Made by a program: the position numbers and the translations under genes
Shown: positions 1 to 64,000 of the stretch, piece after piece
Layout of the letters: the number at the start of each line of letters is the position of its first letter
Numbering within the stretch: position 1 is the stretch's first letter
Source: Candidatus Parepulonipiscium sp. PG-Nuni2H_MBin01
Lineage (GTDB): Bacteria > Bacillota > Clostridia > Lachnospirales > Cellulosilyticaceae
Assembly (NCBI GenBank): GCA_001994995.1
Contig: MDJM01000084.1
Span: forward strand, 171 to 64,170
DNA length: 64,000 bases
Reading direction: 5' to 3'
The notes under the pieces: model-generated
Told to the model about the DNA's origin: nothing
What the model saw: the letters and a program-made list of their open reading frames with translations, nothing else
The model's database searches: none

Positions 1-1422
1 GCTGCTTATGAACAACCGATACAACCTGCTGTTTCTGAACAACCTGCACAACCTGTTTATGAACAACCTACGCAACCTGCTGTTTATGAACAACCGATAC
101 AACCTGCTGTTTCTGAACAACCAGTACAACCTGCTGTTTCTGAACAACCAGTACAACCTATGCAACCTGCTGTTTCTGAACAACCTATACAGCAGGCAGA
201 ACCGCAATATGTTGAACAAGTTAAAGAAGTTGATGTAGAGCCATATAAGCCATCGAAACAATTGCAACCTGAGGAAACAGCAGAATTGCTTTACAGACAT
301 TTTATTGAACATGTGCCTTTAACTGAATCTTTACAGCAAGCTCCAAACAAAGCACAAGCTTCACCACAACAAGTGCAACAAGCACCAGTGCAGCAACAAG
401 TACAGCCAGTACAACAGCAAGCACCAGTGAGGCAGCCTGTACAGCAGCAAGCACCAGTACAACAGCCTGTACAGCAACAAGCTCCAGTGCAACAACCAGT
501 ACAACAGCAAGCTCCAGTACAACAAACTGTACAGCAACAAGCACCAGTGCAACAGCAACCAGTACAACAGCAACCAGTACAACAGCAACCAGTACAACAG
601 CAACCTCCAGTACAACAAACTGTACAGCAGCAAACACCAGTGAGGCAGCCTGTACAGCAGCAAGCACCAGTACAACAGCAACCAGTACAACAGCAAGCTC
701 CAGTACAACAACCAGTACAGCAGCAAGCACCAGTGAGGCAGCCTGTACAGCAACAAGCACCAGTGCAACAGCAACCAGTACAACAGCAAGCTCCAGTACA
801 ACAAACTGTACAGCAGCAAGCTCCAATGCAACAACAACCTGTACAGCAACAAGCTCCAGTGAGGCAGCCTGTACAGCAGCAAGCTCCAATGCAACAAGCA
901 CAGCCGGTACAACAGCAAGAACAATTTATGCAACAAGCTATAACTCAACAACAGCAAGAACCATCTATGCAACAAGCACAAAGGCCAACACAACAAAATA
1001 GAGCTACACAAGTTCAGCGACAAGTAAAACAAAATAATAGGCCGCAAACGCAAAAACAAGTTAGACAAAATAGAGTTGCCCCAAAACCTACTCAGCAAAC
1101 GGAGCCAATCTGGACAGTGGAACCTATAGTTGAACAACAACAAATAAGACAGCAACCAATAAGTGTAATGGAGCCGGAGCCACAAACAAGTGTAACACCT
1201 AGCCCAATAGAAGTTACAGTTAATAACCAAAAAGTGCTACTAGCAAACGAAATAGACCCTATGATTGTAAGAGTGTTCGACTTTATAGACTTTAACCTTA
1301 GCGAACGAGGCAAAGGAAAAGTATGTCTTAAACTAAATGGGCATGATGCAGAGTACACAGAGAAGCTACATCCAGGCGATAATATTGAAATTTACTGGAG
1401 CATGGATAGAGCAAATGCTTAA
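1..1422 (+). CDS. Gln/Pro-rich repeat protein with its 5' end outside the window. The C-terminal ~70 aa are globular with a ThiS/beta-grasp-like pattern.
   Basis: Frame 1 is open from base 1 (AAYEQPIQPAVSEQP...) and runs into the listed ORF 160..1422. It holds dozens of QQAPVQQPV-type units. C-terminus reads VTVNNQKV...LNGHDAEYTEKLHPGDNIEIYW; stop TAA at 1420-1422. Confidence 0.6.
   Translation, partial: AAYEQPIQPAVSEQPAQPVYEQPTQPAVYEQPIQPAVSEQPVQPAVSEQPVQPMQPAVSEQPIQQAEPQYVEQVKEVDVEPYKPSKQLQPEETAELLYRHFIEHVPLTESLQQAPNKAQASPQQVQQAPVQQQVQPVQQQAPVRQPVQQQAPVQQPVQQQAPVQQPVQQQAPVQQTVQQQAPVQQQPVQQQPVQQQPVQQQPPVQQTVQQQTPVRQPVQQQAPVQQQPVQQQAPVQQPVQQQAPVRQPVQQQAPVQQQPVQQQAPVQQTVQQQAPMQQQPVQQQAPVRQPVQQQAPMQQAQPVQQQEQFMQQAITQQQQEPSMQQAQRPTQQNRATQVQRQVKQNNRPQTQKQVRQNRVAPKPTQQTEPIWTVEPIVEQQQIRQQPISVMEPEPQTSVTPSPIEVTVNNQKVLLANEIDPMIVRVFDFIDFNLSERGKGKVCLKLNGHDAEYTEKLHPGDNIEIYWSMDRANA
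361..900 (+). repeat. Coding tandem repeat (27-30 nt units, CAACAAGCACCAGTRCAACAGCCTGTA-like) encoding QQAPVQQPV units
   Basis: Direct reading of the sequence. The periodic units also create long spurious antisense ORFs. Confidence 0.85.
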
Positions 1423-1485
1423 GCTAAAGGAAGGAGGTTGCAAGGGTTCCTTTTTTATATGTGAGGAGATTCTTGCTAATTTTAG

Positions 1486-2904
1486 ATGAAAATTTTTGAT
1501 TATTTTGAAACGATAAGCAGTATACCAAGAGGGTCTGGACATGAACAAGCTATTAGCGACTATATGGTGGACTTTGCAAAACAGTTAAACTTAGAAGTTA
1601 TACAAGACTCGGCAAATAATGTTTATATTTACAAACCTGGAACTAAAGGGTATGAGAATAGTAAACCTGTAATATTACAAGGCCACTTAGATATTGTGTG
1701 GGAAAAAGATAAAGATACCGATTTTAACTTTGAAACCCAAGGGCTTGAGCTATATAAGGATGGTGATTGGATAGCTGCAAAAGGTACTACATTAGGCGCT
1801 GATAATGGAGTGGCAATAGCTTATCAAATGGCAATATTAGCTGACAATACGTTAGAACACCCTCCTCTTGAAATCTTTATGACAACTGAAGAAGAAACTG
1901 GAATGGGCGGAGTTCGCAATATGCATGGTGAGTATCTTAAAGGTCGAACTTTAATAAATTTAGATACTGATTATGAAGGTGAATTTTTAGTAAGTTGTGC
2001 TGGTGGTGTAAGAGTTAGAATTAACATGGCATTATCAGCCGAACAAATCGGTACAACTGCTGCGTATAATATGAAAATTCATAATTTACGTGGTGGCCAC
2101 TCAGGTGCTGAAATTCATCATGAGCGTGCAAATGCTAATGTGATTATGGGGAGAGTTTTAAAAATCTTAAACTCTAAGCTAAGCATAGGTATTGCATGTG
2201 TAAATGGTGGCACTAAAGATAATGTTATTACACGCGAATGCGATGCAATTATTACAGTGGATGCAAATAAGGATAACGAGCTTAAACAACTTATAGCACA
2301 ATTAGACGCAATGTTAAAAAGTGAATATTCAGCACAAGACCCTGATATTACTATTGAATTAACGCCTACCACTACTAATACAATTATTAACCGTGAGTGT
2401 GTGAATAAAATGCTTAACTTAATAACTCTGCTACCAAATGGCGTTATTGGTATGAGTCATCATATTGAGAACTTAGTTGAAACTTCACTTAATATGGGTA
2501 TTGTGGATACTACTGATAAAAATCTGCATATTACTTTTGCTATTAGAAGTTCAGTAGAAACTAAAAAGCATGAAATGGTATCTAAGATTATGGATTTGTG
2601 TGAAATTATAGGAGCACATTGTGAAGCGGCAGAAGATTATCCTGCGTGGACTTATAAAGAACATTCTCCGCTAAGAGAAGTGGCTATAAAAGTATATGAA
2701 AAGATGTATGATAAAGAGCCAGTAATTATGGCTATACACGCTGGTCTTGAATGTGGATTTATATCACAAAAATTACCACAAGTGGATATTATATCATTGG
2801 GTCCTAATGTCAAAGATATTCATTCACCTCAGGAACGTGTTAGCATTAGTTCAATGACTAGAGTTTATGAATATTTATTAGAACTTTTAAAAGCTTTAAA
2901 TTAA
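1486..2904 (+). CDS. pepD: Aminoacyl-histidine (Xaa-His) dipeptidase, M20 family
   Basis: 472 aa. N-terminus MKIFDYFETISSIPRGSGHE, plus HLDIVWEK, LGADNGV and TTEEETGMGG metal-ligand motifs typical of PepD. Confidence 0.9.
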   Translation: MKIFDYFETISSIPRGSGHEQAISDYMVDFAKQLNLEVIQDSANNVYIYKPGTKGYENSKPVILQGHLDIVWEKDKDTDFNFETQGLELYKDGDWIAAKGTTLGADNGVAIAYQMAILADNTLEHPPLEIFMTTEEETGMGGVRNMHGEYLKGRTLINLDTDYEGEFLVSCAGGVRVRINMALSAEQIGTTAAYNMKIHNLRGGHSGAEIHHERANANVIMGRVLKILNSKLSIGIACVNGGTKDNVITRECDAIITVDANKDNELKQLIAQLDAMLKSEYSAQDPDITIELTPTTTNTIINRECVNKMLNLITLLPNGVIGMSHHIENLVETSLNMGIVDTTDKNLHITFAIRSSVETKKHEMVSKIMDLCEIIGAHCEAAEDYPAWTYKEHSPLREVAIKVYEKMYDKEPVIMAIHAGLECGFISQKLPQVDIISLGPNVKDIHSPQERVSISSMTRVYEYLLELLKALN

Positions 2905-2954
2905 GCAGTTTATACTTATAGAAAAATCATTTAAAACACATAAGAAGGTGGGAC

Positions 2955-4106
2955 ATGAAAATACAACGAACGAAATACTATACAATTTCACTTTATACAG
3001 TTGTGAGTGTGTTAATTATAGCACTCGCAATTGTATTAATGCTAAAGGTAGATGTGATTTTTAATGTAGTTTTAAATACAATCGGTTTCGTATATGGATT
3101 ATTTAAACCATTAGTAATTGGATTTATAATCGGGTTTTTAATAGACCCTATTGTAGATTTATATGCTTCTAAACTGTCTACAAAACGAGAAGATAGAACT
3201 AGAATGTTAGCCACTTTACTTTCAATCATCACTATAATCTGTTTAGTAGGATTATTTATACTAATGATTGCAATGAACATGCGTGATGTTATAAATCAAA
3301 CTGATATAAACGGTTTAGCCTCAACTATAAGCGCTTATATTAAATATTTTCAAGAGACACTAGATGGCATGGCAAGTAAGTTAAATATAGGTGGGGTATC
3401 AGATAAAATTTTGACTTGCATATATGCGACTATAGACAGTACAATAGAGAGGATTAGCGACTGGATAGTTGAATTTGTTGCTGCCACAGGAAGAAGTTTA
3501 ATGGATATTTTGTTTGGAGTAATTTTAGCCCTCTATTTAGTTAAAGATAAACCAAAGTTATTACTCATTTGGAACAATGTACTTACAATTATGCTTAACA
3601 ACAAAGTATATAAGGAGATTACTTCTATAGGTAGGGATGTAAACGTAGTGTTTACAGGCTACATCAGGGGGCAAATGTTAGATGCATTAATTATGACAAT
3701 ATTAACTAGTGTGGGATTAACTATAATAGGGCTAGACTTTGCTATAATCATCGGCCTTGTTACTGGTATATTTAATCTAATTCCGTACTTTGGCCCTATA
3801 GTGGGGTTAGTACTTGCAGGGATTATAGGTGGAGTTGGTGATGCTCCTCAAAAAGGGTTATATGCTATATTAGTTGTGCTGACATTACAACAGTTAGATG
3901 CGTGGATAATTGTACCTAAAATTATGAGTGATAATGTACAACTTCATCCTATAGCAGTTTTATTAGCGATACTTGTAGGCGGTGAGTTATTTGGATTAGT
4001 TGGGATGTTAGCTGGAGTACCTATGGTTGCATTGATGAAGCTAATAATTGTTAGGTATTTAGGAGACATTTTTAATGAAGAGTATATAAAAAAACACCCT
4101 TTTTAA
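2955..4106 (+). CDS. AI-2E (PerM/UPF0118) family transporter
   Basis: 383 aa multi-TM protein with the NLIPYFGPIVG motif. RBS GAAGGTGG precedes the ATG. Confidence 0.85.
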   Translation: MKIQRTKYYTISLYTVVSVLIIALAIVLMLKVDVIFNVVLNTIGFVYGLFKPLVIGFIIGFLIDPIVDLYASKLSTKREDRTRMLATLLSIITIICLVGLFILMIAMNMRDVINQTDINGLASTISAYIKYFQETLDGMASKLNIGGVSDKILTCIYATIDSTIERISDWIVEFVAATGRSLMDILFGVILALYLVKDKPKLLLIWNNVLTIMLNNKVYKEITSIGRDVNVVFTGYIRGQMLDALIMTILTSVGLTIIGLDFAIIIGLVTGIFNLIPYFGPIVGLVLAGIIGGVGDAPQKGLYAILVVLTLQQLDAWIIVPKIMSDNVQLHPIAVLLAILVGGELFGLVGMLAGVPMVALMKLIIVRYLGDIFNEEYIKKHPF

Positions 4107-4113
4107 GGGTGCC

Positions 4114-5340
4114 TCACACTAAGTTCACTTGATGATAAACTTTTTTACCTTTCTGTATCATAAGCGCATTATCTTTAAATAAATCTTTAGTAATTTCAAA
4201 AGTAATATCTGAAACAACCTCTCCATCCACTTTAATACCTTTTTGAGTAATTAAGCGGCGTGCTTCACCCCTTGAAGGCGCAAGAGCAGTTTTATCCACT
4301 AATAAAGATATAATATCAATACCTAAAGCAATATCTTCAGCACAAATGTCAGTAGTAGGCAAAGAACCTTGTGCTCCAGCTCCAGAGAACGCTGCTTTAG
4401 CTGCCTCTTGAGCTTTTGTTGCTTCATCTTCCCCATGAACTATTTTAGTTACTTCAAATGCCAAAATTTCTTTTGCCTCATTTATTTTAGCGCCTTCTAA
4501 ATTAGATAGGCGATTAACCTCATCCATAGGAATAAACGTAAGAAGAGATAAACAAATTTTTACATCTGGGTCTGCAACGTTACGCCAGTATTGGTAAAAT
4601 TCATAAGGACTAGTCTTATCTGCATCTAACCAAACTGCACCATTAACAGTCTTACCCATTTTTTGACCCTCACTAGTTGTAAGTAAAGTAAAAGTCATAC
4701 CAAAAGCAGTGTCACCATGAAGCCTGCGTACAAGTTCAACGCCACCTAAAATATTAGACCATTGGTCATTACCGCCAAGTTGGAGCTTACAATTAAACAA
4801 CCTGTATAGTTCTAGGAAATCATACGACTGCATAATCATATAATTGAACTCTAAAAAGGATAGCCCGCGTTCAAGCCGTTGCTTGAAACATTCAAAAGAG
4901 AGCATACGATTAACAGAAAAATGAACGCCTACTTCTCTTAATAATTCCACATAATTAAGCTTAAGTAGCCAATCTGCATTATTAGCAATAATAGCTTTAT
5001 CATCATCAAAATCAATAAAACGCTTAAACTGCTCTTTAAAGCGACTAATGTTATGCTCAATAGTCTCAACTGTTAACATCTGACGCATATCAGTTTTACC
5101 GCTAGGGTCACCTACCATCCCAGTTCCCCCGCCCATAAGAGCGATGGGAATATGCCCTGCAAGCTGCATATGACGCATAGCCATAATAGTTACAAAGTGT
5201 CCAACATGTAAACTGTCAGCAGTTGGGTCAAAACCAATGTAGAAAGTAACTTTTTCCTTGCCTAAAAGTTCTTTTAACTCCTCTTCATGAGTTACTTGCT
5301 GAATGAAACCACGTTCCATTAGCGTATCAAATACATTCAT
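4114..5340 (-). CDS. tyrS: Tyrosine--tRNA ligase
   Basis: HVGH (HIGH) and KMGKT (KMSKS) motifs with an S4-like C-terminus. I moved the start to the ATG at 5340 ([12 protein letters not shown]) because GGGAGG lies 7 nt upstream. The listed ORF start at 5397 has no RBS. Confidence 0.93.
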
Positions 5341-5418
5341 AAAATTCCTCCCGAAAATTGATTGAGTTATGATACCATATGTAGGGAATTTTTTCAAGGT
5401 AGAAGTTAGAGTTTAATA

Positions 5419-5448
5419 CTTATACATACAAGTTGCTAAAATTGTCAA
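5419..5448 (-). promoter_or_regulatory. Sigma-A-like promoter for tyrS: TTGACA, 18-nt spacer, TATAAG
   Basis: Minus strand reads TTGACA (5448-5443), an 18-nt spacer, then TATAAG (5424-5419). The leader to the ATG is about 70 nt. Confidence 0.45.
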
Positions 5449-5620
5449 CTTTTGTATTGATTAATCATACTGTTTAACGGATATAATATGTAGTAACTAA
5501 GCAATGCTACAGAGAAAAATTTTGGTATAGTCTTACACATTTTAGGGATATAATAAACTTAAATAGAACCAAAAAAATTGTTACATGAGTATTAACTTAT
5601 GTTATAAAGGAGATTAAACT

Positions 5621-7735
5621 ATGGAAATTATTAAACATGCTCAGCCCCTACTAGGAGGTACTTGTGACCAGGAAGGTGTTACATTTGGTATATACGCAAG
5701 TGAATTGCAAACTATCAAACTTGAAATTTATAATAACATAAATAGTGACCCAATTTTTACTTATACACTCCAACGTGAAGAAGATTCACAAGGCGATTTC
5801 TTCTATATAAAAGTAAGCGATATAACCGAAGGTGTATATTACACTTGGAGTGTCATTGTAGAAGGTAAGGAGCACTTTTTAATTGACCCCTATGCTTATG
5901 ACGTAGTAAAAGATGATAACGGGAAATTTTTTAATAAAGTAGTAAAACTCTCAAGTAATCCTACTAAAAGGGTACATATACCTTGGGAGGAAACTATAAT
6001 CTATGAAGTGCATGTTGGCCACTTTACTAATCATGAGACAGCGCAGGTAGAAGCTAGGGGAACTTTTGAAGGGATGATAGAAAAGCTTGATTATCTAAAA
6101 GACCTTGGTATTACTACTATTGAATTATTACCAATCTTTTTGTGGAATAGAAATACATTAATTAATCGTCATCCTAAAACTAATGAGCTATTAACTGATA
6201 TATGGGGGTATAACTCAATTAGTTTCTTTGCCCTAGACCCTGTATATATGACTAGTCAAGCAGATTTACGTGAAACGTTTAAGAAGTTTGTACGTGAAGT
6301 ACATGACCGTGGTATGGAAGTTGTACTTGATGTTGTTTATAACCATACTGGAGAAGGTGGAGATGGAGGTCCTATATTTAACTTTAAAGCTTTAAATAGG
6401 CATGGCTACTATCGCCACTACTATCAATACTATGCAAACTGCTCAGGTACAGGGAATACTCTTAATACTTCTCATTATTTAGTACAAGAGATGACGCTTA
6501 CAAGCCTTAGATATTGGGTTGTGGAAATGGGAGTAGACGGTTTTAGATTTGACCTAGCTTCAATTTTAGGACAAAATGAAGATGGCAACTGGAGTCATGA
6601 GTCTTTAATTAAAAAAATCACCGAAGACCCGATTTTATCTAAAGTTAAACTTATTAGTGAAAGTTGGGATGCAAAAGGTAGATATGATGTTGGTAAAATG
6701 CCTTATCCGTTCCATGAATGGAGCGATATATTTAGAGATTGTATTAGACCGTTTGTTAAAGGGGATAAAGGGCTAATAAACATGGTGGCAACGTGTATAG
6801 TGGGTAAAGAAATTTCAGCGCAAAATAACTATTCAACGTGTTTACCTGTTCACTACATTACAGCTCATGATGGATTTACGCTATGGGATTTAGTAAGCTA
6901 TAACGAAAAGCATAACTGGGATAATGGTGAGAAAAACCGTGATGGTTCTAATAATAACTATAGCTGGAATAGTGGATACGAAGGGGAAACTAATGACCCT
7001 TACATTTTTAACCTCAGAATTAGAAGGGTTAAGACGTTTTTAGGATTGCTATTTTTAAGTAAAGGTATACCAATGCTTGTTATGGGTGATGAGGGAGCAA
7101 GAACTCAAAATGGTAATAACAATGCCTTTTGTCAAGATAATGACTTAGTGTGGCTTAACTGGGATAGATTAGGTGAATTTGAAGATATTGCAGATTTTAT
7201 AAAAAAAGCAGTTGCACTTAGGAAAAGCGTTCATTGGTACCAAATTAAATCTGATGACAGCTTAAGCTGGCATGGAACTCGTATTAATGACCCTGACTGG
7301 AGTTATTTTTCTCGTAGTATAGCATGGTCAATTGACGAAGGGAATAGACAAATTTACTTTGTAGTTAACAACTATAGCCAGTCGCTTAGCTTTGATTTAC
7401 CAAATCCTAGACATGGATGGAGATTGTATCTGGATAGTGCTAGTAGAACCCATGATAAATCTATTCCTGTTCAAAATAATAAGTATTTAGTTGGAGAGTT
7501 TAGCTTCTGTGTATTAGTGGATGAAGAAGGAAATCAGATGGATAGATTACCTAAAGGTATCGACCCTACAGCGCTAGAAGCTGCTATCTCTAAAACCATT
7601 GAGACTATACCTTCAAAAGAGGAGTTTGAAAATACTTCGATAGGTACAGCAACTATTGAAGAACCTGCTCCTAATAATAATCTAGATATTAAGACTTTCA
7701 AATCACTGAATGAAAAAATTCTTAAAGATATTTAA
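5621..7735 (+). CDS. glgX: Glycogen debranching enzyme / isoamylase-type GH13 (GlgX-like) with an extra ~80 aa C-terminal tail
   Basis: GH13 conserved regions VVLDVVYNHT, GVDGFRFDLAS, SESWD and YITAHDGFTL, with an N-terminal CBM48-like beta domain. RBS AAAGGAG. Confidence 0.85.
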   Translation: MEIIKHAQPLLGGTCDQEGVTFGIYASELQTIKLEIYNNINSDPIFTYTLQREEDSQGDFFYIKVSDITEGVYYTWSVIVEGKEHFLIDPYAYDVVKDDNGKFFNKVVKLSSNPTKRVHIPWEETIIYEVHVGHFTNHETAQVEARGTFEGMIEKLDYLKDLGITTIELLPIFLWNRNTLINRHPKTNELLTDIWGYNSISFFALDPVYMTSQADLRETFKKFVREVHDRGMEVVLDVVYNHTGEGGDGGPIFNFKALNRHGYYRHYYQYYANCSGTGNTLNTSHYLVQEMTLTSLRYWVVEMGVDGFRFDLASILGQNEDGNWSHESLIKKITEDPILSKVKLISESWDAKGRYDVGKMPYPFHEWSDIFRDCIRPFVKGDKGLINMVATCIVGKEISAQNNYSTCLPVHYITAHDGFTLWDLVSYNEKHNWDNGEKNRDGSNNNYSWNSGYEGETNDPYIFNLRIRRVKTFLGLLFLSKGIPMLVMGDEGARTQNGNNNAFCQDNDLVWLNWDRLGEFEDIADFIKKAVALRKSVHWYQIKSDDSLSWHGTRINDPDWSYFSRSIAWSIDEGNRQIYFVVNNYSQSLSFDLPNPRHGWRLYLDSASRTHDKSIPVQNNKYLVGEFSFCVLVDEEGNQMDRLPKGIDPTALEAAISKTIETIPSKEEFENTSIGTATIEEPAPNNNLDIKTFKSLNEKILKDI

Positions 7736-7750
7736 AAACTAACCTAAAAA

Positions 7751-7789
7751 AGGGCTACTGCATTTAACTTAAAGCAGTAGCCCTTCTTT
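7751..7789. terminator. Bidirectional rho-independent terminator between convergent genes
   Basis: AGGGCTACTGC (7751-7761) pairs with GCAGTAGCCCT (7774-7784). An A-run lies before it and a T-run after. Confidence 0.85.
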
Positions 7790-8743
7790 TTAGTTGTAAT
7801 AAGCGCCAAACAATTCAGTATAAAATTGAGTATATGCATCTTCAATACTAATAATAACCTTATCTTCAGCAGGAACAAGCTCCTCTAGCTCTACATTTGT
7901 TTGATTTATATCTACACTAACATCTACCGATACCTCATCGCTTAACATGGTCAAGTAATATTGAGTTTCTAGAGTATCATCCACAAATGTAGAAATTTGA
8001 TTAAAATTAACCTCATTAAAGTCGTTAATAGTTTGTGCTAAGTCGTAAACCATAGCAGTTACTTCATCTACCTCACCTTGACTTAATGTTGAAGTATCAA
8101 AGAATAAACCAGATAAATCACCACTCATCATATCAGCCAAATCATTATACATATCTACAACTTCATCTTTACTTAAATCCATATAGTACGTTTGACCATT
8201 ATCATCAGTTAAAAACTCCATGCCTAATTGGTCCGCAATATCTTTCATTATAGAAGGGTCTGTTGCCGTAGACTCTATGTCCATGTTAAAGTCAATATAT
8301 TGACCAATATTTATATAATCAGCCGAAAAATCTAATGGTAACATAAGAGAGAAAGTATCTACGTCTACTAAAATACCTACGTCTGGTATACTATACATAG
8401 TAACATCAATCGTATCAGGCATCATACCAGCCGGTAATTCTAACACTTCCATAAGCTGTGTTAATGGGATATTCATTTCCATTTTACAAGTTGAAGAATC
8501 GGCATCAAATTGTATATCAAATCCAATTTCTAGAGGTAAATGCATATCCTCAGCTTCTATATCCATTTTAAACGTATACTGCATAGCTAAATCTTTTGAG
8601 TCAAATATCTCATCAAATTTTTCCCAATATGTAGGTGTAACTTCTACAATTTCTTCTGCTATTTCTGATGTAACAGGCGTATCATCACTACAACCCATTA
8701 ACATTAACCCTACGCATATAGGTAACAAATATAATTTTTTCAT
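7790..8743 (-). CDS. Acidic lipoprotein, function unknown
   Basis: Signal peptide with lipobox: MKKLYLLPICVGLMLMGC. The mature part is very D/E-rich. Confidence 0.65.
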   Translation of the reverse strand: MKKLYLLPICVGLMLMGCSDDTPVTSEIAEEIVEVTPTYWEKFDEIFDSKDLAMQYTFKMDIEAEDMHLPLEIGFDIQFDADSSTCKMEMNIPLTQLMEVLELPAGMMPDTIDVTMYSIPDVGILVDVDTFSLMLPLDFSADYINIGQYIDFNMDIESTATDPSIMKDIADQLGMEFLTDDNGQTYYMDLSKDEVVDMYNDLADMMSGDLSGLFFDTSTLSQGEVDEVTAMVYDLAQTINDFNEVNFNQISTFVDDTLETQYYLTMLSDEVSVDVSVDINQTNVELEELVPAEDKVIISIEDAYTQFYTELFGAYYN

Positions 8744-8835
8744 TTAAAAACTCCTTTAATTCGGTACTGTTAAGTTAACGTATAAAAACCTATTTGAAGC
8801 TTATTATAGAACAATCGGTACTTAAGTAGCCAAAA

Positions 8836-8866
8836 GGCTCCAGGGGCAAATTCCCTGGAACCTTCA
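8836..8866 (+). repeat. Partial copy (5' hairpin module only) of the intergenic repeat family
   Basis: CCAGGGGCAAATTCCCTGGAACCTTCAGA resembles CACAGGGGCAAATCCCCAAACCTCGGAGA at 45887-45915. On the minus strand it could also act as a terminator hairpin for the SLH gene. Confidence 0.3.
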
Positions 8867-8966
8867 GATTCATATCATGTTAACAGTTCCTTTATTTTGT
8901 GTAGTTAGTATAACTCCTAATATATATATAGTCAATATGTTGCTAAAAAAATTAACAATTATTTAA

Positions 8967-9929
8967 TTATTGTAAGTTAATAAAACGTGTCATAACTGCT
9001 GCCATCTCGGCTCTAGTTGCAGTACCTTTTGGATCTAAGTTATTTTGATCTTTTCCACCTAAAATGCCTGCTCCAATTGCCCATTCTACCGCTGGAGTAG
9101 CCCAAGAAGCAACCTTGTCCGAATCGCTAAAGTTACTTAAAGAACCTTTAATGCTAACATCTAACCCAGATTGAACAGAGTAATTATACATAATAGTAGC
9201 AAGCTGCTCACGAGTTACATCATCATTTGGACGGAAAGTTCCATCTTCAAATCCACCATAAATATCCGCTCCAACTGCCCAGTTAATAGAATTTGTATAC
9301 CAAACATTATCTACTACATCAGCAAATTTATTTGTAGCAGTAGCAATAGGTTCTCCATCTAAACGGTTTAAAATAGTTGCTAGTTGCGCTCTAGTAACAT
9401 TTTCATTTGGTGCCCAATTAGTTTCAGATACTCCAGTCATAAGTCCTAATTCACTTACGTTTACTACGTCCCAATAGTACCATGATGATTGCTTAATATC
9501 ATTAAAATTATCTGCTTTAAGAACTTTATTTTCCGCAGAATCTTGAGGAACAAGTTCTTCTACCTCTACAGTTTCTACTTTAGAGGTCTCAGTTTCTTGC
9601 GTTACTTCTTCTAAACTTTCTATATCTTCTATAGCTTCGGTATCTTCAATAGCGTTATTTTGGCTAGCTGTAGAGTTTGGACTAAATCCTTCAAAATACG
9701 CTGAATCCCATACATAAGACCCACCAGTAGTAGTTCCAGACGATGGTGTAGTAATTGAAGGTGGTGTTGTAATTGCTGCACCTGTAGTAGTTACTGCTGT
9801 TGATGCTATGTATTTTGTCTCGTTATATGTAGTGTTGTTCTCTGTCGCGCTTACAAAAGTTAATCCTGCAAACTGACTTCCTATCAATACGCCCGCCATA
9901 ACAAGGCTTGTTCTCTTTGAAATTTTCAT
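8967..9929 (-). CDS. SLH-domain cell-surface protein
   Basis: Three C-terminal SLH repeats (e.g. FNDIKQSSWYYWDVVNVSELGLMTG, VTRAQLATILNRL, VTREQLATIMYN). Signal peptide MKISKRTSLVMAGVLIGSQFAGLTFVSA. The start at 9929 follows AAAGGAGAC. Confidence 0.8.
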   Translation of the reverse strand: MKISKRTSLVMAGVLIGSQFAGLTFVSATENNTTYNETKYIASTAVTTTGAAITTPPSITTPSSGTTTGGSYVWDSAYFEGFSPNSTASQNNAIEDTEAIEDIESLEEVTQETETSKVETVEVEELVPQDSAENKVLKADNFNDIKQSSWYYWDVVNVSELGLMTGVSETNWAPNENVTRAQLATILNRLDGEPIATATNKFADVVDNVWYTNSINWAVGADIYGGFEDGTFRPNDDVTREQLATIMYNYSVQSGLDVSIKGSLSNFSDSDKVASWATPAVEWAIGAGILGGKDQNNLDPKGTATRAEMAAVMTRFINLQ

Positions 9930-10162
9930 CTTTAATGTCTCCTTTTGTATCATTTTAAATTGTGTAAGAAATTAATTGTATAAAAGCTGCTTGATTAATT
10001 ACAGCTATAAACTATAATATCATAAATATATACATTTTGCAACCTTTTTTTAATAAATATATTATATTTTTTTAAGATTAATGCCATTTAATGTAATAAC
10101 AAATGAAAGACAGGGCCTCTAAATTAGAAACCCTCGTTGACAAATAACTATTTGCCATATTG

Positions 10163-11470
10163 CTAATTATTAAACTTTTTCCTGCTGTATAGTAGTAAGC
10201 ATATTAATATTATTGCACATATTAAACCGTATATAACCCACCGAAAGTAACTATTTGAAGTCATCCGATATACTATTTCTGGCAAATCCGGGATATCTTC
10301 TTGTTCAAACAAAGTAAAGACTAGCATATCAGCAGGTAGGCCGCTACCGCTATAATTATAATTTCCGTTACTTAATCTGTTAAACTCAATATTGCTATCA
10401 ATAATATATGGCATAGCTGGATTTACTAAAACATCAATATTTAAATTTCCAAATTGTGCCCAATGTGTAGCTGGCTCTAAAAAATAGATAATATTATATA
10501 CTGAGTATGAATTAATAGTGTTTTTACCTAAAGTTATAGGATACCTAACAGACACCTCCACAGTTTCTAACGGCTCAAAGCTAACTTGATAATCAAATAC
10601 TACTATTCTATCTTGTAGAGTAGACATATAGTTAGATTCATCAAAATAATATTCATTTGATTGGGATGTTAAAAAAAGCAGTTCTTCAAGCAACTGGTCA
10701 CTAACTTCAATCTGCGCCAGATTATATATTTGCTCAACTAAAATGTCCCTATAACTAACAGGAACCTGTGTTATTAAATGTGTAATATCTTCACCACTTT
10801 TGTTAGTAACTTGAATATTGTCCAATTGTTGGGCAGCAAAAAAATTAATATCCTCGTTATCGTAAATGTGCAAAATAATAGTGACACCATCATCCCCAAC
10901 GTAAGCAGTTGTAGCGTAATCTGCTATAAGATGCACATACTCTTCTTCATTTGCAAATTTTATCGTAATGTACATTTCCTCCATATCGTTTTCCATATCA
11001 TTTTCCACAGAATAATGTATATACGTTGAATCCACAAATTGCCGCTCACGTGAAATCATTTTTAAAATATTTTCCATTCTATATTCCCAATAATCTATTT
11101 CACGGGTATTTTGCATTTTATCACCCAAATATAAATCGATTGCAATAGGCTCCTTATTTACTAAAATCTCAACAGAATGGTCTTGATTTTCCAGATAACG
11201 ACGTACATTTATAATAGCCGGGAACATCATGTTTACTTCTAACACCTCATTAGTAGGGTTATACATTTGGTAAGTAGCAGTTGCTTCAAATCGGTGTTCA
11301 CCGCTAAAATCAAATACCAAATGCTCATCCAAAACTTGTATAGGGCAATCTTCATCTACCAAATACACTTCATAATTTTGATATGCTGACAATTGATATG
11401 CCGCTGCATTTGCAAAAGTTAACTCAGTAAATAACCCAAATGCCAGTGCTGTAAGTAATAATTTTTTCAT
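10163..11470 (-). CDS. Secreted protein with a C-terminal TM anchor, function unknown
   Basis: N-terminal signal MKKLLLTALAFGLFTELTFANA and a C-terminal hydrophobic helix followed by YSRKKFNN. I recognise no family motif. Confidence 0.55.
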   Translation of the reverse strand: MKKLLLTALAFGLFTELTFANAAAYQLSAYQNYEVYLVDEDCPIQVLDEHLVFDFSGEHRFEATATYQMYNPTNEVLEVNMMFPAIINVRRYLENQDHSVEILVNKEPIAIDLYLGDKMQNTREIDYWEYRMENILKMISRERQFVDSTYIHYSVENDMENDMEEMYITIKFANEEEYVHLIADYATTAYVGDDGVTIILHIYDNEDINFFAAQQLDNIQVTNKSGEDITHLITQVPVSYRDILVEQIYNLAQIEVSDQLLEELLFLTSQSNEYYFDESNYMSTLQDRIVVFDYQVSFEPLETVEVSVRYPITLGKNTINSYSVYNIIYFLEPATHWAQFGNLNIDVLVNPAMPYIIDSNIEFNRLSNGNYNYSGSGLPADMLVFTLFEQEDIPDLPEIVYRMTSNSYFRWVIYGLICAIILICLLLYSRKKFNN

Positions 11471-11604
11471 TGAAACATCTCCATTCTATACCTTATTATT
11501 AGTTAGACGATGGCGTAAATATTTTGTTCCATAAGATGGAAATATCTTTATCGCCTTGTCAACATTACTTTATTATAGTATCTTATTTAATTATGTGGTA
11601 GGAG

Positions 11605-12600
11605 TTGATAATATTGAAAATTAGATTTGCAATAGTTGGAAGTAGTTGGATTAGTGAAAAATTTATAGATGCTTTATCTCAAATCCCAGACACAAGTGTT
11701 AATGCCATTTACTCTAGAACACAAACTAGAGCAGATGAGTTTGCTAAAAAATACAATATAGCTTATACATTTACTGATTTAGAACAAATGGCCAAAAGTG
11801 ATGTATTTGACGCAGTTTATATAGCCTCCCCTCAAGCTTTTCATTATTCTCATGCATTAGTATGTATGAACAATAAAAAGCATGTTTTATGCGAAAAGCC
11901 ATTTGCAGCAACTATTAATCAGGTTGATGAAATGATAGAGTGCGCTAAATGCAATAATGTTATTTTAATGGAAGCTATTAAAAATTTATATGTACCAAAT
12001 TTGGAAATTATAAAAGAAACTTTACCTAAAATAGGAGTTGTCCGCACATATTATGCACAATTTTGTAGGCCTACTTCTGTATACGAACAATATAAAAAAG
12101 GAATTATCCCTAATATGTTTAAGCCTGAGCTAGCAAACGGCTCATTAGTTGATATTGGTGTATATTGTATTGCACCCATGGTGAGGCTATTTGGGGAACC
12201 CACGTCACTTTGTGCAACAGGACATATATTAGAAACAGGTGTTGATGCTGAAGGTACCATTACATTTAAATATAAAAACTTGACTGCTGTTATTATGCAT
12301 TCTAAAATGACAGTTTCATACACTAATTCAGAAATTAGAGGTGAAAATGGTACTATTTCTATAAATAAAATAAGTAACCTTAACCAAATTACTCTACACA
12401 AAGATGGGGAACTTACTATATTGGGGAAAGATGAAAACCCAAATGATTTATATTATGAAACGGTAGCTTTTGTAGAGTTAATAAAAAGTCAAGACTTTAC
12501 ACTTAGAGATAAGAGACTGAGCGAGTCTAGAATAGTGGTTAAGCTTATGCAAGAAGCTAGGGAACAAATTGGAGTCGTATATAAAGATATAGATAGATAG
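11605..12600 (+). CDS. Gfo/Idh/MocA family NAD(P)-dependent oxidoreductase
   Basis: N-terminal Rossmann segment IRFAIVGSSWISEKF and the EKP motif (VLCEKPFA). TTG start. Confidence 0.85.
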   Translation: MIILKIRFAIVGSSWISEKFIDALSQIPDTSVNAIYSRTQTRADEFAKKYNIAYTFTDLEQMAKSDVFDAVYIASPQAFHYSHALVCMNNKKHVLCEKPFAATINQVDEMIECAKCNNVILMEAIKNLYVPNLEIIKETLPKIGVVRTYYAQFCRPTSVYEQYKKGIIPNMFKPELANGSLVDIGVYCIAPMVRLFGEPTSLCATGHILETGVDAEGTITFKYKNLTAVIMHSKMTVSYTNSEIRGENGTISINKISNLNQITLHKDGELTILGKDENPNDLYYETVAFVELIKSQDFTLRDKRLSESRIVVKLMQEAREQIGVVYKDIDR

Positions 12601-12619
12601 ATAGAAAGGACAATTGACC

Positions 12620-13723
12620 ATGAGGCAAAATGAAAATAACGATGTATTGGATTTTTTTACAGAGATGTCCGACTATCAAGTTTCCGCTAAAGAGTTTTTT
12701 ACTGATACTCTATTAAAACTTCTAGAAAAGCACTTTGAATTATCAAAAACTATAATATTTTACTTTGATACATGTGGAAATTTTTTATCTTGGAAAGACA
12801 AATATTCTATATTAGTAAATTCCAGGTCACACCCTTATCACAATTTTGTAGATACGGATATAGTTAGGCATATTATTTATCGCGATGCACTTAGGGATGG
12901 CCTTAGTTATTTCAATGTCATCCCTAGAATATATAAATCTACAGATATTATAAGTTCTATCGATTATAACAATTCAACATATGTAAGGTTTTTACATGAT
13001 GTAATAGATGCGCATTATAGCGTTACAATGGCATTTGGCATAAATGCGTATATTCAATTAAGTATTTATAAAACTTTAGAAGAAGGAGATTTTACAGAAG
13101 AAGAACTTAGGTTTTTAAATAATGTATATATTTATATTGCTAATTTTTATAAAAACTATAAAAAATATGAGCAGGCTAATATAGTCTCAGCGTTGCAAAG
13201 TAATATTATAACATTAGGGCATCAAGCTTACATTATTATAGATGATTTTCTCCATATTTTAGGATATAACCAAATTGCCTATTACTATCTAAAAGATGTT
13301 TTAGGTTGCTTTATCACATCTAAATTTAATCAAGATACTGCATATAAGTGGATTATACTTATATTTGATAACGCGCAAGAAATAGATGAAAATATTAGAA
13401 TAACGACTATTGGAGAATATAAATTTAAAATTCATAGCTATGATCAAATATATTCTAATGGCATTATAGATAAGTATTATTGGATTACTATTTCTAAGCT
13501 AGAATGTGTAGCAAAAGCTATTAGCATAAATACAAAAGACCTATTAACGCCTACTGAAAGAAAGGTTGCAGAGCTTATATACAAAGGCTTAACCTATAAA
13601 GACATTGCTGATGAGTTGGTAGTAAGTTATCATACGATTAAAAGACATATACAAAACATATATATTAAATGCGAAGTTAACAGCAGATTTGAGCTTTCTA
13701 AATGGCTAGAAAAAAATAGATAG
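12620..13723 (+). CDS. LuxR-family transcriptional regulator with an uncharacterised ~300 aa N-terminal domain
   Basis: C-terminal HTH: LTPTERKVAELIYKGLTYKDIADELVVSYHTIKRHIQNIYIKCEV. The ATG at 12620 is better spaced from GAAAGGA than the TTG at 12614. Confidence 0.8.
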   Translation: MRQNENNDVLDFFTEMSDYQVSAKEFFTDTLLKLLEKHFELSKTIIFYFDTCGNFLSWKDKYSILVNSRSHPYHNFVDTDIVRHIIYRDALRDGLSYFNVIPRIYKSTDIISSIDYNNSTYVRFLHDVIDAHYSVTMAFGINAYIQLSIYKTLEEGDFTEEELRFLNNVYIYIANFYKNYKKYEQANIVSALQSNIITLGHQAYIIIDDFLHILGYNQIAYYYLKDVLGCFITSKFNQDTAYKWIILIFDNAQEIDENIRITTIGEYKFKIHSYDQIYSNGIIDKYYWITISKLECVAKAISINTKDLLTPTERKVAELIYKGLTYKDIADELVVSYHTIKRHIQNIYIKCEVNSRFELSKWLEKNR

Positions 13724-13749
13724 AACCGATTTTAAAATCGGTCTTTTTT
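13723..13749 (+). terminator. Rho-independent terminator after the LuxR-type gene
   Basis: GAACCGATTTTAAAATCGGTC hairpin followed by TTTTTT. Confidence 0.7.
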
Positions 13750-14081
13750 GTGTGGAAAAATTTAAGCGCTGAAGTTTACAACATTATTTATAGGTATAGT
13801 ATTTTTCTCAATCAAACGGGAAACAATACACCAATCATCATTTTTATATAAATTTAGCTACAAATTTGAAATCTCTATAGATTTTTTTGCACATTTTTAA
13901 TAATATATAGGGAGTATTTCTATAGTATATATAGCAATTTATTAAAAGATAGGTAAAGTTACTATTAATAAATGGGTATAAATCCTGATTTAAAGTATTA
14001 ATTTTATCTGATATAATTTTACTAAATCTTGGCAAATATAAGAAAACTATTTCGTTAATGAATATTTAAGGAGGCGATAAC

Positions 14082-15032
14082 TTGGAGCATAAAGGAGTTA
14101 TACTTAATATTCAGCATTTCACTATTCATGATGGTCCAGGTATTCGTACCGAATTATTTTTAAAAGGCTGCCCTATGCGGTGTAAATGGTGTAGCAACCC
14201 GGAGAGTTGGTTACACCATATAGAGCCTGGTGTTTATAGGTCAAAATGTATATTAGAAACTAAATGCGGTTCTTGTAAAGATATATGTCCTGATAAAGAT
14301 ATATTAAAATTTCATGATGGTAAAATAAGCTCTATAGATAGAACAAAATGTACTAATTGTCTTTTATGCAGCATGGAATGTCCTTCGGAAGCTATTAAAC
14401 AATGGGGCAAACAAATGTCAGTTGAACAGTGTATGAAAGAAATTTTAAAAGATAAAGGATATTACGACCGCTCTGGTGGAGGGGTTACAGTATCAGGTGG
14501 AGAGCCTCTTATGCAAAGTGAATTTGTATTAGAGCTTTTTAAGGCATGTAAAAAAGTTGGAATTCATACTTGCTGTGAGTCTAGCTTTTGTACTAACTGG
14601 GAAGCTATTGAAAAAATTTTACCTTATACTGACCTTATAATTTCGGACATTAAGCATATGGACACTAATGTGCATAAAGAATATACAGGAATTGATAACA
14701 AGAAAATTTTAGAAAACTTAAGTAAGTTATGTACTACTAATGTAGATTTAATTTTACGTATCCCTGTAATTCCTATGGTAAATGATACCCACGAAAATAT
14801 GGCGGCTACAGCAGATTATATTATAGATGAATTACATGGTAGGGTTAGAACACTACAGCTGTTGAGCTTTATGAGGCTAGGCGAGGAAAAATACCATTCG
14901 TTAGGATTACCATATCAAATGGAAAATACTAAAATAAATAGGACATCATTTCAGAAACGAATTAATGAATTTGCTGATTATTTTAATGGCCGGGGGATTA
15001 ACTGTTTAGTAGGTACGAAGGAAAAGGATTAG
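14082..15032 (+). CDS. Glycyl-radical enzyme activating enzyme (radical SAM, with two extra ferredoxin-type clusters)
   Basis: GPGIRTELFLKGCPMRCKWCSNPES (CX3CX2C). Also CILETKCGSCKDICP and CTNCLLCSMECP. TTG start after AAGGAGG. Confidence 0.9.
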   Translation: MEHKGVILNIQHFTIHDGPGIRTELFLKGCPMRCKWCSNPESWLHHIEPGVYRSKCILETKCGSCKDICPDKDILKFHDGKISSIDRTKCTNCLLCSMECPSEAIKQWGKQMSVEQCMKEILKDKGYYDRSGGGVTVSGGEPLMQSEFVLELFKACKKVGIHTCCESSFCTNWEAIEKILPYTDLIISDIKHMDTNVHKEYTGIDNKKILENLSKLCTTNVDLILRIPVIPMVNDTHENMAATADYIIDELHGRVRTLQLLSFMRLGEEKYHSLGLPYQMENTKINRTSFQKRINEFADYFNGRGINCLVGTKEKD

Positions 15033-15059
15033 ATTAATTTTTGCAAGGGAGGATTTTAA

Positions 15060-17549
15060 ATGAATAGTGATATAAAATGTGCAAGCGGAACACAACCTTT
15101 TGACCAAACCTATAGTTTAGGATACCAAGTAAATCATGAAGATTGGTCACCATTTCCACGTGTAAACCGCCTTAGGCAAGCTTTTTTAGATAGGCCATAT
15201 GAAGTAGATGTAGAAAGATTAAGGTTAGTTACAAATTCATATAAGAAACACGAGGATTTACCTCGTAAGTTACAGTGTGCATATGCATTTGAAAATGTTT
15301 TATTAAATGCAACTTTATATATTTACGACGAAGATTTAATTTTAGGCGAAATTGCAGCGCCAGCTAAAGCATCACCTATATATCCTGAGTTTTCAGTAAA
15401 ATGGATTATAGATGAAATACTGCACCACCCATTTGAAGAGCGTGCAAACGACCAGTTCTATATTCGTAGTGATGAAGATAGAAAAGAAATCGTAGAGCTT
15501 TGTAGGTATTGGGAAGGAAAGACTGTTGATGACCTTATTAGCGCTAGGTTAGAAGAGTCGCAAACGGTTGGCTCTCAGGTTGGAGATAAAGTGTTCCAAA
15601 CTAACGTTTATCAATATGCAGGAGTAGGCCATCTCGCTATGGATTATTTTATGCTAATGGACATTGGTTTTGATGGTATGATTGATAAAGCAAAAGTGGC
15701 GCAAAGTAAGCTATCTAAAAAAGACCCAGAATATGCAGAAAAAAGAGATTTTTATAAAGCAATGCTTATTATGTTAGAAGCATCTAAAAAGTATATAGAA
15801 CGTTATGGCAAGCTAGCAGCTGATATGGCACAGACAGAGCTTGCGCCTAAAAGAAAAGAAGAGCTGTTAGCAATGTCAGCTAACTGTTATGAGATTGCAG
15901 GTCCAGCGCCTAAAACTTTTTGGCAAGGTATACAATTGTTTAACTTTGCAACTACACTTACCCAGATAGAAAGTAATGGTCACTCAATTTCCTATGGGCG
16001 TATGGACCAATGGCTATACAGTCTTTATGAAGCGGACATTAAACAAAATACTTTAACAAAGGAATTTGCTCTTGAACTTCTTGAGGTGCAGTTTGTTAAA
16101 ATGAATAACCCTACTAAATTAAAAGATAAAGGGACTGTACTAGTGCGCAATGGTAGAGGTTTTGGTGGCGAAAGTCTTACTATTGGTGGGGTGGATAGCG
16201 AAGGGAATGATGTTACTAACGATTTAACAATGCTAATCTTAGAAGGTTCTGCGCATACTCGTATGATGAACCCTTGGGTATGTGTTCGTATGCATGAGAA
16301 TACACCTTATGAGTTAAAAGTTAAAGCAGTTGAGTGTATTCGTGCTGGATATGGGCATCCAAAATTATTTAATGATGAACCAGCTATTAAAGCTATGATG
16401 AGAAAAGGAATGCCTATTTGTGAAGCTAGAGATTATATTGTAGTAGGCTGTGTAGAACCAAGTTTAGCGGGTAAAGAATTTGGTTGGCATGATGCGGCAT
16501 ATGTTAATACTGCAAAAATGTTAGAAATGGTAGTAAACGGCGGTATGTGTTTAGATGGTGGGGTGTTTGGTAAGCAAATAGGGCCTAATACTGGTACTTT
16601 AGAAACTTACAAAAGTTTTGATGAGGTATTAGAGAGTGTAGATAAACAGTTTGATTATTGGTGTGACCAAATGTGCAGTAGCTTAAATATAATTGAGGAT
16701 GCACATAAACTGCGTAAACCAACCCCATATGTATCAGCATTTTTTCCTCATTGTATTGAAACTGGTAAAGATTTATCCGAGGGCGGTGCTAAGTATAATG
16801 GAACGGGGCCACAAGCTAGTGGGATAGCTACATGTGCAGATAGTTTAGCGACTATTAAGCAATTAGTATTTGATGAGAAACGTTATACAGGTGCTCAACT
16901 GCTTCAAGCTATTAAAGATAACTGGGAAGGACATGAGAAATTATATGCTTTAGTAAATAGCTCAAAAATCCATCACTATGGAAACGATGATGATTATGCA
17001 GATGAATTATTTAAATTTATGTTTGAGTGTTATTGTAAAAACATAAATTATCGCAAAAATTTAAGAGGCGGTAACTTTAGCCCCGGTGTATATTCGGTTA
17101 ATGCTAATGTAGGAATGGGCTTATTTACTAATGCCTCTTTAGATGGGCGTTTTAAAGCTGAAGCTATTTCAGATAATATGGGACCTGTACATACTGATGG
17201 CGGTTCCCATGATATTTGTGGCCCTACAGCCTTAGCTAATTCAGTAAGTAAGGTTGACCACAGTTTAGCAACTAACGGAACCTTATTAAATATGAGATTT
17301 CCGCAAGAAGCAGTTGCTGGTACAGAAGGTAGAGATAACTTAATAAGTTTTATTGATGAATATATGTCAAAAGCACCTATGCACGTTCAGTTTAACATAA
17401 TGAACGTAGCTACTATGAAAGCGGCACAGAAAAATCCAGAAAATTATAAAGATATGTTGGTTAGAGTAGCTGGGTACAGCGCATACTTTGTGGAGCTTGG
17501 TAAGCCTTTACAAAAAGACCTAATACAACGTACAGAGCTTAATTTTTAA
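15060..17549 (+). CDS. Glycyl-radical enzyme, PFL2 / diol-dehydratase-like clade. The substrate is unresolved: DHPS or glycerol dehydratase are the candidates.
   Basis: 829 aa. C-terminal Gly-radical motif MLVRVAGYSAYF and Cys loop VVGCVEPS. GVGHLAMDY, NGHSISYGR and FGWHDAAY resemble my recollection of dehydratase-type GRE active-site motifs. Confidence 0.88.
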   Translation: MNSDIKCASGTQPFDQTYSLGYQVNHEDWSPFPRVNRLRQAFLDRPYEVDVERLRLVTNSYKKHEDLPRKLQCAYAFENVLLNATLYIYDEDLILGEIAAPAKASPIYPEFSVKWIIDEILHHPFEERANDQFYIRSDEDRKEIVELCRYWEGKTVDDLISARLEESQTVGSQVGDKVFQTNVYQYAGVGHLAMDYFMLMDIGFDGMIDKAKVAQSKLSKKDPEYAEKRDFYKAMLIMLEASKKYIERYGKLAADMAQTELAPKRKEELLAMSANCYEIAGPAPKTFWQGIQLFNFATTLTQIESNGHSISYGRMDQWLYSLYEADIKQNTLTKEFALELLEVQFVKMNNPTKLKDKGTVLVRNGRGFGGESLTIGGVDSEGNDVTNDLTMLILEGSAHTRMMNPWVCVRMHENTPYELKVKAVECIRAGYGHPKLFNDEPAIKAMMRKGMPICEARDYIVVGCVEPSLAGKEFGWHDAAYVNTAKMLEMVVNGGMCLDGGVFGKQIGPNTGTLETYKSFDEVLESVDKQFDYWCDQMCSSLNIIEDAHKLRKPTPYVSAFFPHCIETGKDLSEGGAKYNGTGPQASGIATCADSLATIKQLVFDEKRYTGAQLLQAIKDNWEGHEKLYALVNSSKIHHYGNDDDYADELFKFMFECYCKNINYRKNLRGGNFSPGVYSVNANVGMGLFTNASLDGRFKAEAISDNMGPVHTDGGSHDICGPTALANSVSKVDHSLATNGTLLNMRFPQEAVAGTEGRDNLISFIDEYMSKAPMHVQFNIMNVATMKAAQKNPENYKDMLVRVAGYSAYFVELGKPLQKDLIQRTELNF

Positions 17550-17559
17550 TAACTTTTAC

Positions 17560-17720
17560 TCTCCTCATAAGCGGTTATGCCTAAGAGGGGAGCCTTAGAT
17601 TTATATGGGGTACAGGGGCAATGCCCCTGACTGTGTCCCTTCAAAAACATCGGCCGCCTTAGTATTTATTGCTATAAAAGGTTGATTGAAAAGTTTTCAT
17701 TTGTTAAGTTAACAAGACCA
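17560..17720 (+). repeat. Intergenic repeat family, copy A (full length)
   Basis: Hairpin CAGGGGCAATGCCCCTG (17613-17629). The core CTTAGTATTTAT...AAAAGGTTGATTGAAAAGTTTTCATTTGTTAAGTTAACAAGACC ends about 25 nt before the RBS of the Fe-ADH gene. It is near-identical to the cores at 45928-45987 and 62124-62178. Confidence 0.75.
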
Positions 17721-17745
17721 GACTTTATTATAGGAGGAATATATA

Positions 17746-18888
17746 ATGAAAGATTTTAGATTTAAAATACCACAAAATATTGAATTTGGCTTAGGAAGTT
17801 TAAATAAACTACCACAATTATTAGAACAAAATAATTCACAACATGTACTGCTTATATCGGATAAAGGGTTAGAAAGTATTGGGATAGTTAAAAAAGTACA
17901 AGATATAATAAGCGCTAGTAATATTCAATGCACCACATTTTTGGACATAGACCCAAATCCAACTATTGAAATGGTCGACGCGGCAGCAAGTTTATATAAA
18001 GAATGCGGTGCTACAAGTATAGTTGCTCTTGGAGGCGGAAGCCCTATCGACGTTGCAAAAGCAGTGGGAGTACTTGTTGTTTATGGAGGTAAAATTACAG
18101 ATTATGAGGGTATGCACAAAGTGCCTGGACCAATTGTACCTATGATAGTAATTCCAACTACAGCTGGGACAGGTAGTGAAGCTACAGCTTCAGCAGTAAT
18201 AACAGATGTAACAAGAAATTATAAGATGACTGTATTTACTTATGAAATTTTACCTAAATACGCAATACTAGACCCAGAGCTTATTATGACTGCACCAGCA
18301 TCAATTGCGGCGGCGTGTGGTGTAGATGCATTTATTCATGCGATGGAAGCTTATTTATCTCGAAATGCATCCCCATTTTCAGATGCTATGGCTGAAAAAG
18401 GGATGGAATTAATCGGCAAAAGTTTAAGGCAGTTTGTGGCTGATAGAACAAACGTTGAAGCGGCGTGTAATATGATGGCAGGTTCTAATTTTGCCGGAAT
18501 TTCATTTGCTTGGGCAAGGCTTGGAAATATACATGCTATGAGTCATCCTGTAAGCGCTTATTTCCATGTGCCACATGGTATTGCTAATGCTATACTTATG
18601 CCTACAATAGTTGAGTACAACGCACTGGCTGATGATGGTAGATATGAGAAAATTTATAACTATATAAGTAAAGAGTCTGTTAGCAATTTTAAACCACAAA
18701 TGCTAGTAGAGGCGTTAAGACAGCTAAATGAAGAACTTGGTATTCCTAATTCATTATCAGCAGTAGGCGTAACCGAGGATTTAATCGAAACAATGGCCAA
18801 TGATGCTATGGCTAGCGGAAATATCCTTGCTAATCCAAGACAGGGTAATGTTAAAAATCTTATAGAGCTTTACAAAAAAGCCTTATAA
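17746..18888 (+). CDS. Iron-containing (group III) alcohol dehydrogenase, DhaT/FucO-like aldehyde reductase
   Basis: GGGSPIDVAKA and the His-rich metal site HAMSHPVSAYFHVPHG. 380 aa. RBS AGGAGG. Confidence 0.9.
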   Translation: MKDFRFKIPQNIEFGLGSLNKLPQLLEQNNSQHVLLISDKGLESIGIVKKVQDIISASNIQCTTFLDIDPNPTIEMVDAAASLYKECGATSIVALGGGSPIDVAKAVGVLVVYGGKITDYEGMHKVPGPIVPMIVIPTTAGTGSEATASAVITDVTRNYKMTVFTYEILPKYAILDPELIMTAPASIAAACGVDAFIHAMEAYLSRNASPFSDAMAEKGMELIGKSLRQFVADRTNVEAACNMMAGSNFAGISFAWARLGNIHAMSHPVSAYFHVPHGIANAILMPTIVEYNALADDGRYEKIYNYISKESVSNFKPQMLVEALRQLNEELGIPNSLSAVGVTEDLIETMANDAMASGNILANPRQGNVKNLIELYKKAL

Positions 18889-19060
18889 GTAGTAAAATAC
18901 TACAAAATAATAGTAGTATATATCTATAATTTGTAGAATTTTATCTGTAAATTGTTTTAAAAATTATAATATAATTAAATTATACTAGCTGATATGTCAT
19001 TTATACATGAAATTATAGTTAATTATTAGGATGAATTTACTTTAAAATTTACAATCAGTG

Positions 19061-19085
19061 TAGGAATATTTAACGTTAATTCCTA
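19061..19085. promoter_or_regulatory. Inverted repeat TAGGAAT-N11-ATTCCTA centred on AACGTT, a candidate operator
   Basis: Read directly. It sits about 50 bp upstream of the predicted -35 of the transporter/sulfo-TAL operon promoter. Confidence 0.3.
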
Positions 19086-19133
19086 TAAAAAAACACTAAT
19101 ATTACTAAAATTTAGAAAATCTTACTAAAACAC

Positions 19134-19162
19134 TTGCATATTTCAACTATAGGATATATAAT
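19134..19162 (+). promoter_or_regulatory. Sigma-A-like promoter: TTGCAT, 17-nt spacer, TATAAT
   Basis: TTGCAT at 19134-19139 and TATAAT at 19157-19162 with an exact 17-nt spacer, inside a 408-nt AT-rich gap ahead of tctC. Confidence 0.5.
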
Positions 19163-19308
19163 AATATTAGATTTGTTGCTCAAATTTACTAATTAATATC
19201 TACTATATATTAAATAATACAACAAATTTTACAATTAAAATATCTTGCCCCACAAAAATATAAGGGGGAGATAGAGTTGCCATATTTGGCTAAGAAATGG
19301 AGGAATTT

Positions 19309-20334
19309 ATGAAAAAATTTATATCTATTCTTTTATTAGGTGCAATGTCACTATCTTTAGCAGCTTGTAGTACAGCAGATTCTGACTCAAGTTCATCATC
19401 ATCAAGTGGAACTATTAGAATTATTTGTCCATATGGTGTAGGCGGAACTGCTGACTTAATTGCAAGAAAATATGCATTAGTAGCTGGGAGTCTTTTTCCA
19501 GACAAAACATTTATAGTAGAGAATATGACTGGTGGAGATGGGTTCTCAGCTGCTACATATTACTCAGAGCTTAACCCTTCAACAACAGATTTATTAATTT
19601 ATGGCTTAGGAGTTGTGTATCGTCATGACTTAGGTACACTATATGGCACAGAAATAGTTGATTTTGATAGAAACGAAATTCTTCCTATAGGTGTTATTGA
19701 TGATAGAACGTGGATTTTATATGGTACACCAGGCACTACATTTGAGGAAGTTTTAGAACTAGCTCAAACAACAGGCGTTAAAATGTCAGGTGGAAATGCA
19801 TTATCTGACCCACATCTTGCTCTTGGTTCTCTAATGGCATTAGAAGATGGTAAAGTTATCGTTATTCCATATGATGGTGGGGCATCACAAAAGAAAGCTC
19901 TAACAGATGGTGAAGTTAACGTATTCGTAGGTACAACACAAGCAGCTCAGGAAGAAGTTGAAGCAGGCACCCTAGTTCCAATTTTATCATTTAGCGAAGA
20001 ACCATTTGAAGGATTTATTGGCCCAGATGGAAATCCTATTGAAGTACCATCCGTAGGTGGTGCATATAAACACACTGCATTAAACCCAGGTATAGACCAT
20101 ACAGTAGCGATTTTACCATCGGGAGGATTTATTGCAACTCGTGTGGGCGCGTCTGAGGAATGGATTGCTGAAATGGAAGAGGTTACAAAAGCTGTTTGGG
20201 CTTCTGATGAATACAGTGATTGGATTGAAGGAATTATGTTAAATAAAACAGAAGCGTATGGTTTAGATGCTGTACAATATTTAGAGGAGGCATCTGAGGT
20301 TGCTATTAATGCATTTGAGATTTTAAGTCAATGA
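19309..20334 (+). CDS. tctC: Tripartite tricarboxylate transporter (TTT) substrate-binding lipoprotein, TctC/Bug family
   Basis: MKKFISILLLGAMSLSLAAC lipobox and a Ser-rich linker. The ATG at 19309 lies 5 nt after GGAGG. Confidence 0.8.
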   Translation: MKKFISILLLGAMSLSLAACSTADSDSSSSSSSGTIRIICPYGVGGTADLIARKYALVAGSLFPDKTFIVENMTGGDGFSAATYYSELNPSTTDLLIYGLGVVYRHDLGTLYGTEIVDFDRNEILPIGVIDDRTWILYGTPGTTFEEVLELAQTTGVKMSGGNALSDPHLALGSLMALEDGKVIVIPYDGGASQKKALTDGEVNVFVGTTQAAQEEVEAGTLVPILSFSEEPFEGFIGPDGNPIEVPSVGGAYKHTALNPGIDHTVAILPSGGFIATRVGASEEWIAEMEEVTKAVWASDEYSDWIEGIMLNKTEAYGLDAVQYLEEASEVAINAFEILSQ

Positions 20335-20375
20335 TAATGATAGTTTCGTTATTATGATTAAAGGAGGGGTGTATA

Positions 20376-20837
20376 GTGAAGATTAAAACTAATTTATGGA
20401 CGGGAATTATAATGGGTTTGTTTAGTTTATTGCTTCTTATAATGTTACCTGAGCAAGTTAAACTACCAGCTTATGATTCGGGGGCGCCAAGTCCTAGAAT
20501 ATTACCATCGTTTGCACTAATTGGAATGCTTATATCATCAGTCATATTAATTTTTCAAAGTCTAGTATTAAAGAAAGAAAAAATATATGAATTTGATATG
20601 AAATATGAGCTACCTGCAATAATTGTAATTGCAATGTTATGTGTTTTTACAGCACTGATTATTAATGTAGGATATGTAGCGGCAGCATTTATAGTATTCC
20701 CTATAATGCTATTTTACGCCGGAGAGAGAAAACCGTTTGCTTACATTTTAACACTTGTAGCAGCAATTGCTATATTTTATATGTTTAGAAGCGTACTAAA
20801 TATTTCTTTACCTGCATTTCCAGGGTTTGGAGGTTAG
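20376..20837 (+). CDS. tctB: TTT small membrane subunit, TctB family
   Basis: 153 aa, 4 TM, positioned between the TctC and TctA homologues. GTG start after AAAGGAGGGG. Confidence 0.7.
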   Translation: MKIKTNLWTGIIMGLFSLLLLIMLPEQVKLPAYDSGAPSPRILPSFALIGMLISSVILIFQSLVLKKEKIYEFDMKYELPAIIVIAMLCVFTALIINVGYVAAAFIVFPIMLFYAGERKPFAYILTLVAAIAIFYMFRSVLNISLPAFPGFGG

Positions 20838-20840
20838 AAT

Positions 20841-22430
20841 ATGGGCGATTTCGATATAATTTTACAGGCGTTAGGTCAGGTTCTTTCATTTACAAATATA
20901 GCAGTTATACTAGGTGGACTTTTGTTAGGAATAATAGTAGGATGCATTCCGGGGTTAAGCGTAACCCTAGGGATAATCTTACTATTACCACTAACATATG
21001 GATTTTCTTCACCAGATACTGCAATAATTTCTTTACTTGCTGTATATATAGGAGGAATGTACGGAGGGTCAATTAGTGCTATACTGCTTAACTCACCCGG
21101 TACTAACTCTGCAATAGCAACAACATTTGATGGATATCCGCTTGCACAGCAAGGTAAAGTAAAAAAGGTGCTTGATATTTCACTATTTGCATCTGTATTT
21201 GGTGGAATGTTTTCAGCTATATTACTTTTATTATTTTCATCATTAATTACTAAATTAGTTTCAAGCTTTGCCTCAACTGAGTATTTTGCACTTGCGATTT
21301 TAGGTATTTCCTTATTAGCAGGAGTAAGCGGAGATAGTTTACCAAAAGGTATTATTTCTGGGCTACTAGGTATATTCATTGCTTGTATAGGAGCGGATGC
21401 AGTAACAGGAGTTTTAAGATTTACATTTGATTCTAGAACTTTAAGATATGGCATTGATATGTTGCCAGCAATGATAGCATTTATAGCACTAACTCAAGTT
21501 GTACTTAAATTAAGAGACTTTATTGTACACAAGGGCGAAATTCAAGACATTACAAAGATAGATAATGAAGGTTTAACTGCTACAGAAGCAAAATCAATAG
21601 TTCCAGCATGTTTACGTTCGTCAACAATAGCATCCATTATAGGAGCTATGCCTGGAGTTGGTGGTGGTGTTGCACAATTTATGTGCTATAACGAAGCGCG
21701 TCGTGCATCAAAACGTCCACAAGATTTTGGTAAAGGTAGCTATGAAGGGGTTGCAGCAGCAGAATCTAGTAACAATGCAGTTGTAGGTTCAGCTATGATA
21801 CCACTTTTAACATTAGGAATACCAGGTGATGGTGTTACGGCATTACTTTTAGGAGCATTTATCTTACACGGAATACAGCCAGGGCCAACAATGTTTACTA
21901 AACAAGGGGTAGTTGCATATAGCATTATACTCGGCACACTGATTGCAAACGTAGCACTTATTGCTGTAGGTCTGATATTTACCAGAGCTGTAGCAAAAAT
22001 TGTTCAAGTTAAATATACCTACTTAGCTCCAATTATAATTTTATTCTGCTTTGCTGGTGCGTTTGCGGCAACAGGAAATACTAAAGAGTTAATTATTACA
22101 GCAGGTCTTTTAGTAGTAAGTTATTTATTTGTAATACTAGATTTCTCAGTTGTTCCGCTTATGTTAGGTATGATATTAGCTGACATAATGGAAATGAACT
22201 TTGTAACTAGTATGATGAGTTATGATAATGATATATTCATATTCTTCAAAAGACCAATTACTGCATGCATACTAGTTCTGACAGTTATTTTACTAATATC
22301 ATTAATGAAGCTTAATAAGAGAATTAACGCGTTAAATGATGCTCAAGTAGCTGAAATGGCTCAGCGAGATTTAGAAGAGGCTGTAGAAGTAGAAGAAGCT
22401 ATCGAGGATGGTAAATTTGAAGCACCTTGA
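20841..22430 (+). CDS. tctA: TTT large permease subunit, TctA family
   Basis: 529 aa polytopic protein with GIIVGCIPGLS and PGDGVTALLLGA segments typical of TctA. Confidence 0.88.
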   Translation: MGDFDIILQALGQVLSFTNIAVILGGLLLGIIVGCIPGLSVTLGIILLLPLTYGFSSPDTAIISLLAVYIGGMYGGSISAILLNSPGTNSAIATTFDGYPLAQQGKVKKVLDISLFASVFGGMFSAILLLLFSSLITKLVSSFASTEYFALAILGISLLAGVSGDSLPKGIISGLLGIFIACIGADAVTGVLRFTFDSRTLRYGIDMLPAMIAFIALTQVVLKLRDFIVHKGEIQDITKIDNEGLTATEAKSIVPACLRSSTIASIIGAMPGVGGGVAQFMCYNEARRASKRPQDFGKGSYEGVAAAESSNNAVVGSAMIPLLTLGIPGDGVTALLLGAFILHGIQPGPTMFTKQGVVAYSIILGTLIANVALIAVGLIFTRAVAKIVQVKYTYLAPIIILFCFAGAFAATGNTKELIITAGLLVVSYLFVILDFSVVPLMLGMILADIMEMNFVTSMMSYDNDIFIFFKRPITACILVLTVILLISLMKLNKRINALNDAQVAEMAQRDLEEAVEVEEAIEDGKFEAP

Positions 22431-22530
22431 TAAATTCAAAGTGCCACCGCTCTACTTAGTGGTGGTGCTCTATACATAGGTTGTATAATATGCAGCCTTA
22501 ATAATTCAACCATAGAAAGGAAGTAACTTA

Positions 22531-23211
22531 ATGAAATATTTTTTAGATAGTGCAAAAATAGAAGAGATTAAAGAAGCATATGAAACATTCGGAATTGATG
22601 GGGTAACAACAAATCCGCGCCACATTATGTTAAGTGGAAAACCATTTTTACAAGTTATCCAAGAGATTGCTGATTGGGCGAAAGCTGAGGGGTTAGAAGG
22701 ATATGAAAAATTCCCTATTTCTGTAGAAATTAATCCACATTTAGATGATACACAAGCAATGGTTGATGAAGGAAGAAAAATTGCTGCTATGAGTAAAAAC
22801 TTTGTTATTAAAATCCCATCAACAGAGGCAGGAGTAGCTGCAGCTAAACGCCTTGAAAAAGAAGGGGTTAGAACTAATGTAACTCTTGTATTTTCTCCAG
22901 CCCAAGCAATTATTCCTGGAAAAATTAACGCTTTATTCGTTTCACCATTTATTGGGTGGAAAGAAGCAAATGGCGAAGACTGCAAAAAATATATTGAAGA
23001 TATAGCTAAAATATATGACAACTATGGGTTTAAGACAGAGATTATTTGTGCTGCAATTAGAACGCCAAAACAATTTGTGGATTGTGCGCTTGCTGGGGCA
23101 GATATTATTACTACTGGTTTAGATGTCTATAAAGACTCTATTAAACATGCGTATACAACTCAAGGTTTAGGAGTATTTACTGACGCTTGGGATCAAACAA
23201 TAACTGAATAA
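22531..23211 (+). CDS. Short (TalC/FSA-type) transaldolase, a candidate 6-deoxy-6-sulfofructose transaldolase
   Basis: MKYFLDSAKIEEIKE..GVTTNP, Schiff-base Lys in FVIKIPST, and TNVTLVFS. It has SPFIGW where canonical enzymes have SPFVGR. Confidence 0.8.
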   Translation: MKYFLDSAKIEEIKEAYETFGIDGVTTNPRHIMLSGKPFLQVIQEIADWAKAEGLEGYEKFPISVEINPHLDDTQAMVDEGRKIAAMSKNFVIKIPSTEAGVAAAKRLEKEGVRTNVTLVFSPAQAIIPGKINALFVSPFIGWKEANGEDCKKYIEDIAKIYDNYGFKTEIICAAIRTPKQFVDCALAGADIITTGLDVYKDSIKHAYTTQGLGVFTDAWDQTITE

Positions 23212-23225
23212 CAAATTCATCTTAA

Positions 23226-23250
23226 AAGGTTGTTGGCTTTCAACAACCTT
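23226..23250 (+). other. Perfect 10-bp intra-operon hairpin without a T-run
   Basis: AAGGTTGTTG-gcttt-CAACAACCTT lies between the transaldolase and reductase genes. It may be an mRNA-stability or partial-termination element. Confidence 0.35.
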
Positions 23251-23274
23251 ATAAATAATTAGGAGGCATTATAT

Positions 23275-24132
23275 ATGAAAATAGGATTTATTGGACTTGG
23301 TATTATGGGTGAGTCTATGAGTGAAAATATAGTAACTAAACACAATGATGAGGTTTACGTATTTGATTTTGCAAAAGACAAAGTAGACCTTTTAGCATCT
23401 AAAGGAGCAATCGCTTGTACTTCATCAGGGGAGCTTGCGCAAAAAAGTGATGTAATAATATCAATGGTGCCAAAGTCTGAGCATGTAAAGGCAGTATATG
23501 AAGGCATTTTAGATAAATTAGATAATACAAAAATTTGTATTGACATGAGTACTATTGACCCTAGTGTATCTAGAGAAGTGGCGAGCAAAGTTAAGGAAAC
23601 AGGCGCGCAATTTATTGATGCACCAGTTGTAAAATCCAAACCAGCTGCAATTTCTGGAACACTTGGCATTTATGTTGGCGGTGATGAAAGTGTATATGAA
23701 AAAATGAAACCTATCCTTTTGTATATGGGAAATAACGTTATTCGCATGGGGGATAATGGTGCAGGGCTAGTTATGAAAATTTGTCATAATGCATTAGTGT
23801 CTCAAATCCAAAATGGCGTAAATGAAACTATAAGTTTAGCTGTTGCAAATGGAATTAGCATTGAGGAATATACTAAAGCTATATCTTATGGCGGAGGACA
23901 GAACTTCTATCTAGATGGGAAGTCAAAGCCAATTTCAGAAAACAACTTTACTACAGCGTTCTCAGTTGAAAATATGGCAAAAGACGTGGACATTTGCATT
24001 AGTTTAGCAAAAGAGTGCGGTATTAGCATGCCAGGGGAAGAAGTTGTTCAGAATGTATATAATAAATCTCTTGAAAATGGATATGGCTCTCTTGATTTCT
24101 GCGCTACAATAAAAACTGTGCGAGGAGAGTAG
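23275..24132 (+). CDS. NAD(P)-dependent beta-hydroxyacid dehydrogenase family reductase (YihU/GarR-like), a candidate sulfolactaldehyde reductase
   Basis: MKIGFIGLGIMGESM Rossmann motif, DMSTI, and GTLGIYVGG. 285 aa. Confidence 0.8.
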   Translation: MKIGFIGLGIMGESMSENIVTKHNDEVYVFDFAKDKVDLLASKGAIACTSSGELAQKSDVIISMVPKSEHVKAVYEGILDKLDNTKICIDMSTIDPSVSREVASKVKETGAQFIDAPVVKSKPAAISGTLGIYVGGDESVYEKMKPILLYMGNNVIRMGDNGAGLVMKICHNALVSQIQNGVNETISLAVANGISIEEYTKAISYGGGQNFYLDGKSKPISENNFTTAFSVENMAKDVDICISLAKECGISMPGEEVVQNVYNKSLENGYGSLDFCATIKTVRGE

Positions 24133-24135
24133 TAA

Positions 24136-24798
24136 ATGATAGAACATTTAAATACAATAAATAATGTGGAAATAAAAAGTGTTTTTGATAAGAGCTTTAA
24201 AACTTATGGCAAAGTGATAGAAGGATATGATTTTACAGAAATAGTGGAATATATGAAAACAACGCCTATGCCAGAAGCTAATAATATTTATATAGCATCT
24301 TGTGAAGATATGGAAAATATGGAAGTGGCACATAAAGTGCAACAAGGGTTATATGGAGGCTTGGAAATACAGGTTGGTTACTGTAACGGAAGAAATAGCA
24401 CTTATAATGGATTAGAGTATCACAAATGTAGTGAGCTTAATGTAGCTGTTACTGATATGATGATGGTATTAGGGCATGTTTGGGATATGGAAAATAATAC
24501 TTTTAATGTAGATGATGTGGAAGTATTTTTTGTTCCTCAAGGTACTGTATTAGAAATGTACCAAACAACACTTCACCTATCACCTTGCAAAGTAACAGAT
24601 GAAGGATTTAGAGCTGTAGTTATTTTGCTTAAAGGCACAAATGATACTACGTTTGAGAAACCAGAACATATCACAAAAGAAGATGAAATTTTATTATTTA
24701 AAAACAAATGGATAATTGCTCATCCACAAAGAGAACCTTTGGTAAAAGCAGGCGCTTACACCGGGCTAATCGGAGAGAATAAACAATTAAAATATTAA
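24136..24798 (+). CDS. DUF4867-like cupin protein, a candidate sulfoquinovose isomerase
   Basis: 220 aa with GYCNGRNSTYNGLEYHKCSELNVAVTD. As I recall, this family is the isomerase of sulfo-TAL clusters. The assignment is from memory and context. Confidence 0.6.
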   Translation: MIEHLNTINNVEIKSVFDKSFKTYGKVIEGYDFTEIVEYMKTTPMPEANNIYIASCEDMENMEVAHKVQQGLYGGLEIQVGYCNGRNSTYNGLEYHKCSELNVAVTDMMMVLGHVWDMENNTFNVDDVEVFFVPQGTVLEMYQTTLHLSPCKVTDEGFRAVVILLKGTNDTTFEKPEHITKEDEILLFKNKWIIAHPQREPLVKAGAYTGLIGENKQLKY

Positions 24799-24820
24799 AT
24801 CCTAGAAAGGCGGCTAGTTG

Positions 24821-26830
24821 ATGGAGTTACAAATAAATAACAATGAATTTAAGTTAGAACATAATGGCCATGTTATCTTAAGTCACTCGGCTTCTCAACC
24901 TTTACTTTATGTTGGAGTGGGGGATGAAGATGTAGAGATGTATCGAGGGAATTTTAAAATTGAAGACTATTTAATTGAGCGAATAAAACTAGATGTGTTA
25001 TCAATCCAAGAAACAGATGGTGCTACTGCTATTAACTTTGGTGATAAAGTTATAGCTACGATTAAAATAGTTTCGGATAAATGTGATATTAGTTTTGAGC
25101 ACAAGGATTCAGATTTAAATAGATTTTTTATTAGGCTAAACTCAAGTGAAAACGAAAAATGTTTTGGACTTGGAGAACAAATGTCTTATTTAAACGTTAA
25201 AGGCAGAAACTTTCCTATATTCACCTCAGAGCCTGGTGTAGGGCGAGATAAATCTACCTACATGACATGGAAATGCGATGTGGACTCAAAATCTGGAGGA
25301 GACTACTACAATTCAAACTTCCCACAGCCCACATTTATATCTTCAAACATGTATTTCCTTCATTTAAACTCCACTGCCTATGCAGACTTTAACTTTAAAA
25401 ACGATAATTTTACCGAAGTAGAGGTTTGGGAAATCCCAGAAAGTATAGTTATAGAAGGTGGCAAAGATTATTTCGAGCTACTAGAAAAATTAACTGCTTT
25501 ATTAGGACGACAACCAGAGTTGCCAGATTGGGTTTACAATGGACTAATTGTAGGACTGCAAGGTGGTAATGAAAGAACGTTTGGTTTATTAGATAAAACG
25601 CTTGATAAAGGAATTAAAGTTGCTGCAGTGTGGGCACAGGATTGGTGTGGAAAACGATTTACTTCTTTTGGAAAAAGACTCCAATGGGATTGGCATTTCC
25701 ACAATGAAATGTACCCTAATTTACCTGAAAAAATCGCACAACTACATGAAAGAGGCATTAAGTTTATGGGGTATGTAAATCCATATCTTGTAGATGATGG
25801 TGATTTATATAAAGAAGGTAAACAGAAAGGTTTCTTTGCAACTAAACATGATGGCACTGATTACCTTGTGGATTTTGGTGAATTTAACTGCGGAGTTGTA
25901 GATTTAACAAATCCACAAGCTTATGAATGGTTTAAAAACGATGTTATAAAGAAACATTCAATTGACATAGGTATGGATGGCTGGATGGCTGATTTTGGTG
26001 AGTATCTCCCAACTGATGACATTAAACTTTACAGCGGTAAAAGTGCTATGATAGAACACAATCACTGGCCAGTTTTATGGGCTAAATGTAATTATGATGC
26101 TGTTAATGAGTCTGGCAAATTAGGTGAAATAGTTTACTTTATGCGTGCTGGCGGTGCTGGAAGTCAAAAGTATTGCACATTACTTTGGGCAGGAGACCAA
26201 TCAGTTGATTTTACGTTGCATGACGGCCTTGCTTCAACTATTTGTGGAGCATTATCAGCTGGTATGACTGGTGTTGGATTATCTCATAGTGATATAGGGG
26301 GTTATACATCTCTTTATGAGAATGTTCGTGATAAAGAGCTATTTCTACGTTGGGCTGAAATGTCGGCGTTTACTCCAGTTATGAGGACTCATGAAGGTAA
26401 TAGACCAGATACAAACTTCCAATACTATGACGATGATGATTGTATGACTCAATTAGCGCGATTAGTTGATGTATACACAATGCTAAAAGAATATATTAAA
26501 GAATTAGTGGCACATAATAGTCAAAAGGGTATTCCTGTACAAAGACCATTATTCCTGCATTATCCAACAGATGAAAAAACTTACGAAATCCAATATCAGT
26601 ATTTATTCGGTAGTGATATACTTGTTGCGCCTGTGCATGAGGAAGCGAAAACACAGTGGGAAGTATATTTGCCAGATGATGAATGGATACACTTATGGAC
26701 TGGTAAAGAATTTGGGCAAGGAACTTATGTTATAGATGCTCCAATGGGATACCCACCAGTATTTTATAGGAAGACTTCTGCTTATGCAGCTACATTTGCA
26801 GAAGTGACTAATAAATACGGAAGTAAATAG
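24821..26830 (+). CDS. yihQ: GH31 sulfoquinovosidase (YihQ/SftG-like)
   Basis: Long stretches match E. coli YihQ as I recall it: LLEKLTALLGRQPELPDW, AQDWCGKRFTSFGKRLQWDW (Arg/Trp of the sulfonate pocket), GWMADFGEYLP (nucleophile), WAGDQSVDF (acid/base) and HSDIGGYTS (Tyr). Confidence 0.88.
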   Translation: MELQINNNEFKLEHNGHVILSHSASQPLLYVGVGDEDVEMYRGNFKIEDYLIERIKLDVLSIQETDGATAINFGDKVIATIKIVSDKCDISFEHKDSDLNRFFIRLNSSENEKCFGLGEQMSYLNVKGRNFPIFTSEPGVGRDKSTYMTWKCDVDSKSGGDYYNSNFPQPTFISSNMYFLHLNSTAYADFNFKNDNFTEVEVWEIPESIVIEGGKDYFELLEKLTALLGRQPELPDWVYNGLIVGLQGGNERTFGLLDKTLDKGIKVAAVWAQDWCGKRFTSFGKRLQWDWHFHNEMYPNLPEKIAQLHERGIKFMGYVNPYLVDDGDLYKEGKQKGFFATKHDGTDYLVDFGEFNCGVVDLTNPQAYEWFKNDVIKKHSIDIGMDGWMADFGEYLPTDDIKLYSGKSAMIEHNHWPVLWAKCNYDAVNESGKLGEIVYFMRAGGAGSQKYCTLLWAGDQSVDFTLHDGLASTICGALSAGMTGVGLSHSDIGGYTSLYENVRDKELFLRWAEMSAFTPVMRTHEGNRPDTNFQYYDDDDCMTQLARLVDVYTMLKEYIKELVAHNSQKGIPVQRPLFLHYPTDEKTYEIQYQYLFGSDILVAPVHEEAKTQWEVYLPDDEWIHLWTGKEFGQGTYVIDAPMGYPPVFYRKTSAYAATFAEVTNKYGSK

Positions 26831-27550
26831 ATGAATATAATTTTATTTTTTATAGTTATCTTTTTAAGTAACATAATACAAGGCATTACAGGCTTTGCGG
26901 GAACAATTCTCGCAATGCCATTTGCTATAATGTTAGTAGGCTATAATGTAGGTAAGCCTGTATTAAATCTACTAGGTTTATTTGCTGGCCTATATGTACT
27001 TAAAAGTAACTATAAATCTGTTAACGTAAAAGAACTTATTAAAATCGTTGTGGTGATGTCGCTTGGTATATTTGGTGGGATTTATCTTAAAGCGTTGTTA
27101 GTGGATCACCAACAAGTTCTTTATATAGCGCTAGGCCTTTTTATAATATATATATCAGTCAAAGGCTTATTCTTTAAATCTAAGGAGCGTAAAACGTTAA
27201 ACCCTGTAATGACCAATGCTATGTTAATAGTAGCAGGTATAATACATGGTATATTTGTATCCGGGGGACCGCTTGTAATTAGTTATCTAACAACAAAGAT
27301 AAATGATAAAACTGCATTTAGAGCTACAATATCTACAGTGTGGGTATTTTTGAATACAATTCTTTTTGTAGATGACATCATAAGTGGCTATTGGACCCAA
27401 GAATTAGTTATTCTGCAAATAATAGGTATGCCAATACTATTTTTAGGAATGCATATAGGGTCTATATTGTATAAAAAAATGAATCAAGAAACGTTTATGA
27501 AGCTGTCGTATATATTATTATTTATTGCGGCACTTACATTAATTTTCTAA
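26831..27550 (+). CDS. TauE/SafE (TSUP, DUF81) family sulfite/organosulfonate exporter
   Basis: 239 aa, about 8 TM. N-terminus reads NIIQGITGFAGTILAMPF. The ATG abuts the yihQ stop codon. Confidence 0.8.
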   Translation: MNIILFFIVIFLSNIIQGITGFAGTILAMPFAIMLVGYNVGKPVLNLLGLFAGLYVLKSNYKSVNVKELIKIVVVMSLGIFGGIYLKALLVDHQQVLYIALGLFIIYISVKGLFFKSKERKTLNPVMTNAMLIVAGIIHGIFVSGGPLVISYLTTKINDKTAFRATISTVWVFLNTILFVDDIISGYWTQELVILQIIGMPILFLGMHIGSILYKKMNQETFMKLSYILLFIAALTLIF

Positions 27551-27570
27551 ATTAAGATTGGAGATAAATT

Positions 27571-28908
27571 ATGAAACAATTTCAAGTAGCGTACATTCCT
27601 ATTGGAGTACCAACTTTTCATTTAGAAAGTGCACAAATTGAGTTCGATAAATCTATATCTATGATAAAAGGGTTAACTGATAATGGGGTATTTCCAGACG
27701 AAATGCTTTTATCAATGGATAAATTAGATAACTTTTTAAACTCTATAGAGCCAAATTTAGTTATAGTTCAAAATATTACATTTGCAAACTCAGCTTATAT
27801 AACAGAGGTACTAAAGAAATTTGATTGCCCAGTACTGCTGTGGACATTAAGAGAGCCGATTATAGATGGAGGTAGGCTAAGGTTAAATTCTTTAACAGGA
27901 GCATATTCTGCTGGAAATACACTTATGCATTTTAGAAATGCAAACTTTGAGTATGTATTTGGTTCTCCTGATGAAGAAGATGTAACTTCTCATATTAAAG
28001 CTACTATTGAAGCGGCTAGAGTAAAACATGTGATGAGAGGGATAAAAGTTGCAGCTATAGGCCACACTCCACAAGGGTTTGGATTTGGTAGAGCTTTAGA
28101 TATTGAGATGGCTCAAGTTTTTGGAGCAACTCTAGAGTCTTTAGAAGCGAGGGAGTTAATCGAAAAGGCTAAAGCGTATGAAACGGATGTTACAGACGAG
28201 TTGTTAGAACAGTATGGTAAAGTTGCTTGTAACCATGATGTTATAGATGAGAAAAACATGGTTGACTTTGCTAGATTATTAAAAGCGTATAAAGATTTTG
28301 TAGATGCAAATAATATTAAAGTTATTGCATCTAGATGTTGGCCTGACTTCTTCGTATCATATGGTACTCCTGTTTGTGGCGTACTATCATTACTAAACGA
28401 TTGGGGTGTATCTGCTAGTTGTGAAGCTGATACCTACGGCGCATTATCTATGTATATAGCATCACAATTTACACATAAGGCATCTTTCTTTGGTGACCCA
28501 GTGTCTTTAGATGAAGAAGAGAATACTATTACTTATTGGCACTGTGGTATGGCCGCATGTTCTCTTTCTAGAGATGAAAAGGCAAATACGGGTGTGCATC
28601 CAAATAGAAAAATAGGCCCAGTAATGGACTTTGGTTGTAAAGCGGATGAGCAAGCGACTGTCTTTAGAATTGGTAAAGATGCAGATGGTAAATTTAGATT
28701 TTTCATTATGGAAGGTAGTATTTTAGATAAACCAAAACAGTTCCAAGGCACATCTATTGTTGTTAAACCAAACGGAAACTGTAAAGACATTATAACTAAG
28801 AGTGTAAAATCAGGTTTTGAGCCACACTTTGTTGTAGCATATGGCCACATTGCCAAAGAGCTTGAAATTCTTGCTAATATGTTAGACTTAGAAGTTGTAA
28901 AATACTAA
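27571..28908 (+). CDS. L-fucose/L-arabinose isomerase-family protein; substrate unknown
   Basis: 445 aa with AAIGHTPQGFGFG and CEADTYGALSM motifs typical of FucI/AraA-like sugar isomerases. RBS GGAGA. Confidence 0.65.
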   Translation: MKQFQVAYIPIGVPTFHLESAQIEFDKSISMIKGLTDNGVFPDEMLLSMDKLDNFLNSIEPNLVIVQNITFANSAYITEVLKKFDCPVLLWTLREPIIDGGRLRLNSLTGAYSAGNTLMHFRNANFEYVFGSPDEEDVTSHIKATIEAARVKHVMRGIKVAAIGHTPQGFGFGRALDIEMAQVFGATLESLEARELIEKAKAYETDVTDELLEQYGKVACNHDVIDEKNMVDFARLLKAYKDFVDANNIKVIASRCWPDFFVSYGTPVCGVLSLLNDWGVSASCEADTYGALSMYIASQFTHKASFFGDPVSLDEEENTITYWHCGMAACSLSRDEKANTGVHPNRKIGPVMDFGCKADEQATVFRIGKDADGKFRFFIMEGSILDKPKQFQGTSIVVKPNGNCKDIITKSVKSGFEPHFVVAYGHIAKELEILANMLDLEVVKY

Positions 28909-28966
28909 AACTTTGGAATTATCTATTAAAAAATTAAATTATTTATTAAAAAGGAGAATATGAAAG

Positions 28967-30091
28967 ATGAGAAAAGCGTTTATTTGCCCAACTAAATATG
29001 TTCAGGGAGAAGATGAGTTACTGAATTTAGGATATTTTGTTAAAACTTTCGGAACATCAGCACTATTAATAGCACATAAAGATGACGTTAACAGAGTAAA
29101 AGAAAAATTAGACTCAACAGCACAAAAATTTCAAATTACTTTTGCAGAATCAAACTTTGGTGGAGAATGTTCTAGAAATGAAATCGCAAGATTACAGCAA
29201 GTAGCAAAAGATAATAGTTGCGATTGTATCATCGGATTAGGCGGTGGTAAAGCAATAGATACAGCAAAATGTGTTGCTGAAGGTGGTAACTTAATTATTG
29301 TGCCAACAATTGCTGCAACAGATGCTCCAACTAGCCATTCAGCTGTACTATACACAGATGATGGAGCGTTTGATGACTACGCATATTTTAGACAAAGCCC
29401 TAGTGTAGTTTTAATTGATACAACAGTAATTGCAAATGCACCAACTAGATTTTTAGTATCTGGAATGGGTGATGCTTTATCAACTTATTTTGAAGCTCGT
29501 GCATCTAGAAATTCTTTTGCTAGAGTTAATGCATCATTACCTTGTGGAGCACTAACAGGCGAATGTCCACCGGCTGTAGGAACAAATACTGCGTTTGCAT
29601 TAGCGAAACTATGCTATGAAACTCTTTTAGCAGAAGGAGTAAAAGCTAAAATTGCTAATGAGTGTAAACAAGTAACACAATCTTTGGAAAACATAATAGA
29701 GGCAAATAGCTTACTTTCAGGGCTTGGATTTGAAAGCGGTGGTCTTGCAGGAGCACATGCAATTCATGACGGCTTAACTATAATTGAAGAAACTCATAAA
29801 TTTTTCCATGGCGAAAAAGTAGCTTTCGGAACAATCTGTCAGTTAGTTCTTGAAAATTCACCTACAGCAGAGCTAGAAGAAGTAATTAATTTCTGCATTA
29901 GCGTTGGGTTACCAGTTTGTCTTGAAGACTTAGGGATTAAAGAACTTTCTAATGAGCAACTTATGGCAGTAGCTGAAAAAGCATGTATTCCAGAAGAGAG
30001 TATCCATGCTATGCCATTTAAAGTTACACCAGCAGATGTTGCAGCGGCTATTATTACAGCGGATAGAATTGGTAGTTTAATGAAAAATTAG
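28967..30091 (+). CDS. gldA: Glycerol dehydrogenase
   Basis: GLGGGKAIDTAK, GMGDALSTYFEA and AGAHAIHDGLT motifs of GldA-type group III dehydrogenases. Confidence 0.85.
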   Translation: MRKAFICPTKYVQGEDELLNLGYFVKTFGTSALLIAHKDDVNRVKEKLDSTAQKFQITFAESNFGGECSRNEIARLQQVAKDNSCDCIIGLGGGKAIDTAKCVAEGGNLIIVPTIAATDAPTSHSAVLYTDDGAFDDYAYFRQSPSVVLIDTTVIANAPTRFLVSGMGDALSTYFEARASRNSFARVNASLPCGALTGECPPAVGTNTAFALAKLCYETLLAEGVKAKIANECKQVTQSLENIIEANSLLSGLGFESGGLAGAHAIHDGLTIIEETHKFFHGEKVAFGTICQLVLENSPTAELEEVINFCISVGLPVCLEDLGIKELSNEQLMAVAEKACIPEESIHAMPFKVTPADVAAAIITADRIGSLMKN

Positions 30092-30102
30092 TGGAGGCTA
30101 GC

Positions 30103-31848
30103 ATGAAAAAAATAATAAATCAACCAGAAACTATGATAGTTGAAATGTGCAACGGTTTAGTGATGGCACACCCAGAGCTTGAGTTTTTACCTAAATTTAA
30201 AGTGATAAAAAAATCTAATATTAACAAAGATAAAGTTTCATTAATAAGCGGTGGAGGTAGCGGACATGAACCGGCACATGCAGGATTTGTAGGCGAAGGT
30301 ATGCTTGATGCTGCAGTATGTGGAGATGTATTTGCATCGCCATCTCAAATTCAAGTTTATGAAGCAATTAAGGCAGCGGCAACAGATAAAGGGGTTTTAT
30401 TAATCATCAAAAACTATAGTGGTGATATAATGAACTTTAAAAATGCCGCTCACCTAGCTACTGAAGATGGCATAAATGTGGAATATATTAAAGTTGAAGA
30501 TGATATCGCTGTTATGGATAGCTTGTATACAGTAGGTAGACGTGGTGTTGCTGGTACAATTTACGTGCATAAAATTGCGGGTGCAGCAGCACAAAAGGGC
30601 TGGGAGTTGCAAAAAGTAAAAGAAATTGCACAAGATACAGCGGATAACGTAAGAAGTATGGGCTTTGCATTCACTTCATGTACCGTGCCAGCAAAAGGAA
30701 CTCCAACATTTGAGCTAGCAGATGATGAGATGGAATTTGGTGTGGGTATACATGGCGAACCTGGAATTGAGCGTCAGAAAGTAGTTGGTGCGGATGAGCT
30801 GGCTATAAAATTAGTGGAGCCAATTGTTAAAGACTTAGACTTAATTAACAACAAGCAAGAAATTGCGTTACTAATTAATGGCTTTGGTGCTACTCCACTG
30901 CAAGAGCTATATGTGCTTAACAATGCTGTTAGAAAATATTTATCACAATATAATATAGTACCAGTGGTTACACACGTAGGGAACTATATGACTAGCATTG
31001 ATATGGCAGGGGCTTCTATTTCTATATTAAGATTATGCGATACTAAAAAAGAACTGCTGTTAGCGCCATCAGATACACCTGGGTTTAAGGTGGGAGCGTA
31101 CGTTCCTCCTATCGCTTACCAAGAAGTAATTCAGCCAGAAACTAAGGAGCATGCTAACTATACAGTAGAGACTGACGCAAGCTATGCGGTTATAAAAGAT
31201 AATATCACTTTAAATAACTTAGTATATATAATTGATAAAATGGCTGAAGTAATCATTGCCAATGAAGTTCCATTCTGCGACTTGGATTCGCACGCTGGAG
31301 ACGGCGACTTTGGTATGAGCGTAGCAAAAGGGTTTAGACAACTAAAAGCTGAGTGGAACGAAGTTTTAGACACTACAATTGGTGGGTTTTTAAACAACTG
31401 CGCTATGATTATTATGGAACATTGCGGTGGAGCATCGGGACCAATTTGGGGTTCTGCATTTAGAGCTGCATCTAGATATGCACAAGATAAAACAACGTTA
31501 ACAGCTGCAGAGTTTGCACAATTGCTACAAGCTACTGTGGAAGGCATTCAAGCTACAGGAGAGCGCAGCTTTGGTAGGGGCGCTGGTGTAGGCGATAAAA
31601 CTTTAATGGATGCACTTATCCCAACAGCGAACGTTTGGCAAGAAAAAGCTAGCACTACTAGTTTTAAAGAACTATTCGAGTTAGGTGCACAAGCTGCTGT
31701 GGACGGAGCTAAGAAAACCGAAGAGATTGTTGCTAGAATGGGTAGAGCAGGCACAGTTGGAGAAAGAAGTATTGGTTATCCAGATGCAGGAGCACATGCA
31801 CTTGGAGTAATTTTTACAGAAATAACAAACAACTTAAAATTTGAATAA
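30103..31848 (+). CDS. ATP-dependent dihydroxyacetone kinase, fused DhaK-DhaL domains
   Basis: SGGGSGHEPAHAGFVG (DhaK) and DSHAGDGDFG (DhaL). The ATG at 30103 follows GTGGAGG. Confidence 0.9.
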   Translation: MKKIINQPETMIVEMCNGLVMAHPELEFLPKFKVIKKSNINKDKVSLISGGGSGHEPAHAGFVGEGMLDAAVCGDVFASPSQIQVYEAIKAAATDKGVLLIIKNYSGDIMNFKNAAHLATEDGINVEYIKVEDDIAVMDSLYTVGRRGVAGTIYVHKIAGAAAQKGWELQKVKEIAQDTADNVRSMGFAFTSCTVPAKGTPTFELADDEMEFGVGIHGEPGIERQKVVGADELAIKLVEPIVKDLDLINNKQEIALLINGFGATPLQELYVLNNAVRKYLSQYNIVPVVTHVGNYMTSIDMAGASISILRLCDTKKELLLAPSDTPGFKVGAYVPPIAYQEVIQPETKEHANYTVETDASYAVIKDNITLNNLVYIIDKMAEVIIANEVPFCDLDSHAGDGDFGMSVAKGFRQLKAEWNEVLDTTIGGFLNNCAMIIMEHCGGASGPIWGSAFRAASRYAQDKTTLTAAEFAQLLQATVEGIQATGERSFGRGAGVGDKTLMDALIPTANVWQEKASTTSFKELFELGAQAAVDGAKKTEEIVARMGRAGTVGERSIGYPDAGAHALGVIFTEITNNLKFE

Positions 31849-31851
31849 AAT

Positions 31852-31880
31852 AAGGGCGCTGGATATCTCAGCGCCCTTTA
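31852..31880. terminator. Bidirectional rho-independent terminator
   Basis: AAGGGCGCTG (31852-31861) pairs with CAGCGCCCTT (31869-31878), between convergent genes. Confidence 0.8.
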
Positions 31881-31883
31881 AGT

Positions 31884-32564
31884 TTAGATAACTTCGTCTT
31901 CTACTACTTCATCAACGTTAGTTACATCAGCAAGTTTTGCATTAACGTCTTTTGCCATATCTTCAGAAATGTTTTTAAGCTCTGCAATCTCTTCTAATTT
32001 CTTTTCTCTAACAACTCCATGTTCACCTTTAGCTTGGCCCTCTAAAATTCTAATTTCGCTATCAATATCCTTTTGAATAGCTTGAGTGCTTTCTGCTTGT
32101 TTTAAATCTCCAGTCATATTAACTAGGTTAGTAAGTTTAGCTGATAAAGATTCTTCCTTAGTTTGAGGCTCTTTGCTATAAGTTTTTAACTCTTTTTCCT
32201 CAGTTTCTTTCTCGCGCTCTTCTTCTATAACCTCATTAATTTGCTCATCTAAAAGAGTAAGTTTCTCATCATACATCTCTAGTTGACTCTCGATAGACTC
32301 TAAAGACTCCCCATTAGCAAGAGTATCAGCAATTAACTCATTTTTATTGTCAGTTAACTCAGTTTTTTGCTTATTTAAAGATTCCACTAAAGACATAGCT
32401 TTACCTTGTGAAGAGAAAGATACAGATAAACCGCTCTCATTTAATTGAGACTGTGCTTGATCAGTTTCAGCGCTATTTATGTTATTTCCTTGAAAATTTA
32501 CTCTTCCCATACTGTTATAGTTGTTAATTCCGTATTGACTAAATTGACTAATTTGACTCATCAT
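31884..32564 (-). CDS. Acidic coiled-coil protein, function unknown
   Basis: 226 aa with a Q/N/S-rich N-terminus and E/K-rich heptad-like remainder. RBS GGGGGAAAC precedes the ATG. Confidence 0.5.
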   Translation of the reverse strand: MMSQISQFSQYGINNYNSMGRVNFQGNNINSAETDQAQSQLNESGLSVSFSSQGKAMSLVESLNKQKTELTDNKNELIADTLANGESLESIESQLEMYDEKLTLLDEQINEVIEEEREKETEEKELKTYSKEPQTKEESLSAKLTNLVNMTGDLKQAESTQAIQKDIDSEIRILEGQAKGEHGVVREKKLEEIAELKNISEDMAKDVNAKLADVTNVDEVVEDEVI

Positions 32565-32870
32565 GACTGTTTCCCCCTAAAATGTTTAAATATTTTATAC
32601 TAGTTATATCGATATATTCTGACAATAACTAAATGTGATTTAAGATAAATAGATAGCTGTTTTTTTTTTTTATGACCATCTATTGTTTCTATGTAATATA
32701 TATCGACTTAAAATAAGACAAGTTAAGTGGAAATGTTTTCTAACCTTTGCATAAAATTTAACTAATTTTTAAAATATGTATTGACAGGTGTATATACAGT
32801 AATATATAATAACTTTTAAGATTACTAACCCAGATGTTTAGCCAATAAATTAACTTCAACCTTTGCAATC

Positions 32871-32899
32871 TTGACATGCTATATTTGTCAATATATAAT
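32871..32899 (+). promoter_or_regulatory. Consensus sigma-A promoter (TTGACA, 17-nt spacer, TATAAT) overlapped by the inverted repeat TTGACA-N9-TGTCAA
   Basis: TTGACA at 32871-32876, TGTCAA at 32886-32891, TATAAT at 32894-32899. It lies 20 nt upstream of the niaR ATG. Confidence 0.6.
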
Positions 32900-32918
32900 T
32901 GCTTGTAGGAGGGATAAG

Positions 32919-33446
32919 ATGAATGTAATTGAAAGAAGAAATATCATTTTAACTACGCTAAATGAAGCTAATACCCCAATACCAGCAAAAGAATTTGCAA
33001 ATTTATTTGGCGTAACAAGACAAGTTATAGTTCAAGACATATCTATTTTAAAGGCTACTCACTCAAATATTTTATCAACAAATTTAGGGTATGTTATCCA
33101 AAAGAGTAATAAATGCACGAAAGAATTTTGGGTTTGTCATAGCGATGAGCGCACTATAGAAGAATTAAATTTAATAGTAGACTTAGGTGGAGTTATAAAA
33201 GACGTTAGTATAGACCATGAATTCTATGGTAAAATTACTGTTAGTATGAATATTACTTCACGTAAAAGTGCGCAAGAATATGACGAAGGACTTAAAACAA
33301 AAAACTATAAAAATTTATGCAATTCAACAGGCGGCTACCATTACCATCTGATTGAAGCAGATGATGAAGAAACGTTAGCACTAATAGAAAGAACATTAAA
33401 AGATAATGGATTTATAATAGCAGATATAGTAGAAGATGCCCACTAG
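32919..33446 (+). CDS. niaR: NiaR (YrxA) transcriptional repressor of NAD metabolism (HTH + 3H domain)
   Basis: MNVIERRNIILTTLNEANTPIPAKEFANLFGVTRQVIVQDISILKA. The C-terminal His-containing domain has HLIEA. The start at 32919 follows GGAGGG. Confidence 0.85.
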   Translation: MNVIERRNIILTTLNEANTPIPAKEFANLFGVTRQVIVQDISILKATHSNILSTNLGYVIQKSNKCTKEFWVCHSDERTIEELNLIVDLGGVIKDVSIDHEFYGKITVSMNITSRKSAQEYDEGLKTKNYKNLCNSTGGYHYHLIEADDEETLALIERTLKDNGFIIADIVEDAH

Positions 33447-33471
33447 ATGGTGGGCTAGAAAGGGTAAAAAA

Positions 33472-34188
33472 ATGTTAAAAAATTTTGATATTAAAAATTA
33501 CAGAATCGATATAGCGTTGTTTGCATTTATGATTGGTGTGAATTTAATAACTGGTGGTTTTAGCTCTATTTCTGGTGCAATTTGTTCGTTATGTGGAGTA
33601 TTATGTGTGCTTATGGTTGCGCGCGGTAACATCTGGAACTTTGCTTTTGGTATTATTAATGTGTCGCTATACATATTTATTGCATGGGAACAGAAGTTTT
33701 TTGGGGAAGTAATGTTAAATGCGTTTTATTATTTGCCTGTAAATTTATTTGGCTATTTTATTTGGAAACGCAATATGCAAGGAAATCATGTTAAAGCAAA
33801 AAATTTATTACCAATGAAAAAGCTTCAGATGATGATTGTATGTATAATAGCTATTTTTACTTATGGCTACATTTTGCAAAACTTAGGTGGAAACAATCCT
33901 TATCTAGATTCAATGTCAACAGTTTTATCTATAGTAGCACAATTGTTAATGCTTCTTATGTATAGCGACCAATGGTTATTATGGATTATTGTAAACGTTG
34001 TATCTGTTATTATGTGGGGTATGGATTATTATGTTACACGAGATATAATTGCAATTCAAATGACTGCTATGTGGTTTGCTTATTTATTAAATGCTATCAA
34101 CGGTTATGTTAGATGGCTTAAAATGGCTAAAGAAACTGAAGAAAATGGTGATATAAGTGAAGAAATCAATACTGCAGTTTTAGAATAA
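33472..34188 (+). CDS. pnuC: Nicotinamide riboside transporter PnuC
   Basis: About 7 TM, with the WNFAFGIINVSLY segment and a W-rich C-terminal half. Lies between niaR and the nadR-type gene. Confidence 0.8.
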   Translation: MLKNFDIKNYRIDIALFAFMIGVNLITGGFSSISGAICSLCGVLCVLMVARGNIWNFAFGIINVSLYIFIAWEQKFFGEVMLNAFYYLPVNLFGYFIWKRNMQGNHVKAKNLLPMKKLQMMIVCIIAIFTYGYILQNLGGNNPYLDSMSTVLSIVAQLLMLLMYSDQWLLWIIVNVVSVIMWGMDYYVTRDIIAIQMTAMWFAYLLNAINGYVRWLKMAKETEENGDISEEINTAVLE

Positions 34189-34259
34189 TACAAATATTAT
34201 AACTGATAATAGTGGAATGCTAGTATCAGTTATTTTAATGAATATAGGAGTGGTATAAA

Positions 34260-35384
34260 ATGACAGTAGTTACTTTAAAGTATAAAACAGGCGTATTTCC
34301 ATCAAAGTTTTTACCGTTTCACAGAGGACATATGAATGCAATTTTAAAAGCATCTACACAATGTGAAACTCTATATGTTTGCGTTTGTGAAGGGCGTGAT
34401 TATGATAAGGTATGTGAAACTAACAATATTAAACCTATGCCATTAGCACTTAGACTAAGATGGGTATGTCAGGAGCTTGAGGATTTTGCACATATTAAAG
34501 TTATTTCAATAGACTGCGCACCAGAAGATTCTGAGCTATGGAGTTGCCAGTTACATGAAATTGTTCCTGACATTGATGTTATGTTTGTTGGCGAGGTATC
34601 ATATAAAGATGAATTTATTAGGCATTATCCTGATGTAGATTATATAGTTTATGACCCAGACAGATTAGAAGTTGATATTTCTGCAACTGAAATTAGAGAC
34701 AATCCGTATAAGCATTGGGACTTTATGTTGGGGTCAGTAAGACCTCACTTTGCAAAAAAAGTGTTATTAGTAGGCACAGAAAGTTGCGGAAAAAGTTCTT
34801 TAACTAAAATGCTAGCAAAAATATTTCACACTTCTTGGGCGCGAGAAGAGGGACGGTATTATGCGGATAAATATTTAGGTGGTAATTGGGACTGCATTAC
34901 TAAAGAAGATTTTTTTAGAATTGCTTATGAGCAGCGTCAAATTGAAGATGATGCTATTAGAAATGCTAATAAGATAACATTTTTTGATACGGATAGTTTA
35001 ATTACTCAATATTACTGCGAACAGTTTTTTGGAGAGTTTAATGATGACTTATATGTATTTATAGACCCTAGTAGATATGATATGGTGCTTATTATGAAAC
35101 CAGATGTTAAGTGGGTTGGTGATGGGACAAGATTTTTAGGTGAACAAAAGATGCGAGAGAAGTTGCATAAAAAAGTATTGCAAATGTATATAGATAGAGG
35201 TTATACCAATATATATGAACTAGGCGGCAATTATGAGGAGCGATTAGAGGTGGCTAAATATCTTAGCAAACGGCTTATTTTAGCTACTCCTTTTGAGGAA
35301 AGTAATATTATTATTAATGATACGATGATGTTAAATATAGTTAATATGGGTGATTATAATAGCGTTAGGATTGATTATATATAG
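34260..35384 (+). CDS. nadR: Bifunctional NMN adenylyltransferase / ribosylnicotinamide kinase (NadR-type, no HTH)
   Basis: GVFPSKFLPFHRGHMNAI (HxGH nucleotidyltransferase) and the GTESCGKSSLTKMLA P-loop. Confidence 0.85.
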   Translation: MTVVTLKYKTGVFPSKFLPFHRGHMNAILKASTQCETLYVCVCEGRDYDKVCETNNIKPMPLALRLRWVCQELEDFAHIKVISIDCAPEDSELWSCQLHEIVPDIDVMFVGEVSYKDEFIRHYPDVDYIVYDPDRLEVDISATEIRDNPYKHWDFMLGSVRPHFAKKVLLVGTESCGKSSLTKMLAKIFHTSWAREEGRYYADKYLGGNWDCITKEDFFRIAYEQRQIEDDAIRNANKITFFDTDSLITQYYCEQFFGEFNDDLYVFIDPSRYDMVLIMKPDVKWVGDGTRFLGEQKMREKLHKKVLQMYIDRGYTNIYELGGNYEERLEVAKYLSKRLILATPFEESNIIINDTMMLNIVNMGDYNSVRIDYI

Positions 35385-35406
35385 AGGCGATTGCCTCTTT
35401 TTTTAT
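35383..35406 (+). terminator. Rho-independent terminator
   Basis: AGAGGC-gatt-GCCTCT followed by TTTTTTT. Confidence 0.8.
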
Positions 35407-35649
35407 TGCAAAAAATTTGACACCTTATATTTAGATTAAACTATTTTAGTAGAGACACACCTTAAGTTATATAGATAGTTAAATCACAAAGGTGTCAACA
35501 GATGGAAAAAGGTATCTATACTTTAGAAGAATATTGCATTAATATAATTCCTAAACTATAATCTGATTATAGTAATATTTACTCAGTTGAAAAGTTTAAG
35601 AGTACAATTACTATAGTAATAATTTCTTATTAGGAAGGAGGAATAAAGC

Positions 35650-37197
35650 ATGATGAAAAAAATTCAAAGATTTGGTGGAGCAATGTTTACTCCAGTATTA
35701 TTATTCGCATTTGCAGGTATTATTATTGGTTTTGGAACATTATTTACTACAGAGGCCATTGTAGGAGAGTTAGCAAACCCAGCCGGAGCATGGTATAAGT
35801 TTTGGAACGTAGTACTTTCAGGCGGATGGACTGTATTTAGCCAACTACCATTATTATTTGTTGTAGGGCTACCTATTGGGTTAGCTAATAAACAGCAGGC
35901 TCGATGTTGTATGGAGGCACTTGTTTTATACTTAACGTTTCAGTACTTTATGAATGCTATATTAGGAAGTTGGGGTGCAAACTTTGGAGTTGATTTTACT
36001 GCTGAAATTGGAGGAACTAGTGGGTTAACAATGGTAGCAGGGATTAAAACTTTAGATATGGGAATGATAGGTGCTTTAATGATTTCGGGCATAGTAATTG
36101 CAATACATAACAAGTATTTTGATACTAAGCTACCAGAGTGGTTAGGAACATTTAGTGGCTCTTCTCTTGTTGTAATTATAGGTTTCGTTGTTTTATTACC
36201 AGTAGCTGCACTTAGTGCATTCGTATGGCCTATGATTCAAAATTTAATGTTATCATTTCAATCAGCAGTAACTAGCGCCGGCTCTTTTGGTGTTTGGCTA
36301 TTTATTTTCTTGGAGAGATTATTAATTCCATTTGGACTACATCACTTATTATATTTTCCATTTTTCTATGATAATGCAGTTATTCAAGGAGGAGTACATA
36401 GTGCGTGGGCTACTATGTTACCAACGTTAGCCTCAAGCTCAGATTCCTTAAAAGATTTAGCTCCATGGGCGTGGCCTCAACTTACTGGCTTATCAAAAGT
36501 ATTTGGCTGTCCTGGTATTGCACTTGCATTATATACAACTGCAAAATCTGAGAAAAAAGCCAAAGTGGCAGGATTATTAATACCTATAACATTAACAGCC
36601 ATATTTTGTGGTGTTACAGAACCTATTGAATTTACATTTTTATTTGTGGCCCCAATATTATTCTTTGTTCATGCCATCTTAGCAGCTACATTATCCACAG
36701 TGGCAAATATATTTGGAGTTGTTGGTTCTATGAGTGGTGGGTTAATTGAAATATCAGCTTTAAATTTTATTCCTCTTATGGGTGCACACTGGGGAACTTA
36801 TTTAACATTATTAATTGTAGGTTTAATATTTACAGGCATTTACTTTGTAGTCTTTAGATTTTTAATATTAAAGCTAGACCTAAAAACCCCAGGACGGGAA
36901 GAAGATGATGAGATAACCTTTAGAACAAAGGCAGAATATCGAGAAAGAAATGAATCTAGTAAATTATCTAAAGCAGAGCTAATTCTAGACGGTGTTGGCG
37001 GTAAAGATAATGTTATTGATGTGACTAACTGCGCAACTAGACTTAGATTAAATGTTAAAGATGCGACGTTGCTAAAAGATGATGCATATTTTAAACAAAT
37101 TGGCACCCATGGTGCAAGTAAAAAAGGTACTAGTATACAAGTTATAGTAGGGCTTTCTGTAGCAAGTGTTAGAGATGATTTTGAAAAATTGTTATAA
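35650..37197 (+). CDS. PTS EIICB component, alpha-glucoside/maltose family
   Basis: Polytopic EIIC plus a C-terminal EIIB with NCATRLRLNVKD (phospho-Cys motif). Confidence 0.88.
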   Translation: MMKKIQRFGGAMFTPVLLFAFAGIIIGFGTLFTTEAIVGELANPAGAWYKFWNVVLSGGWTVFSQLPLLFVVGLPIGLANKQQARCCMEALVLYLTFQYFMNAILGSWGANFGVDFTAEIGGTSGLTMVAGIKTLDMGMIGALMISGIVIAIHNKYFDTKLPEWLGTFSGSSLVVIIGFVVLLPVAALSAFVWPMIQNLMLSFQSAVTSAGSFGVWLFIFLERLLIPFGLHHLLYFPFFYDNAVIQGGVHSAWATMLPTLASSSDSLKDLAPWAWPQLTGLSKVFGCPGIALALYTTAKSEKKAKVAGLLIPITLTAIFCGVTEPIEFTFLFVAPILFFVHAILAATLSTVANIFGVVGSMSGGLIEISALNFIPLMGAHWGTYLTLLIVGLIFTGIYFVVFRFLILKLDLKTPGREEDDEITFRTKAEYRERNESSKLSKAELILDGVGGKDNVIDVTNCATRLRLNVKDATLLKDDAYFKQIGTHGASKKGTSIQVIVGLSVASVRDDFEKLL

Positions 37198-37213
37198 ATA
37201 ACTAATTAGTTGA

Positions 37214-38605
<1,392 letters not shown>

Positions 38606-38612
38606 TTAAAAA

Positions 38613-38645
38613 AAGGGATTGCCATATGGTAATCCCTTTTTTTCA
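38613..38645 (+). terminator. Rho-independent terminator
   Basis: GGGATTGCC-atat-GGTAATCCC followed by TTTTTTT. Confidence 0.85.
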
Positions 38646-38750
38646 GTTATGCATATTGACTAACTATATAAAAAATACTATAATTAACTAATACCATTTA
38701 GCTAAAAATCACAGCAATATATATAATTTTATATTTTGGAGGTATGATAA

Positions 38751-39503
38751 ATGGAGTTATCCAGATTAGTTAATGAAAACTATAATTTACTCAACGACAA
38801 CGATTTGCATATTGTTAAATATATAGTTAATAATCAAGAAAGAGTAGTTACCTTGACTATTAATGAGTTAGCTCTAAAATGTAATGTATCTAAAAGTACT
38901 ATTTTAAGATTTACAAAAAAAATAGGTTTAAGTGGGTATACTGAGTTAAAAGCTATGCTGAATCCTAAGTTTAGTACTAGTATAGCCTCAAATTTGACTT
39001 ACATAGAACAAATGCAGACATGTTTAGAACAAATAGTTAAGGAAAATCAACAAGATATCATTAGTGATGTATGTAGTATTATTGAACATAGTAATAGGAT
39101 TTATATATATAGCACAGGCTATGCTCAGCAAAATTTTGCTTCTCATTTTAAACAAAGCTTTTCTACTTTAGGCAAAAATATTATTACTATAAAAGCAGAA
39201 ACAGAATGTCGGATGTTAATTAAACATTTAAGAGACAATGATGGCATAATAATGGTTTCGTTATCGGGGTCTACACTAGGATTAGATAAATTAGTACGTG
39301 AGTTAAAGACTACAGGAGTAAAAGTAATTTCTATAACTAGCCTAAGAACTAATGCTTTAGCAAGTATGTCAGATTATAACTTATATGGTTCATGTCTAAA
39401 AACGGAACTGGGTAATGGTGAAGAATATATTAGCACCATATTTTTTTATCTAATTGGGGAATTAATTTTAAAGTGTTACATTGAGCATTACATTAATAAC
39501 TAA
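38751..39503 (+). CDS. MurR/RpiR-family regulator (HTH + SIS)
   Basis: N-terminal HTH (TINELALKCNVSKSTILRFTKKIGLSGY) and a C-terminal SIS domain. Confidence 0.85.
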   Translation: MELSRLVNENYNLLNDNDLHIVKYIVNNQERVVTLTINELALKCNVSKSTILRFTKKIGLSGYTELKAMLNPKFSTSIASNLTYIEQMQTCLEQIVKENQQDIISDVCSIIEHSNRIYIYSTGYAQQNFASHFKQSFSTLGKNIITIKAETECRMLIKHLRDNDGIIMVSLSGSTLGLDKLVRELKTTGVKVISITSLRTNALASMSDYNLYGSCLKTELGNGEEYISTIFFYLIGELILKCYIEHYINN

Positions 39504-39547
39504 CAAAAAAAGCGGCAACCTCTATAAAAGAGATTAACGCTTTTTTT

Positions 39548-41074
39548 TTACTTAATAAACATTTCAATATCTTTTTTCGTAACGCATTTAAATACAAATA
39601 GGAAAACTATATAAAAAGCACCTAAAATTGTAATAGCGATAGCAGTTGCAGTTCTAAAAGAGAACATTTCAACTAAAATGGCATCAAAAATGTAACGCAT
39701 AGCAATACATCCACAAGTTATTGCAATAGCTGGTTTAACCATCCAACCAAGTACATCAACTGGTAACTCTATGGAGCCAAGCGCATGCGCAAGATGGAAA
39801 ATTGTTGCGAAGCCAGATTGCACTAATAATGCTAAAGTAAATCCTACTAACCCTTGTGAAGGCACTAAAGTTAAAATTAGGAATATACATAATACTGAAG
39901 CAATTACGTTCCCTTGGAACGTCATTTTTTGTAGTCCAAGGCCGTTTAGTACACCTGTTAATATGTTTTGTAAATAGAAAAATGGGCATATCATTGCCAA
40001 TAGTCTTAATATGTAACCAACGTCTTCCATATTATATGTTGCAATTGCAATTTCATTTCCTAACGCTAAAAATAACCCTCCTGCTCCAATACCTATTATT
40101 GAAGAGAATTGAATTGACATACCAACTGTTTTTTGTAACATACTTGTGTTTCTCTTTGCTTTTGCCTCCGAAATAGCTGGTATAAGTGCTACTGATAGAG
40201 AACCTGTTAACATGGATGGGAAGAATAATAGTGGCATAGCCATCCCCGAATACATTCCATATACGCTAAGTGCCTGTGCGCTTGTCATTCCGAAATCTTG
40301 TAATTTCATTGGAATTAAAATGTTTTCCACCGAGTGTAGTGCAGATGTTAAAAACCTATTTGCAGTTATGGGTAGTGCCATTATCCAAATTGTTTGAAAC
40401 AGCGTGGAGTAAGAGTTAACTGCGGGTTTTAAAACCAACTTACTTTTACTAACCTTGTACATAATTATTGTAAATATACAAGATATAGCTTCACCACCGC
40501 ACAAACCAACCATTGCGATTGCACATGCATACTCAAGGTTTTTTGGTGCGAATATCCCAGCCAAAATATAAATTACTAGCATCCTAGCACATTGCTCTAA
40601 CACTTGTGCTGTTGCTGGTATTGACATCTCCTGCCTGCCTTGGAAATATCCTCTTATACAACACGCTGTTGCCATAAATGGTAAGCACGTCCCTAATAAT
40701 TTTAAAGACAATGCAGTGTCAGGTGCTTGTATGATTTTTGTTGCAATTGGTTCTGAACAAGTAAATAGTAATATTGATATAGGAATTGATGTTCCCACAG
40801 ATATTACTATAGCACATTTTAGCGTACGTATTGCATCTTGATACATCTTTTGTGCATTAAATTCAGCTACTTTCTTTGATACAGCAAGTGCTACACCAGC
40901 TGAGCAAGCTGCCCAGGCTAGCATGTATATAGGAAATATCAGTTGATATAATCCCATCCCTTCCGCTCCCATAATATTAGATAGAAATACTCTAAATACA
41001 AAACCTAATATTCTGGTAATGAAACTTGCTAATGTAAGTATAAGCGTACCTGTTACTAATGTTTTTTTGCTCAT
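39548..41074 (-). CDS. spoVB: Stage V sporulation protein B-like MOP/MurJ-superfamily flippase
   Basis: 508 aa, about 14 TM. N-terminus reads KKTLVTGTLILTLASFITRILGFVFRVFLSNIMGAEGMGLYQL. Confidence 0.78.
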   Translation of the reverse strand: MSKKTLVTGTLILTLASFITRILGFVFRVFLSNIMGAEGMGLYQLIFPIYMLAWAACSAGVALAVSKKVAEFNAQKMYQDAIRTLKCAIVISVGTSIPISILLFTCSEPIATKIIQAPDTALSLKLLGTCLPFMATACCIRGYFQGRQEMSIPATAQVLEQCARMLVIYILAGIFAPKNLEYACAIAMVGLCGGEAISCIFTIIMYKVSKSKLVLKPAVNSYSTLFQTIWIMALPITANRFLTSALHSVENILIPMKLQDFGMTSAQALSVYGMYSGMAMPLLFFPSMLTGSLSVALIPAISEAKAKRNTSMLQKTVGMSIQFSSIIGIGAGGLFLALGNEIAIATYNMEDVGYILRLLAMICPFFYLQNILTGVLNGLGLQKMTFQGNVIASVLCIFLILTLVPSQGLVGFTLALLVQSGFATIFHLAHALGSIELPVDVLGWMVKPAIAITCGCIAMRYIFDAILVEMFSFRTATAIAITILGAFYIVFLFVFKCVTKKDIEMFIK

Positions 41075-41239
41075 AGAAATCTCCTTTCATTAATCTTTCT
41101 ATAATTAACCTATGAGGCAAGTCCTCAAAATATGAGAGGAACGTAAAAAAAAGTATTAGCTAAATAGTTGTAAGTTAAAGGGAATTTAGGTATAATAAAT
41201 TAGAATTTATAGTTAACTTGTAAAGAAGGTGATAAGCAA

Positions 41240-42034
41240 GTGGAAACACTAAATTTGAAACAAATTTTAATCCCCTATGCCCAAGCAGTAGAAGAGTTAA
41301 AGTTAAAATTTAAGTCTATTAGATATGAATATTTAAGTTTAGATGAGTACTCGCCTATTGAGTTTGTGACTGGGCGAGTTAAAAAAATTTCTAGCATATT
41401 AGATAAAGCTAATAAAAAAAACATACCACTTACCCAAATTGAAGAGAAAATTGAAGATATAGCTGGCATTAGGATTATGTGCCAGTTTGAAGAAGATATA
41501 AATAAAGTTATCGAGTTAGTTAGAAATAGACATAACAAGGACCTTGTTATAATTGAGGAACGTGATTATATAACAAATATGAAAGCGAGTGGCTATAGAA
41601 GTTACCATATTATAGTTAGTTATCCTATACAGACTGCCATGGGCGAAAGAATTGTGTTAGCTGAAATCCAAATTCGTACTTTAGCTATGAATTTTTGGGC
41701 TACTATTGAGCACTCTTTAAGATATAAATATAAGCAAAATATGCCCGAATCAATTCAAGAGAGGCTAAATAATGCAGCTCAAGCTGCCTATAAATTGGAT
41801 TTAGAGATGGCTCAAATTAGAGAAGAAGTGTTAAAGGCACAAAAAGGATTTCAAACTCAGTCTAATACTGTAGGAAATATTTTTGCTAATATTCATTCTC
41901 TGGCTAAGGTGTTAGGAGAGCAGGAAATGAATCCTATTTATGAAAAATTTTGGAAGCTTTGGGAGGAAGATTCGGTGGAGCAGATGAGGGAATTTAATGT
42001 TTCCCTAGAAGAACTTTTGCGAGAAAAGCGTTAA
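41240..42034 (+). CDS. Small alarmone synthetase (RelA/SpoT synthetase domain only)
   Basis: GRVKKISSILDK, DIAGIRIMC, YRSYHIIV and EIQIRTLAMNFWA. GTG start after GAAGGTGA. Confidence 0.85.
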   Translation: METLNLKQILIPYAQAVEELKLKFKSIRYEYLSLDEYSPIEFVTGRVKKISSILDKANKKNIPLTQIEEKIEDIAGIRIMCQFEEDINKVIELVRNRHNKDLVIIEERDYITNMKASGYRSYHIIVSYPIQTAMGERIVLAEIQIRTLAMNFWATIEHSLRYKYKQNMPESIQERLNNAAQAAYKLDLEMAQIREEVLKAQKGFQTQSNTVGNIFANIHSLAKVLGEQEMNPIYEKFWKLWEEDSVEQMREFNVSLEELLREKR

Positions 42035-42075
42035 AAAAAAGCTCTCACCACTAGTGGAGGGAGCTTTGTAGATGT

Positions 42076-42312
42076 TCATAAAGTTTGATTGCATAGCATT
42101 TCAATTAACATATCAAATTGAGGGCGTTTATTAGCAGGTAATGTATCTCTTAGCTGAGCTATAAGGTCGTTTTGTTGCTCTTTAGTCATTGCCACATTGA
42201 ATTTTTCTGCGTCTTGAGATAACGCCATGATAGTAGTTAGTAGCTGTGTTACATCAGAAGAATTTACTTGTGATAATTTATCTGCTACATGTTCCATAAA
42301 TTCAGAATTCAT
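42076..42312 (-). CDS. Small acidic helical protein, unknown function
   Basis: 78 aa. RBS AAAGGGG lies 8 nt before the ATG. No recognisable motif. Confidence 0.45.
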   Translation of the reverse strand: MNSEFMEHVADKLSQVNSSDVTQLLTTIMALSQDAEKFNVAMTKEQQNDLIAQLRDTLPANKRPQFDMLIEMLCNQTL

Positions 42313-42444
42313 AATGCTACCCCTTTATATGTTTATTCTTAATAAGTTTATGTATAAGGCTTGTATCATTAGAACAATATAGGTTATTTTTGTAAACTCA
42401 GTTGAATAGACTATATAGATGATAGTAAAAAGGGGTTGAATAAA

Positions 42445-42789
42445 GTGAATATTGACATGGACCGCGACATTGAAGAAATTTTAAAGTTAATTACGGACTA
42501 TATCAGGCTTACTTATATCTCCGAAATTGAAGAGGTTATTGGGAAATCTAATCCTGATAATTTAGTTGCATTACCTAAAGAAGCGCAGTTGATGTTAGCA
42601 GTCATACCTTTTATGTCTGATGATAGCCGCGACCTATTAGAAGATATTGCTGATGTGTTTAGATATGAGCAGGTTATACGACAAATCTTACCTACTATAT
42701 TACCTAATGCGCAAAACCTTGAAAAATTAAATTTACAAAATATTATATTGAGATTACTTATTTATACAATAATTAAAGAGATAGACTAA
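42445..42789 (+). CDS. Hypothetical protein
   Basis: I prefer the GTG at 42445 (9 nt after AAAGGGG) over the TTG at 42436. Followed by the hairpin AAAAGCTTAATGTGCAGCTGCATATTAAGCTTTT. Confidence 0.45.
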   Translation: MNIDMDRDIEEILKLITDYIRLTYISEIEEVIGKSNPDNLVALPKEAQLMLAVIPFMSDDSRDLLEDIADVFRYEQVIRQILPTILPNAQNLEKLNLQNIILRLLIYTIIKEID

Positions 42790-42837
42790 GCAAAAAGCTT
42801 AATGTGCAGCTGCATATTAAGCTTTTTGTTATGTCAA

Positions 42838-43047
42838 TTAGATTAAGTCGTATTGATATAAAAAGTAAATACCTAATAATGCTACAATCCAAGTCCCTTC
42901 CCCTAGTTTAACATTAAAGCCAAAAACTTTATCTGTCATATCAGCGTAACTAAAGTTAGGGTGTGTAAGTAAAAGATAAGCTATAATGATAGCTATCATA
43001 TATTGTGCGTCATTTTGTTTGCATTCACACATTATTTCCTCATTCAT
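42838..43047 (-). CDS. 2-TM mini-protein (third of three coupled genes)
   Basis: MNEEIMCECK... The start ATG overlaps the upstream stop (GTGATGAATGA) and GGAGGT lies upstream. Confidence 0.5.
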   Translation of the reverse strand: MNEEIMCECKQNDAQYMIAIIIAYLLLTHPNFSYADMTDKVFGFNVKLGEGTWIVALLGIYFLYQYDLI

Positions 43048-43231
43048 CACATACCTCCGCTCTGCCCATATATAATAATATACCTGCAACAATTAAAAGT
43101 TTAACGGACATTGGAATTTGTTTTAATTGAGTTAAGCCAAAAGCTAATAATACAAGCCATAAATTTAGTGTATTACTATCATCTTCATCAGGGTAATAGT
43201 TTGCATAAAATTCGGGGGTTTCAAAGTGCAT
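43040..43231 (-). CDS. 2-TM mini-protein (second of three)
   Basis: 63 aa. RBS GAAGGTGAG lies 6 nt upstream. Two hydrophobic helices. Confidence 0.5.
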   Translation of the reverse strand: MHFETPEFYANYYPDEDDSNTLNLWLVLLAFGLTQLKQIPMSVKLLIVAGILLYMGRAEVCDE

Positions 43232-43243
43232 AGTCTCACCTTC

Positions 43244-43435
43244 TTAGCTTAATTCGAATCCTAATTCGTTATTAAAATAAAGGAAACTTACTACAACTGC
43301 CATTAATAAGAAAGCATCTGTACTTTCAAATCCATTTTCTACAAAGTGAATAATAGATTCAAATCTTTCTGGGTATTGTTTGTATAGTACATATACGATT
43401 GCAATGCTGAGTAATATGCCGTTAGTTGTTGACAT
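43244..43435 (-). CDS. 2-TM mini-protein (first of three)
   Basis: 63 aa. RBS AAAGGATGA. Two hydrophobic helices. Confidence 0.5.
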   Translation of the reverse strand: MSTTNGILLSIAIVYVLYKQYPERFESIIHFVENGFESTDAFLLMAVVVSFLYFNNELGFELS

Positions 43436-43653
43436 GGTTAATCATCCTTTCAAATTAAATAGATTTCTTTACCTTAACATTCTATGATAAATCGATAAAT
43501 TTGTTACATAGATGGAAAAAATAGGAAGTGAAGTTTCTTTAGTAATAATCCCATTTTATGAGAATAAAATAAAATTGTTACACTGCTGATAAAAAATGTT
43601 TGCATAACTTGTCCCATGTGTTAATATAATTAAGCTAAAAGGAGATTTATGCT

Positions 43654-44286
43654 ATGAAAAAAATTTATGAAAAAGTTCCTGTACGTAAAGAGAAAGTAGA
43701 TAATTCAATGATACTTGGGTTCAGCATTGTTTTTCTATTAATGTTAATGGTCATGGGCATTACAATTATTAATGATAATAGTAATGAAGCTTCTATAGTA
43801 AATTCCCCGATAGTATTAGTAGATGCTGCTAATGCCGCTTCCGAGGAAACTATGCCATTTTTTGATTCTAGTAGCAATCTTACTGCTTATGGCCAAACTG
43901 CATTTATAGCGTTTTTAACGGATTTTTATAACACATATGGATTAGCTATTAATCAACAAAACGCTAGCTTTCTTACACCATTTGTTTCTGTACATAATTT
44001 AGATAAGTTTACAATGCAGTTTGATGAGTGGTTTGTATTATATAAGGAAATAGAAAGTGCAACTGTAAGTACGCAAATAGGAAGTGTGACTTTTAAAGAT
44101 AACAACATAGTAGAGGTGGAAATTTTAGAAACTGTACATCTTATTCATCAGAAGCAAGAATATCGTGTAAATTTAATGTGGACAACGTTTGTTATGGAAG
44201 AAGATTCACAGCTTAAAATTGCTGATAGAGTATTAACAGACAGCTTAGTTTCGTATGAAGATGATGGAAAATGGATAAAATATTAG
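43654..44286 (+). CDS. N-terminally membrane-anchored protein, unknown function
   Basis: One TM (ILGFSIVFLLMLMVMGITII) followed by a ~160 aa domain. RBS AAAAGGAG. Confidence 0.5.
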   Translation: MKKIYEKVPVRKEKVDNSMILGFSIVFLLMLMVMGITIINDNSNEASIVNSPIVLVDAANAASEETMPFFDSSSNLTAYGQTAFIAFLTDFYNTYGLAINQQNASFLTPFVSVHNLDKFTMQFDEWFVLYKEIESATVSTQIGSVTFKDNNIVEVEILETVHLIHQKQEYRVNLMWTTFVMEEDSQLKIADRVLTDSLVSYEDDGKWIKY

Positions 44287-44326
44287 AGCTTGAATTTGTT
44301 TTAGTGACAGAAGGGGGGACTATAAT

Positions 44327-44668
44327 TTGTCAGCAATCATATTATTTTTAATGATTTTTGTTGTTGTGTTACCGTTTATGGCAAAAAGTCGTAAAACCCG
44401 AATTGTTATAAAAAGAAAACTTTTAAATAAACAGAACCCAGGAAAGAGGATACGTATGCAAGAATTAGCCAAAAATTTTATAGATCATAATTGTGTTATT
44501 CAAACTGTAAACTCTGGAATCACACAAGCGTCTCAAGGCATTATAATTGATGTTACTAGAGAAGGAATTATGTTAGAGGATAAAACAGGCGCTATTGAAG
44601 CAATTAGCTTTGATTGGGTTGTTAGTATTAAAGAAAAAGGCCCAAAACCAAAACGCCCGGCTGAATAA
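44327..44668 (+). CDS. Small membrane-anchored protein, unknown function
   Basis: TTG start after GAAGGGGGG. N-terminal TM followed by a basic stretch. Confidence 0.45.
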   Translation: MSAIILFLMIFVVVLPFMAKSRKTRIVIKRKLLNKQNPGKRIRMQELAKNFIDHNCVIQTVNSGITQASQGIIIDVTREGIMLEDKTGAIEAISFDWVVSIKEKGPKPKRPAE

Positions 44669-44678
44669 TAGATGGAAA

Positions 44679-44707
44679 AAGACTGTAATATTACAGTCTT
44701 TTTTTTA
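44679..44707. terminator. Rho-independent terminator (bidirectional)
   Basis: AAGACTGTAAT-ATTACAGTCTT followed by TTTTTTTT. Confidence 0.85.
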
Positions 44708-44755
44708 TGTTTAGCCCTTCAATCACCAAACTACTGAAGTGAAGGGGGTGTTAAT

Positions 44756-45385
44756 CTATTTTTCCTCGCTCATCCAAGCGTCAACTTTTTCTTTAATAGC
44801 TTTTTTCAGAACTTTAGCTTCATCCTTAGTTAATTTATCCGCTTTTACGCCTTCTTTAACAGATGCACAGTACTCTTTATAAAGCTGTTTTTTAAATTTC
44901 TTAACAGGAATTTCCGCTTCTTCTAGTACCTGAATTAACTTTTTACCTTCTTTAACTTGCTTTTCTAGCTCTTCAGGTTTAACCCCTAATTTTTCTAACG
45001 CTTTTTGAATAATTTGGAAATTATCAATCGTGAAAGCAGCCTCTGCTCCCTCTTCGGCCTTAGCTGGCTTTTCTTTTTTATCATCTTTAGCTGCTTTATC
45101 TACTTTTTCCGTTTTCTCTACCTTATCAGTTTTTTCAGTTTTCTCAGTCTTGTCTGGTTTCTCGGTTTTCTCAGTCTTTTCCGCTGACTCCTCTTTTTTC
45201 TCTGCTGTTTCCGCATCTGCGGCTGGTTCTGTTTTAACCATTGATGAACTAGCAGTTTGCAAAACTATAGAGTCTCCTCTACTAGTGTTGGCACGTGGGG
45301 CGCTAGTGCATGCTAATACCGGAGTTGAACCAATAACAAGTGATAATAATATCGCAGATGATTTTAATTTTGTATTTTTCATCAT
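44756..45385 (-). CDS. Lipoprotein with a K/E/T-rich repeat region
   Basis: The signal peptide ends in lipobox VLAC. KTEKTEKPDKTEKTEKTDKVEKTEKVDK repeats are encoded at about 45075-45185. Confidence 0.6.
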   Translation of the reverse strand: MMKNTKLKSSAILLSLVIGSTPVLACTSAPRANTSRGDSIVLQTASSSMVKTEPAADAETAEKKEESAEKTEKTEKPDKTEKTEKTDKVEKTEKVDKAAKDDKKEKPAKAEEGAEAAFTIDNFQIIQKALEKLGVKPEELEKQVKEGKKLIQVLEEAEIPVKKFKKQLYKEYCASVKEGVKADKLTKDEAKVLKKAIKEKVDAWMSEEK

Positions 45386-45533
45386 TATTCCTCCTATTTC
45401 TTATATATGATTAGGATATGATAAATTCGTAATTCTATTCTACCAAATTAATCCAATTTTAGATTTTTATATGTATAAAATTAATTTTTTTGTCAATATT
45501 AATAGTAGAACAATTGTAAGGAGGCGGTTTTTT

Positions 45534-45731
45534 ATGAATAATTATGTCAGATGCAATAATTGTGGTTATGATATGTACGGTCATGAGTTTATTTCTAATA
45601 TGGTTGATACTAGTTTGTTTAATAGTACAGCTTTGCATAGTGATGAATCCATTCTAGATCTTTGTCAAAAGTCTACCTCTAATATGGTTTGTCCTTTTTG
45701 TAATGAAAAAGGAAGTTGGTCTTTAACTTAA
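45534..45731 (+). CDS. Small zinc-ribbon protein
   Basis: MNNYVRCNNCGYDM...CPFCNEKG (CxxC...CxxC). The ATG at 45534 follows AAGGAGG. Confidence 0.5.
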   Translation: MNNYVRCNNCGYDMYGHEFISNMVDTSLFNSTALHSDESILDLCQKSTSNMVCPFCNEKGSWSLT

Positions 45732-45834
45732 AGACTATCTTCCTTAATTTTGACGTGCTAAAAAAACTTTCTTTACTATTTTTGTTTTAGCTGAGTTTCT
45801 TCATTAAATTGTTGGAGATGCTAACTTAATATGA

Positions 45835-45987
45835 AAACCCTCTTGTCAGATTTGCTGATATCCCCATAAAGGGGACACTTTTGGCACAGGGGCAAATCCC
45901 CAAACCTCGGAGAGGCTCGACCAGCTTAGTATTTATTACAACAAAAGGTTGGTCGAAAAGTTTTCATTTGTTAAGTTAACAAAACCT
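45835..45987 (+). repeat. Intergenic repeat family, copy B (full length; not followed by a gene)
   Basis: Hairpins TCCCCATAAAGGGGA and GGGGCAAATCCCC. The core GCTTAGTATTTAT...AAAAGGTTGGTCGAAAAGTTTTCATTTGTTAAGTTAACAAAACC is followed by GGAGAAACTTATGTAG (RBS + ATG + stop). Confidence 0.75.
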
Positions 45988-46046
45988 AATATATTTAGTG
46001 GAGAAACTTATGTAGCTTAAAAAATTTTTGTATACTGCAAAACAGT

Positions 46047-47612
46047 TTAATCAAGTTTTACATTTAATACAAGTTGATTAGTTTTTTGGACTTCATTATA
46101 AGTAAGCCCTTGGTTTAGCAATGACATAATTGCGTTTAAAACGTCAGTGCTATTTAATTTTGAGCTTAATATTAAACTAAAATCTTTAGTATTGCCGACT
46201 GTTGTAAGTATTTCAGGTAATTCATCAATGGAATCTAAGTTATATAAATGTTCAATTCCCATATCTAAATTAACCAGATTATATAAATCCGAAGTTGATA
46301 CTGCATAATCTGAAGTAGTCCATTTATGAGTTTTCTTCATATATGTATCATTTTCATTAAAGTAATCTAAAAAGGTTCCTATTTGGTCCTTATCTTGGTC
46401 TGCCCAAGTAACATCCACATGGTATGTCTGCCCATTAATTTGCACTTGGTTCCAAGCATGTGGTTCCCCTGCATCTCCTACTACACAAATAGTTGGAATG
46501 CCAACGCTATTTAAAATATACATAAACATATAGGCATACCCATCACATACAGCAAGTTTATCAATAGCAGCTCCAAATAATGTATGTTGCATATCAGCAG
46601 TTAAATCATATGTTACGTTATCAATAATATATGTGAAGGCTGCAAATTCGCGTTCATAACTATCCATCGATGTATTCATTATGTTATTTAGCAGTTGCTC
46701 GTGAAAACTGGTCCATTGGGTATTGTATTTCCTTATTAATGCTAAATCATCATACGGAAATGTAATAGTAATTTCTGTATTATAAGACGAAGCTACGGAC
46801 ACTTCCCAACTAGTCGTTTGATATATAGTTGGATATTCATAGAAAATATCTTGGATTTGGTTACTTATTCTTTGTGTTAGCGCATATACATCGTCGTAGC
46901 TGCTATTTATTGTAATATTTATTTCTCTGGCATAATCAAATAGCTCTTGTTTTACTATTTCTGGTATTTCACTTTCATCATTTATTACCCAACTATCGGG
47001 TAAGTTACTAGGTATTTCAAAAGAAACTACATTAGTGGAACCTTGGTCATTAGTAGTTGCTAAGAAATATTTTCCGGGCAATGTGACTAATGTATCTTTT
47101 GTAATTAATTCACTTCTTGCCCCATCTCTAGAAAGGTATTGCACAGTTTCATTGGCTAAAATTTCTACACCATTGTTAAACACTCCTTTATTCGTATAAA
47201 ATGTGGAGCTATCTTCAACAACTAATACTTGCGTTCCATTACTATTTTCAGCTATAGTCTCATCAATATAACTAATCTCATTTAAAACACTACTAATGCC
47301 ACTAATATCATTAATATCTTGAATATTAGTATCTTGAATACTAGTATCTTGAACACTAGTATCTTGAATACTAATATCTTGAGTGCTACCACCAGTTACT
47401 ATGTCTTCGAGCAAAAGAATATTAGCAGTAGACTCCGTATCTAAACCTGATGTAGCGCCACTTGTAGTACCATTTACTAAATCTTCAAGTAAAACTACAT
47501 TACTTAATGCTTTAAAACTTTCACCTTCAATTATACCTACATTGACATGGCCTGGTGATACTGCACAATATGCAATTAAAAATGCTGATAAAAATTTTGG
47601 AAATCGTTTCAT
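46047..47612 (-). CDS. Secreted transglutaminase-like (Cys-His-Asp) domain protein
   Basis: Signal peptide. LAVCDGYAYMFMYILNSVGIPT...HAWNQVQINGQTYHVDVTWAD core. DTSVQDTSIQDTNIQD repeats. Confidence 0.72.
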   Translation of the reverse strand: MKRFPKFLSAFLIAYCAVSPGHVNVGIIEGESFKALSNVVLLEDLVNGTTSGATSGLDTESTANILLLEDIVTGGSTQDISIQDTSVQDTSIQDTNIQDINDISGISSVLNEISYIDETIAENSNGTQVLVVEDSSTFYTNKGVFNNGVEILANETVQYLSRDGARSELITKDTLVTLPGKYFLATTNDQGSTNVVSFEIPSNLPDSWVINDESEIPEIVKQELFDYAREINITINSSYDDVYALTQRISNQIQDIFYEYPTIYQTTSWEVSVASSYNTEITITFPYDDLALIRKYNTQWTSFHEQLLNNIMNTSMDSYEREFAAFTYIIDNVTYDLTADMQHTLFGAAIDKLAVCDGYAYMFMYILNSVGIPTICVVGDAGEPHAWNQVQINGQTYHVDVTWADQDKDQIGTFLDYFNENDTYMKKTHKWTTSDYAVSTSDLYNLVNLDMGIEHLYNLDSIDELPEILTTVGNTKDFSLILSSKLNSTDVLNAIMSLLNQGLTYNEVQKTNQLVLNVKLD

Positions 47613-47677
47613 TATCCACCTCGTTATTTTTTCTATAGTATATTCGTAAATCTCTTCCTAATGTCGATAAGTTAAAA

Positions 47678-47737
47678 AATTTCTTCATTATTAAGAACAA
47701 AAATGATAAAACAAAATTCCTTCATTAATAAGAACAA
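47678..47737. repeat. Two 23-bp direct repeats, ATTYCTTCATTAWTAAGAACAAA (37-bp period)
   Basis: Repeats at 47678-47700 and 47715-47737. An inverted core AATGAAGGAAT lies at 47801-47811 and a further TTTCTTCATTA at 45797-45807. Confidence 0.6.
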
Positions 47738-47886
47738 ATAAGAACTAGCTAAGACATTCAAAAAGAAATCTTAAAAAATTTTTATCTCAATGTTTCGTTT
47801 CAATGAAGGAATTCGTTTTTTTCAATGTATTTCAATGTTTTATTTCGTACCTCAAAAGGCATTCGTTTTTTATTAAGCGATTTTGT

Positions 47887-49413
47887 TTAATTAAATTCTA
47901 TGTTTAATACAACTTGATTAGTTTTCTGGATTTGATTATAACTAATACTTTGATTTAGCAGATTAGCAACTTCAGTTAAAATCTCACTAGAACTATCACT
48001 TAGCTGTGGACTTAGTATTAAACTAAATGCTGTAGCTTCAGTAACTTGCACTATTTCAAGCACTCCAGCTAATTCATCCATTGAATTTAAAGTATATAAC
48101 TGGTCTATTCCTAAATCTAAATTAATTAAATTGTATTCATCTGAAGTCGATACAGAATATAGCGAATCATCCCACGTATGCGTATTACTCATATACTCAT
48201 CATTTTCATTAAAATAATCTAAAAAACTACCTATTTGTAATTCGTCTTGGTCAGCCCAAGTAGCATCCACATGGTATGACTGCCCATCAATTTGAACCAA
48301 GTTCCACGCATGAGGGGTTCCTAATGCATCCCCTACAATATAAGTAGTTGGTACCCCGACGCTATTTAAAATGTACATAAACATCTTCGCATAGCCATCA
48401 CATACAGCTAAATTCTCAATACTAGCACCGTATAACGTATGTTGCATAGGTTGAACGTAGTCTAGACCAAGTCTGCCATTAGGGTCATACGTCACACTAT
48501 CAATAATATAAGAAAATATAGCAAACTCTCTTTCATAACTATCCATTGATTTATCCATAACAGTATTTAAAATTTCCTCATGGACATCTTCCCACTCTGC
48601 ATTATAAGTCCTTAGTAACTCTAAATCTGGGTATGAGAATGTAATATTAATTTCTGTGCTATAAGATATAGCTACCTCTATTTTGAATGTGGTAAATGCA
48701 ATAGTTGGGTACGTATCTAAAATTTCAGTAATTTGATTACTTATAGTTTCTAGCAAGTAATCTATGTCATCATATCGTTTGCTAAGTGTAATTTTAACAT
48801 CTGTAGCTAAATCAAATAGCTCTTGCTTTATTATTTCTGGTATTTCATCCTCATTTTTTACTACCCAATTATCAGACTTATCGTTAGGTATTTCAAATGA
48901 AAGCACAGTAGTATCGTTATCCATATCAGTCACTGATAAAAAATATTTTCCAGGTAAAGTAACTAGTGTATCTTGTGTAATTAGCTCACTTTTAGACCCA
49001 TCGCGTGAAAGGTATTGTATTTTCTGTTCATCATATGGTATTTGCACGTTAGTATCCATTATTCCTCGGTCTGTATAAAATGGTGCATCATATGCAACAA
49101 TTAACTGCTCAATTTCCATCATAGTTTCAACAGCCTCCAGATTACTACTACTGCTACTACTACTGCTACTAACACTGCTACTACTAACACTGCTACTATT
49201 GCCGCTACTACCACTGCCGCTACCACTGCTACTACTTCCGCCGCTAAAGCTAATATTACCTACCGTTTCACTTACGGTTTTGACAATAGAGGAGCCGACA
49301 TTACCTACAAAGTCGATTCCAGACATAGTAAAGGGTAATATAATGTTTACAGCTAGTTGTATCGCACAATATGCTATTATAACTACTTTGCCAAAATCCC
49401 AAAACTCTTTCAT
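47887..49413 (-). CDS. Secreted transglutaminase-like domain protein, paralogue of 46047..47612
   Basis: Collinear similarity with its neighbour (QYLSRDGSKSELITQDTLVTLPGKYFL; LAVCDGYAKMFMYILNSVGVPT; HAWNLVQIDGQSYHVDATWAD). A poly-Ser linker is encoded at about 49140-49260. Confidence 0.72.
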   Translation of the reverse strand: MKEFWDFGKVVIIAYCAIQLAVNIILPFTMSGIDFVGNVGSSIVKTVSETVGNISFSGGSSSSGSGSGSSGNSSSVSSSSVSSSSSSSSSNLEAVETMMEIEQLIVAYDAPFYTDRGIMDTNVQIPYDEQKIQYLSRDGSKSELITQDTLVTLPGKYFLSVTDMDNDTTVLSFEIPNDKSDNWVVKNEDEIPEIIKQELFDLATDVKITLSKRYDDIDYLLETISNQITEILDTYPTIAFTTFKIEVAISYSTEINITFSYPDLELLRTYNAEWEDVHEEILNTVMDKSMDSYEREFAIFSYIIDSVTYDPNGRLGLDYVQPMQHTLYGASIENLAVCDGYAKMFMYILNSVGVPTTYIVGDALGTPHAWNLVQIDGQSYHVDATWADQDELQIGSFLDYFNENDEYMSNTHTWDDSLYSVSTSDEYNLINLDLGIDQLYTLNSMDELAGVLEIVQVTEATAFSLILSPQLSDSSSEILTEVANLLNQSISYNQIQKTNQVVLNIEFN

Positions 49414-49498
49414 AATTCACCCCTTTTTAATTTATATAATTATTTATATACTTAAGTACATACTCATAATACACAATTCCTAGCATAATGGCACAAAC

Positions 49499-51379
49499 TT
49501 ATTTTGCAAATATTTGAGTCCAATGATTTCCAGAGCTAACATATCCAACGCCAATGCGTGTATACTCTGATTTTAATATGTTTGCACGATGCCCTTCGCT
49601 ATTCATCCACGCATTTACAACTTGCTCCGGTGTAGTTTGGCCTTTTGCAATATTTTCTCCTGCTAAAGAATAACTTACCCCAAAATGTTTTAACAAATCT
49701 GTAACAGACCCATATACAGGGCTAGTGTGACTAAAATATGAATTTTGTTGCATATCTTCTGATTTTACACGTGCCACTTGGCATAAACTTTCGTCTATTT
49801 GTAATGGTGAAAGGTTATATTTTTGCCTTTCTATGTTAACTAGCTCTATTACTTCCATTTCAAACTCATTTATGTAACTAGGTGTACTTGTTTCTGGTGT
49901 TTCTGTTTCCGTAGGTCGTGAAGGAATAGATGGTACTTCTATTTCAGGTTCTTGTACTTCAGGTATTTCTATTTCAGGTGTTTCAGGTTCTTGTATTTCA
50001 GGTAGTTCTATTTCAGGTGTTTCAGGCTCATTTGGTCTAAAGCCAGGCCAGTTAGGAATGGATGGCATTTCTATTTCAGGCTCTTCTACTTCAGTCTCAA
50101 CTTCAAAATTAGGTAATTCATTATCAATTCCCGGTTTCCAATCAGAATCAACTTCAAAACTAGGCAACGAGTTATCAATACCCCAGTTAGGCTTATTATT
50201 ATCAGAATCAACTTCAAAACTAGGCAACGAATTATCAATACCCCAGTTAGGCTTATTATTAGAATCAACTTCAAAATCAGGTAATTCAGTACCCGGTTTC
50301 CAATCAGAATCTACCTCAAAGCTAGGCAGCGAATTATCAATGCCCCAATTAGGTTTATTATAATCAGAATCTACTTCAAAGCTAGGCAGCGAATTATCAA
50401 TACCCCAGTTAGGTCCACTCGGTCTATTAGGTGCAGCGCTAGGTCTATTATAATTATAATTAGGTGTACTTGGTGTGTAGCCATAATTAGGAGTATTTGG
50501 TCTACTTGGCGTACAATTATCAATACCCCAGCTTGGTTTACTATTAGAACCTGGGTTATAATTTTGATTGCTACTTGGTCCTCTATTAGAATTATAAACA
50601 GATACTTCTTGAGTAACCGATTTACTCAGTACTAATTCTTGTTCAAACTCTTGAGTTGATGAATTAGTTGTAATACCTAATTCGTTTAAAACTTTAGTTA
50701 ATAATTCATTAACAAGCTCTCTATTTGGTGCATTGACTGATTCTACTACTGTATCCACGCTTGTAGACCGAGTCATTACTACTTCACCTAATACAAGCTG
50801 TACTATATCCTCGTTACTATATAACTCATTATGTACTTCAGAACTAATCAGCATCTCTGTAAGCTCTTGTTCTATCAGATTAACCTGCGCAGCATCTATA
50901 ACTGCTTGATTATCTAGTGTAGTTACAACAACTTGGTCATGTACCATTGTTACATTATATCCGAATGCTTGCCAGAATTTAGATTCTGCTATGTAAGGTC
51001 TTTCATCTTTTAATATCAGTGGTGTTGATATAATTTCTTCTATATCGTTAACATACATATGATAAGTTCCAATCTCTACTTTTACTTCTATATCTTCACC
51101 AGTCTGTGCATGAATTCCTGTTGTTATTATGTAAGGTGAGTCAACTTCTATGTTAAGACCAATTTGTTCGGTTACTGTAGTTAATGGTATGTAAATATCA
51201 CCGCCCGGTCCAGTAAAAGGTTTTTCTTTAATAGACTCATCTGTTACGTCATTTACACTAGCCTCAGAGTCTTTATTTTTATCCATGTCTATTGGCTTTG
51301 CAATAGTCATACCTCCTGGCAATTGAACTATACTTCCTAATAAAGCCAAATAAGTGGCTACTTTCTTAAAATGTTTCAT
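49499..51379 (-). CDS. Secreted CAP/SCP (YkwD-like) domain protein with an N-terminal stalk-like domain and NWGIDNSLPSFEVDSD repeats
   Basis: C-terminal CAP motifs (FSHTSPVYGS, GENIAKG, EGHRANIL, IGVGYV). The start at 51379 (MKHFKK) follows GGAAAGGAA. Confidence 0.78.
   Translation of the reverse strand: MKHFKKVATYLALLGSIVQLPGGMTIAKPIDMDKNKDSEASVNDVTDESIKEKPFTGPGGDIYIPLTTVTEQIGLNIEVDSPYIITTGIHAQTGEDIEVKVEIGTYHMYVNDIEEIISTPLILKDERPYIAESKFWQAFGYNVTMVHDQVVVTTLDNQAVIDAAQVNLIEQELTEMLISSEVHNELYSNEDIVQLVLGEVVMTRSTSVDTVVESVNAPNRELVNELLTKVLNELGITTNSSTQEFEQELVLSKSVTQEVSVYNSNRGPSSNQNYNPGSNSKPSWGIDNCTPSRPNTPNYGYTPSTPNYNYNRPSAAPNRPSGPNWGIDNSLPSFEVDSDYNKPNWGIDNSLPSFEVDSDWKPGTELPDFEVDSNNKPNWGIDNSLPSFEVDSDNNKPNWGIDNSLPSFEVDSDWKPGIDNELPNFEVETEVEEPEIEMPSIPNWPGFRPNEPETPEIELPEIQEPETPEIEIPEVQEPEIEVPSIPSRPTETETPETSTPSYINEFEMEVIELVNIERQKYNLSPLQIDESLCQVARVKSEDMQQNSYFSHTSPVYGSVTDLLKHFGVSYSLAGENIAKGQTTPEQVVNAWMNSEGHRANILKSEYTRIGVGYVSSGNHWTQIFAK
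50095..50415 (-). repeat. Coding tandem repeat (57-60 nt units) encoding (K)PNWGIDNSLPSFEVDSD(NN)
   Basis: The units 50141-50200 and 50201-50257 are near-identical. There are 5-6 units in total. Confidence 0.85.
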
Positions 51380-51616
51380 CTTTAGATTCCTTTCCATTTT
51401 TATTTCGGGTTTTATTCCCGGTTTTATTTCCGTTTTGTCTCGTAGTATCTTAGTTATGCGAGTTATAGCACACTAAAGCAAAACAATTGTTTCATTTCCC
51501 AATTGTTTATTTTATTATACCAGAAATTGCTGTATATATCTATGGTAATAGTTGGTTGCATTATTTTTCCTTCATCGGTACAAACTAAGCCTAACAAGTT
51601 TATATTAAAGGGGCGA

Positions 51617-52804
51617 TTGAAATTGAAATATAAGATTCTTGTGTACACGTTATTATTAAGTATGGCGTTTCCAATATTTGCTACTCAAGAAATTGAAGAA
51701 GGCACAATGATTGAGATTGAAATTGAACTTCCTAGTATTAGCGAGGAGCAGACAGATGAAATTAAAGAGATGGAACAAGAAGCAGATGCTACTCCTAAAG
51801 GTACAGAGGAAGAATTAAAAGAAACGTTTTTTGATGTATTAGTAGGGCTAATACAAAAGCGTAACGAATATGTATTAGGGCAGGATTTAGAAAGTTTAGA
51901 GAAATTATATAATCTTGATATTAAAGCGAGCAAATATGCTTTTGAACATGAATCTATAAAAGCTAAGTATTTAAAAGATTGGGCACAGAAACAAGGCGTA
52001 ACGATTAAAAATGTAGAGTCTGAATTAAAAGTGCGTAAAGTACGTGATAGAGAAAACGGCTTATATGGAATGACTTGTAACATCTGTACTACATTTACTT
52101 ATGCTTATAACAATGCACTAGATGTAGAAAATTCATTTAAGGTAGGCACTTCCCATTATATCCACTTACAAAAACAAGGCAGTGAATATATAATAGTAAA
52201 AGAATGGTACACTGACCCTCTTTGTGATACAGTAGAAATTACAATGGAAAAACCAGAAGAAATGACTGAGTTTTTTTTAAATTCTAAACTACCTGAATTT
52301 ACACCAAATGAGCGTTTGCAAAAAGCTATCGAATATGCACACGCTCATTGTGGTATAGGTGAAGGTGAAGGGATGTTTAGATATAACCCTCAATATATGG
52401 ACTGTAACCCACTAGGCGGTGACTGTGCTAATTTCGCTTCCCAAATTATGTTTGAAGGCGGAGGATTTAAGAAAAATTCAACATGGAATTATACCCATGA
52501 GGGCACTAAAGACTGGGTTAATGCACAAGGACTTACGTATTATCTAATTAACAGCGGACGTGGACATAGAATTACTAAAGGTAGTTATGCTAAAACTTAT
52601 AAAACTGCTATGCAAATGAGGCCAGGCGATATAGTAGCGTATGAAGAACGAGGTCGTATTACCCATGTTTCTACTGTTACAGGGCTTGATAGCAATGGTT
52701 ATCCTTTAGTTACATGTCATAACAGTGATAGATTACTTGTTCCTTATGATTTAGGATGGAGCAATTCAGGTGTAACTTATCATTTTATAGATGTGTATTA
52801 TTAA
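51617..52804 (+). CDS. Secreted putative amidase-domain (NlpC/P60- or CHAP-like Cys) protein
   Basis: Signal KYKILVYTLLLSMAFPIFA. C-terminal GGDCANFASQIMFEGG...HVSTV pattern. I propose the TTG at 51617 after AAAGGGG, because the listed ORF start at 51503 lacks an RBS. Confidence 0.6.
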   Translation: MKLKYKILVYTLLLSMAFPIFATQEIEEGTMIEIEIELPSISEEQTDEIKEMEQEADATPKGTEEELKETFFDVLVGLIQKRNEYVLGQDLESLEKLYNLDIKASKYAFEHESIKAKYLKDWAQKQGVTIKNVESELKVRKVRDRENGLYGMTCNICTTFTYAYNNALDVENSFKVGTSHYIHLQKQGSEYIIVKEWYTDPLCDTVEITMEKPEEMTEFFLNSKLPEFTPNERLQKAIEYAHAHCGIGEGEGMFRYNPQYMDCNPLGGDCANFASQIMFEGGGFKKNSTWNYTHEGTKDWVNAQGLTYYLINSGRGHRITKGSYAKTYKTAMQMRPGDIVAYEERGRITHVSTVTGLDSNGYPLVTCHNSDRLLVPYDLGWSNSGVTYHFIDVYY

Positions 52805-52810
52805 AAAAAA

Positions 52811-52834
52811 ATAGGCTTAGCGGCCTATTTTTTA
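52811..52834. terminator. Bidirectional terminator
   Basis: ATAGGC-ttagcg-GCCTAT flanked by an A-run and a T-run. It overlaps the stop codon of the minus-strand amidase gene. Confidence 0.65.
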
Positions 52835-53772
52835 TTATACACTTTTAGAGATTCTACAACTGCCTCCATAAGTTTTCTCTGATAAGAGGGGTCCGCTAAC
52901 ATCTGGTCCTCATTCCAATTACTCATAAAGCCCATTTCTAAAATTACAACTGGCACACGAGACCAGTTAAACCCAGTCATATCTTCGCGTTTAAAAATGC
53001 CATTTACTTTAACGCCCTTATCTGTAAGCGCAACTTTCAATAACTCTGCATACGCTTGGCTTGGTTCATATATGCCTTTAGTATTAGGATTTGTATCACT
53101 TGGCACCAATATAGTTGCGCCAGTTTTAGATGAGTTATTAATACTATCGCAGTGAAGTCTTATAGTCATATTTGCATTAGCTTTATTAGAAACTTCTGCT
53201 CTTTCAGCGTTGCTAATATTTACATCATGTGTCTCCCGAGTCATTACAACTGTAATATTTTCTTTTTCTAATAACTCTTTTAAAATCATCGCAGCTTCTA
53301 AGTTAACAACATATTCAGCCTTTTTAGTTCCTACACCTTCTGTCCCAGATGAAACGCGAGCTTTTTTATGTGGTGAACCGGGTGCGATAGGTTCAGTGGT
53401 ACTATCACCTTTTTCTTGATGGCCTGCATCAATACATACTACAAATTTTTCAGCAGGTGCACTATCTGATTCATCGGATTCAGTATTTTCATCGGATGCT
53501 GCTGTAGAGTCTGTAGTTCCTTCTTTAGAATCTGTAGCTTCATCTTTAGAGGCTGTAGCTCCGTCTTTAGAGTCTTTAGCCTCGTCCTTAGAGTCTTTAG
53601 CTTCGTCCTTAGAGTCTTTAGCCTCGTCTTTAGATTTCTCTTCGCTACTTTCCTGTCTGTTAGTCTCAGGAGCTTGTGCTGTAATACTTTCGGTTGCAAT
53701 ATCCGCGGCATTAACGTTAGCTATACAAGCTAATACTGCTATACTTACACCGAGTAGTTGCTTAATTTTCAC
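52825..53772 (-). CDS. N-acetylmuramoyl-L-alanine amidase (Amidase_3 family) with a KDEAKDS-repeat linker
   Basis: VVCIDAGHQEKGD..., LHCDS and VILEMGFMSN motifs. Signal peptide. The GTG at 53772 is preferred, 5 nt after GAGGTGA. Confidence 0.82.
   Translation of the reverse strand: MKIKQLLGVSIAVLACIANVNAADIATESITAQAPETNRQESSEEKSKDEAKDSKDEAKDSKDEAKDSKDGATASKDEATDSKEGTTDSTAASDENTESDESDSAPAEKFVVCIDAGHQEKGDSTTEPIAPGSPHKKARVSSGTEGVGTKKAEYVVNLEAAMILKELLEKENITVVMTRETHDVNISNAERAEVSNKANANMTIRLHCDSINNSSKTGATILVPSDTNPNTKGIYEPSQAYAELLKVALTDKGVKVNGIFKREDMTGFNWSRVPVVILEMGFMSNWNEDQMLADPSYQRKLMEAVVESLKVYNKK
53515..53635 (-). repeat. Coding 21-nt tandem repeat (KDEAKDS units)
   Basis: GAGTCTTTAGCYTCGTCCTTA is repeated head-to-tail. 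Confidence 0.8.
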
Positions 53773-53896
53773 TTTAATCACCTCATATTATAATTTCTAC
53801 TTATTAAGATGAGTAAAACGTTTAAAAATTATACACGTTCCTAGACAAACTAAATTAAGTATCCTATGATTAGAATATTAGATAGGAGGTATTAGA

Positions 53897-54994
53897 GTGA
53901 ACGATATAGAATATATGGAATTGGCATTATCCGAGGCTAGTAAAGGAATTGGCTGGGTAAATCCAAATCCATTAGTAGGAGCAGTTATAGTAAAAGACGA
54001 AAAAGTTATTGCAACAGGCTACCATACCAAATATGGCTGTCTTCATGCGGAGCGCGAAGCTCTAGCAAATTGTTTACAATCAGTACAAGGCGCAACTATG
54101 TATGTAACGTTAGAACCATGTTGTCATTATGGAAAAACTCCGCCGTGTACACAAGCAATTATTGAAAGTGGCATCAAAAAAGTATTTGTAGGGTGCGTAG
54201 ACCCAAATCCGTTAGTGGCAGGCAAAGGGATTGATAAATTAAAACAAGCTGGAATTGAAGTCATTGTTGGATTATTAGAAGAACAGTGCAGACGGCAAAA
54301 CGAAGTTTTCTTTCATTATATTAAAACAAAGCGTCCTTTTGTCGCTATGAAATATGCTATGACTTTAGATGGCAAAATTGCAACCGTTACAGGCGAGTCA
54401 CAATGGATAACAAGTGAACAATCGAGAATGCAAGTACATGAAATGCGACATAAATATAGTGCTATTATGGTGGGTATTGGCACTGTTTTAGCGGATAATC
54501 CTATGCTAAATTATAGAAATAACGCTAATGGAAAAAATCCGATTAGAATTATTTGTGATACACAGCTTACAACACCTATTACGAGTAAAATAGTTAAAAC
54601 TGCTAAAGAGCAACGCGTTATAATCGCTACAAATAATAATGATACGACTAAACATAAGTTATATACTCATTTAGGTTGCGAAATATTAGTTGTAGGGCTT
54701 ACTGATAATAAAATTAATCTTAATGAATTAATGGAGAAGCTTGCAGCTATCGGAATTGATAGCATTTTATTAGAAGGCGGTGCACAGCTTAACTTTTCCG
54801 CCATTAAAGCGCGTATTGTAAATAGTGTAACTACGTATATAGCGCCTAAAATTTTTGGTGGTACTTTAGCCAAAACACCAGTTGGCGGAGATGGATTTGC
54901 AAATATTAATAATGCTATTCAATTAAAATATAAAAATGTTACTGCACTTTCTAATGGTGATATATTAATAGAAAGTGATGTGTTATATAGTTAA
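53897..54994 (+). CDS. ribD: Bifunctional riboflavin biosynthesis deaminase/reductase
   Basis: HAEREAL...LEPCCHYGKTPPC deaminase zinc site plus a C-terminal reductase domain. GTG start after TAGGAGG. Confidence 0.9.
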   Translation: MNDIEYMELALSEASKGIGWVNPNPLVGAVIVKDEKVIATGYHTKYGCLHAEREALANCLQSVQGATMYVTLEPCCHYGKTPPCTQAIIESGIKKVFVGCVDPNPLVAGKGIDKLKQAGIEVIVGLLEEQCRRQNEVFFHYIKTKRPFVAMKYAMTLDGKIATVTGESQWITSEQSRMQVHEMRHKYSAIMVGIGTVLADNPMLNYRNNANGKNPIRIICDTQLTTPITSKIVKTAKEQRVIIATNNNDTTKHKLYTHLGCEILVVGLTDNKINLNELMEKLAAIGIDSILLEGGAQLNFSAIKARIVNSVTTYIAPKIFGGTLAKTPVGGDGFANINNAIQLKYKNVTALSNGDILIESDVLYS

Positions 54995-55008
54995 AAGGAT
55001 GTGATTAG

Positions 55009-55626
55009 ATGTTTACAGGAATTATAGAAGCTAAAGCTAGTATTAAAAGAATAATAAAAAAATCGAATGGATTAACGTTTACTATAGCACGACCACAAAC
55101 ATTTGATGATATAAAAATCGGAGACAGCATTGCTACAAATGGTGTATGTCTTACAATTACACAACTTTCCCCACAAACATTTGATGTAGACATAATGAAT
55201 GAATCATTGAAAAAAACTACTCTTAGTACTATTGGTGTTGGAACTAAAGTTAATTTAGAGCGTGCAATGTTAGTGGGCAGCAGATTTGGGGGACACATTG
55301 TAAGTGGACATGTAGATGAGGTTGGCCGAGTAGTAAATATAAAAAAGGACGGTATCGCAACAGTATATTGGATTAAAGTAGATAACGCATCTTGTTTAAT
55401 AAGCAAAGGTTCTGTTGCACTAGATGGAATTAGTTTAACTATCGTTGAAGTTAGAGCGAGTACATTTAGCGTATCCATCATTCCGCATACACAACAAGAA
55501 ACTACGATTTCATCGTGGCATGTCGGTAGCTTAATAAATATAGAAAAAGACCAATTAATTAAAAGTACTATGACACAAATTAAATCAGTAATTGATAAAG
55601 ACTTTTTATTAAAATGTGGTTTTTAA
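55009..55626 (+). CDS. ribE: Riboflavin synthase alpha chain
   Basis: MFTGIIE N-terminus with duplicated lumazine-binding halves (GDSIATNGVCLT / GSVALDGISLT). Confidence 0.9.
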   Translation: MFTGIIEAKASIKRIIKKSNGLTFTIARPQTFDDIKIGDSIATNGVCLTITQLSPQTFDVDIMNESLKKTTLSTIGVGTKVNLERAMLVGSRFGGHIVSGHVDEVGRVVNIKKDGIATVYWIKVDNASCLISKGSVALDGISLTIVEVRASTFSVSIIPHTQQETTISSWHVGSLINIEKDQLIKSTMTQIKSVIDKDFLLKCGF

Positions 55627-55793
55627 AGAAGGCTTAACCCTTCCTTAAAAAATTACTATAATATTTTGTGTGGCAACTGCTGATTCAATAATTGTGGCCT
55701 AAATTTGTTCTATAACTAGAGTTAAATAGTATATTATAGTATATCGCGGGTAACAACTTAGCTGATAATATAATAATGAAAGGTTTTAAAATA

Positions 55794-56999
55794 ATGAATA
55801 CAATAAAAGAAGCTTTAGAAGCATTAAAACAAGGTGAAATTATAATAGTAACTGATGATGAAGGACGAGAAAATGAAGGCGACTTTATATGTCCTGCTGA
55901 AAACGTAACTGCTGAGCAAATTAACTTTATGGCAACTTACGGTAAAGGATTAATTTGCATGCCAATGAGCGTAGAAATTGCTAAAGAACTAAAATTTCCC
56001 CAAATGATTGAAAACAATACAGATGCGCATGGAACAGCCTTTACGGTATCAATAGACTATAAAGATACTACAACTGGGATTTCAGCGCATGAAAGAGCAC
56101 TTACAGCAAGAAAAGTTGTAGAAGAAGGTGTTACAGCAGAAGACTTTAAGCGCCCCGGACATATGTTCCCATTAGTCGCAAAGCCAAATGGCGTATTAGT
56201 TCGCGATGGTCATACGGAAGCCACTGTTGACCTTATGACACTAGCAGGATTTAAACCATGCGGATTATGTTGCGAAATCATTAGACCAGATGGGGAAATG
56301 ATGCGCGAAACAGAACTAAAAGCTTTAGCTAGTCAGTGGAATCTAAAAATGATTTCAATTAAAGATTTAGTAGCTTACAGAAAAACATATGACATATTAG
56401 TCGAAAAAGTAGCTATGCCAAAATTACCAACTAAATATGGAGACTTTGTGGCACATGGATATATAAATAAACTAAACGGCGAACATCATGTTGCACTTGT
56501 AAAAGGTGATATAACTACTGCTGAGCCAGTTTTATGTCGTGTGCATTCTGAATGTTTAACCGGCGATGTATTCCATTCAATGAAATGTGATTGTGGTCAG
56601 CAGTTAGACCAAGCGCTAAAGCAAATTGCAAAGGAAGGCAGAGGAGTTTTACTTTATATGCGACAAGAAGGCCGTGGTATTGGGCTATTAAATAAATTAC
56701 GCGCTTATGAACTGCAAGAAACTGGCCTTGATACTGTAGAAGCAAATTTAGCTTTAGGATTTGAAGAAGATGAGCGTGAATATTATGTTGGCGCACAAAT
56801 TTTAAGGCATTTAGGTATTAAGCAACTACACCTTATGACTAATAATCCAGATAAAATTTATCAGCTTGAAGAGTTTGGAATAAAAATTGTAAAACGTGTG
56901 CCAATTGAAACTGACTATAGCGAACAATCAATAAATTACATGGCAACTAAAAAGTATAAGATGGGACATGTACTAAATTTAGAACAAGAATTTGCGTAA
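55794..56999 (+). CDS. ribBA: Bifunctional 3,4-dihydroxy-2-butanone-4-phosphate synthase / GTP cyclohydrolase II
   Basis: [13 protein letters not shown] and [20 protein letters not shown]. The ATG at 55794 gives the canonical N-terminus. Confidence 0.9.
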
Positions 57000-57064
57000 A
57001 TAAGTATAATCTAGTGCTATAATTGGAATAAATAAGACAAACTATTTTAATTGAAGGAGAACTT

Positions 57065-57544
57065 ATGAAAATATACGAAGGAAATTTAGTAGCTAAAGGG
57101 ATGACAGTGTGTCTTATTGCATCCAGATTTAATGACTTTATAACATCAAGACTATTAGATGGCGCAATAGATGGCCTTAAAAGACATGGAGTACACGAAG
57201 ACAATATAGATGTAATGTGGATACCAGGAGCATTTGAAATGCCTCTTATAGCAAAGAGAGCTGCGAAAACTGGTAAATACGATGCAATCATTTGCGTTGG
57301 CGCAGTGATTAGAGGCTCTACTACTCATTACGACTACGTGTGTAGCGAGGTATCTAAAGGGCTTGCAGCAGTATCGCTAGAAAGTGAATTACCTGTTATG
57401 TTTGGAGTTCTTACAACCGAAAATATTGAGCAGGCCATAGAAAGAGCGGGTAGCAAAGCTGGAAACAAAGGCTATGAATGTGCTGTTGGAGCAGTAGAAA
57501 TGGTAAATTTAATAGAAAAACTTAAAGTATTACAATACTCATAA
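57065..57544 (+). CDS. ribH: 6,7-dimethyl-8-ribityllumazine synthase
   Basis: 159 aa with [11 protein letters not shown] and [12 protein letters not shown]. Confidence 0.93.
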
Positions 57545-57549
57545 AACTA

Positions 57550-57582
57550 AACCACAAGTTCACGCAACTTGTGGTTTTAACA
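57550..57582 (+). terminator. Rho-independent terminator of the rib operon
   Basis: AACCACAAGTT-cacgc-AACTTGTGGTT followed by TT. Confidence 0.88.
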
Positions 57583-57639
57583 TTTTAAGAGAAAGTTACA
57601 TATATAATAGTAACTCCTATAATATTTGAGGGTGATACT

Positions 57640-57798
57640 ATGGTGAATAACGAGTTAGTGTATTTTTATTTTGGCTTACTAGGCACGTTATGTAGCTACG
57701 TAAGTTTTTCTTATCAAGAATATTTAATTACATTAATAAGTATAGTAATTACGGTTTACCTCTTTAGTAACTTTTTACATTTGACTTTGGAAGAATAG
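57640..57798 (+). CDS. Unlisted 52-aa hydrophobic small ORF (2 TM)
   Basis: ATG lies 6 nt after GAGGGTGA. Product MVNNELVYFYFGLLGTLCSYVSFSYQEYLITLISIVITVYLFSNFLHLTLEE. A terminator hairpin follows. Confidence 0.35.
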   Translation: MVNNELVYFYFGLLGTLCSYVSFSYQEYLITLISIVITVYLFSNFLHLTLEE

Positions 57799-57812
57799 CA
57801 ATACATAATTAA

Positions 57813-57859
57813 TTCCATCTATCGCAAAATATATTTGTCATAGATGGAACCTTTTTTTT
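57813..57859 (+). terminator. Rho-independent terminator
   Basis: TTCCATCTA (57813-57821) pairs with TAGATGGAA (57841-57849), followed by CCTTTTTTTT. Confidence 0.65.
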
Positions 57860-57915
57860 GCAAAATGCATATATAATAGTATGTCCAATAAATATTAATT
57901 AAGGGGGAGATTTAT

Positions 57916-58590
57916 ATGAACATTACGGAAATGTATTTAAGCTATAACGTATACTCAAGACCAATGTTACCGCTAACAGCAGTTAAAGGCATTGTAATCC
58001 ACTATGTCGCAAACCCAGGCTCTAGTGCAGTAGCTAATAGAAACTATTTTAATAACTTAACATCAACTTATGCAAGCAGCCATTATATAGTGGGATTAGA
58101 AGGGGAAATAATCGCTTGCATTCCAGAAGATGAAATAGCCTACCATGCTGGAGATAAAACTTATAATAGCACATTTATAGGTATTGAAGTATGCCATCCT
58201 GACACAACTGGTAAATTTGTAGAGCCTACTTACAGTGCTGTAGTAGAGTTAACTGCAGATATTTGCAAAAGGTACAACCTTAATCCTCAAACAGATGTAA
58301 TAAGACATTATGACGTTACAGGAAAACTTTGTCCTCTATATTATGTGAATAACAAAGATGCATGGGAACAGTTTTTAAGTGATGTGGAAAAGTCTATGTC
58401 TGCTGAAGTTTTACCTGAAATTTTGCCAAGCTTTGGAACTGATGTAACTGAAATTGCAATCAATGGAGTAGTAACTACAGTTGAAGCAAAATTAATTAAC
58501 GATTTCACTTATGTAAAACTTAGAGATTTAATTAGCGACAAAATAGAAGTTGGCTATGATGGACGAATAGCATATATTAATACATTATAA
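57916..58590 (+). CDS. N-acetylmuramoyl-L-alanine amidase (Amidase_2/PGRP type) with a C-terminal stalk-like domain
   Basis: VIHYVANPGSSA, SSHYIVG, AYHAG, GIEVCH and IRHYDVTGKLCP. C-terminus INGVVTTVEAKLINDFTYVKLRDL. Confidence 0.82.
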   Translation: MNITEMYLSYNVYSRPMLPLTAVKGIVIHYVANPGSSAVANRNYFNNLTSTYASSHYIVGLEGEIIACIPEDEIAYHAGDKTYNSTFIGIEVCHPDTTGKFVEPTYSAVVELTADICKRYNLNPQTDVIRHYDVTGKLCPLYYVNNKDAWEQFLSDVEKSMSAEVLPEILPSFGTDVTEIAINGVVTTVEAKLINDFTYVKLRDLISDKIEVGYDGRIAYINTL

Positions 58591-58693
58591 GTTGGCGCTA
58601 CTAAATAAAAAAACTAGAGTTACTAAATAGACAAATTAGAGCTGGACTATTAGCTAACTTTTATGTTATTCTAGTTCCATAGGAGGATAACAT

Positions 58694-59263
58694 ATGGTTG
58701 TTTCAATAGTCCAGCTTATTTTTAGATATGTAATTCATATGTTAAATGTTGGTGTACCATTATTTACAGTATATATAATAGGAAGATTTATATATCTGAA
58801 ATGGAGCCATACGAAAATATACTTTAAAGATGAATTGTTACATGCGTTAACGGTATTTTATTTTTTGTGCTTATATATCATTACAGTAGGTAGGCCAAGT
58901 ATGACTTTTTCCATAGTGATGGACCAAAATCGAATTAATGCCGTACCATTTATTGAACTTATGAAATTGCTAGACTATGGATATGTAACCTCGTTTACTT
59001 ATAACGTAGTCGGAAATATTTTATGGTTTATGCCAATTGGGATACTGCTACCTATGCAGATGCGGAAATATTGGAGCATATTCACTATAGCTTTTTGTGG
59101 CTTTTGTGTATCGCTTTCGATAGAAATGCTACAATTTATTTTCGGTACTGGTATAAGTGATATTGATGATTTAATTATTAACACTATTGGTACTATTATT
59201 GGATATATTATATATAAAATAGCGGCTATAATAACCGTGTTAAGACGTAGATATGAAAAATGA
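58694..59263 (+). CDS. VanZ-like family membrane protein
   Basis: 189 aa, 4-5 TM, with NVVGNILWFMPIG and SDIDDLIINTIG motifs. Confidence 0.75.
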   Translation: MVVSIVQLIFRYVIHMLNVGVPLFTVYIIGRFIYLKWSHTKIYFKDELLHALTVFYFLCLYIITVGRPSMTFSIVMDQNRINAVPFIELMKLLDYGYVTSFTYNVVGNILWFMPIGILLPMQMRKYWSIFTIAFCGFCVSLSIEMLQFIFGTGISDIDDLIINTIGTIIGYIIYKIAAIITVLRRRYEK

Positions 59264-60011
59264 GAAAAAAGCTTTAGAAGATTATATTGATGTTATTATG
59301 CAGTTACCTTTAAAAGAGAAATATACTAAAGAAGAGCTGTTAGTTAAACCGTTACTTATTGATAGTTTGGATAATATCGAAATATATTATGCTCCTCATA
59401 ATGACTATATTAATAAGGAAGCAAAAATTTTTATAGTAGGTATTACACCGGGGTTTTTACAAATGGATTTAGCTATATCTACCGCGCGTCGTTGTTTAGA
59501 GCAAGGTATGAGTATAGAAGCTATAAAAAAAGAGTGTAAATTGGTAGCCAGATTTTCGGGGCCGCTTAGAAAGAACTTAATTAGTATGTTAGATGAAATT
59601 GGATTACATCATATTGTAGGACTAGCTTGCTGTGAAGAGCTTTTTTCTACATGTTATATGCATACTACTTCAGTCATACCTTATCCAACATTTGTAAATG
59701 GAACTAATTATACTGGGCATAGTCCAAAGCTAATTAAAAATGAATTTTTAATGAGTTATGCCATAAGTTGTATTAAAGAAGAGTTACAGCAGTTGAAATA
59801 CACAGAAAATATATTAATAGTTCCACTTGGTAAAGCTGTTGAAGAAGTTTTATTTTATTTTGCTTCAATTGGATTGTTCAAACCACAACAAATACTACAA
59901 GGATTTCCCCATCCTTCTGGGGCAAATGGTAATCGTATTAAACAATTAGAAGCTAATAAACATAATTTAATAACACAACTTAAGGGGCTAAGCGCCCCTT
60001 TTTATATTTAA
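59253..60011 (+). CDS. Uracil-DNA-glycosylase-superfamily-like protein (uncertain)
   Basis: IFIVGITPG (motif-A-like) and GFPHPSGANG (HPS motif-B-like). The start overlaps the vanZ-like stop by 11 nt. Confidence 0.45.
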   Translation: MKNEKKALEDYIDVIMQLPLKEKYTKEELLVKPLLIDSLDNIEIYYAPHNDYINKEAKIFIVGITPGFLQMDLAISTARRCLEQGMSIEAIKKECKLVARFSGPLRKNLISMLDEIGLHHIVGLACCEELFSTCYMHTTSVIPYPTFVNGTNYTGHSPKLIKNEFLMSYAISCIKEELQQLKYTENILIVPLGKAVEEVLFYFASIGLFKPQQILQGFPHPSGANGNRIKQLEANKHNLITQLKGLSAPFYI

Positions 60012-60067
60012 AGGTATATTGCAGTTTTTAGGTGGCAATAATCTAGTACTAGGAAAGGAAGTTTATA

Positions 60068-61360
60068 ATGAGACCAATAGATAATTTAATTAATCCAGCA
60101 AAAGACACGCTATTTAATAGATATGTGGCAAAAGAAGTATTTAACGATGAAGATAAGTATGTAGATTTAAGACAGGAACATTTTAATCATGTATGGAGAC
60201 TGAGCTATAATGAGATAGGAGACAGTGTATTAAATGCAGCAGATTTAGAACAGCTAGAAAATTTTGTGGCACTTAGAGAAATTTCATTAAACTTAGGCGG
60301 TTATCATGATACCAGTGACTTAACTATCACTAATATAAAACAGATTGTAAATACATTAAAGACATTTACTTCATTAAAAACAGTGTATATAGTGTGTAAA
60401 TTATTTGCCGAGGCAGATTGTGAACTTAGCGAAATGACGCAATTAAAAAGGTTAAGCCTAATCCAATGCGGTATAGTAGACTTACCAATGTGGATAACAA
60501 ACTTAAGCAATTTAGAAGAGCTAAATTTAAGTAACAATAAACTAGTTACTTTACCCGCGCAGTTAAATACATTAACAAAACTAAAAGTGCTAAATTTAAA
60601 TATGAACCGTCTAACTACCTTTAGCGCTGAACTAGGATTTTTAGGTAGCTTAGAATCGTTAGACTTAAGTTATAACCAGCTCCAAACGCTACCATCAGGA
60701 TTTGCATTGCTAAGAGAGCTTAAACAGTTACACTTGGGGTGGAATGATTTAATGGAATTTCCAGCAGCAGTTTCTACACTAAGCAAACTAGAGCTACTGA
60801 ACTTAGAAGGGGCTGAAAACATAACTACTTTACCAATAGGAAACTTAATGAAACTTAAGAAACTTAGTGTATCTAATTCTAAATTAACTACAATATCATG
60901 GGAAATAGGAAGGTTGGTTAATTTAACACACCTAGAATTAACTAATAATAGCCAATTAACATCTTTACCTGCTGAAATCGGTTTATTAGTAAACTTAGAA
61001 AGTCTAAATTTAATGGCAAATGGGCTAACTGAATTACCTAATACAATAGGCAGTTGGGTTAAATTAAAAGAACTATACTTAAGTGATTGCGCTCTAACTT
61101 CTATACCGCCGGAAATAGGGTGGTTAGTTAATTTAGAGTATTTAAAATTAGATGAAAATAGACTGCAAACTTTGCCGCCCCACATTGGTAATTTAGCACA
61201 TTTGCAACATATGGATTTAAGTAGAAATGCCACTTTAGTTAGTCTACCAGTCGAAATAACATATTTAGAAACATTAGAACTATGGATAATGGATACACCG
61301 CTGGGCCAGCTGATACATTGGGTAGATAGAATGGATAACTTAGAATTAATTAGTTACTAA
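60068..61360 (+). CDS. Cytoplasmic leucine-rich-repeat protein (~13 repeats of 23 aa)
   Basis: No signal peptide. Repeats of LxxLxxLxLxxNxLxxLPxxIGxLxx, e.g. LSNLEELNLSNNKLVTLPAQLNT and LVNLESLNLMANGLTELPNTIGS. Confidence 0.85.
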   Translation: MRPIDNLINPAKDTLFNRYVAKEVFNDEDKYVDLRQEHFNHVWRLSYNEIGDSVLNAADLEQLENFVALREISLNLGGYHDTSDLTITNIKQIVNTLKTFTSLKTVYIVCKLFAEADCELSEMTQLKRLSLIQCGIVDLPMWITNLSNLEELNLSNNKLVTLPAQLNTLTKLKVLNLNMNRLTTFSAELGFLGSLESLDLSYNQLQTLPSGFALLRELKQLHLGWNDLMEFPAAVSTLSKLELLNLEGAENITTLPIGNLMKLKKLSVSNSKLTTISWEIGRLVNLTHLELTNNSQLTSLPAEIGLLVNLESLNLMANGLTELPNTIGSWVKLKELYLSDCALTSIPPEIGWLVNLEYLKLDENRLQTLPPHIGNLAHLQHMDLSRNATLVSLPVEITYLETLELWIMDTPLGQLIHWVDRMDNLELISY

Positions 61361-61417
61361 CGGCTCTAGGTTTTCTAAAACTAAGACATTTTATACGTGC
61401 TGGGGAAAATCTAAAAC

Positions 61418-61438
61418 AAGGGACTTATGGAGTCCCTT
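61418..61438. terminator. Hairpin between convergent genes
   Basis: AAGGGACT-tatgg-AGTCCCTT. A T-rich tail is present only on the minus strand. Confidence 0.45.
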
Positions 61439-61588
61439 ACAATTTACTTAATATTTCTTATACTCATCCATCTTCTTAGCTTCTTCAGCTTTCTCTTTTT
61501 GTCGTTCAATAATTTTAGCTGTAAGTAAAATTGCGCTAGCTAGAACTAAAATTATATTCGCTATAAAAATCCCCCCCTTAATCAAAAA

Positions 61589-61903
61589 TTAAGAAATAAC
61601 AACACCAGTCCCGTAAGCTAACATTTCAGCAGCTCCTTGGACAACAGTAGAAGATGCAATCCTAAGCCCCACTATAGCATTAGCGCCTTGGGCTTTTGCA
61701 TCTTCAACCATACGCTCTATAGCAATTTGACGAGCTTCAATTAGCATTTCATTGTACCCACCTAGTTCTCCTCCAGCCATACTTTTAAATGCGGCCGAAA
61801 TATCTTTTCCTAAATGCTTTGAACGTATTGTACTACCTTTTACAAAACCTTTCACCTCAGTAATTTCTTTACCCACAATACTATCTGTAGTTACTATTAA
61901 CAT
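61589..61903 (-). CDS. YbjQ/UPF0145 family protein
   Basis: 104 aa: MLIVTTDSIVGKEITEVKGFV...GANAIVGLR...YGTGVVI. RBS AGAGGAG. Confidence 0.85.
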   Translation of the reverse strand: MLIVTTDSIVGKEITEVKGFVKGSTIRSKHLGKDISAAFKSMAGGELGGYNEMLIEARQIAIERMVEDAKAQGANAIVGLRIASSTVVQGAAEMLAYGTGVVIS

Positions 61904-62077
61904 AAAAATATCTCCTCTTCTTAAAATTTTATTACCCTTTAAGTATACTCCAATTTAAAAAATAATCAAGACTCAGCGCTTAATTCTATTTATTTACAAT
62001 TGCAGGTTTTAAATTGCTATGTTACAATATTGTTACAGAATTCTTATATGTAATTAAATACATATGAATTCTATAGA

Positions 62078-62178
62078 CAATGCCCCTAACTGTTTCCCCA
62101 CACACTGAAAAAAATCGCCTGCCTCAGTATTTATAAAAGGTTGAGCGATAAGTTTTCATTTGTTAAGTTAACAAAACC
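62078..62178 (+). repeat. Intergenic repeat family, copy C (5'-truncated)
   Basis: It begins inside the hairpin (CAATGCCCCTAACTGT). The core CTCAGTATTTATAAAAGGTTGAGCGATAAGTTTTCATTTGTTAAGTTAACAAAACC ends about 20 nt before the RBS and the ATG at 62198. Confidence 0.75.
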
Positions 62179-62197
62179 AATGTATAGGAGAATAATA

Positions 62198-64000
62198 ATG
62201 AAAAAATTTGCAAAATTTATAACTAGTATATTAGCAGTTACGTTAATTACACCTGCAACATTTGCTACCCAAACAACATTAACAGCGCAAGACTATGCCA
62301 ATTACTTAATTGAGGCTCTAGGCGTAACAAGCGTGCAATATGCCATAATTAAAGATGGTGATATTATTACATCAGCAGCAACCGGAATGGATAGTGCTAG
62401 TAGCCAAACCTCAACGGAGCTTATGTATGGAATAGGCTCCATTAGTAAAGTGTACACAACAGCTAGCATTATGAAATTAGTAGACTTAGGCTTAATAGAC
62501 TTAGATAAACCAGTTACTACATACGTTGACGATTTTAAAATGGCCGACGACAGATATAAAGATATTACAGTAAAAATGTTACTTAATCACTCATCAGGAC
62601 TTATGGAAGGCAGTTTATCAAATACAGTTTTATATGCAGACAACGACACACAATACACGGATAATTTATTAGAACGCTTAAGCACACAACGCCTAAATAC
62701 CGCGCCAGGAGAAGTTTGTGTTTATAACAACGGTGGATTTAGTTTAGCAGAAATCGTAATAGAAAGAGTAAGCGGATTATCGTATACAGAATTTTTAGAA
62801 ACGTATATAACACAACCGTTAGGATTGGAAAATACAGTTACACCGCAGTCTGAATTTGACGTAGAAAATCTAGTTAATATTAGCACTTACCAAGGACAAA
62901 TAATTCAAGATGCACCAGTAGAAACGTTAAACGCAATTGGTACGGGAGGAATATATAGCACAGCGGAAGACTTATGTTTGTTTGTAGACGCATTCTTTTT
63001 AAATGATGAATTCCTTACCCAACAAGCTATAGACTTAACAACAACTCCCCAATATCAAACGGGATTATGGGGAACGGACAAAATGGCTTTTGAATATGGA
63101 CTTGGCTGGGATGAAATTGAATTATATCCATTTAATGAACAAGATATCCAAGTACTATCCAAAAGCGGAGATACTTTAACTTATTCTTCTGCGTTATTAG
63201 TAGCGCCACAATATGATATTGCTGTAGCAGTTTTAGCAACTGGCGGTAACTCCACATTTAATACTTCATTTGCAGGACAAATGCTAATAGATGAGCTAAT
63301 CAAAGATGGCGTAATGGAACAACCAGCATATGAACTTGGATATGAAGTAGCAGAAATGGTAACGATACCAGATGAACTATTAGTTAACTCAGGCTTATAT
63401 GGCAATATTTTAGGAGCCTTTATTTACGAATTAAATCCAGAAGGAACACTAGATATATATTTGAATGATGAATTTATCGATACGTTTTATCACCAAGGAG
63501 ACGGAAAATTTGTGGATAAGTATGGCTCCCAATTACTAGAATTTGAAGCGTTAGAAAATGGCCATAACTATGCTAAAGTTAATGTTACTGTTAATACAGG
63601 ACTTATGCCAGTACTAAGTACAAATTATTATGGACAGCAACTTGAGGAAAAAGAAATTTCAGATGAAGTAAAAGCTGCTTGGGAAGCAAGGTACAATAAA
63701 ACTTATTACTTATTAAATGAAAAATATACAAGTTTCATTTATACATCAGGAATACCTGCTGCTATGCTATACGGACAATCACCTGTGGAAGGCTATTGTG
63801 GCCAATTGGAGATTATAAATGAAAATACTCTTTATTCAAACCTTGCTATACCGGGAATGTATAGCCGTGATGGTATAGATTTGCACTTTTATAATGTGGA
63901 TGGCGTGGAGTTCTTAATGTCGGGTAGTAGCATCTATGGTGATGAAAGCTTTGTTAACCCTTTAAAATATGGTACTTATGAAATTGCTGAAGATGGCTAT
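62198..64000 (+). CDS. Secreted serine hydrolase (beta-lactamase / PBP4-like family); 3' end outside the window
   Basis: Absent from the ORF track because no stop codon is reached. The frame is open for 601 codons to base 64000. Signal peptide MKKFAKFITSILAVTLITPATFA, SxxK motif GIGSISKVYT, and LLNHSSGL. Confidence 0.8.
   Translation, partial: MKKFAKFITSILAVTLITPATFATQTTLTAQDYANYLIEALGVTSVQYAIIKDGDIITSAATGMDSASSQTSTELMYGIGSISKVYTTASIMKLVDLGLIDLDKPVTTYVDDFKMADDRYKDITVKMLLNHSSGLMEGSLSNTVLYADNDTQYTDNLLERLSTQRLNTAPGEVCVYNNGGFSLAEIVIERVSGLSYTEFLETYITQPLGLENTVTPQSEFDVENLVNISTYQGQIIQDAPVETLNAIGTGGIYSTAEDLCLFVDAFFLNDEFLTQQAIDLTTTPQYQTGLWGTDKMAFEYGLGWDEIELYPFNEQDIQVLSKSGDTLTYSSALLVAPQYDIAVAVLATGGNSTFNTSFAGQMLIDELIKDGVMEQPAYELGYEVAEMVTIPDELLVNSGLYGNILGAFIYELNPEGTLDIYLNDEFIDTFYHQGDGKFVDKYGSQLLEFEALENGHNYAKVNVTVNTGLMPVLSTNYYGQQLEEKEISDEVKAAWEARYNKTYYLLNEKYTSFIYTSGIPAAMLYGQSPVEGYCGQLEIINENTLYSNLAIPGMYSRDGIDLHFYNVDGVEFLMSGSSIYGDESFVNPLKYGTYEIAEDGY

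Follow-up and report, generated by a model that had tools for sequence, protein, structure and literature searches.

The DNA analyzed here is a single stretch of 64,000 nt from Candidatus Parepulonipiscium sp. PG-Nuni2H_MBin01 (GCA_001994995.1 MDJM01000084.1:171-64170), referred to below as the window. Positions 14082-31848 carry 14 open reading frames, all on the plus strand; the original prediction had counted 15 co-directional genes, and its gene coordinates and strand were confirmed. The order is hpfH, hpfG, an hpfD-type gene for an Fe-dependent alcohol dehydrogenase (Fe-ADH), tctC, tctB, tctA, and the genes for a 6-deoxy-6-sulfofructose (SF) transaldolase and a sulfolactaldehyde (SLA) reductase, followed by those for a DUF4867 protein, a YihQ-type sulfoquinovosidase, a TauE protein, SqvD/SftI, GldA and a fused DhaK-DhaL. 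The LuxR-type regulator gene that had been placed just upstream is indeed present (12614..13723, plus strand), and an unrelated gene for a GFO/IDH/MocA oxidoreductase (11605-12600) comes before it. A terminator-like hairpin with a T-run (13725..13742, plus strand) is found 3' of the regulator gene, and a promoter-like site, TTTAAA-17-TATAAT with a TG before the -10 (13989..14017, plus strand), a consensus match only, lies upstream of hpfH. The block ends at a strong GC-rich hairpin of 10 pairs (31852..31878, assigned to neither strand) located between dhaKL and a convergent gene.

The regulator belongs to the LuxR/GerE type and has a C-terminal HTH (Pfam GerE 9.2e-13, residues 310-362); its N-terminal domain of about 300 aa gave no family match. 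The neighbourhood survey comprised 80 species-level HpfG loci with 10-kb flanks, plus 80 loci with close GldA-DhaKL pairs. Homologues of the regulator (43-55% identity) are encoded directly 5' of hpfH in 46 of the 80 HpfG loci, and most of the loci that carry it are devoid of SQ genes (e.g. H. hathewayi L026, 7694-8779). On these comparative grounds the LuxR-type protein is the conserved, predicted regulator of the hpfHG module, and DHPS is probably its signal.

The product of hpfH (14082..15032) is the radical-SAM activase of the DHPS dehydratase (NF048008, 559.8 bits, cut-off 500; Pfam Radical_SAM and Fer4), a dedicated activase whose gene ends 27 nt before hpfG. The glycyl-radical enzyme (GRE) encoded by hpfG (15060..17549) reaches 1672.6 bits on NF048009, the equivalog model of the (2S)-DHPS dehydratase HpfG (cut-off 1000), and stays under the cut-offs of the models for HpsG (472 bits), CutC (508) and HypD (540). 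It is 75-87% identical to the orthologues of Epulopiscium, Klebsiella, Hungatella and Enterococcus. The glycyl radical motif RVxG and the thiyl Cys are present, and Gly805, Cys464, Glu466 and His191, invariant in 14 HpfG homologues, align with the catalytic Gly763, Cys433, Glu435 and His164 of the C. butyricum glycerol dehydratase (1R8W), which at 613 bits is also the best PDB match. The hpfD-type gene (17746..18888; Pfam Fe-ADH and ADH_Fe_C) encodes a candidate 3-sulfopropionaldehyde reductase that is 65-85% identical to the HpfG-adjacent Fe-ADH in 51 of the 80 HpfG loci. Its identity to the HpfG-adjacent enzyme of H. hathewayi DSM 13479 (L026) is 76%; since no curated model for HpfD exists, we infer that the latter is the characterized HhHpfD.

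The C. butyricum dhaB1/dhaB2/dhaT system likewise joins a GRE 1,2-diol dehydratase, its activase and an Fe-ADH that acts as an NADH sink, and the solved structures nearest to the HpfD-type enzyme are 1,3-propanediol oxidoreductases (231-235 bits). In classical dha regulons, moreover, GldA and DhaK make up the oxidative branch. From these similarities the block could be read as a dha-type glycerol fermentation unit, in which glycerol derived from SQ-glycerol would be processed by GldA and DhaK together with the GRE, acting as a B12-independent glycerol dehydratase, and the Fe-ADH, acting as a 1,3-propanediol dehydrogenase. We give very little credence to this reading. The HpfG equivalog model gives the GRE 1672 bits, and the generic PFL2/glycerol dehydratase model gives it 683; the orthologues of characterized HpfG in Klebsiella, Hungatella and Enterococcus, which match the GRE at 75-78% identity, share the LuxR regulator and Fe-ADH partners and have no glycerol genes; and this GRE was found near none of the 80 close GldA-DhaKL loci. 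In C. butyricum the substrate is glycerol, whereas the GRE of the window falls in the HpfG equivalog family, outside the glycerol dehydratase clade. Because the HpfG equivalog model is passed and the glycerol dehydratase match reaches only 613 bits, the GRE is assigned as HpfG, a predicted (S)-DHPS to 3-sulfopropionaldehyde dehydratase, and not as a glycerol dehydratase. Of the two roles proposed originally, the HpfG/HpfD route to 3-hydroxypropanesulfonate (3-HPS) is therefore retained, and glycerol dehydration to 1,3-propanediol finds no support.

Downstream of hpfD the locus encodes a TTT transporter. The first gene, whose start is most likely at 19309 (19309..20334), specifies a TctC-like lipoprotein with the N-terminal lipoprotein signal MKKFISILLLGAMSLSLAAC (lipobox LSLAAC), a candidate receptor for SQ-glycerol or SQ. 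Its TctC matches are weak (Pfam TctC 0.0018, 18.3 bits, cut-off 27), and against the TTT binding proteins in the PDB it gives values from 6e-10 (5OEI) to 1e-4; it always adjoins TctBA, both here and in four homologue loci that lack HpfG. The small membrane subunit TctB (20376..20837; Pfam TctB 3.7e-13, 50.3 bits) and the large subunit TctA (20841..22430; Pfam TctA 5.8e-132, 440.7 bits) are both above the cut-off. The position of the tct genes directly after hpfD, together with the existence of TTT systems that carry small sulfonates, for instance sulfolactate (SlcHFG), would agree with a transporter that serves the Hpf module by taking up DHPS or some other sulfonate instead of a sulfosugar. 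This is quite improbable in view of the distribution of its relatives: in the four contexts examined, the other TctC-like homologues (55-65% identity) are part of TctCBA sets placed between TauE and SqvD within HpfG-less sulfo-TAL operons, where DHPS is the excreted end product, and TctCBA was absent from the 70 HpfG loci without SQ genes within 10 kb. Gene context thus assigns the TTT transporter to the SQ module and not to the Hpf module, with a sulfosugar as its predicted substrate.

The following genes encode the core enzymes of a sulfo-transaldolase (sulfo-TAL) pathway. The SF transaldolase (SqvA/SftT; 22531..23211) scores 302 bits against the B. megaterium SF transaldolase (8BC3), 168 against T. 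maritima Tal, the best ordinary transaldolase, and 89 against FSA. The Schiff-base Lys in VIKIP corresponds to K89 of the B. megaterium enzyme, while the Glu of ISVEIN and the Phe of VSPFIGW correspond to E60 and F132 of T. acidophilum Tal; in FSA these positions are occupied by Gln and Tyr. With the transaldolase-type Phe and Glu, no free dihydroxyacetone should therefore be released. A sulfofructose aldolase that delivers free dihydroxyacetone to DhaKL, which would constitute a new phosphorylation-free aldolase route, could be proposed from the FSA/TalC-size family of the enzyme and from the presence of DHA kinase and GldA in the block, which recalls the fsaB-gldA arrangement of E. coli; with Phe in place of the catalytic Tyr of FSA, Glu in place of its Gln, and a far better match to the solved SF transaldolase (302 bits) than to FSA (89), we find this proposal scarcely credible.

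The candidate SLA reductase (SftR, 'YihU'; 23275..24132) is a member of the beta-hydroxyacid dehydrogenase (beta-HAD) family (Pfam NAD_binding_2/11). On PRK15461, the model for E. coli YihU, it obtains 162 bits, below the cut-off of 348 and outscored by generic beta-HAD models, and E. coli YihU was not among its top PDB matches. A gene with 66-76% identity occupies the same place in every related sulfo-TAL operon, and the SLA reductase function (SftR of the literature) was assigned because this position after the transaldolase gene is invariant. The DUF4867 protein (SqvB/SftX; 24136..24798; Pfam DUF4867 1e-76) has been proposed to be an SQ mutarotase or ring-opening enzyme (PMC9594981); it was rejected as the SQ isomerase, which is encoded by a separate gene of 445 aa, SqvD/SftI (27571..28908), left unnamed in the original prediction. 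SqvD/SftI scores 387 bits on NF048012, below the cut-off of 700, with an alignment that runs end to end (5-445 of 445), and this is its sole family match. Related operons have a gene with 58-74% identity to it at the equivalent position, and since the orthologue is kept throughout the related sulfo-TAL operons, SqvD/SftI is most likely a divergent representative of the family. Both assignments, SLA reductase and SqvD, lie under the cut-offs of the E. coli/Bacillus equivalogs and are predicted from conserved context.

The GH31 protein (24821..26830) is a predicted sulfoquinovosidase (YihQ/SftG), which matches E. coli YihQ with 798 bits and the A. tumefaciens SQase with 747, versus 147 for YicI, and scores 982 bits on NF007746 (cut-off 553); placement in an alpha-glucosidase/xylosidase clade, which would have spoken against the initial assignment, was not observed. 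All five motifs quoted for it, LLEKLTALLGRQPELPDW, AQDWCGKRFTSFGKRLQWDW, GWMADFGEYLP, WAGDQSVDF and HSDIGGY, occur in the translation. By comparison with E. coli YihQ (PDB 5AED), the sulfonate-pocket residues R301 and W304 are located in FGKRLQWDW and Y508 in HSDIGGY, while the nucleophile D405 is in GWMADFGEY and the acid/base D472 in WAGDQSVD (PDB 5AEE is the D472N variant). The roles of R301, W304 and Y508 in sulfonate recognition were reportedly described by Speciale et al. in 2016. The GH31 protein carries every catalytic and sulfonate-binding residue of YihQ, is predicted to hydrolyze SQ-glycerol, and has no signal peptide, therefore it should be cytoplasmic. The adjacent gene (26831..27550; Pfam TauE) encodes a TauE/SafE-family sulfonate exporter of the SftE type, 51-63% identical to the YihQ-adjacent TauE of other sulfo-TAL loci and only about 30% identical to the TauE proteins of HpfE type that DHPS-only loci encode; it presumably exports 3-HPS and DHPS. 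The logic of the proposed pathway, from the sulfoquinovosidase through sulfo-TAL and HpfG/HpfD to 3-HPS with glycerol passing to DHAP, draws support from the family models, from the residues compared and from gene context in other genomes.

The last two genes encode the glycerol dehydrogenase GldA (28967..30091; NF006941, 519.8 bits, cut-off 336) and a single-chain, fused DhaK-DhaL dihydroxyacetone kinase of the ATP-dependent type (30091..31848; NF011049, 717.7 bits, cut-off 492; Pfam Dak1 and Dak2). Two non-homologous glycerol gene sets flank SQ clusters: GldA/DhaKL in this locus, L038-L040 and L062, and GlpK/GlpD in Candidatus Epulonipiscium viviparus and a Treponema MAG. Among the 80 loci surveyed, most close GldA-DhaKL pairs are located at a distance from SQ genes; the pair forms a generic module that has been recruited repeatedly. 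The glycerol genes had been considered unusual in such a block; nevertheless, glycerol catabolism co-encoded with SQ clusters was discussed in 2020 (PMC7491151), and in Faecalicatena sp. DSM22707 GldA and a DHA kinase were found to be SQ-induced in 2024 (PMC11659671).

The combination of HpfG with SQ genes, for which a survey had been suggested, was found in 10 of the 80 HpfG loci; the other 70 have no SQ genes within 10 kb. With varied gene order, it occurs in E. viviparus (L001), Candidatus Epulonipiscioides saccharophilum, Brotaphodocola, a Faecalibacterium MAG, Mediterraneibacter, Faecalicatena faecalis and several Vibrio.

Three intergenic regions of the block deserve mention. A structured spacer of 196 nt between hpfG and hpfD (17550..17745, plus strand; MFE -58.8 kcal/mol, z -3.3) forms two GC-rich hairpins with no T-tail, is unique in the window and is missing from E. 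viviparus, whose corresponding gap measures 18 nt; it may be an element for RNA processing, stability or partial attenuation. The AT-rich gap of 420 nt before tctC (18889..19308, plus strand) contains promoter-like sites and may hold an internal promoter for tctCBA. No credible ORFs were found in these two gaps. The third, of 100 nt (22431-22530), has a perfect TATAAT before sqvA. With such gaps and promoter-like sites inside it, the block may comprise more than one operon. They would also fit three adjacent modules that are functionally unchained, each with its own promoter and inducer: Hpf would scavenge DHPS from outside the cell, sulfo-TAL would act on SQ, and GldA/DhaKL would use free glycerol. 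These three modules are separate in most of the genomes surveyed, including the 70 HpfG loci just mentioned and the HpfG-less TTT sulfo-TAL operons, which stand alone in four of the four examined; furthermore, cultures of E. clostridioformis YL32, in which the genes of the two pathways are unlinked, went no further than DHPS and did not convert SQ-derived DHPS to 3-HPS (PMC12330013). We nonetheless consider such independence of the modules unlikely. The 14 genes all point the same way, with no terminator-like site predicted inside 14082-31848; the linkage recurs in at least 10 species of Bacillota and Vibrionaceae with the gene order shuffled; the intracellular DHPS made by the SQ module is an obvious substrate for HpfG; and Enterococcus gilvus forms 3-HPS from SQ (PMC11489063).

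The locus brings together in one neighbourhood a DHPS-yielding sulfoglycolysis core, HpfG, HpfH and HpfD, which is what defines HpfG-dependent extended sulfoglycolysis. We estimate a probability of about 0.8 that the block is an HpfGHD-extended sulfo-TAL sulfoglycolysis locus with a glycerol branch, in an uncultured Epulopiscium-type gut symbiont of the Lachnospiraceae. Judged by its gene content, it should allow the fermentation of the plant and algal sulfosugar sulfoquinovosyl-glycerol to 3-HPS, and the pathway proposed originally, from SQ-glycerol through SQ, SF, SLA and DHPS to 3-HPS with glycerol passing via DHA to DHAP, is the best reading of the family models, residues and context. Taking the family assignments from the tests above, the substrates and the flux would be as follows. 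The TctC-like lipoprotein would bind SQ-glycerol (or SQ) for import by TctBA, and the cytoplasmic sulfoquinovosidase would split SQ-glycerol into SQ and glycerol. DUF4867 (SqvB) and SqvD would convert SQ to SF, whose C3 ketol unit would be transferred by the transaldolase to glyceraldehyde-3-P (GAP), forming fructose-6-P and freeing SLA. The beta-HAD reductase would then produce (S)-DHPS at the expense of one NADH, HpfH-activated HpfG would dehydrate it to 3-sulfopropionaldehyde, and HpfD would use a second NADH to form 3-HPS, the sulfonate leaving through TauE. GldA and the fused DhaK-DhaL would turn the released glycerol into DHAP, which through triose-phosphate isomerase would also supply the GAP acceptor for the transaldolase.

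Described systems had been thought to place the GRE in a different organism from the DHPS producer; this view is outdated, as extended pathways (sulfo-TAL or sulfo-EMP with HpfG/HpfD) within a single organism were described in 2022 (PMC9594981) and demonstrated in 2024 in Enterococcus gilvus, which makes 3-HPS from SQ by means of sulfo-TAL and HpfGHD, with marine Vibrio and Epulopiscium sp. named explicitly as carriers (PMC11489063). The layout is thus already published, Epulopiscium included, and the present locus adds a further example; on a smaller scale, the survey contributes the conserved partnership of the LuxR-type regulator with hpfHG, the attribution of the TTT transporter to the SQ module, and the generic, repeatedly recruited nature of GldA-DhaKL. 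The E. gilvus set consists of SqvU, YihQ, SqvD, SqvA and YihU plus HpfGHDE and HpfXYZ (PMC11489063), and shares with the window a sulfoquinovosidase, SF transaldolase, SQ isomerase and SLA reductase joined to HpfG, HpfH and HpfD in one neighbourhood, so that a single organism takes SQ beyond DHPS to 3-HPS, here as predicted from the genes. In contrast to E. gilvus, HpfX, HpfYZ and homologues of aldehyde dehydrogenase and succinyl-CoA ligase were not found in the window, which therefore should lack the ATP-yielding 3-sulfopropionate branch; a TTT transporter is present in place of the sugar transporter SqvU, the only TauE is of the sulfo-TAL type with no HpfE-type exporter, and GldA and DhaKL are added.

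The HpfGHD clusters for DHPS fermentation of Klebsiella oxytoca and Hungatella hathewayi (Liu et al. 2020 PNAS, as cited in PMC11489063 and PMC12890257) share the core of LuxR-type regulator, HpfH, HpfG, TauE-like exporter and HpfD, with 75-78% (HpfG) and 70-76% (HpfD) identity to the window; there, imported DHPS is the substrate and sulfoglycolysis genes are absent nearby. The same three-module combination on one strand is found in Faecalicatena faecalis, Mediterraneibacter and Lachnospiraceae (L038-L040), in the order YihQ-TauE-GldA-DhaKL-SqvD-HpfH-HpfG-HpfD; GldA-DhaKL thus precedes SqvD, whereas here it follows it, and TctCBA was not found in the 10-kb flanks. E. viviparus (CP117982.1, 2.51-2.53 Mb) has counterparts of this gene set with 62-88% identity, namely SqvA, YihU, SqvB, YihQ, TauE, HpfH, HpfG, HpfD, SqvD and TctCBA; in this case the SQ genes come first with Hpf embedded among them, a ROK regulator is present and no LuxR-type regulator was found in the 10-kb flanks, and the glycerol branch is formed by GlpK/GlpP/GlpD instead of GldA/DhaKL.

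The block at 14082-31848 includes 14 open reading frames (ORFs), all on the + strand, identified by Pfam and NCBIfam scans. The first three encode the radical-SAM activase HpfH (14082-15032; NF048008, 559.8 bits, cut-off 500), the glycyl radical enzyme HpfG (15060-17549), which scored 1672.6 bits with the equivalog NF048009, "(2S)-3-sulfopropanediol dehydratase" (cut-off 1000), and an HpfD-type Fe-dependent alcohol dehydrogenase (17746-18888). These are followed by the genes of a tripartite tricarboxylate transporter (TTT), i.e. a lipoprotein weakly similar to TctC (19297 or 19309 to 20334), which has a 100% identical counterpart in the MAG Epulopiscium sp. Nele67-Bin001, TctB (20376-20837) and TctA (20841-22430). 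The sulfo-TAL genes encode a 226-aa protein of the TAL/FSA family (22531-23211), a beta-hydroxyacid dehydrogenase (23275-24132), a DUF4867 protein (24136-24798), a GH31 enzyme (24818 or 24821 to 26830), a TauE/SafE protein (26831-27550), and a 445-aa protein (27571-28908) resembling the sulfoquinovose (SQ) isomerase SftI, whose sole family match, NF048012, covers the full length with 387 bits, below the cut-off of 700. GldA (28967-30091) and a fused DhaK-DhaL kinase (30091-31848) complete the block, and upstream of it lie the genes for a GFO/IDH/MocA oxidoreductase (11605-12600) and a LuxR/GerE-type regulator of 369 aa (12614-13723). The intergenic gaps of the block contain no credible ORF, so the 15 genes counted in the original prediction are one too many. 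The DUF4867 protein, there taken for SftI/SqvD while the isomerase gene was left unnamed, is known in the literature as SqvB/SftX (PMC9594981).

The GH31 enzyme aligned with 798 bits to E. coli YihQ and with 747 bits to the Agrobacterium sulfoquinovosidase, versus 147 bits to the alpha-xylosidase YicI. A residue alignment with 5AED revealed that R301, W304, D405, D472 and Y508 are all kept (the YihQ numbering was confirmed through 5AEE, the D472N variant); the motifs given for this enzyme in the original prediction were thus correct. Since it carries no signal peptide, an intracellular release of glycerol would require that SQ-glycerol is taken up uncleaved. The transaldolase is closest to the solved sulfofructose (SF) transaldolase of B. 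megaterium (8BC3, 302 bits), followed by the T. maritima transaldolase (168 bits) and fructose-6-phosphate aldolase, FSA (89 bits); the Schiff-base Lys is kept, and Glu and Phe occupy the positions of the Gln and Tyr of FSA. Judging from this residue set and from the similarity to the SF transaldolase, the enzyme should pass the C3 unit to an acceptor and release no free dihydroxyacetone. The Phe and Glu, together with the score to the SF transaldolase, rule out an FSA-type aldolase that would supply free dihydroxyacetone to DhaKL. The oxidoreductase encoded at 11605-12600 was considered as an NAD-dependent sulfoquinovosidase of the SqgA type (GH188) and rejected; its match to 8QC2 (SqgA) reached only 34 bits and was confined to the Rossmann domain, and its gene has no homologue in any of the related loci.

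For the glycyl radical enzyme, two substrates had been proposed: DHPS, which HpfG would convert to 3-sulfopropionaldehyde and HpfD to 3-hydroxypropanesulfonate (3-HPS), or glycerol. The enzyme does align to the glycerol dehydratase of C. butyricum (613 bits), with the catalytic Gly, Cys, Glu and His kept, and a role in glycerol dehydration is unlikely because it is 75-87% identical to the annotated DHPS dehydratases of Epulopiscium, Klebsiella, Citrobacter, Hungatella and Enterococcus and exceeds the HpfG equivalog cut-off. For the HpfG/HpfD route, in turn, both sequence and context provide good support. The premise that the glycyl radical step had been described solely for a second organism is outdated, given that HpfG-bearing SQ clusters have been published: Wei, Tong and Zhang (PMC9594981, 2022) described "extended sulfoglycolytic pathways" in which HpfG and HpfD are encoded in the clusters of Vibrio scophthalmi (sulfo-EMP) and E. 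gilvus (sulfo-TAL), growth of E. gilvus on SQ yields 3-HPS and 3-sulfopropionate (Chen et al., PMC11489063, 2024), and Enterocloster MAGs carry both pathways (Microbiome 2025, PMC12330013). The annotation of the locus is right, and the locus adds one more member to a type of system already published. With the concept already in print, its value is confirmatory and comparative, in that the regulator can be assigned to the Hpf module and the TTT system to the sulfosugar module, and in the repeated recruitment of glycerol genes to SQ clusters described below. A bifurcation by HpfXYZ, as in E. gilvus, was discarded, as no aldehyde dehydrogenase or CoA-ligase homologue was detected by Pfam among all window ORFs of at least 250 aa, a range that leaves aside seven ORFs of 150-224 aa.

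Eighty species-level HpfG loci with their 10-kb flanks were scored with all the window proteins. HpfH is present in 74 of them and an HpfD-type alcohol dehydrogenase in 51, and in 46 a homologue of the LuxR-type regulator (43-55% identity) is encoded directly upstream of hpfH. These 46 loci mostly lack SQ genes, which places the regulator in the Hpf module; its homologues at this position span Bacillota, Fusobacteriota and Enterobacteriaceae. The N-terminal domain of approximately 300 aa has no family match in Pfam or NCBIfam. From its retention upstream of hpfH and this unmatched domain, the regulator is a candidate DHPS sensor that may represent an undescribed ligand-binding family. SQ genes adjoin HpfG in 10 of the 80 loci, those of Ca. 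Epulonipiscioides saccharophilum, Brotaphodocola (LuxR-HpfHGD-SqvA-YihU-SqvB-YihQ-TauE-TctCBA), a Faecalibacterium MAG, an Oscillospiraceae MAG, Mediterraneibacter, a Lachnospiraceae MAG, Faecalicatena faecalis (YihQ-TauE-GldA-DhaKL-SqvD-HpfHGD), and three from Vibrio or related bacteria (YihQ-DhaKL-GldA ... HpfG-HpfH). Ca. Epulonipiscium viviparus, whose HpfG is 85% identical to that of the window, has the same genes, arranged differently again, and glpK/glpP/glpD adjoin them. The closest HpfG (87%) belongs to Epulopiscium sp. Nele67-Bin005, where the locus is DHPS-only (HpfG-TauE-HpfH-Na/sulfate-type symporter-HpfD, then a GDPD phosphodiesterase); therefore, Epulopiscium lineages vary in the fusion of Hpf and SQ genes. 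The TauE protein of the window belongs with those of sulfo-TAL loci (51-63% identity) and shares only about 30% identity with the HpfE type.

A search for the loci of homologues of the window binding protein recovered the arrangement SqvA-YihU-SqvB-YihQ-TauE-TctC-TctB-TctA-SqvD-ROK, devoid of HpfG, in Clostridium transplantifaecale, Oribacterium sp. WCC10, a Treponema MAG and a Lachnospiraceae MAG. Since TctCBA is present in these operons and absent from the DHPS-only HpfG loci, it belongs to the sulfosugar module, and the TctCBA of the window is most likely the importer of SQ-glycerol or SQ. Relatives with 55-75% identity are found in the sulfo-TAL operons of many Lachnospiraceae, Oscillospiraceae, Oribacterium and Treponema. 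We give a probability of about 0.5 to the wider reading that TctCBA and its relatives are dedicated TTT importers of SQ-glycerol or SQ, with the divergent TctC-like lipoproteins as a sulfosugar-specific receptor clade, and that the LuxR-type protein is a DHPS-sensing regulator whose N-terminal domain is unmatched to known families. In the literature searched, no paper was found that ties a TTT system to sulfoquinovose or names one as a sulfosugar importer; if the reading is true, the TTT family would hence gain, with a sulfosugar, its first substrate of this type. The sole mention of an importer in the text of PMC7491151 (2020) is "SftA, predicted SQ importer", and elsewhere SQ import is attributed to unspecified transport systems. 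The layout of the sulfo-TAL operon is highly conserved across the four HpfG-less loci, Ca. E. viviparus (CP117982.1) having also been compared; in the window, GldA-DhaKL replaces the ROK regulator, which is absent. In the Treponema locus, glpK/glpABC-type genes are present on both flanks.

Regarding the glycerol genes, Frommeyer et al. (PMC7491151, 2020) proposed that such genes, when encoded alongside, channel the glycerol of SQ-glycerol into the pool of the GAP acceptor, and SQ induces glycerol dehydrogenase and dihydroxyacetone kinase in the SQ cluster of Faecalicatena (Borusak et al., PMC11659671, 2024). Among the 80 closest DhaKL loci taken from metagenomes, most carry GldA-DhaKL but no SQ gene, and HpfG was not found within 10 kb in any of them; GldA-DhaKL also occurs in some SQ clusters that lack HpfG. 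A specific coupling of GldA-DhaKL to HpfGD for glycerol redox balancing was consequently rejected, the two co-occurring in few loci only. GldA-DhaKL is therefore a generic glycerol module that has been recruited several times to SQ clusters, and the loci as a whole show repeated recruitment of two non-homologous types of module for glycerol catabolism. In seven human gut metagenome contigs (L097, L099-L101, L104, L105 and L108), GldA-DhaKL (75% and 67% identity) adjoins a more distant YihQ (49-52%), DUF4867 (40%) and an SqvD-like gene (43-53%), and no match to the SF transaldolase was found in these contigs; this looks like a different type of SQ pathway that also took up the glycerol module.

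Although the exact HpfG sequence of the window is not on record, the identical TctC-like protein of Nele67-Bin001 and the closest HpfG matches show that the window stems from an Epulopiscium-type symbiont. Epulopiscium-type bacteria are symbionts of algae-eating surgeonfish. A complete locus leading from SQ-glycerol to 3-HPS and DHAP fits the SQDG-rich algal diet of the host, and its gene content suggests that 3-HPS is a sulfur end product in the surgeonfish gut. Whether gut fermenters stop at DHPS or proceed to 3-HPS decides which sulfonate reaches the sulfite-respiring bacteria; Bilophila respires 3-sulfopropionate, not 3-HPS (PMC11489063).

Promoters and terminators were called as consensus matches only. 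A terminator-like hairpin (13725-13742) follows the regulator gene, a promoter-like site (13989-14017) precedes hpfH, and a strong hairpin (31852-31878) lies at the end of the block, within which no terminator-like site was predicted. The 196-nt spacer between hpfG and hpfD (17550-17745) is strongly structured and folds into two GC-rich hairpins lacking a T-tail (MFE -58.8 kcal/mol, z -3.3); it occurs only once in the window, and no counterpart exists in Ca. E. viviparus, whose gap measures 18 nt. The gap before tctC (420 nt) is AT-rich and includes promoter-like sites, and that before sqvA (100 nt) shows a perfect TATAAT. No tRNA and no Rfam match at gathering thresholds, riboswitches included, was obtained for the gaps. 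The block may form one operon or possibly up to four transcription units.

In the rest of the window, the ORFs at 7790-8743, 10163-11470 and 31884-32564 have no family match. Riboflavin biosynthesis genes (53897-57544; RibD and RibBA checked by Pfam) are preceded by a spacer of about 115 nt, with no FMN riboswitch at Rfam gathering thresholds. A tandem pair of paralogous transglutaminase-core proteins of about 510 aa, followed by a CAP/Cu_amine_oxidN1 protein, is encoded at 46047-51397 (-). The unusual base composition at the start of the window (first 2 kb; GC 0.417, AT skew 0.31) is due to a 420-aa ORF (160-1422, +), most of which is a Q/P/V-rich tandem repeat (QQAPVQQPV...), with a short C-terminal domain free of repeats. 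Immediately after the block, a nicotinamide riboside salvage cluster (32871-35384) encodes a NiaR-like regulator (HTH_11 and 3H), a PnuC transporter and NadR, and shows two perfect sigma-70-type promoter matches, at 32781-32810 and 32871-32899.

Follow-up and report, generated by a model that had tools for sequence, protein, structure and literature searches.

The fermentation of (2S)-2,3-dihydroxypropane-1-sulfonate (DHPS) by HpfG, HpfH and HpfD is reportedly the subject of a primary paper by Liu et al. in PNAS in 2020. Similarly, the sulfo-TAL pathway of sulfoquinovose (SQ) breakdown is said to have been studied by Frommeyer et al. in 2020, by Liu et al. in BBRC in 2020 and by Snow et al. 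in 2023. The HpfGH pair of Klebsiella oxytoca has been reported as characterised (PMC12890257), as has the HpfD of Hungatella hathewayi and Enterococcus gilvus, and these three organisms are described as sharing the HpfGHD trio (Chen et al., 2024; PMC11489063). No experimental structure of HpfG exists according to a review (PMC13450708). The canonical hpf module stands alone, in luxR-hpfH-hpfG-(hpfE)-hpfD loci that are conserved in Klebsiella and Hungatella and carry an HpfE-type exporter gene between hpfG and hpfD, while in E. gilvus and E. florum the pathway is bifurcated by an oxidative HpfX/HpfYZ branch. In addition, HpfG-dependent extended sulfoglycolysis to 3-hydroxypropanesulfonate (3-HPS) has been stated for 'marine Vibrio and Epulopiscium sp.' (PMC11489063; PMC9594981). 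Gene presence is no guarantee of flux, since Enterocloster clostridioformis YL32 has both sulfo-TAL and hpfGHD and halted at DHPS in pure culture (PMC12330013).

The window analysed here is a stretch of 64 kb from a contig of Epulopiscium sp. Nuni2H_MBin001, an anaerobe of the fish gut and a member of a genus named in the extended-sulfoglycolysis literature. Positions 14082-18888 probably encode the known fermentative DHPS-reduction module, HpfH, HpfG and HpfD, a reading to which we assign a probability of about 0.93 from sequence comparison. The enzyme trio is the same as in K. oxytoca, H. hathewayi and E. gilvus, but here it is joined to a complete SQ-catabolic cluster. The hpf genes open a co-directional row of about 18 kb (14082-31848), preceded by a regulator gene:

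12614..13723, + strand: LuxR-type regulator (Pfam GerE HTH, residues 310-362)
14082..15032, + strand: hpfH, predicted radical-SAM activating enzyme for DHPS dehydratase (NF048008 and Cys motifs)
15060..17549, + strand: hpfG, predicted glycyl-radical DHPS dehydratase (NF048009, orthology, Gly805/Cys464/Glu466)
17746..18888, + strand: hpfD, predicted NADH-dependent 3-sulfopropionaldehyde reductase of the Fe-ADH family (orthology and synteny)
19297..20334, + strand: tripartite tricarboxylate-type (TTT) transporter, divergent TctC-like solute-binding protein (weak Pfam TctC, orthologues)
20376..20837, + strand: TctB, TTT membrane subunit (Pfam TctB, 50.3 bits)
20841..22430, + strand: TctA, TTT membrane subunit (Pfam TctA, 440.7 bits)
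22531..23211, + strand: SqvA/SftT, 6-deoxy-6-sulfofructose transaldolase (relative of 8BC3)
23275..24132, + strand: putative YihU/SftR-like sulfolactaldehyde (SLA) reductase of the beta-hydroxyacid dehydrogenase family (context)
24136..24798, + strand: SqvB (DUF4867), proposed SQ ring-opening or mutarotase-like helper (Pfam DUF4867, 257 bits)
24818..26830, + strand: YihQ, GH31 sulfoquinovosidase converting sulfoquinovosyl-glycerol to SQ and glycerol (NF007746, 5AED/5OHS)
26831..27550, + strand: putative TauE/SafE-family sulfonate exporter (Pfam TauE, 76 bits)
27571..28908, + strand: SqvD/SftI-like SQ isomerase with a fucose-isomerase-like fold (Pfam Fucose_iso_C)
28967..30091, + strand: GldA, NAD-dependent glycerol dehydrogenase (NF006941)
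30091..31848, + strand: fused DhaK-DhaL dihydroxyacetone kinase (NF011049, Pfam Dak1 and Dak2)

The order after the hpf genes is thus TctCBA, sulfofructose (SF) transaldolase, SLA reductase, SqvB, YihQ, TauE, SQ isomerase, GldA and dihydroxyacetone kinase, with zero unassigned intergenic space in the interior; the yihQ, SLA-reductase-like, TauE, gldA and dhaK/L genes of the initial annotation all lie downstream on the same strand. A terminator-like hairpin (13725-13742) follows the LuxR-type gene, a promoter-like site (13989-14017) precedes hpfH and a GC-rich hairpin (31852-31878) ends the row, which may form a single operon. Microcompartment shell genes, already noted as lacking nearby, gave zero tblastn matches across the whole 64 kb at E<=10 with approximate PduA and PduN queries.

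The identity of the glycyl-radical enzyme (GRE; 829 aa) is the core of the argument. In an NCBIfam scan it matched the HpfG equivalog NF048009 at 1672.6 bits (cutoff 1000), with residues 8-829 aligned to the whole of the profile, and it also exceeded the threshold of TIGR01774, a broad subfamily model (682.9 vs 678.2). All other GRE models fell under cutoff, those for PFL (TIGR01255, 115.7, cutoff 994), CutC (507.5, cutoff 1050), HypD (540.3, cutoff 1100), HpsG (NF048011, 471.7 bits, cutoff 1000), IAD and HPAD by far. Membership of PFL, HypD or CutC, or loss of the diol ligands, had been set beforehand as grounds for abandoning a diol dehydratase; the enzyme stands outside all three families and has the ligands. 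The hpfG orthologues of 80 genomes are 71-87% identical to it: 87% in Epulopiscium sp. Nele67-Bin005, 85% in Ca. Epulonipiscium viviparus, 78% in Klebsiella/Citrobacter and 75% in H. hathewayi DSM 13479. The Klebsiella copies come from K. spallanzanii and Klebsiella sp. (K. oxytoca complex) and stand in for the published K. oxytoca sequence. Given its NF048009 score and its 75-78% identity to the hpfG of conserved Klebsiella and Hungatella loci, the GRE is assigned as an HpfG orthologue. Judged from sequence, it is a copy of a characterised enzyme, neither a glycerol dehydratase nor a new enzyme. The initial annotation had proposed that the GRE is of dehydratase type and removes water from a 1,2-diol whose third carbon bears a polar group, in a context favouring DHPS, and this is borne out by equivalog and orthology; its option of a new specificity finds no support, and its choice between DHPS and glycerol, left open, is decided for DHPS by NF048009 together with hpfG identity and synteny. 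GenBank OOB77227.1 is identical in sequence to the GRE; the public MAG record labels the GRE 'formate acetyltransferase' and its Fe-ADH partner 'alcohol dehydrogenase'.

Five peptide segments that had been picked out by eye are all found in this open reading frame (15060-17549, + strand):

nt 15621-15647 (aa 188-196), + strand: GVGHLAMDY
nt 15975-16001 (aa 306-314), + strand: NGHSISYGR
nt 16446-16463 (aa 463-468), + strand: GCVEPS, Cys loop with Cys464 and Glu466
nt 16479-16502 (aa 474-481), + strand: FGWHDAAY
nt 17463-17489 (aa 802-810), + strand: RVAGYSAYF, Gly-radical motif with Gly805

The nearest solved structure is the glycerol dehydratase (GD) of C. butyricum (1R8W/1R9D, 613 bits), which has the same fold class, radical relay (Gly763/Cys433) and diol ligands as HpfG, the substrate of HpfG having a sulfonate where that of GD has its C3 hydroxyl. 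In the HMMER alignment to it, His191 corresponds to GD His164, His308/Ser309 to His281/Ser282, Asp478 to Asp447, Cys464 to Cys433, Glu466 to Glu435 and Gly805 to Gly763, in agreement with the ligand positions given in the initial annotation. All of the GD diol ligands (His164, His281/Ser282, Glu435, Asp447 and Tyr640) are kept. Because the His, His-Ser and Asp ligands are common to GD, propanediol dehydratase (PD) and the 9RCO protein, and occur in every aligned HpfG sequence too, they are not diagnostic for glycerol versus DHPS or propanediol. The initial annotation also had propanediol dehydratases losing the Ser, which is wrong for the Roseburia enzyme (5I2A): it retains the His-Ser of 'SGHSIS' and also 'WHD'.

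HpfG departs from GD and PD at other places, namely an RxGRGFGGE loop, Tyr312 and Val680. In an alignment of HpfG sequences, Arg363, Arg366, Gly370, Glu371 and Val680 occur without exception (40/40) and Tyr312 with a single one (39/40); the window enzyme has them all. Relative to C. butyricum GD, Tyr339 becomes Gly370, Gln340 becomes Glu371, Pro285 becomes Tyr312 and Ser642 becomes Val680, and Arg363 and Arg366, in the loop before Gly370, are further HpfG-invariant differences. From structural work on GD and PD we take Tyr339 and Ser642 to be active-site pocket positions. As sequence correlates, the six HpfG residues are candidate discriminators and may include contacts to the sulfonate. A search for Arg/Gln sulfonate ligands versus glycerol-type ligands had been suggested: the Arg/Gln pair of the type found on IslA strand beta1 appears to be absent (Ala187/His191), and GD Tyr339 and Ser642 are replaced (Gly370/Val680).

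The genes on either side of hpfG are consistent with the same module. The activase, 27 nt upstream of hpfG, matched the HpfH equivalog NF048008 (559.8 bits, cutoff 500) and contains a radical-SAM CX3CX2C motif (C30/C34/C37) as well as the two extra ferredoxin-type Cys clusters noted earlier (C56-X5-C62-X2-C65-X3-C69 and C90-X2-C93-X2-C96-X3-C100). Since the HMM match begins at residue 7, its true start may lie a few codons away from the TTG at 14082. HpfH is encoded within 10 kb of hpfG in 74/80 related loci, and the copies of Klebsiella and H. hathewayi are 65-69% identical to that of the window. The Fe-ADH follows hpfG directly, as had been noted, starting 197 nt 3' of it. This protein passed no NCBIfam equivalog in the scan, nor was it matched by a curated HpfD model, and its assignment as HpfD rests on orthology and synteny: orthologues of 60-85% identity lie within 10 kb of hpfG in 52/80 related loci, and the hpfD beside hpfG is 76% identical in H. 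hathewayi and 71% in Klebsiella. DhaT matched it at only 231-235 bits, with FucO and methanol dehydrogenases at least as close. At the level of sequence, family membership, orthology and synteny of the three-gene module are shown by these comparisons. The LuxR-type protein, whose N-terminal ~300 aa have no Pfam domain and whose GerE HTH is C-terminal, has orthologues (39-55% identity) directly upstream of hpfH-hpfG in 43/80 loci, including those of Klebsiella, H. hathewayi and Enterococcus, and probably regulates the hpf genes. The order hpfH-hpfG is likewise that of the Klebsiella and H. hathewayi loci; unlike those loci, the window has no HpfE-type exporter gene. It also differs from the bifurcated pathway of the E. 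gilvus type: when the ORFs presumed to be HpfX/Y/Z-like in E. florum (L012) were used as tblastn queries, there were zero matches in the 64 kb at E<=1e-3.

Downstream, the SQ genes could supply the module with DHPS. YihQ passed NF007746 (PRK10426) at 981.8 bits (cutoff 553) and matched the E. coli (5AED, 798 bits) and A. tumefaciens (5OHS, 747) enzymes, the next GH31 family being YicI at 147. Among solved structures, SqvA/SftT is nearest to 8BC3, the SF transaldolase of B. megaterium (302 bits); beyond that set of entries the top chain is 1VPX (168 bits). SqvA/SftT is 73% identical to its orthologues in the SQ clusters of Brotaphodocola (L013) and Faecalibacterium (L063). DUF4867 is the SqvB family of sulfo-TAL/TK/EMP2 clusters (PMC9594981). 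The SqvD-like protein scored 387.4 bits with the SftI model NF048012, under its cutoff of 700, and has orthologues of 63-64% identity in L009 and L031-33. The YihU-like protein was below the cutoff of PRK15461, the E. coli-type SLA reductase (162, cutoff 348), and matched E. coli YihU (6SM7) at 109 bits, while the gene at the same position in SQ clusters L004, L013 and L063 is 69-70% identical; this context suggests an SLA reductase. TauE is 49-56% identical to the yihQ-adjoining TauE of L004, L013, L031-33 and L063, but shares only 30-32% with HpfE, the exporter of the canonical hpf loci; it probably exports 3-HPS and/or DHPS. The TctC-like product matched Pfam TctC at E=0.0018 and 18.3 bits, under the cutoff of 27; its orthologues (57-59% identity) stand before TctB/TctA in Brotaphodocola and Faecalibacterium, and that of Ca. 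E. viviparus is a weak TctC match as well. The TctCBA trio lies within HpfG/SQ clusters of all three of these organisms, and the transporter presumably imports the cluster substrate, for which SQ, SQ-glycerol and DHPS are candidates.

The last two genes bear on the fate of glycerol. GldA (NF006941, 519.8 bits, cutoff 336) is 75-78% identical to the yihQ/TauE neighbour in L031-33 and 52% identical to that in Vibrio (L056/71/77), and DhaK-DhaL (NF011049, 717.7 bits, cutoff 492) accompanies GldA in 6/6 related loci having the kinase. A gldA/dhaK-type pair is SQ-induced in Faecalicatena (PMC11659671), which together with the recurrence of gldA-dak beside yihQ in HpfG/SQ clusters (L031-L033; Vibrio L056, L071, L077) fits use of the glycerol half of SQ-glycerol. 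The two genes most likely process glycerol from sulfoquinovosyl-glycerol and are no dha regulon, contrary to the classical dha regulon that had been considered.

It is quite improbable that HpfG, with DHPS as its main substrate, also turns over glycerol or 1,2-propanediol to a physiologically relevant extent, so that the module doubles as a sink for the glycerol of SQ-glycerol. The diol-binding core is that of GD and PD, YihQ yields glycerol stoichiometrically in the same cell and Val680 has a counterpart in PD (Val696). However, GldA and Dak already give the cluster a dedicated oxidative glycerol route, and the invariant Arg363 and Arg366 with the Tyr-to-Gly change suggest a pocket for an anionic group.

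Slightly less probable again is that the GRE is a glycerol dehydratase of the B12-independent kind, paired with a DhaT-like 1,3-propanediol dehydrogenase; together with gldA and dhaK these would form a clostridial-type dha regulon that happens to lie beside the SQ genes. GD is the closest solved structure, each of its diol ligands is kept, gldA and dak share the gene row and the glycerol freed by YihQ would be present in the cell. Against this, GD reaches only 613 bits compared with the HpfG equivalog score and the 71-87% identity to hpfG, the ligands are uninformative as they are equally kept in PD and all HpfG, and GD Tyr339/Ser642 are replaced by HpfG-invariant residues. Moreover, the Fe-ADH is at least as near to FucO and methanol dehydrogenases as to DhaT, yet 71-76% identical to hpfD neighbours; gldA-dak accompanies yihQ in other SQ clusters, and Ca. 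E. viviparus has glpK/glpD at the corresponding place. There is a negligible chance of a C-S-cleaving sulfonate lyase of the HpsG/IslA type, which would act on DHPS or isethionate and release sulfite: such a lyase would share the sulfonate context and belongs to the same GRE eliminase class, but the HpsG model gives 471.7 bits against a cutoff of 1000, HpsG (6LON, 339 bits) and IslA (7KQ3, 322 bits) fall far behind GD, the IslA sulfonate ligands Arg189 and Gln193 (PMC8473560) appear as Ala187 and His191 by a correspondence inferred via the HypD/GD His site, and no sulfite reductase or sulfite-handling genes were found among the annotated ORFs (1-38605).

With the GRE read as HpfG, its mechanism would presumably be a GD-like direct 1,2-elimination, by family analogy. 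HpfH would place a glycyl radical on Gly805, from which it would move to Cys464, and the thiyl radical would take hydrogen from the terminal carbinol carbon of (S)-DHPS. Glu466 would then deprotonate the terminal-carbon hydroxyl while His191 protonates the leaving C2-OH, so that water is eliminated to give 3-sulfopropionaldehyde (3-SPA), which HpfD would reduce with NADH to 3-HPS for removal by the TauE-type exporter.

We infer the substrate assignments and fluxes of the wider pathway, an 'extended sulfo-TAL' sulfoglycolysis cluster (14082-31848) headed by the hpf module. TctCBA would presumably bring in the substrate, YihQ would cleave sulfoquinovosyl-glycerol, and SqvB and SqvD would convert SQ to sulfofructose, whose C3 unit SqvA would transfer to glyceraldehyde-3-P. 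Of the two products, fructose-6-P and sulfolactaldehyde, the latter would be reduced to DHPS by the YihU-like enzyme, and the further conversion of DHPS by HpfGHD would be a second NADH sink. Meanwhile, GldA and Dak could turn the freed glycerol into DHAP and then glyceraldehyde-3-P, the transaldolase acceptor.

YihQ, SqvB, an SftI/SqvD-type isomerase, SF transaldolase (302 bits to BmSF-TAL) and TauE are shared with the sulfo-TAL of Bacillus megaterium/aryabhattai and gut Firmicutes, from which the window differs in an isomerase that scores under the SftI equivalog cutoff (387 vs 700) and in a predicted end product two steps past DHPS (DHPS to 3-SPA to 3-HPS). The importers also differ: a TTT system here, a listed sugar transporter SqvU in E. 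gilvus and a predicted ABC transporter in Faecalicatena. A gene set of the window type is clustered in Brotaphodocola, Faecalibacterium and Ca. E. viviparus (L081, CP117982.1). The last shares SqvA, the YihU-like protein, SqvB, YihQ, TauE, HpfH, HpfG (85%), HpfD, the SqvD-like isomerase and TctCBA, but its gene order is unlike that of the window, with sqv first, hpf mid-cluster and the Fucose_iso_C gene next after hpfD. Instead of LuxR there are a DeoR regulator and a ROK protein, and glycerol is handled by adjacent GlpK/GlpP/GlpD in place of GldA and Dak.

HpfG, HpfH and HpfD, a curated equivalog HMM and HpfG-extended sulfoglycolysis, Epulopiscium included, are already published, so the gain in enzymology is small and the value is for annotation and ecology. 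Perhaps worth a small follow-up are the candidate sulfonate-pocket residues, the glycerol branch, the TTT transporter and the LuxR-type regulator, which is conserved and has an unassigned sensor domain. More tentatively, and with the odds somewhat against it, the TctC-like/TctB/TctA system could be the first of the TTT type to import either a sulfosugar, whether SQ or sulfoquinovosyl-glycerol, or DHPS, combined with a GldA/Dak route from glycerol to the glyceraldehyde-3-P acceptor. If true, the supply of transaldolase acceptor by GldA/Dak would make SQ-glycerol a self-priming substrate, and the giant Epulopiscium symbionts of algae-eating surgeonfish would route dietary sulfolipid sulfur into 3-HPS, which is not respirable by Bilophila (PMC11489063). 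Rightly named, the genes suggest a complete route in these surgeonfish symbionts, leading from the sulfoquinovosyl-glycerol of algae to 3-hydroxypropanesulfonate.

Three open reading frames (ORFs) at 14082-18888, all read in one direction, encode a glycyl radical enzyme (GRE), named HpfG, together with its activase (HpfH) and an Fe-ADH (HpfD).

14082-15032, + strand, activase HpfH, 316 aa
15060-17549, + strand, GRE HpfG, 829 aa
17746-18888, + strand, Fe-ADH HpfD, 380 aa

All five peptide segments named in the initial annotation are found in the 829-aa GRE, namely GVGHLAMDY (aa 188-196), NGHSISYGR (aa 306-314), GCVEPS (aa 463-468), FGWHDAAY (aa 474-481) and RVAGYSAYF (aa 802-810). Similarly, the two extra ferredoxin motifs that it described in the activase are present, with four Cys each, beside the radical-SAM CX3CX2C motif. 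It had left undecided whether the enzyme is a dehydratase of 2,3-dihydroxypropane-1-sulfonate (DHPS) or of glycerol. The HpfG equivalog scores in NCBIfam settle this for DHPS, and the glycerol half of the proposal falls. The GRE matches NF048009, the HpfG equivalog ((2S)-3-sulfopropanediol (DHPS) dehydratase), over its full length at 1672.6 bits (cutoff 1000), and the activase reaches 559.8 bits with the HpfH equivalog NF048008 (cutoff 500). The only other NCBIfam model passed by the GRE, and barely, is the broad subfamily model TIGR01774; it stays below cutoff with the specific models for HypD (540/1100), CutC (508/1050), HpsG (472/1000), indoleacetate decarboxylase (367/1100) and PFL (116/994).

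Searching a large protein collection with the GRE gave more than 1000 matches, the best being from Epulopiscium sp. Nele67-Bin005 (87%) and Ca. Epulonipiscium viviparus (85%). These are followed by a tight 75-80% band over Clostridia, Enterococcus, Fusobacteria and Enterobacteriaceae, many members of which already bear the name '(2S)-3-sulfopropanediol dehydratase'. By exact look-up the GRE is identical to GenBank OOB77227.1 of the MAG Epulopiscium sp. Nuni2H_MBin001, to which the window belongs as a contig; it is there called only 'formate acetyltransferase', and the Fe-ADH is OOB77228.1, deposited as 'alcohol dehydrogenase'; the public annotation of HpfG and HpfD is out of date. Published work identified HpfGH in K. 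oxytoca; for HpfD, the organisms were H. hathewayi and E. gilvus (PMC12890257; PMC11489063).

To place these genes among related loci, one genome per species was scanned, giving 230 relatives, and 80 loci were retained against which the window proteins were run by tblastn. Of the 80 loci, 74 carry HpfH within 10 kb, and 52 have within that distance an Fe-ADH sharing 60% identity or more with the window copy; for H. hathewayi the identity is 76%, and for Klebsiella 71%. H. hathewayi DSM 13479 and E. florum have the canonical order luxR-hpfH-hpfG-hpfE(TauE-like)-hpfD, and the Klebsiella locus has the canonical gene set but with hpfD upstream of luxR. The module is rearranged even between close Epulopiscium relatives. 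The locus of Nele67-Bin005 (L001, 121-7083), which carries the closest HpfG (87%), has the order hpfG-hpfE-hpfH-(484-aa membrane protein)-hpfD, and its HpfH shares just 56% identity with that of the window.

Downstream of hpfD, further plus-strand genes follow at short intervals.

19297-20334, + strand, divergent TctC-like binding protein (Pfam TctC E=0.0018, below cutoff)
20376-22430, + strand, TctB and TctA (Pfam)
22531-23211, + strand, transaldolase (closest solved relative, B. megaterium sulfofructose transaldolase, 302 bits)
23275-24132, + strand, beta-hydroxyacid dehydrogenase, putative sulfolactaldehyde reductase by position (context only)
24136-24798, + strand, DUF4867 protein, SqvB (Pfam)
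24818-26830, + strand, YihQ sulfoquinovosidase (982 bits, cutoff 553)
26831-27550, + strand, TauE (Pfam)
27571-28908, + strand, SftI/SqvD-like isomerase (387 bits, below the cutoff of 700)
28967-30091, + strand, GldA (NCBIfam)
30091-31848, + strand, fused DhaK/DhaL kinase (NCBIfam, Pfam)

For the transaldolase, the first chain outside the B. megaterium sulfofructose transaldolase set scores 168 bits, and for YihQ the E. coli YihQ scores 798 bits versus 147 for YicI. Ca. E. viviparus has the window's gene set in another order (sqvA-yihU-sqvB-yihQ-tauE-hpfH-hpfG-hpfD-sqvD-ROK-tctCBA), and Brotaphodocola and Faecalibacterium carry luxR/hpfHGD plus sqvA-yihU-sqvB-yihQ-tauE-tctCBA.

We put the probability that an HpfG-extended sulfo-TAL pathway explains the cluster at about 0.93, and infer the substrates of all its proteins from homology and synteny. 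Sulfoquinovosyl-glycerol would be split into sulfoquinovose (SQ) and glycerol, and SQ converted to sulfofructose, which with glyceraldehyde-3-P would yield fructose-6-P and sulfolactaldehyde. The latter would pass through DHPS and 3-sulfopropionaldehyde (3-SPA) to 3-hydroxypropanesulfonate (3-HPS), using two NADH per SQ, and glycerol would be converted to DHA and then DHAP. By family analogy (reviewed in PMC13450708), HpfH would make the Gly805 radical and a Cys464 thiyl radical would take a hydrogen from the terminal carbinol carbon of DHPS; the hydroxyl proton would go to Glu466, the leaving C2-OH would be protonated by His191, and 3-SPA would be released. HpfD would then reduce 3-SPA with NADH to 3-HPS for export, probably by the TauE protein. 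HpfG-extended sulfoglycolysis to 3-HPS has already been described (2022, PMC9594981; Chen et al. 2024, PMC11489063), the latter study stating that pathways of this kind are present in 'marine Vibrio and Epulopiscium sp.'. Caution on inferring flux comes from E. clostridioformis, which has both gene sets and stopped at DHPS in culture (PMC12330013).

One alternative is a glycerol dehydratase within a classical dha regulon, which the initial annotation had thought the flanking gldA/dhaK genes fitted equally well. The GRE aligns with the C. butyricum glycerol dehydratase (GD; 1R8W/1R9D) at 613 bits in HMMER, reproducing the literature numbering: His191, His308/Ser309, Cys464, Glu466, Asp478, Tyr678 and Gly805 of the window correspond to GD His164, His281/Ser282, Cys433, Glu435, Asp447, Tyr640 and Gly763. 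The sequence leaves no doubt about the fold class. The ligand residues put forward as diagnostic do not discriminate, as the GxGH, (N/S)GHSIS and GWHD motifs are common to GD, the Roseburia propanediol dehydratase (PD; 5I2A), the 9RCO protein and all 40 aligned HpfG sequences. Nor does the alignment bear out a loss of the Ser by propanediol dehydratases, as 5I2A keeps GHSIS here; the difference between GD and PD in the alignment is GD Ser642 versus PD Val696, and HpfG has Val680. When the 40 HpfG sequences were compared with GD and PD, the residues (near-)invariant in HpfG but unlike both were Ala187, Tyr312 (for Pro), Arg363 and Arg366 in an RxGRGFGGE loop, Gly370 (GD Tyr339, PD Phe) and Glu371 (for Gln). 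A review notes that no experimental HpfG structure exists (PMC13450708), and from the alignment we propose that the Tyr-to-Gly change would make space for the sulfonate and that Arg363 and Arg366 would bind it.

In Lachnospiraceae loci L031-L033, yihQ-tauE-gldA-dak-sqvD lies directly upstream of hpfHGD, and in three Vibrio/Pseudomonadota loci yihQ-dak-gldA adjoins hpfG. As gldA and dak recur in SQ clusters, they are no sign of a dha regulon. In Faecalicatena, the GldA and Dak proteins were both SQ-induced and were proposed to feed the glycerol of sulfoquinovosyl-glycerol into glyceraldehyde-3-P (Borusak et al., PMC11659671). The flanking glycerol genes of the window fit such use of the aglycone, which possibly supplies the transaldolase acceptor. 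Among solved structures, the Fe-ADH scores 231-235 bits with the 1,3-propanediol dehydrogenase DhaT, and methanol dehydrogenases and FucO are at least as close, so a DhaT reading lacks specific support. A glycerol dehydratase is rejected on several grounds: the HMM scores, orthology, the replacement of Tyr339 by Gly and of Ser642 by Val, an Fe-ADH no nearer DhaT than other Fe-ADHs, and the recurrence of gldA-dak next to yihQ. Genes of glycerol catabolism flank these SQ clusters in every case, by a route that differs between lineages, with GldA and dihydroxyacetone kinase in the window (28967-31848), Lachnospiraceae and Vibrio versus GlpK/GlpP/GlpD (19614-22475 of its locus, L081) in Ca. E. viviparus, where they take the place of gldA/dak.

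A C-S lyase of the HpsG/IslA type is also rejected. The HpsG model gives 472 bits, and the sites of the IslA beta1 sulfonate ligands, Arg189 and Gln193 (PMC8473560), hold Ala187 and His191 in the window, so HpfG does not share the beta1 sulfonate solution of C-S lyases. The bifurcated HpfXYZ pathway fails because its genes are missing from the window, which differs from E. gilvus in having no oxidative HpfX/HpfYZ branch. A microcompartment-associated GRE can be dismissed, as no shell genes were matched by tblastn in the 64 kb with PduA and PduN queries (approximate sequences), in agreement with the initial annotation.

The TctC-like/TctB/TctA trio, of the tripartite tricarboxylate-type transporter (TTT) kind, occurs in four unrelated Clostridia: the window (19297-22430, +), Brotaphodocola (L013, 19132-22345), Faecalibacterium (L063, 1-3208) and Ca. 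E. viviparus (L081, 16479-19533). SQ, SQ-glycerol and DHPS are candidate cargoes, and the literature search found no paper joining sulfoquinovose with TctA or TctC. Furthermore, the window has no TauE-like HpfE between hpfG and hpfD, where canonical hpf loci carry an exporter (H. hathewayi DSM 13479, L020, 12550-13335; E. florum, L012, 12495-13289); in Nele67-Bin005 HpfE lies at L001 2596-3438. The window's only TauE (26831-27550) is 30-32% identical to HpfE and 49-56% to the TauE that comes after yihQ in SQ clusters; the two exporters belong to separate subfamilies.

Upstream, a LuxR-type regulator (12614-13723, +) has a Pfam match limited to its last ~55 residues (GerE HTH). In 43 of the 80 loci, from Enterobacteriaceae, Enterococcus and Clostridia, an orthologue (39-55% identity) immediately precedes hpfH-hpfG, and the protein is probably a regulator responsive to DHPS whose sensor domain is undescribed. 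The longest non-coding gap inside the cluster, 409 nt between hpfD and the TctC-like gene (18889-19296), shows neither an Rfam match nor a convincing terminator; an internal promoter or operator may lie there. A riboswitch or other RNA leader was rejected for this and a 360-nt gap, neither having an Rfam family at gathering score. The promoter and terminator scan was uninformative overall (85 promoter-like sites versus 88.8 expected), and no tRNA was found in the window.

Several flanking genes lie outside the system. A Gfo/Idh/MocA oxidoreductase (11605-12600, +) stops 14 nt short of luxR. It was rejected as an NAD-dependent sulfoquinovosidase and left out of the system: its match to the Gfo/Idh/MocA-type structures 8QC2/8QC3 is weak (N-terminal Rossmann, E about 1e-7), generic members of that family match it best, and 0 of the 80 loci conserve it. 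Three ORFs at 7790-11470 (-) have no family match save three C-terminal SLH (S-layer-homology) domains in 8967-9953, and may be a cell-envelope gene set. Positions 1-2000 have a GC of 0.417 versus about 0.33 elsewhere and an AT skew of +0.31; a low-complexity ORF of 420 aa there (160-1422, +) has weak extensin-like and HC2 histone-like matches and no NCBIfam family. Downstream, 32871-35384 (+) is a NAD-salvage module of a 3H-domain/HTH_11 regulator (NiaR-like), the nicotinamide riboside transporter PnuC and a NadR-type NMN adenylyltransferase.

The enzyme, activase, reductase, cluster type and host genus are already in the literature, and a curated HMM already gives the GRE its name. Two minor points have no counterpart in the literature searched, namely the TTT-type transporter within SQ clusters and the N-terminal domain of the widely conserved LuxR-type regulator. 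As such, the window represents one further HpfG member, from a MAG that was deposited with generic annotation.

Follow-up and report, generated by a model that had tools for sequence, protein, structure and literature searches.

Repeat copies and their neighbouring genes

We examined a window of 64,000 nucleotides (the whole stretch of DNA analysed here, contig C84) from a 2.7-Mb assembly of 88 contigs, with 34.5% G+C and a completeness of 95.6%. Three plus-strand copies of an intergenic repeat, here referred to as copies A, B and C, were identified at the places given by a first-pass annotation of the same DNA. Copy A lies, as had been said, between a glycyl-radical enzyme gene and an Fe-dependent alcohol dehydrogenase (Fe-ADH) gene, and the surroundings of the other copies are listed in Table 1. 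While the three loci stood, the limits of the copies had to be redrawn. Likewise, the conserved core had been placed 15–25 nt before the ribosome-binding site, whereas its tip (..ACC) actually lies 8–13 nt before GGAG and 19–26 nt before ATG.

Table 1 Features of the repeat family and of its neighbours. Positions refer to the window unless a contig is named; MITE, putative miniature transposon; TIR, terminal inverted repeat; PWM, weight matrix of the ends
Feature	Position	Strand	Remarks
Related 128-nt MITE, complete	8763..8890	-	both ends by PWM, 25.1 + 14.5 bits; flanks match 6/8
Glycyl-radical enzyme gene (PFL-like + Gly_radical), upstream of copy A	15060..17549	+	
Copy A (MITE), 131 nt	17589..17719	+	nhmmer E=2.7e-27; proximal tip 27.9 bits on end PWM
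Distal (IRR-type) TIR of copy A, decayed	17589..17607	+	several mismatches to GGAGCTGTTAAyTTAATATG
GC-rich hairpin CAGGGGCAATGCCCCTG in the variable 5′ half of copy A	17613..17629	+	
Conserved internal core of copy A, AAAAAcATCGnnnGCCTTAGTATTTATTrCTATAAAAGGTTGAnnGAAAAG	17645..17693	+	
Candidate outward promoter of copy A	17682..17710	+	TTGATT 17682-17687, 17-nt spacer, TG-n-TAAGTT, -10 at 17705-17710
Proximal (IRL-type) TIR TTTTCATTTGTTAAGTTAACAAGACC of copy A	17694..17719	+	palindrome of the first-pass annotation at 17701-17715
Shine-Dalgarno GGAGG and ATG of the Fe-ADH gene	17733..17748	+	GGAGG 17733-17737 (+14 from copy A tip); ATG 17746
Fe-dependent alcohol dehydrogenase gene, downstream of copy A	17746..18888	+	Pfam Fe-ADH 1e-50, ADH_Fe_C 1.7e-54
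Copy B (MITE), 173 nt, full length, between convergent genes	45814..45986	+	nhmmer 2e-29
GGAG at +14 from copy B tip, then ATG TAG	46000..46015	+	ribosome-binding site look-alike without a gene
Copy C (MITE), 5′-truncated	~62078..62178	+	upstream of secreted beta-lactamase-family gene, ATG 62198
Further strong copies	contigs C50, C88, C64, C78, C47, C28		
Weaker or partial copies	contigs C66, C5, C10, C80		

The GC-rich hairpin CAGGGGCAATGCCCCTG reported for copy A was confirmed, and similar GC hairpins are present in other elements of the host genome that are bounded by terminal inverted repeats (TIRs). The distal end of copy A, GGAGCCTTAGATTTATATG, is degenerate and its flanks no longer match as a target duplication; with the distal arm decayed there is no closing hairpin (fold z = -1.4). 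Copy B forms one long hairpin closed by its TIRs (fold z = -4.2), which align as TGCTAACTTA--ATATGAAAAC / TGTTAACTTAACAAATGAAAAC, and the ATG TAG beside it is followed directly by the convergent gene. In copy C, GGAG is found at +9 from the tip, not at +14; a separate inverted repeat, GAATTCTTATATGTAATTAAATACATATGAATTC, occupies window positions 62037-62075 directly upstream of its truncated 5′ end. A fourth, partial copy had been listed at 8836-8866, but this is really a hairpin inside the complete, oppositely oriented 128-nt relative of Table 1, in which the proximal tip and the ATG of a minus-strand gene (7790-8743) are 19 nt apart, with GGAG at +9.

In the relative G012 (chromosome, ~2.520 Mb), the orthologous glycyl-radical enzyme gene is followed by 4 nt, AGGAG and the ADH gene with no element, and the gap is only ~18 nt, against 196 nt including copy A in the host genome, where window positions 17547-17746 were compared. 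Since the two orthologues nearly abut there, copy A is an insertion into a gene pair that is tight elsewhere. It splits the ADH gene from the glycyl-radical enzyme gene, the coupling of which may have changed. In G006, with an ADH 86% identical, the upstream gene encodes a transporter, not a glycyl-radical enzyme. An exact-protein look-up of the ADH downstream of copy A returned no record from other assemblies.

Copies were sought across the assembly by pattern search, BLAST and an nhmmer profile. The profile detected 9 strong and 2–4 weaker copies over the 2.7 Mb, and an extra copy just past the end of contig C30 was visible in a metagenome contig of the sister strain. The family is thus genome-wide, with at least 12 copies of the subfamily and ~35 TIR-bounded relatives in this genome. 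The copies are 75–88% identical to each other, and in their alignments the 5′ half has diverged far more than the gene-proximal core. The 3′ core described earlier, ...AAAAGGTTGnnnGAwAAGTTTTCATTTGTTAAGTTAACAArACC, is indeed common to A, B and C, with the terminal 25/25 bases identical, and the core reached a mean column identity of 79% in a 10-copy alignment.

On the other hand, BLAST of copy A against 40 relatives and a search for the exact core pattern in GTDB representatives gave chance single matches only, and the pattern TGTTAAnTTAACAnnnCC was rare outside the host genome. Self-BLAST of the genome for long repeats or insertion sequences (IS) returned paralogous genes only. The host assembly is probably metagenome-derived and a sister strain exists: contigs MDSP01000162/202/850 are 99.4% and MDSQ01000045 is 100% identical to the host genome. 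The metagenome scan retrieved the same species only, with the same copies in place and no empty site or polymorphic insertion. In the hairpin of copy A, the sister strain carries a C-to-T change (GCCCCTG to GTCCCTG) at which a G-U pair is kept.

Among the explanations offered at first was a cis-acting structured RNA (a riboswitch-like leader or an sRNA) with a stem flanking the AGTATTTAT loop. The copies are situated in 5′ leaders, the arms of copy B do pair, giving up to an 11-bp stem, and one position (pair 11-44) is A-T, C-G or G-T (A-U, C-G or G-U as RNA), as had been observed. However, in the 10-copy alignment 72.0% of cells were paired in the proposed stem, where column shuffles gave 70.4%, the covariation was 0.164 against 0.158, with 118–168 of 500 shuffles doing as well (168 for the covariation score), the two middle pairs were unpaired in 6–8 of the ten copies, and RNAalifold returned zero consensus pairs for the core. 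The fold of copy A (z = -1.4) and the functionally unrelated downstream genes also speak against this reading. An Rfam scan of the whole window matched no family at gathering thresholds, and the only match of copies A and B at E≤1 was to a chance fragment of RNAIII. With pairing at the level of shuffled columns, a structured leader or sRNA is hardly credible.

Inverted repeats, target duplications and the parent element

The TIRs are ~25 nt long, with the distal tip GGAGCTGTTAAyTTAATATGAAA and the gene-proximal tip TTTCATttgTTAAGTTAACAAGACC. The 5′ ends of full-length copies (GGnnnTGTTAAyTTAATATGAAA) are the reverse complement of the 3′ end TTTCATttgTTAAGTTAACAAGnCC; the consensus at both ends is GGnnnTGTTAAnTTAAyAtgaaa, and per-copy TIR alignments were obtained for copies B, F, H and J. 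Thus, the palindrome TTGTTAAGTTAACAA, followed by (r)ACC, is part of the gene-proximal TIR, i.e. of the putative transposase-binding end. A weight matrix of the ends detected 57 sites at ≥16 bits, against 5 in a reversed-sequence control, and paired ends bound elements of 23–193 nt without an open reading frame for a transposase.

The 8-bp flanks were identical at 7/8 or more positions in 7 of 23 elements, compared with 0.6% of non-cognate pairings (p ~6e-11), and the C50 copy has TATAAATT on both sides. Judged from these flanks, the elements were moved by a transposase supplied in trans, with 8-bp target duplications. The flanks of A, B and C match at only 3/8, 4/8 and 2/8 positions; since these are unmatched, the distal TIR of A is decayed and C is truncated, the assignment of these three copies rests on the family and not on each copy itself.

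We also identified a likely parent. Other genera of the same family share the distal tip sequence, and in G053 it closes a 1.26-kb repeat present in two copies, 99.4% identical, with GGTCTTGTTAAGTTAA as IRL and GGAGCTGTTAAGTTAAAATGAAAA as IRR. The proximal end of copy A recurs as TTAACTTAACAAGACC, the IRL of this IS6-type element. Its 340-aa protein matched PF13610 DDE_Tnp_IS240 (4.5e-24) and Zn_ribbon_InsA (1.7e-6), the zinc-ribbon motifs being N-terminal, and showed 47–53% identity to plasmid-borne proteins annotated as ISCpe7-family; in tblastn against plasmids, Clostridium botulinum and C. perfringens plasmids were matched as well, but the Cetobacterium record was the one analysed. Clade VII of Harmer & Hall 2019 (PMC6807381), which is clade h of Varani et al. 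2021 (PMC7986276), includes ISCpe7, ISCbo1, ISClte3, ISTps1 and ISNth1. Its elements are 1226–1349 bp long, with transposases of 340–353 aa that carry a zinc finger, and make 8-bp target site duplications (TSDs), and the clade is described without experimental data (PMC6807381).

Taken together, the repeats are most likely non-autonomous miniature transposons (MITEs) of the long, zinc-finger IS6 clade VII/h, ISCpe7/ISCbo1-like, with polar insertion by GGAG; we put the probability of this reading at about 0.85. The MITE-like element named among the early candidates was therefore right in kind: both TIRs and target duplications, which had been given as the marks of an ordinary MITE, were found, plus a parent IS6-type element with the same ends.

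An autonomous relative was detected in a different phylum, as three copies of a 1271-bp IS in Cetobacterium somerae. One of these copies has a perfect 8-bp TSD, TTAATTTA, on both sides, then 5 nt and GGGGGAG. On C. somerae p1 (NZ_CP143320, ~19 kb and ~579 kb), two inverted copies of the IS have swapped 8-bp flanks, AAGGAAAT and TATGTAAT, which hints at an inversion by recombination between copies or at intramolecular replicative transposition, either of which is expected to leave such flanks. In the G053 IS (C59 L074, 2143-3401), an inner end-like sequence, GGCTGTTAATCTAAT, opens the last ~150 nt, past the transposase stop, in which two TTGACA motifs also occur; perhaps this IS carries a MITE-like unit fused to its right end.

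No IS6 transposase was found in the host assembly by protein search or with PF13610. Since the assembly reaches a completeness of 95.6% and may lack some repeats, the transposase is to be called not found rather than absent, and for want of it mobility in this genome is described as historical. The host-genome copies, old by their 75–88% likeness and with the cognate transposase not assembled, are probably fossils.

These ends bear on a further early suggestion, in which the palindrome was an operator bound by a dimeric regulator and the copies would define a regulon. The clostridial Rex box consists of the half-sites TTGTTAA and TTAACAA, 4 nt apart. TTGTTAA-G-TTAACAA is a perfect 7-1-7 inverted repeat with these same half-sites, it overlaps the candidate -10, and one downstream target is an alcohol dehydrogenase. 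However, the half-sites here are 1 nt apart instead of 4, an IS and MITEs with target duplications end in the same sequence, most members of the family have just TTAAnTTAACA and not the full palindrome, and the motif was not found upstream of orthologues in 40 relatives. The downstream genes have no common function: they encode Fe-ADH, a beta-lactamase-family protein, a solute-binding protein, CinA, PrpF, a DEAD-box helicase, an ABC ATPase and a PfkB kinase and, in the wider family as read from motifs, ribosomal protein S14, Hsp33, a response regulator and GGDEF/EAL proteins. They are too unrelated to form a regulon, and an operator cassette is very improbable. Since the motif at a fixed distance is a transposon end, co-regulation of these genes should not be inferred from it. 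The Rex box was rejected for its spacing, CodY, Spo0A and LexA boxes and the 7-1-7 boxes of the Fur family were rejected by eye, and integron attC sites were rejected because the genes are scattered and chromosomal.

Insertion beside ribosome-binding sites

Twenty-five of the 78 non-coding ends in the host genome face a Shine-Dalgarno sequence and a start codon. All 25 tips are 18–27 nt from the start codon, and none is at 0–17 or 28–60 nt. Most of the remaining ends are the opposite tips of these same elements, which means that a gene start adjoins one tip of nearly every element. The arrangement is polar, as the gene-proximal tips are of the AAGACC/AAAACC/AGGGCC type, which corresponds to the IRL of the parent, and the distal tips of the GCTCC type, which corresponds to the IRR.

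GGAG starts exactly at +14 from the tip in 15/23 flanks of the host genome and in 17/22 flanks of four relatives (G017, G053, G054 and G004), while from a random position the first GGAG falls at +11 to +15 in 1.2% of cases. Autonomous IS follow the +14 rule in 6/6 IRL flanks (G053 and G023), and those of Cetobacterium somerae in 3/3, one at +15. Among other insertions in 9 genomes of the class, 11 of 12 obey, including all five near-identical copies of G228 (5/5), the exception being one at +20 in G423. The tip sequences vary between lineages; the distance from tip to GGAG does not. At three insertions, GGAG is present with no gene behind it (copy B, G053 L108 and G209 L141), and the G053 one sits inside a sulfatase remnant. 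As far as the sites of insertion tell, insertion is polar and position-specific, with the IRL-type tip 13 bp upstream of GGAG and ~24 nt from the start codon, and the gene reading away from the element. Pairing of the tip with the anti-Shine-Dalgarno was considered and rejected, as AAGACC does not pair with GGAGG.

Such a pattern could also be produced by selection, if elements were inserted anywhere and only copies with a promoter-bearing end just upstream of a ribosome-binding site were retained. The MITE copies of the host genome, at 75–88% identity, are old enough for selection to have acted, conservation is much higher in their gene-proximal core than in the 5′ half, and ends of the IS6 family are known to drive neighbouring genes (PMC7986276). 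However, selection for expression would not fix a distance to one base, and GGAG is at +14 in 32/45 flanks. The rule is also obeyed by near-identical, hence recent, autonomous copies (6/6 in G053, 5/5 in G228), three insertions adjoin GGAG without a gene behind it, and there are almost no copies at other kinds of site. We thus consider selection unlikely. On the strength of the base-exact spacing, the recent copies and the gene-less cases, it is fairly probable that these positions were chosen by the transposase and did not arise through later selection.

The transposase would then read the GGAG motif in DNA and cut at a fixed distance from it, with the extra zinc-finger domain as the probable reader; we infer this targeting of GGAG from the places of the insertions. 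Each copy would push the upstream DNA 130–170 nt away from the gene, which for copy A means the glycyl-radical enzyme gene. In its broadest form, which we are somewhat inclined to accept, zinc-finger IS6 transposases and their MITEs would home to ribosome-binding sites by recognising GGAG in double-stranded DNA, and would insert 13 bp upstream of it, always in the same orientation; they would thus spread without breaking genes, split operons and install portable leader or promoter modules across Clostridia and Fusobacteria.

Because it always lands between a gene and its promoter, such an element would need an outward promoter. The pattern TTGAnn-17-TAAGTT, proposed earlier as a promoter, is present in the sequence, with TTGnnC and TAAGTT retained in 8–9 of 10 copies and an AT-rich stretch upstream of TTGAnC-17-TG-n-TAAGTT. 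The match to consensus is weak (TTGAnC 3–5/6; TAAGTT 3/6, with an upstream TG), a promoter scan of copies A, B and C did not call the candidate, and a -35 at this spacing is not retained by the equivalent ends in G017 and in the G053 IS. With the predicted start at the tip, the leader would be ~27 nt long, and a terminator scan of the three copies predicted no intrinsic terminator. The odds of an outward promoter in the 3′ core of this subfamily are, on these patterns, roughly even; it would keep the gene expressed, like the ends of IS257 and IS26. Promoters of alternative or sporulation sigma factors (sigE/F/G/H/K, TcdR-type) were rejected by eye. An IS26-style hybrid promoter with TTAACA as the -35 was also rejected, as the Shine-Dalgarno occupies the place of the -10 and the transcript would lack it.

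Comparison with known elements and further remnants

The window elements resemble ISCpe7/ISCbo1 of clade VII/h in their 8-bp TSDs and, via the G053 IS, in their ends. They differ from members of this clade in having no transposase, a length of 23–193 nt and unrelated GC-hairpin modules. ISfinder lists just two MITEs for the whole IS6 family, MITEBth2 and MITEHarch3, which likewise consist of both IS ends with no ORF between; by their descriptions, with which alone we compared them, they are 227 and 336 bp long and belong to other clades and hosts, and their position relative to genes is not mentioned in the two reviews (PMC6807381; PMC7986276). The IS6-family ends of IS257/IS431 and IS26 also adjoin genes and supply a -35 or a full outward or hybrid promoter, at an arbitrary distance from the gene and often with the -10 in the flank (PMC7986276). 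In the window repeats, unlike IS257 and IS26, the candidate -10 is internal to the repeat, and the place of a flank -10 is taken by the Shine-Dalgarno.

The rule of an IRL tip, 13 bp and GGAG is not stated for clade VII/h in the reviews of the IS6 family, which hold no experiments on this clade and no target rule (PMC6807381; PMC7986276). ISCbo1 has been described as "in most cases located directly upstream a gene", with 8–9-bp direct repeats (Skarin et al., PMC3098183). Apart from this hint, our literature search found no paper stating the rule with its single orientation. The MITE subfamily is new within a known IS family, and the clade-wide, oriented and base-precise association with ribosome-binding sites is only hinted at in the literature.

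Small TIR-bounded intergenic repeats that fold into hairpins and are often co-transcribed with, or drive, a neighbouring gene also include the Correia elements of Neisseria and the ERIC, RUP and BOX MITEs. Their parent transposases are different or unknown, and the duplication is TA for Correia and RUP; to our knowledge neither their orientation nor their distance from the ribosome-binding site is fixed. As far as we know, DDE transposases rarely target a generic gene-expression signal to the exact base and in one orientation. If the rule is intrinsic, it would explain a high copy number without gene disruption and would offer a natural tool for oriented insertion just upstream of a ribosome-binding site. 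When genomes are annotated, a motif conserved at one set distance from many start codons can be mistaken for the operator of a regulon or for a leader RNA.

Other sequences with similar ends were observed in the host genome. Contig C41 has solo palindromes of 23–28 nt (4781-4803, 7135-7157 and 9608-9635; e.g. GGAGCCGTTAAGTTAACAGCTCC), one before each of three tandem paralogous genes of ~770 aa, read from motifs as GGDEF/EAL-type, at 20–25 nt from the ATG. The 8-bp flanks of two of them match at 7/8 and 6/8, and the palindromes resemble what would be left of the same element if it were reduced, tip to tip, to a minimum. Tandem GC-rich double hairpins, GGGGCCGGAGGCCCC...CAGGGGCGAAGCCCCTG, with a period of ~90–116 nt, were detected in contigs C2 (2584-2776) and C33 (~6070-6220). 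The C2 hairpins have the same TTAAnTTAACA ends on either side; these modules appear to be a separate REP-like module nested in the MITEs. Perhaps even a ribosomal-protein gene carries such a remnant, as in contig C62 (~19220) an end-like motif, TTAACTTAACAAAGTC, precedes by 25 nt a gene of 61 aa that was read as ribosomal protein S14 (zinc-ribbon type).
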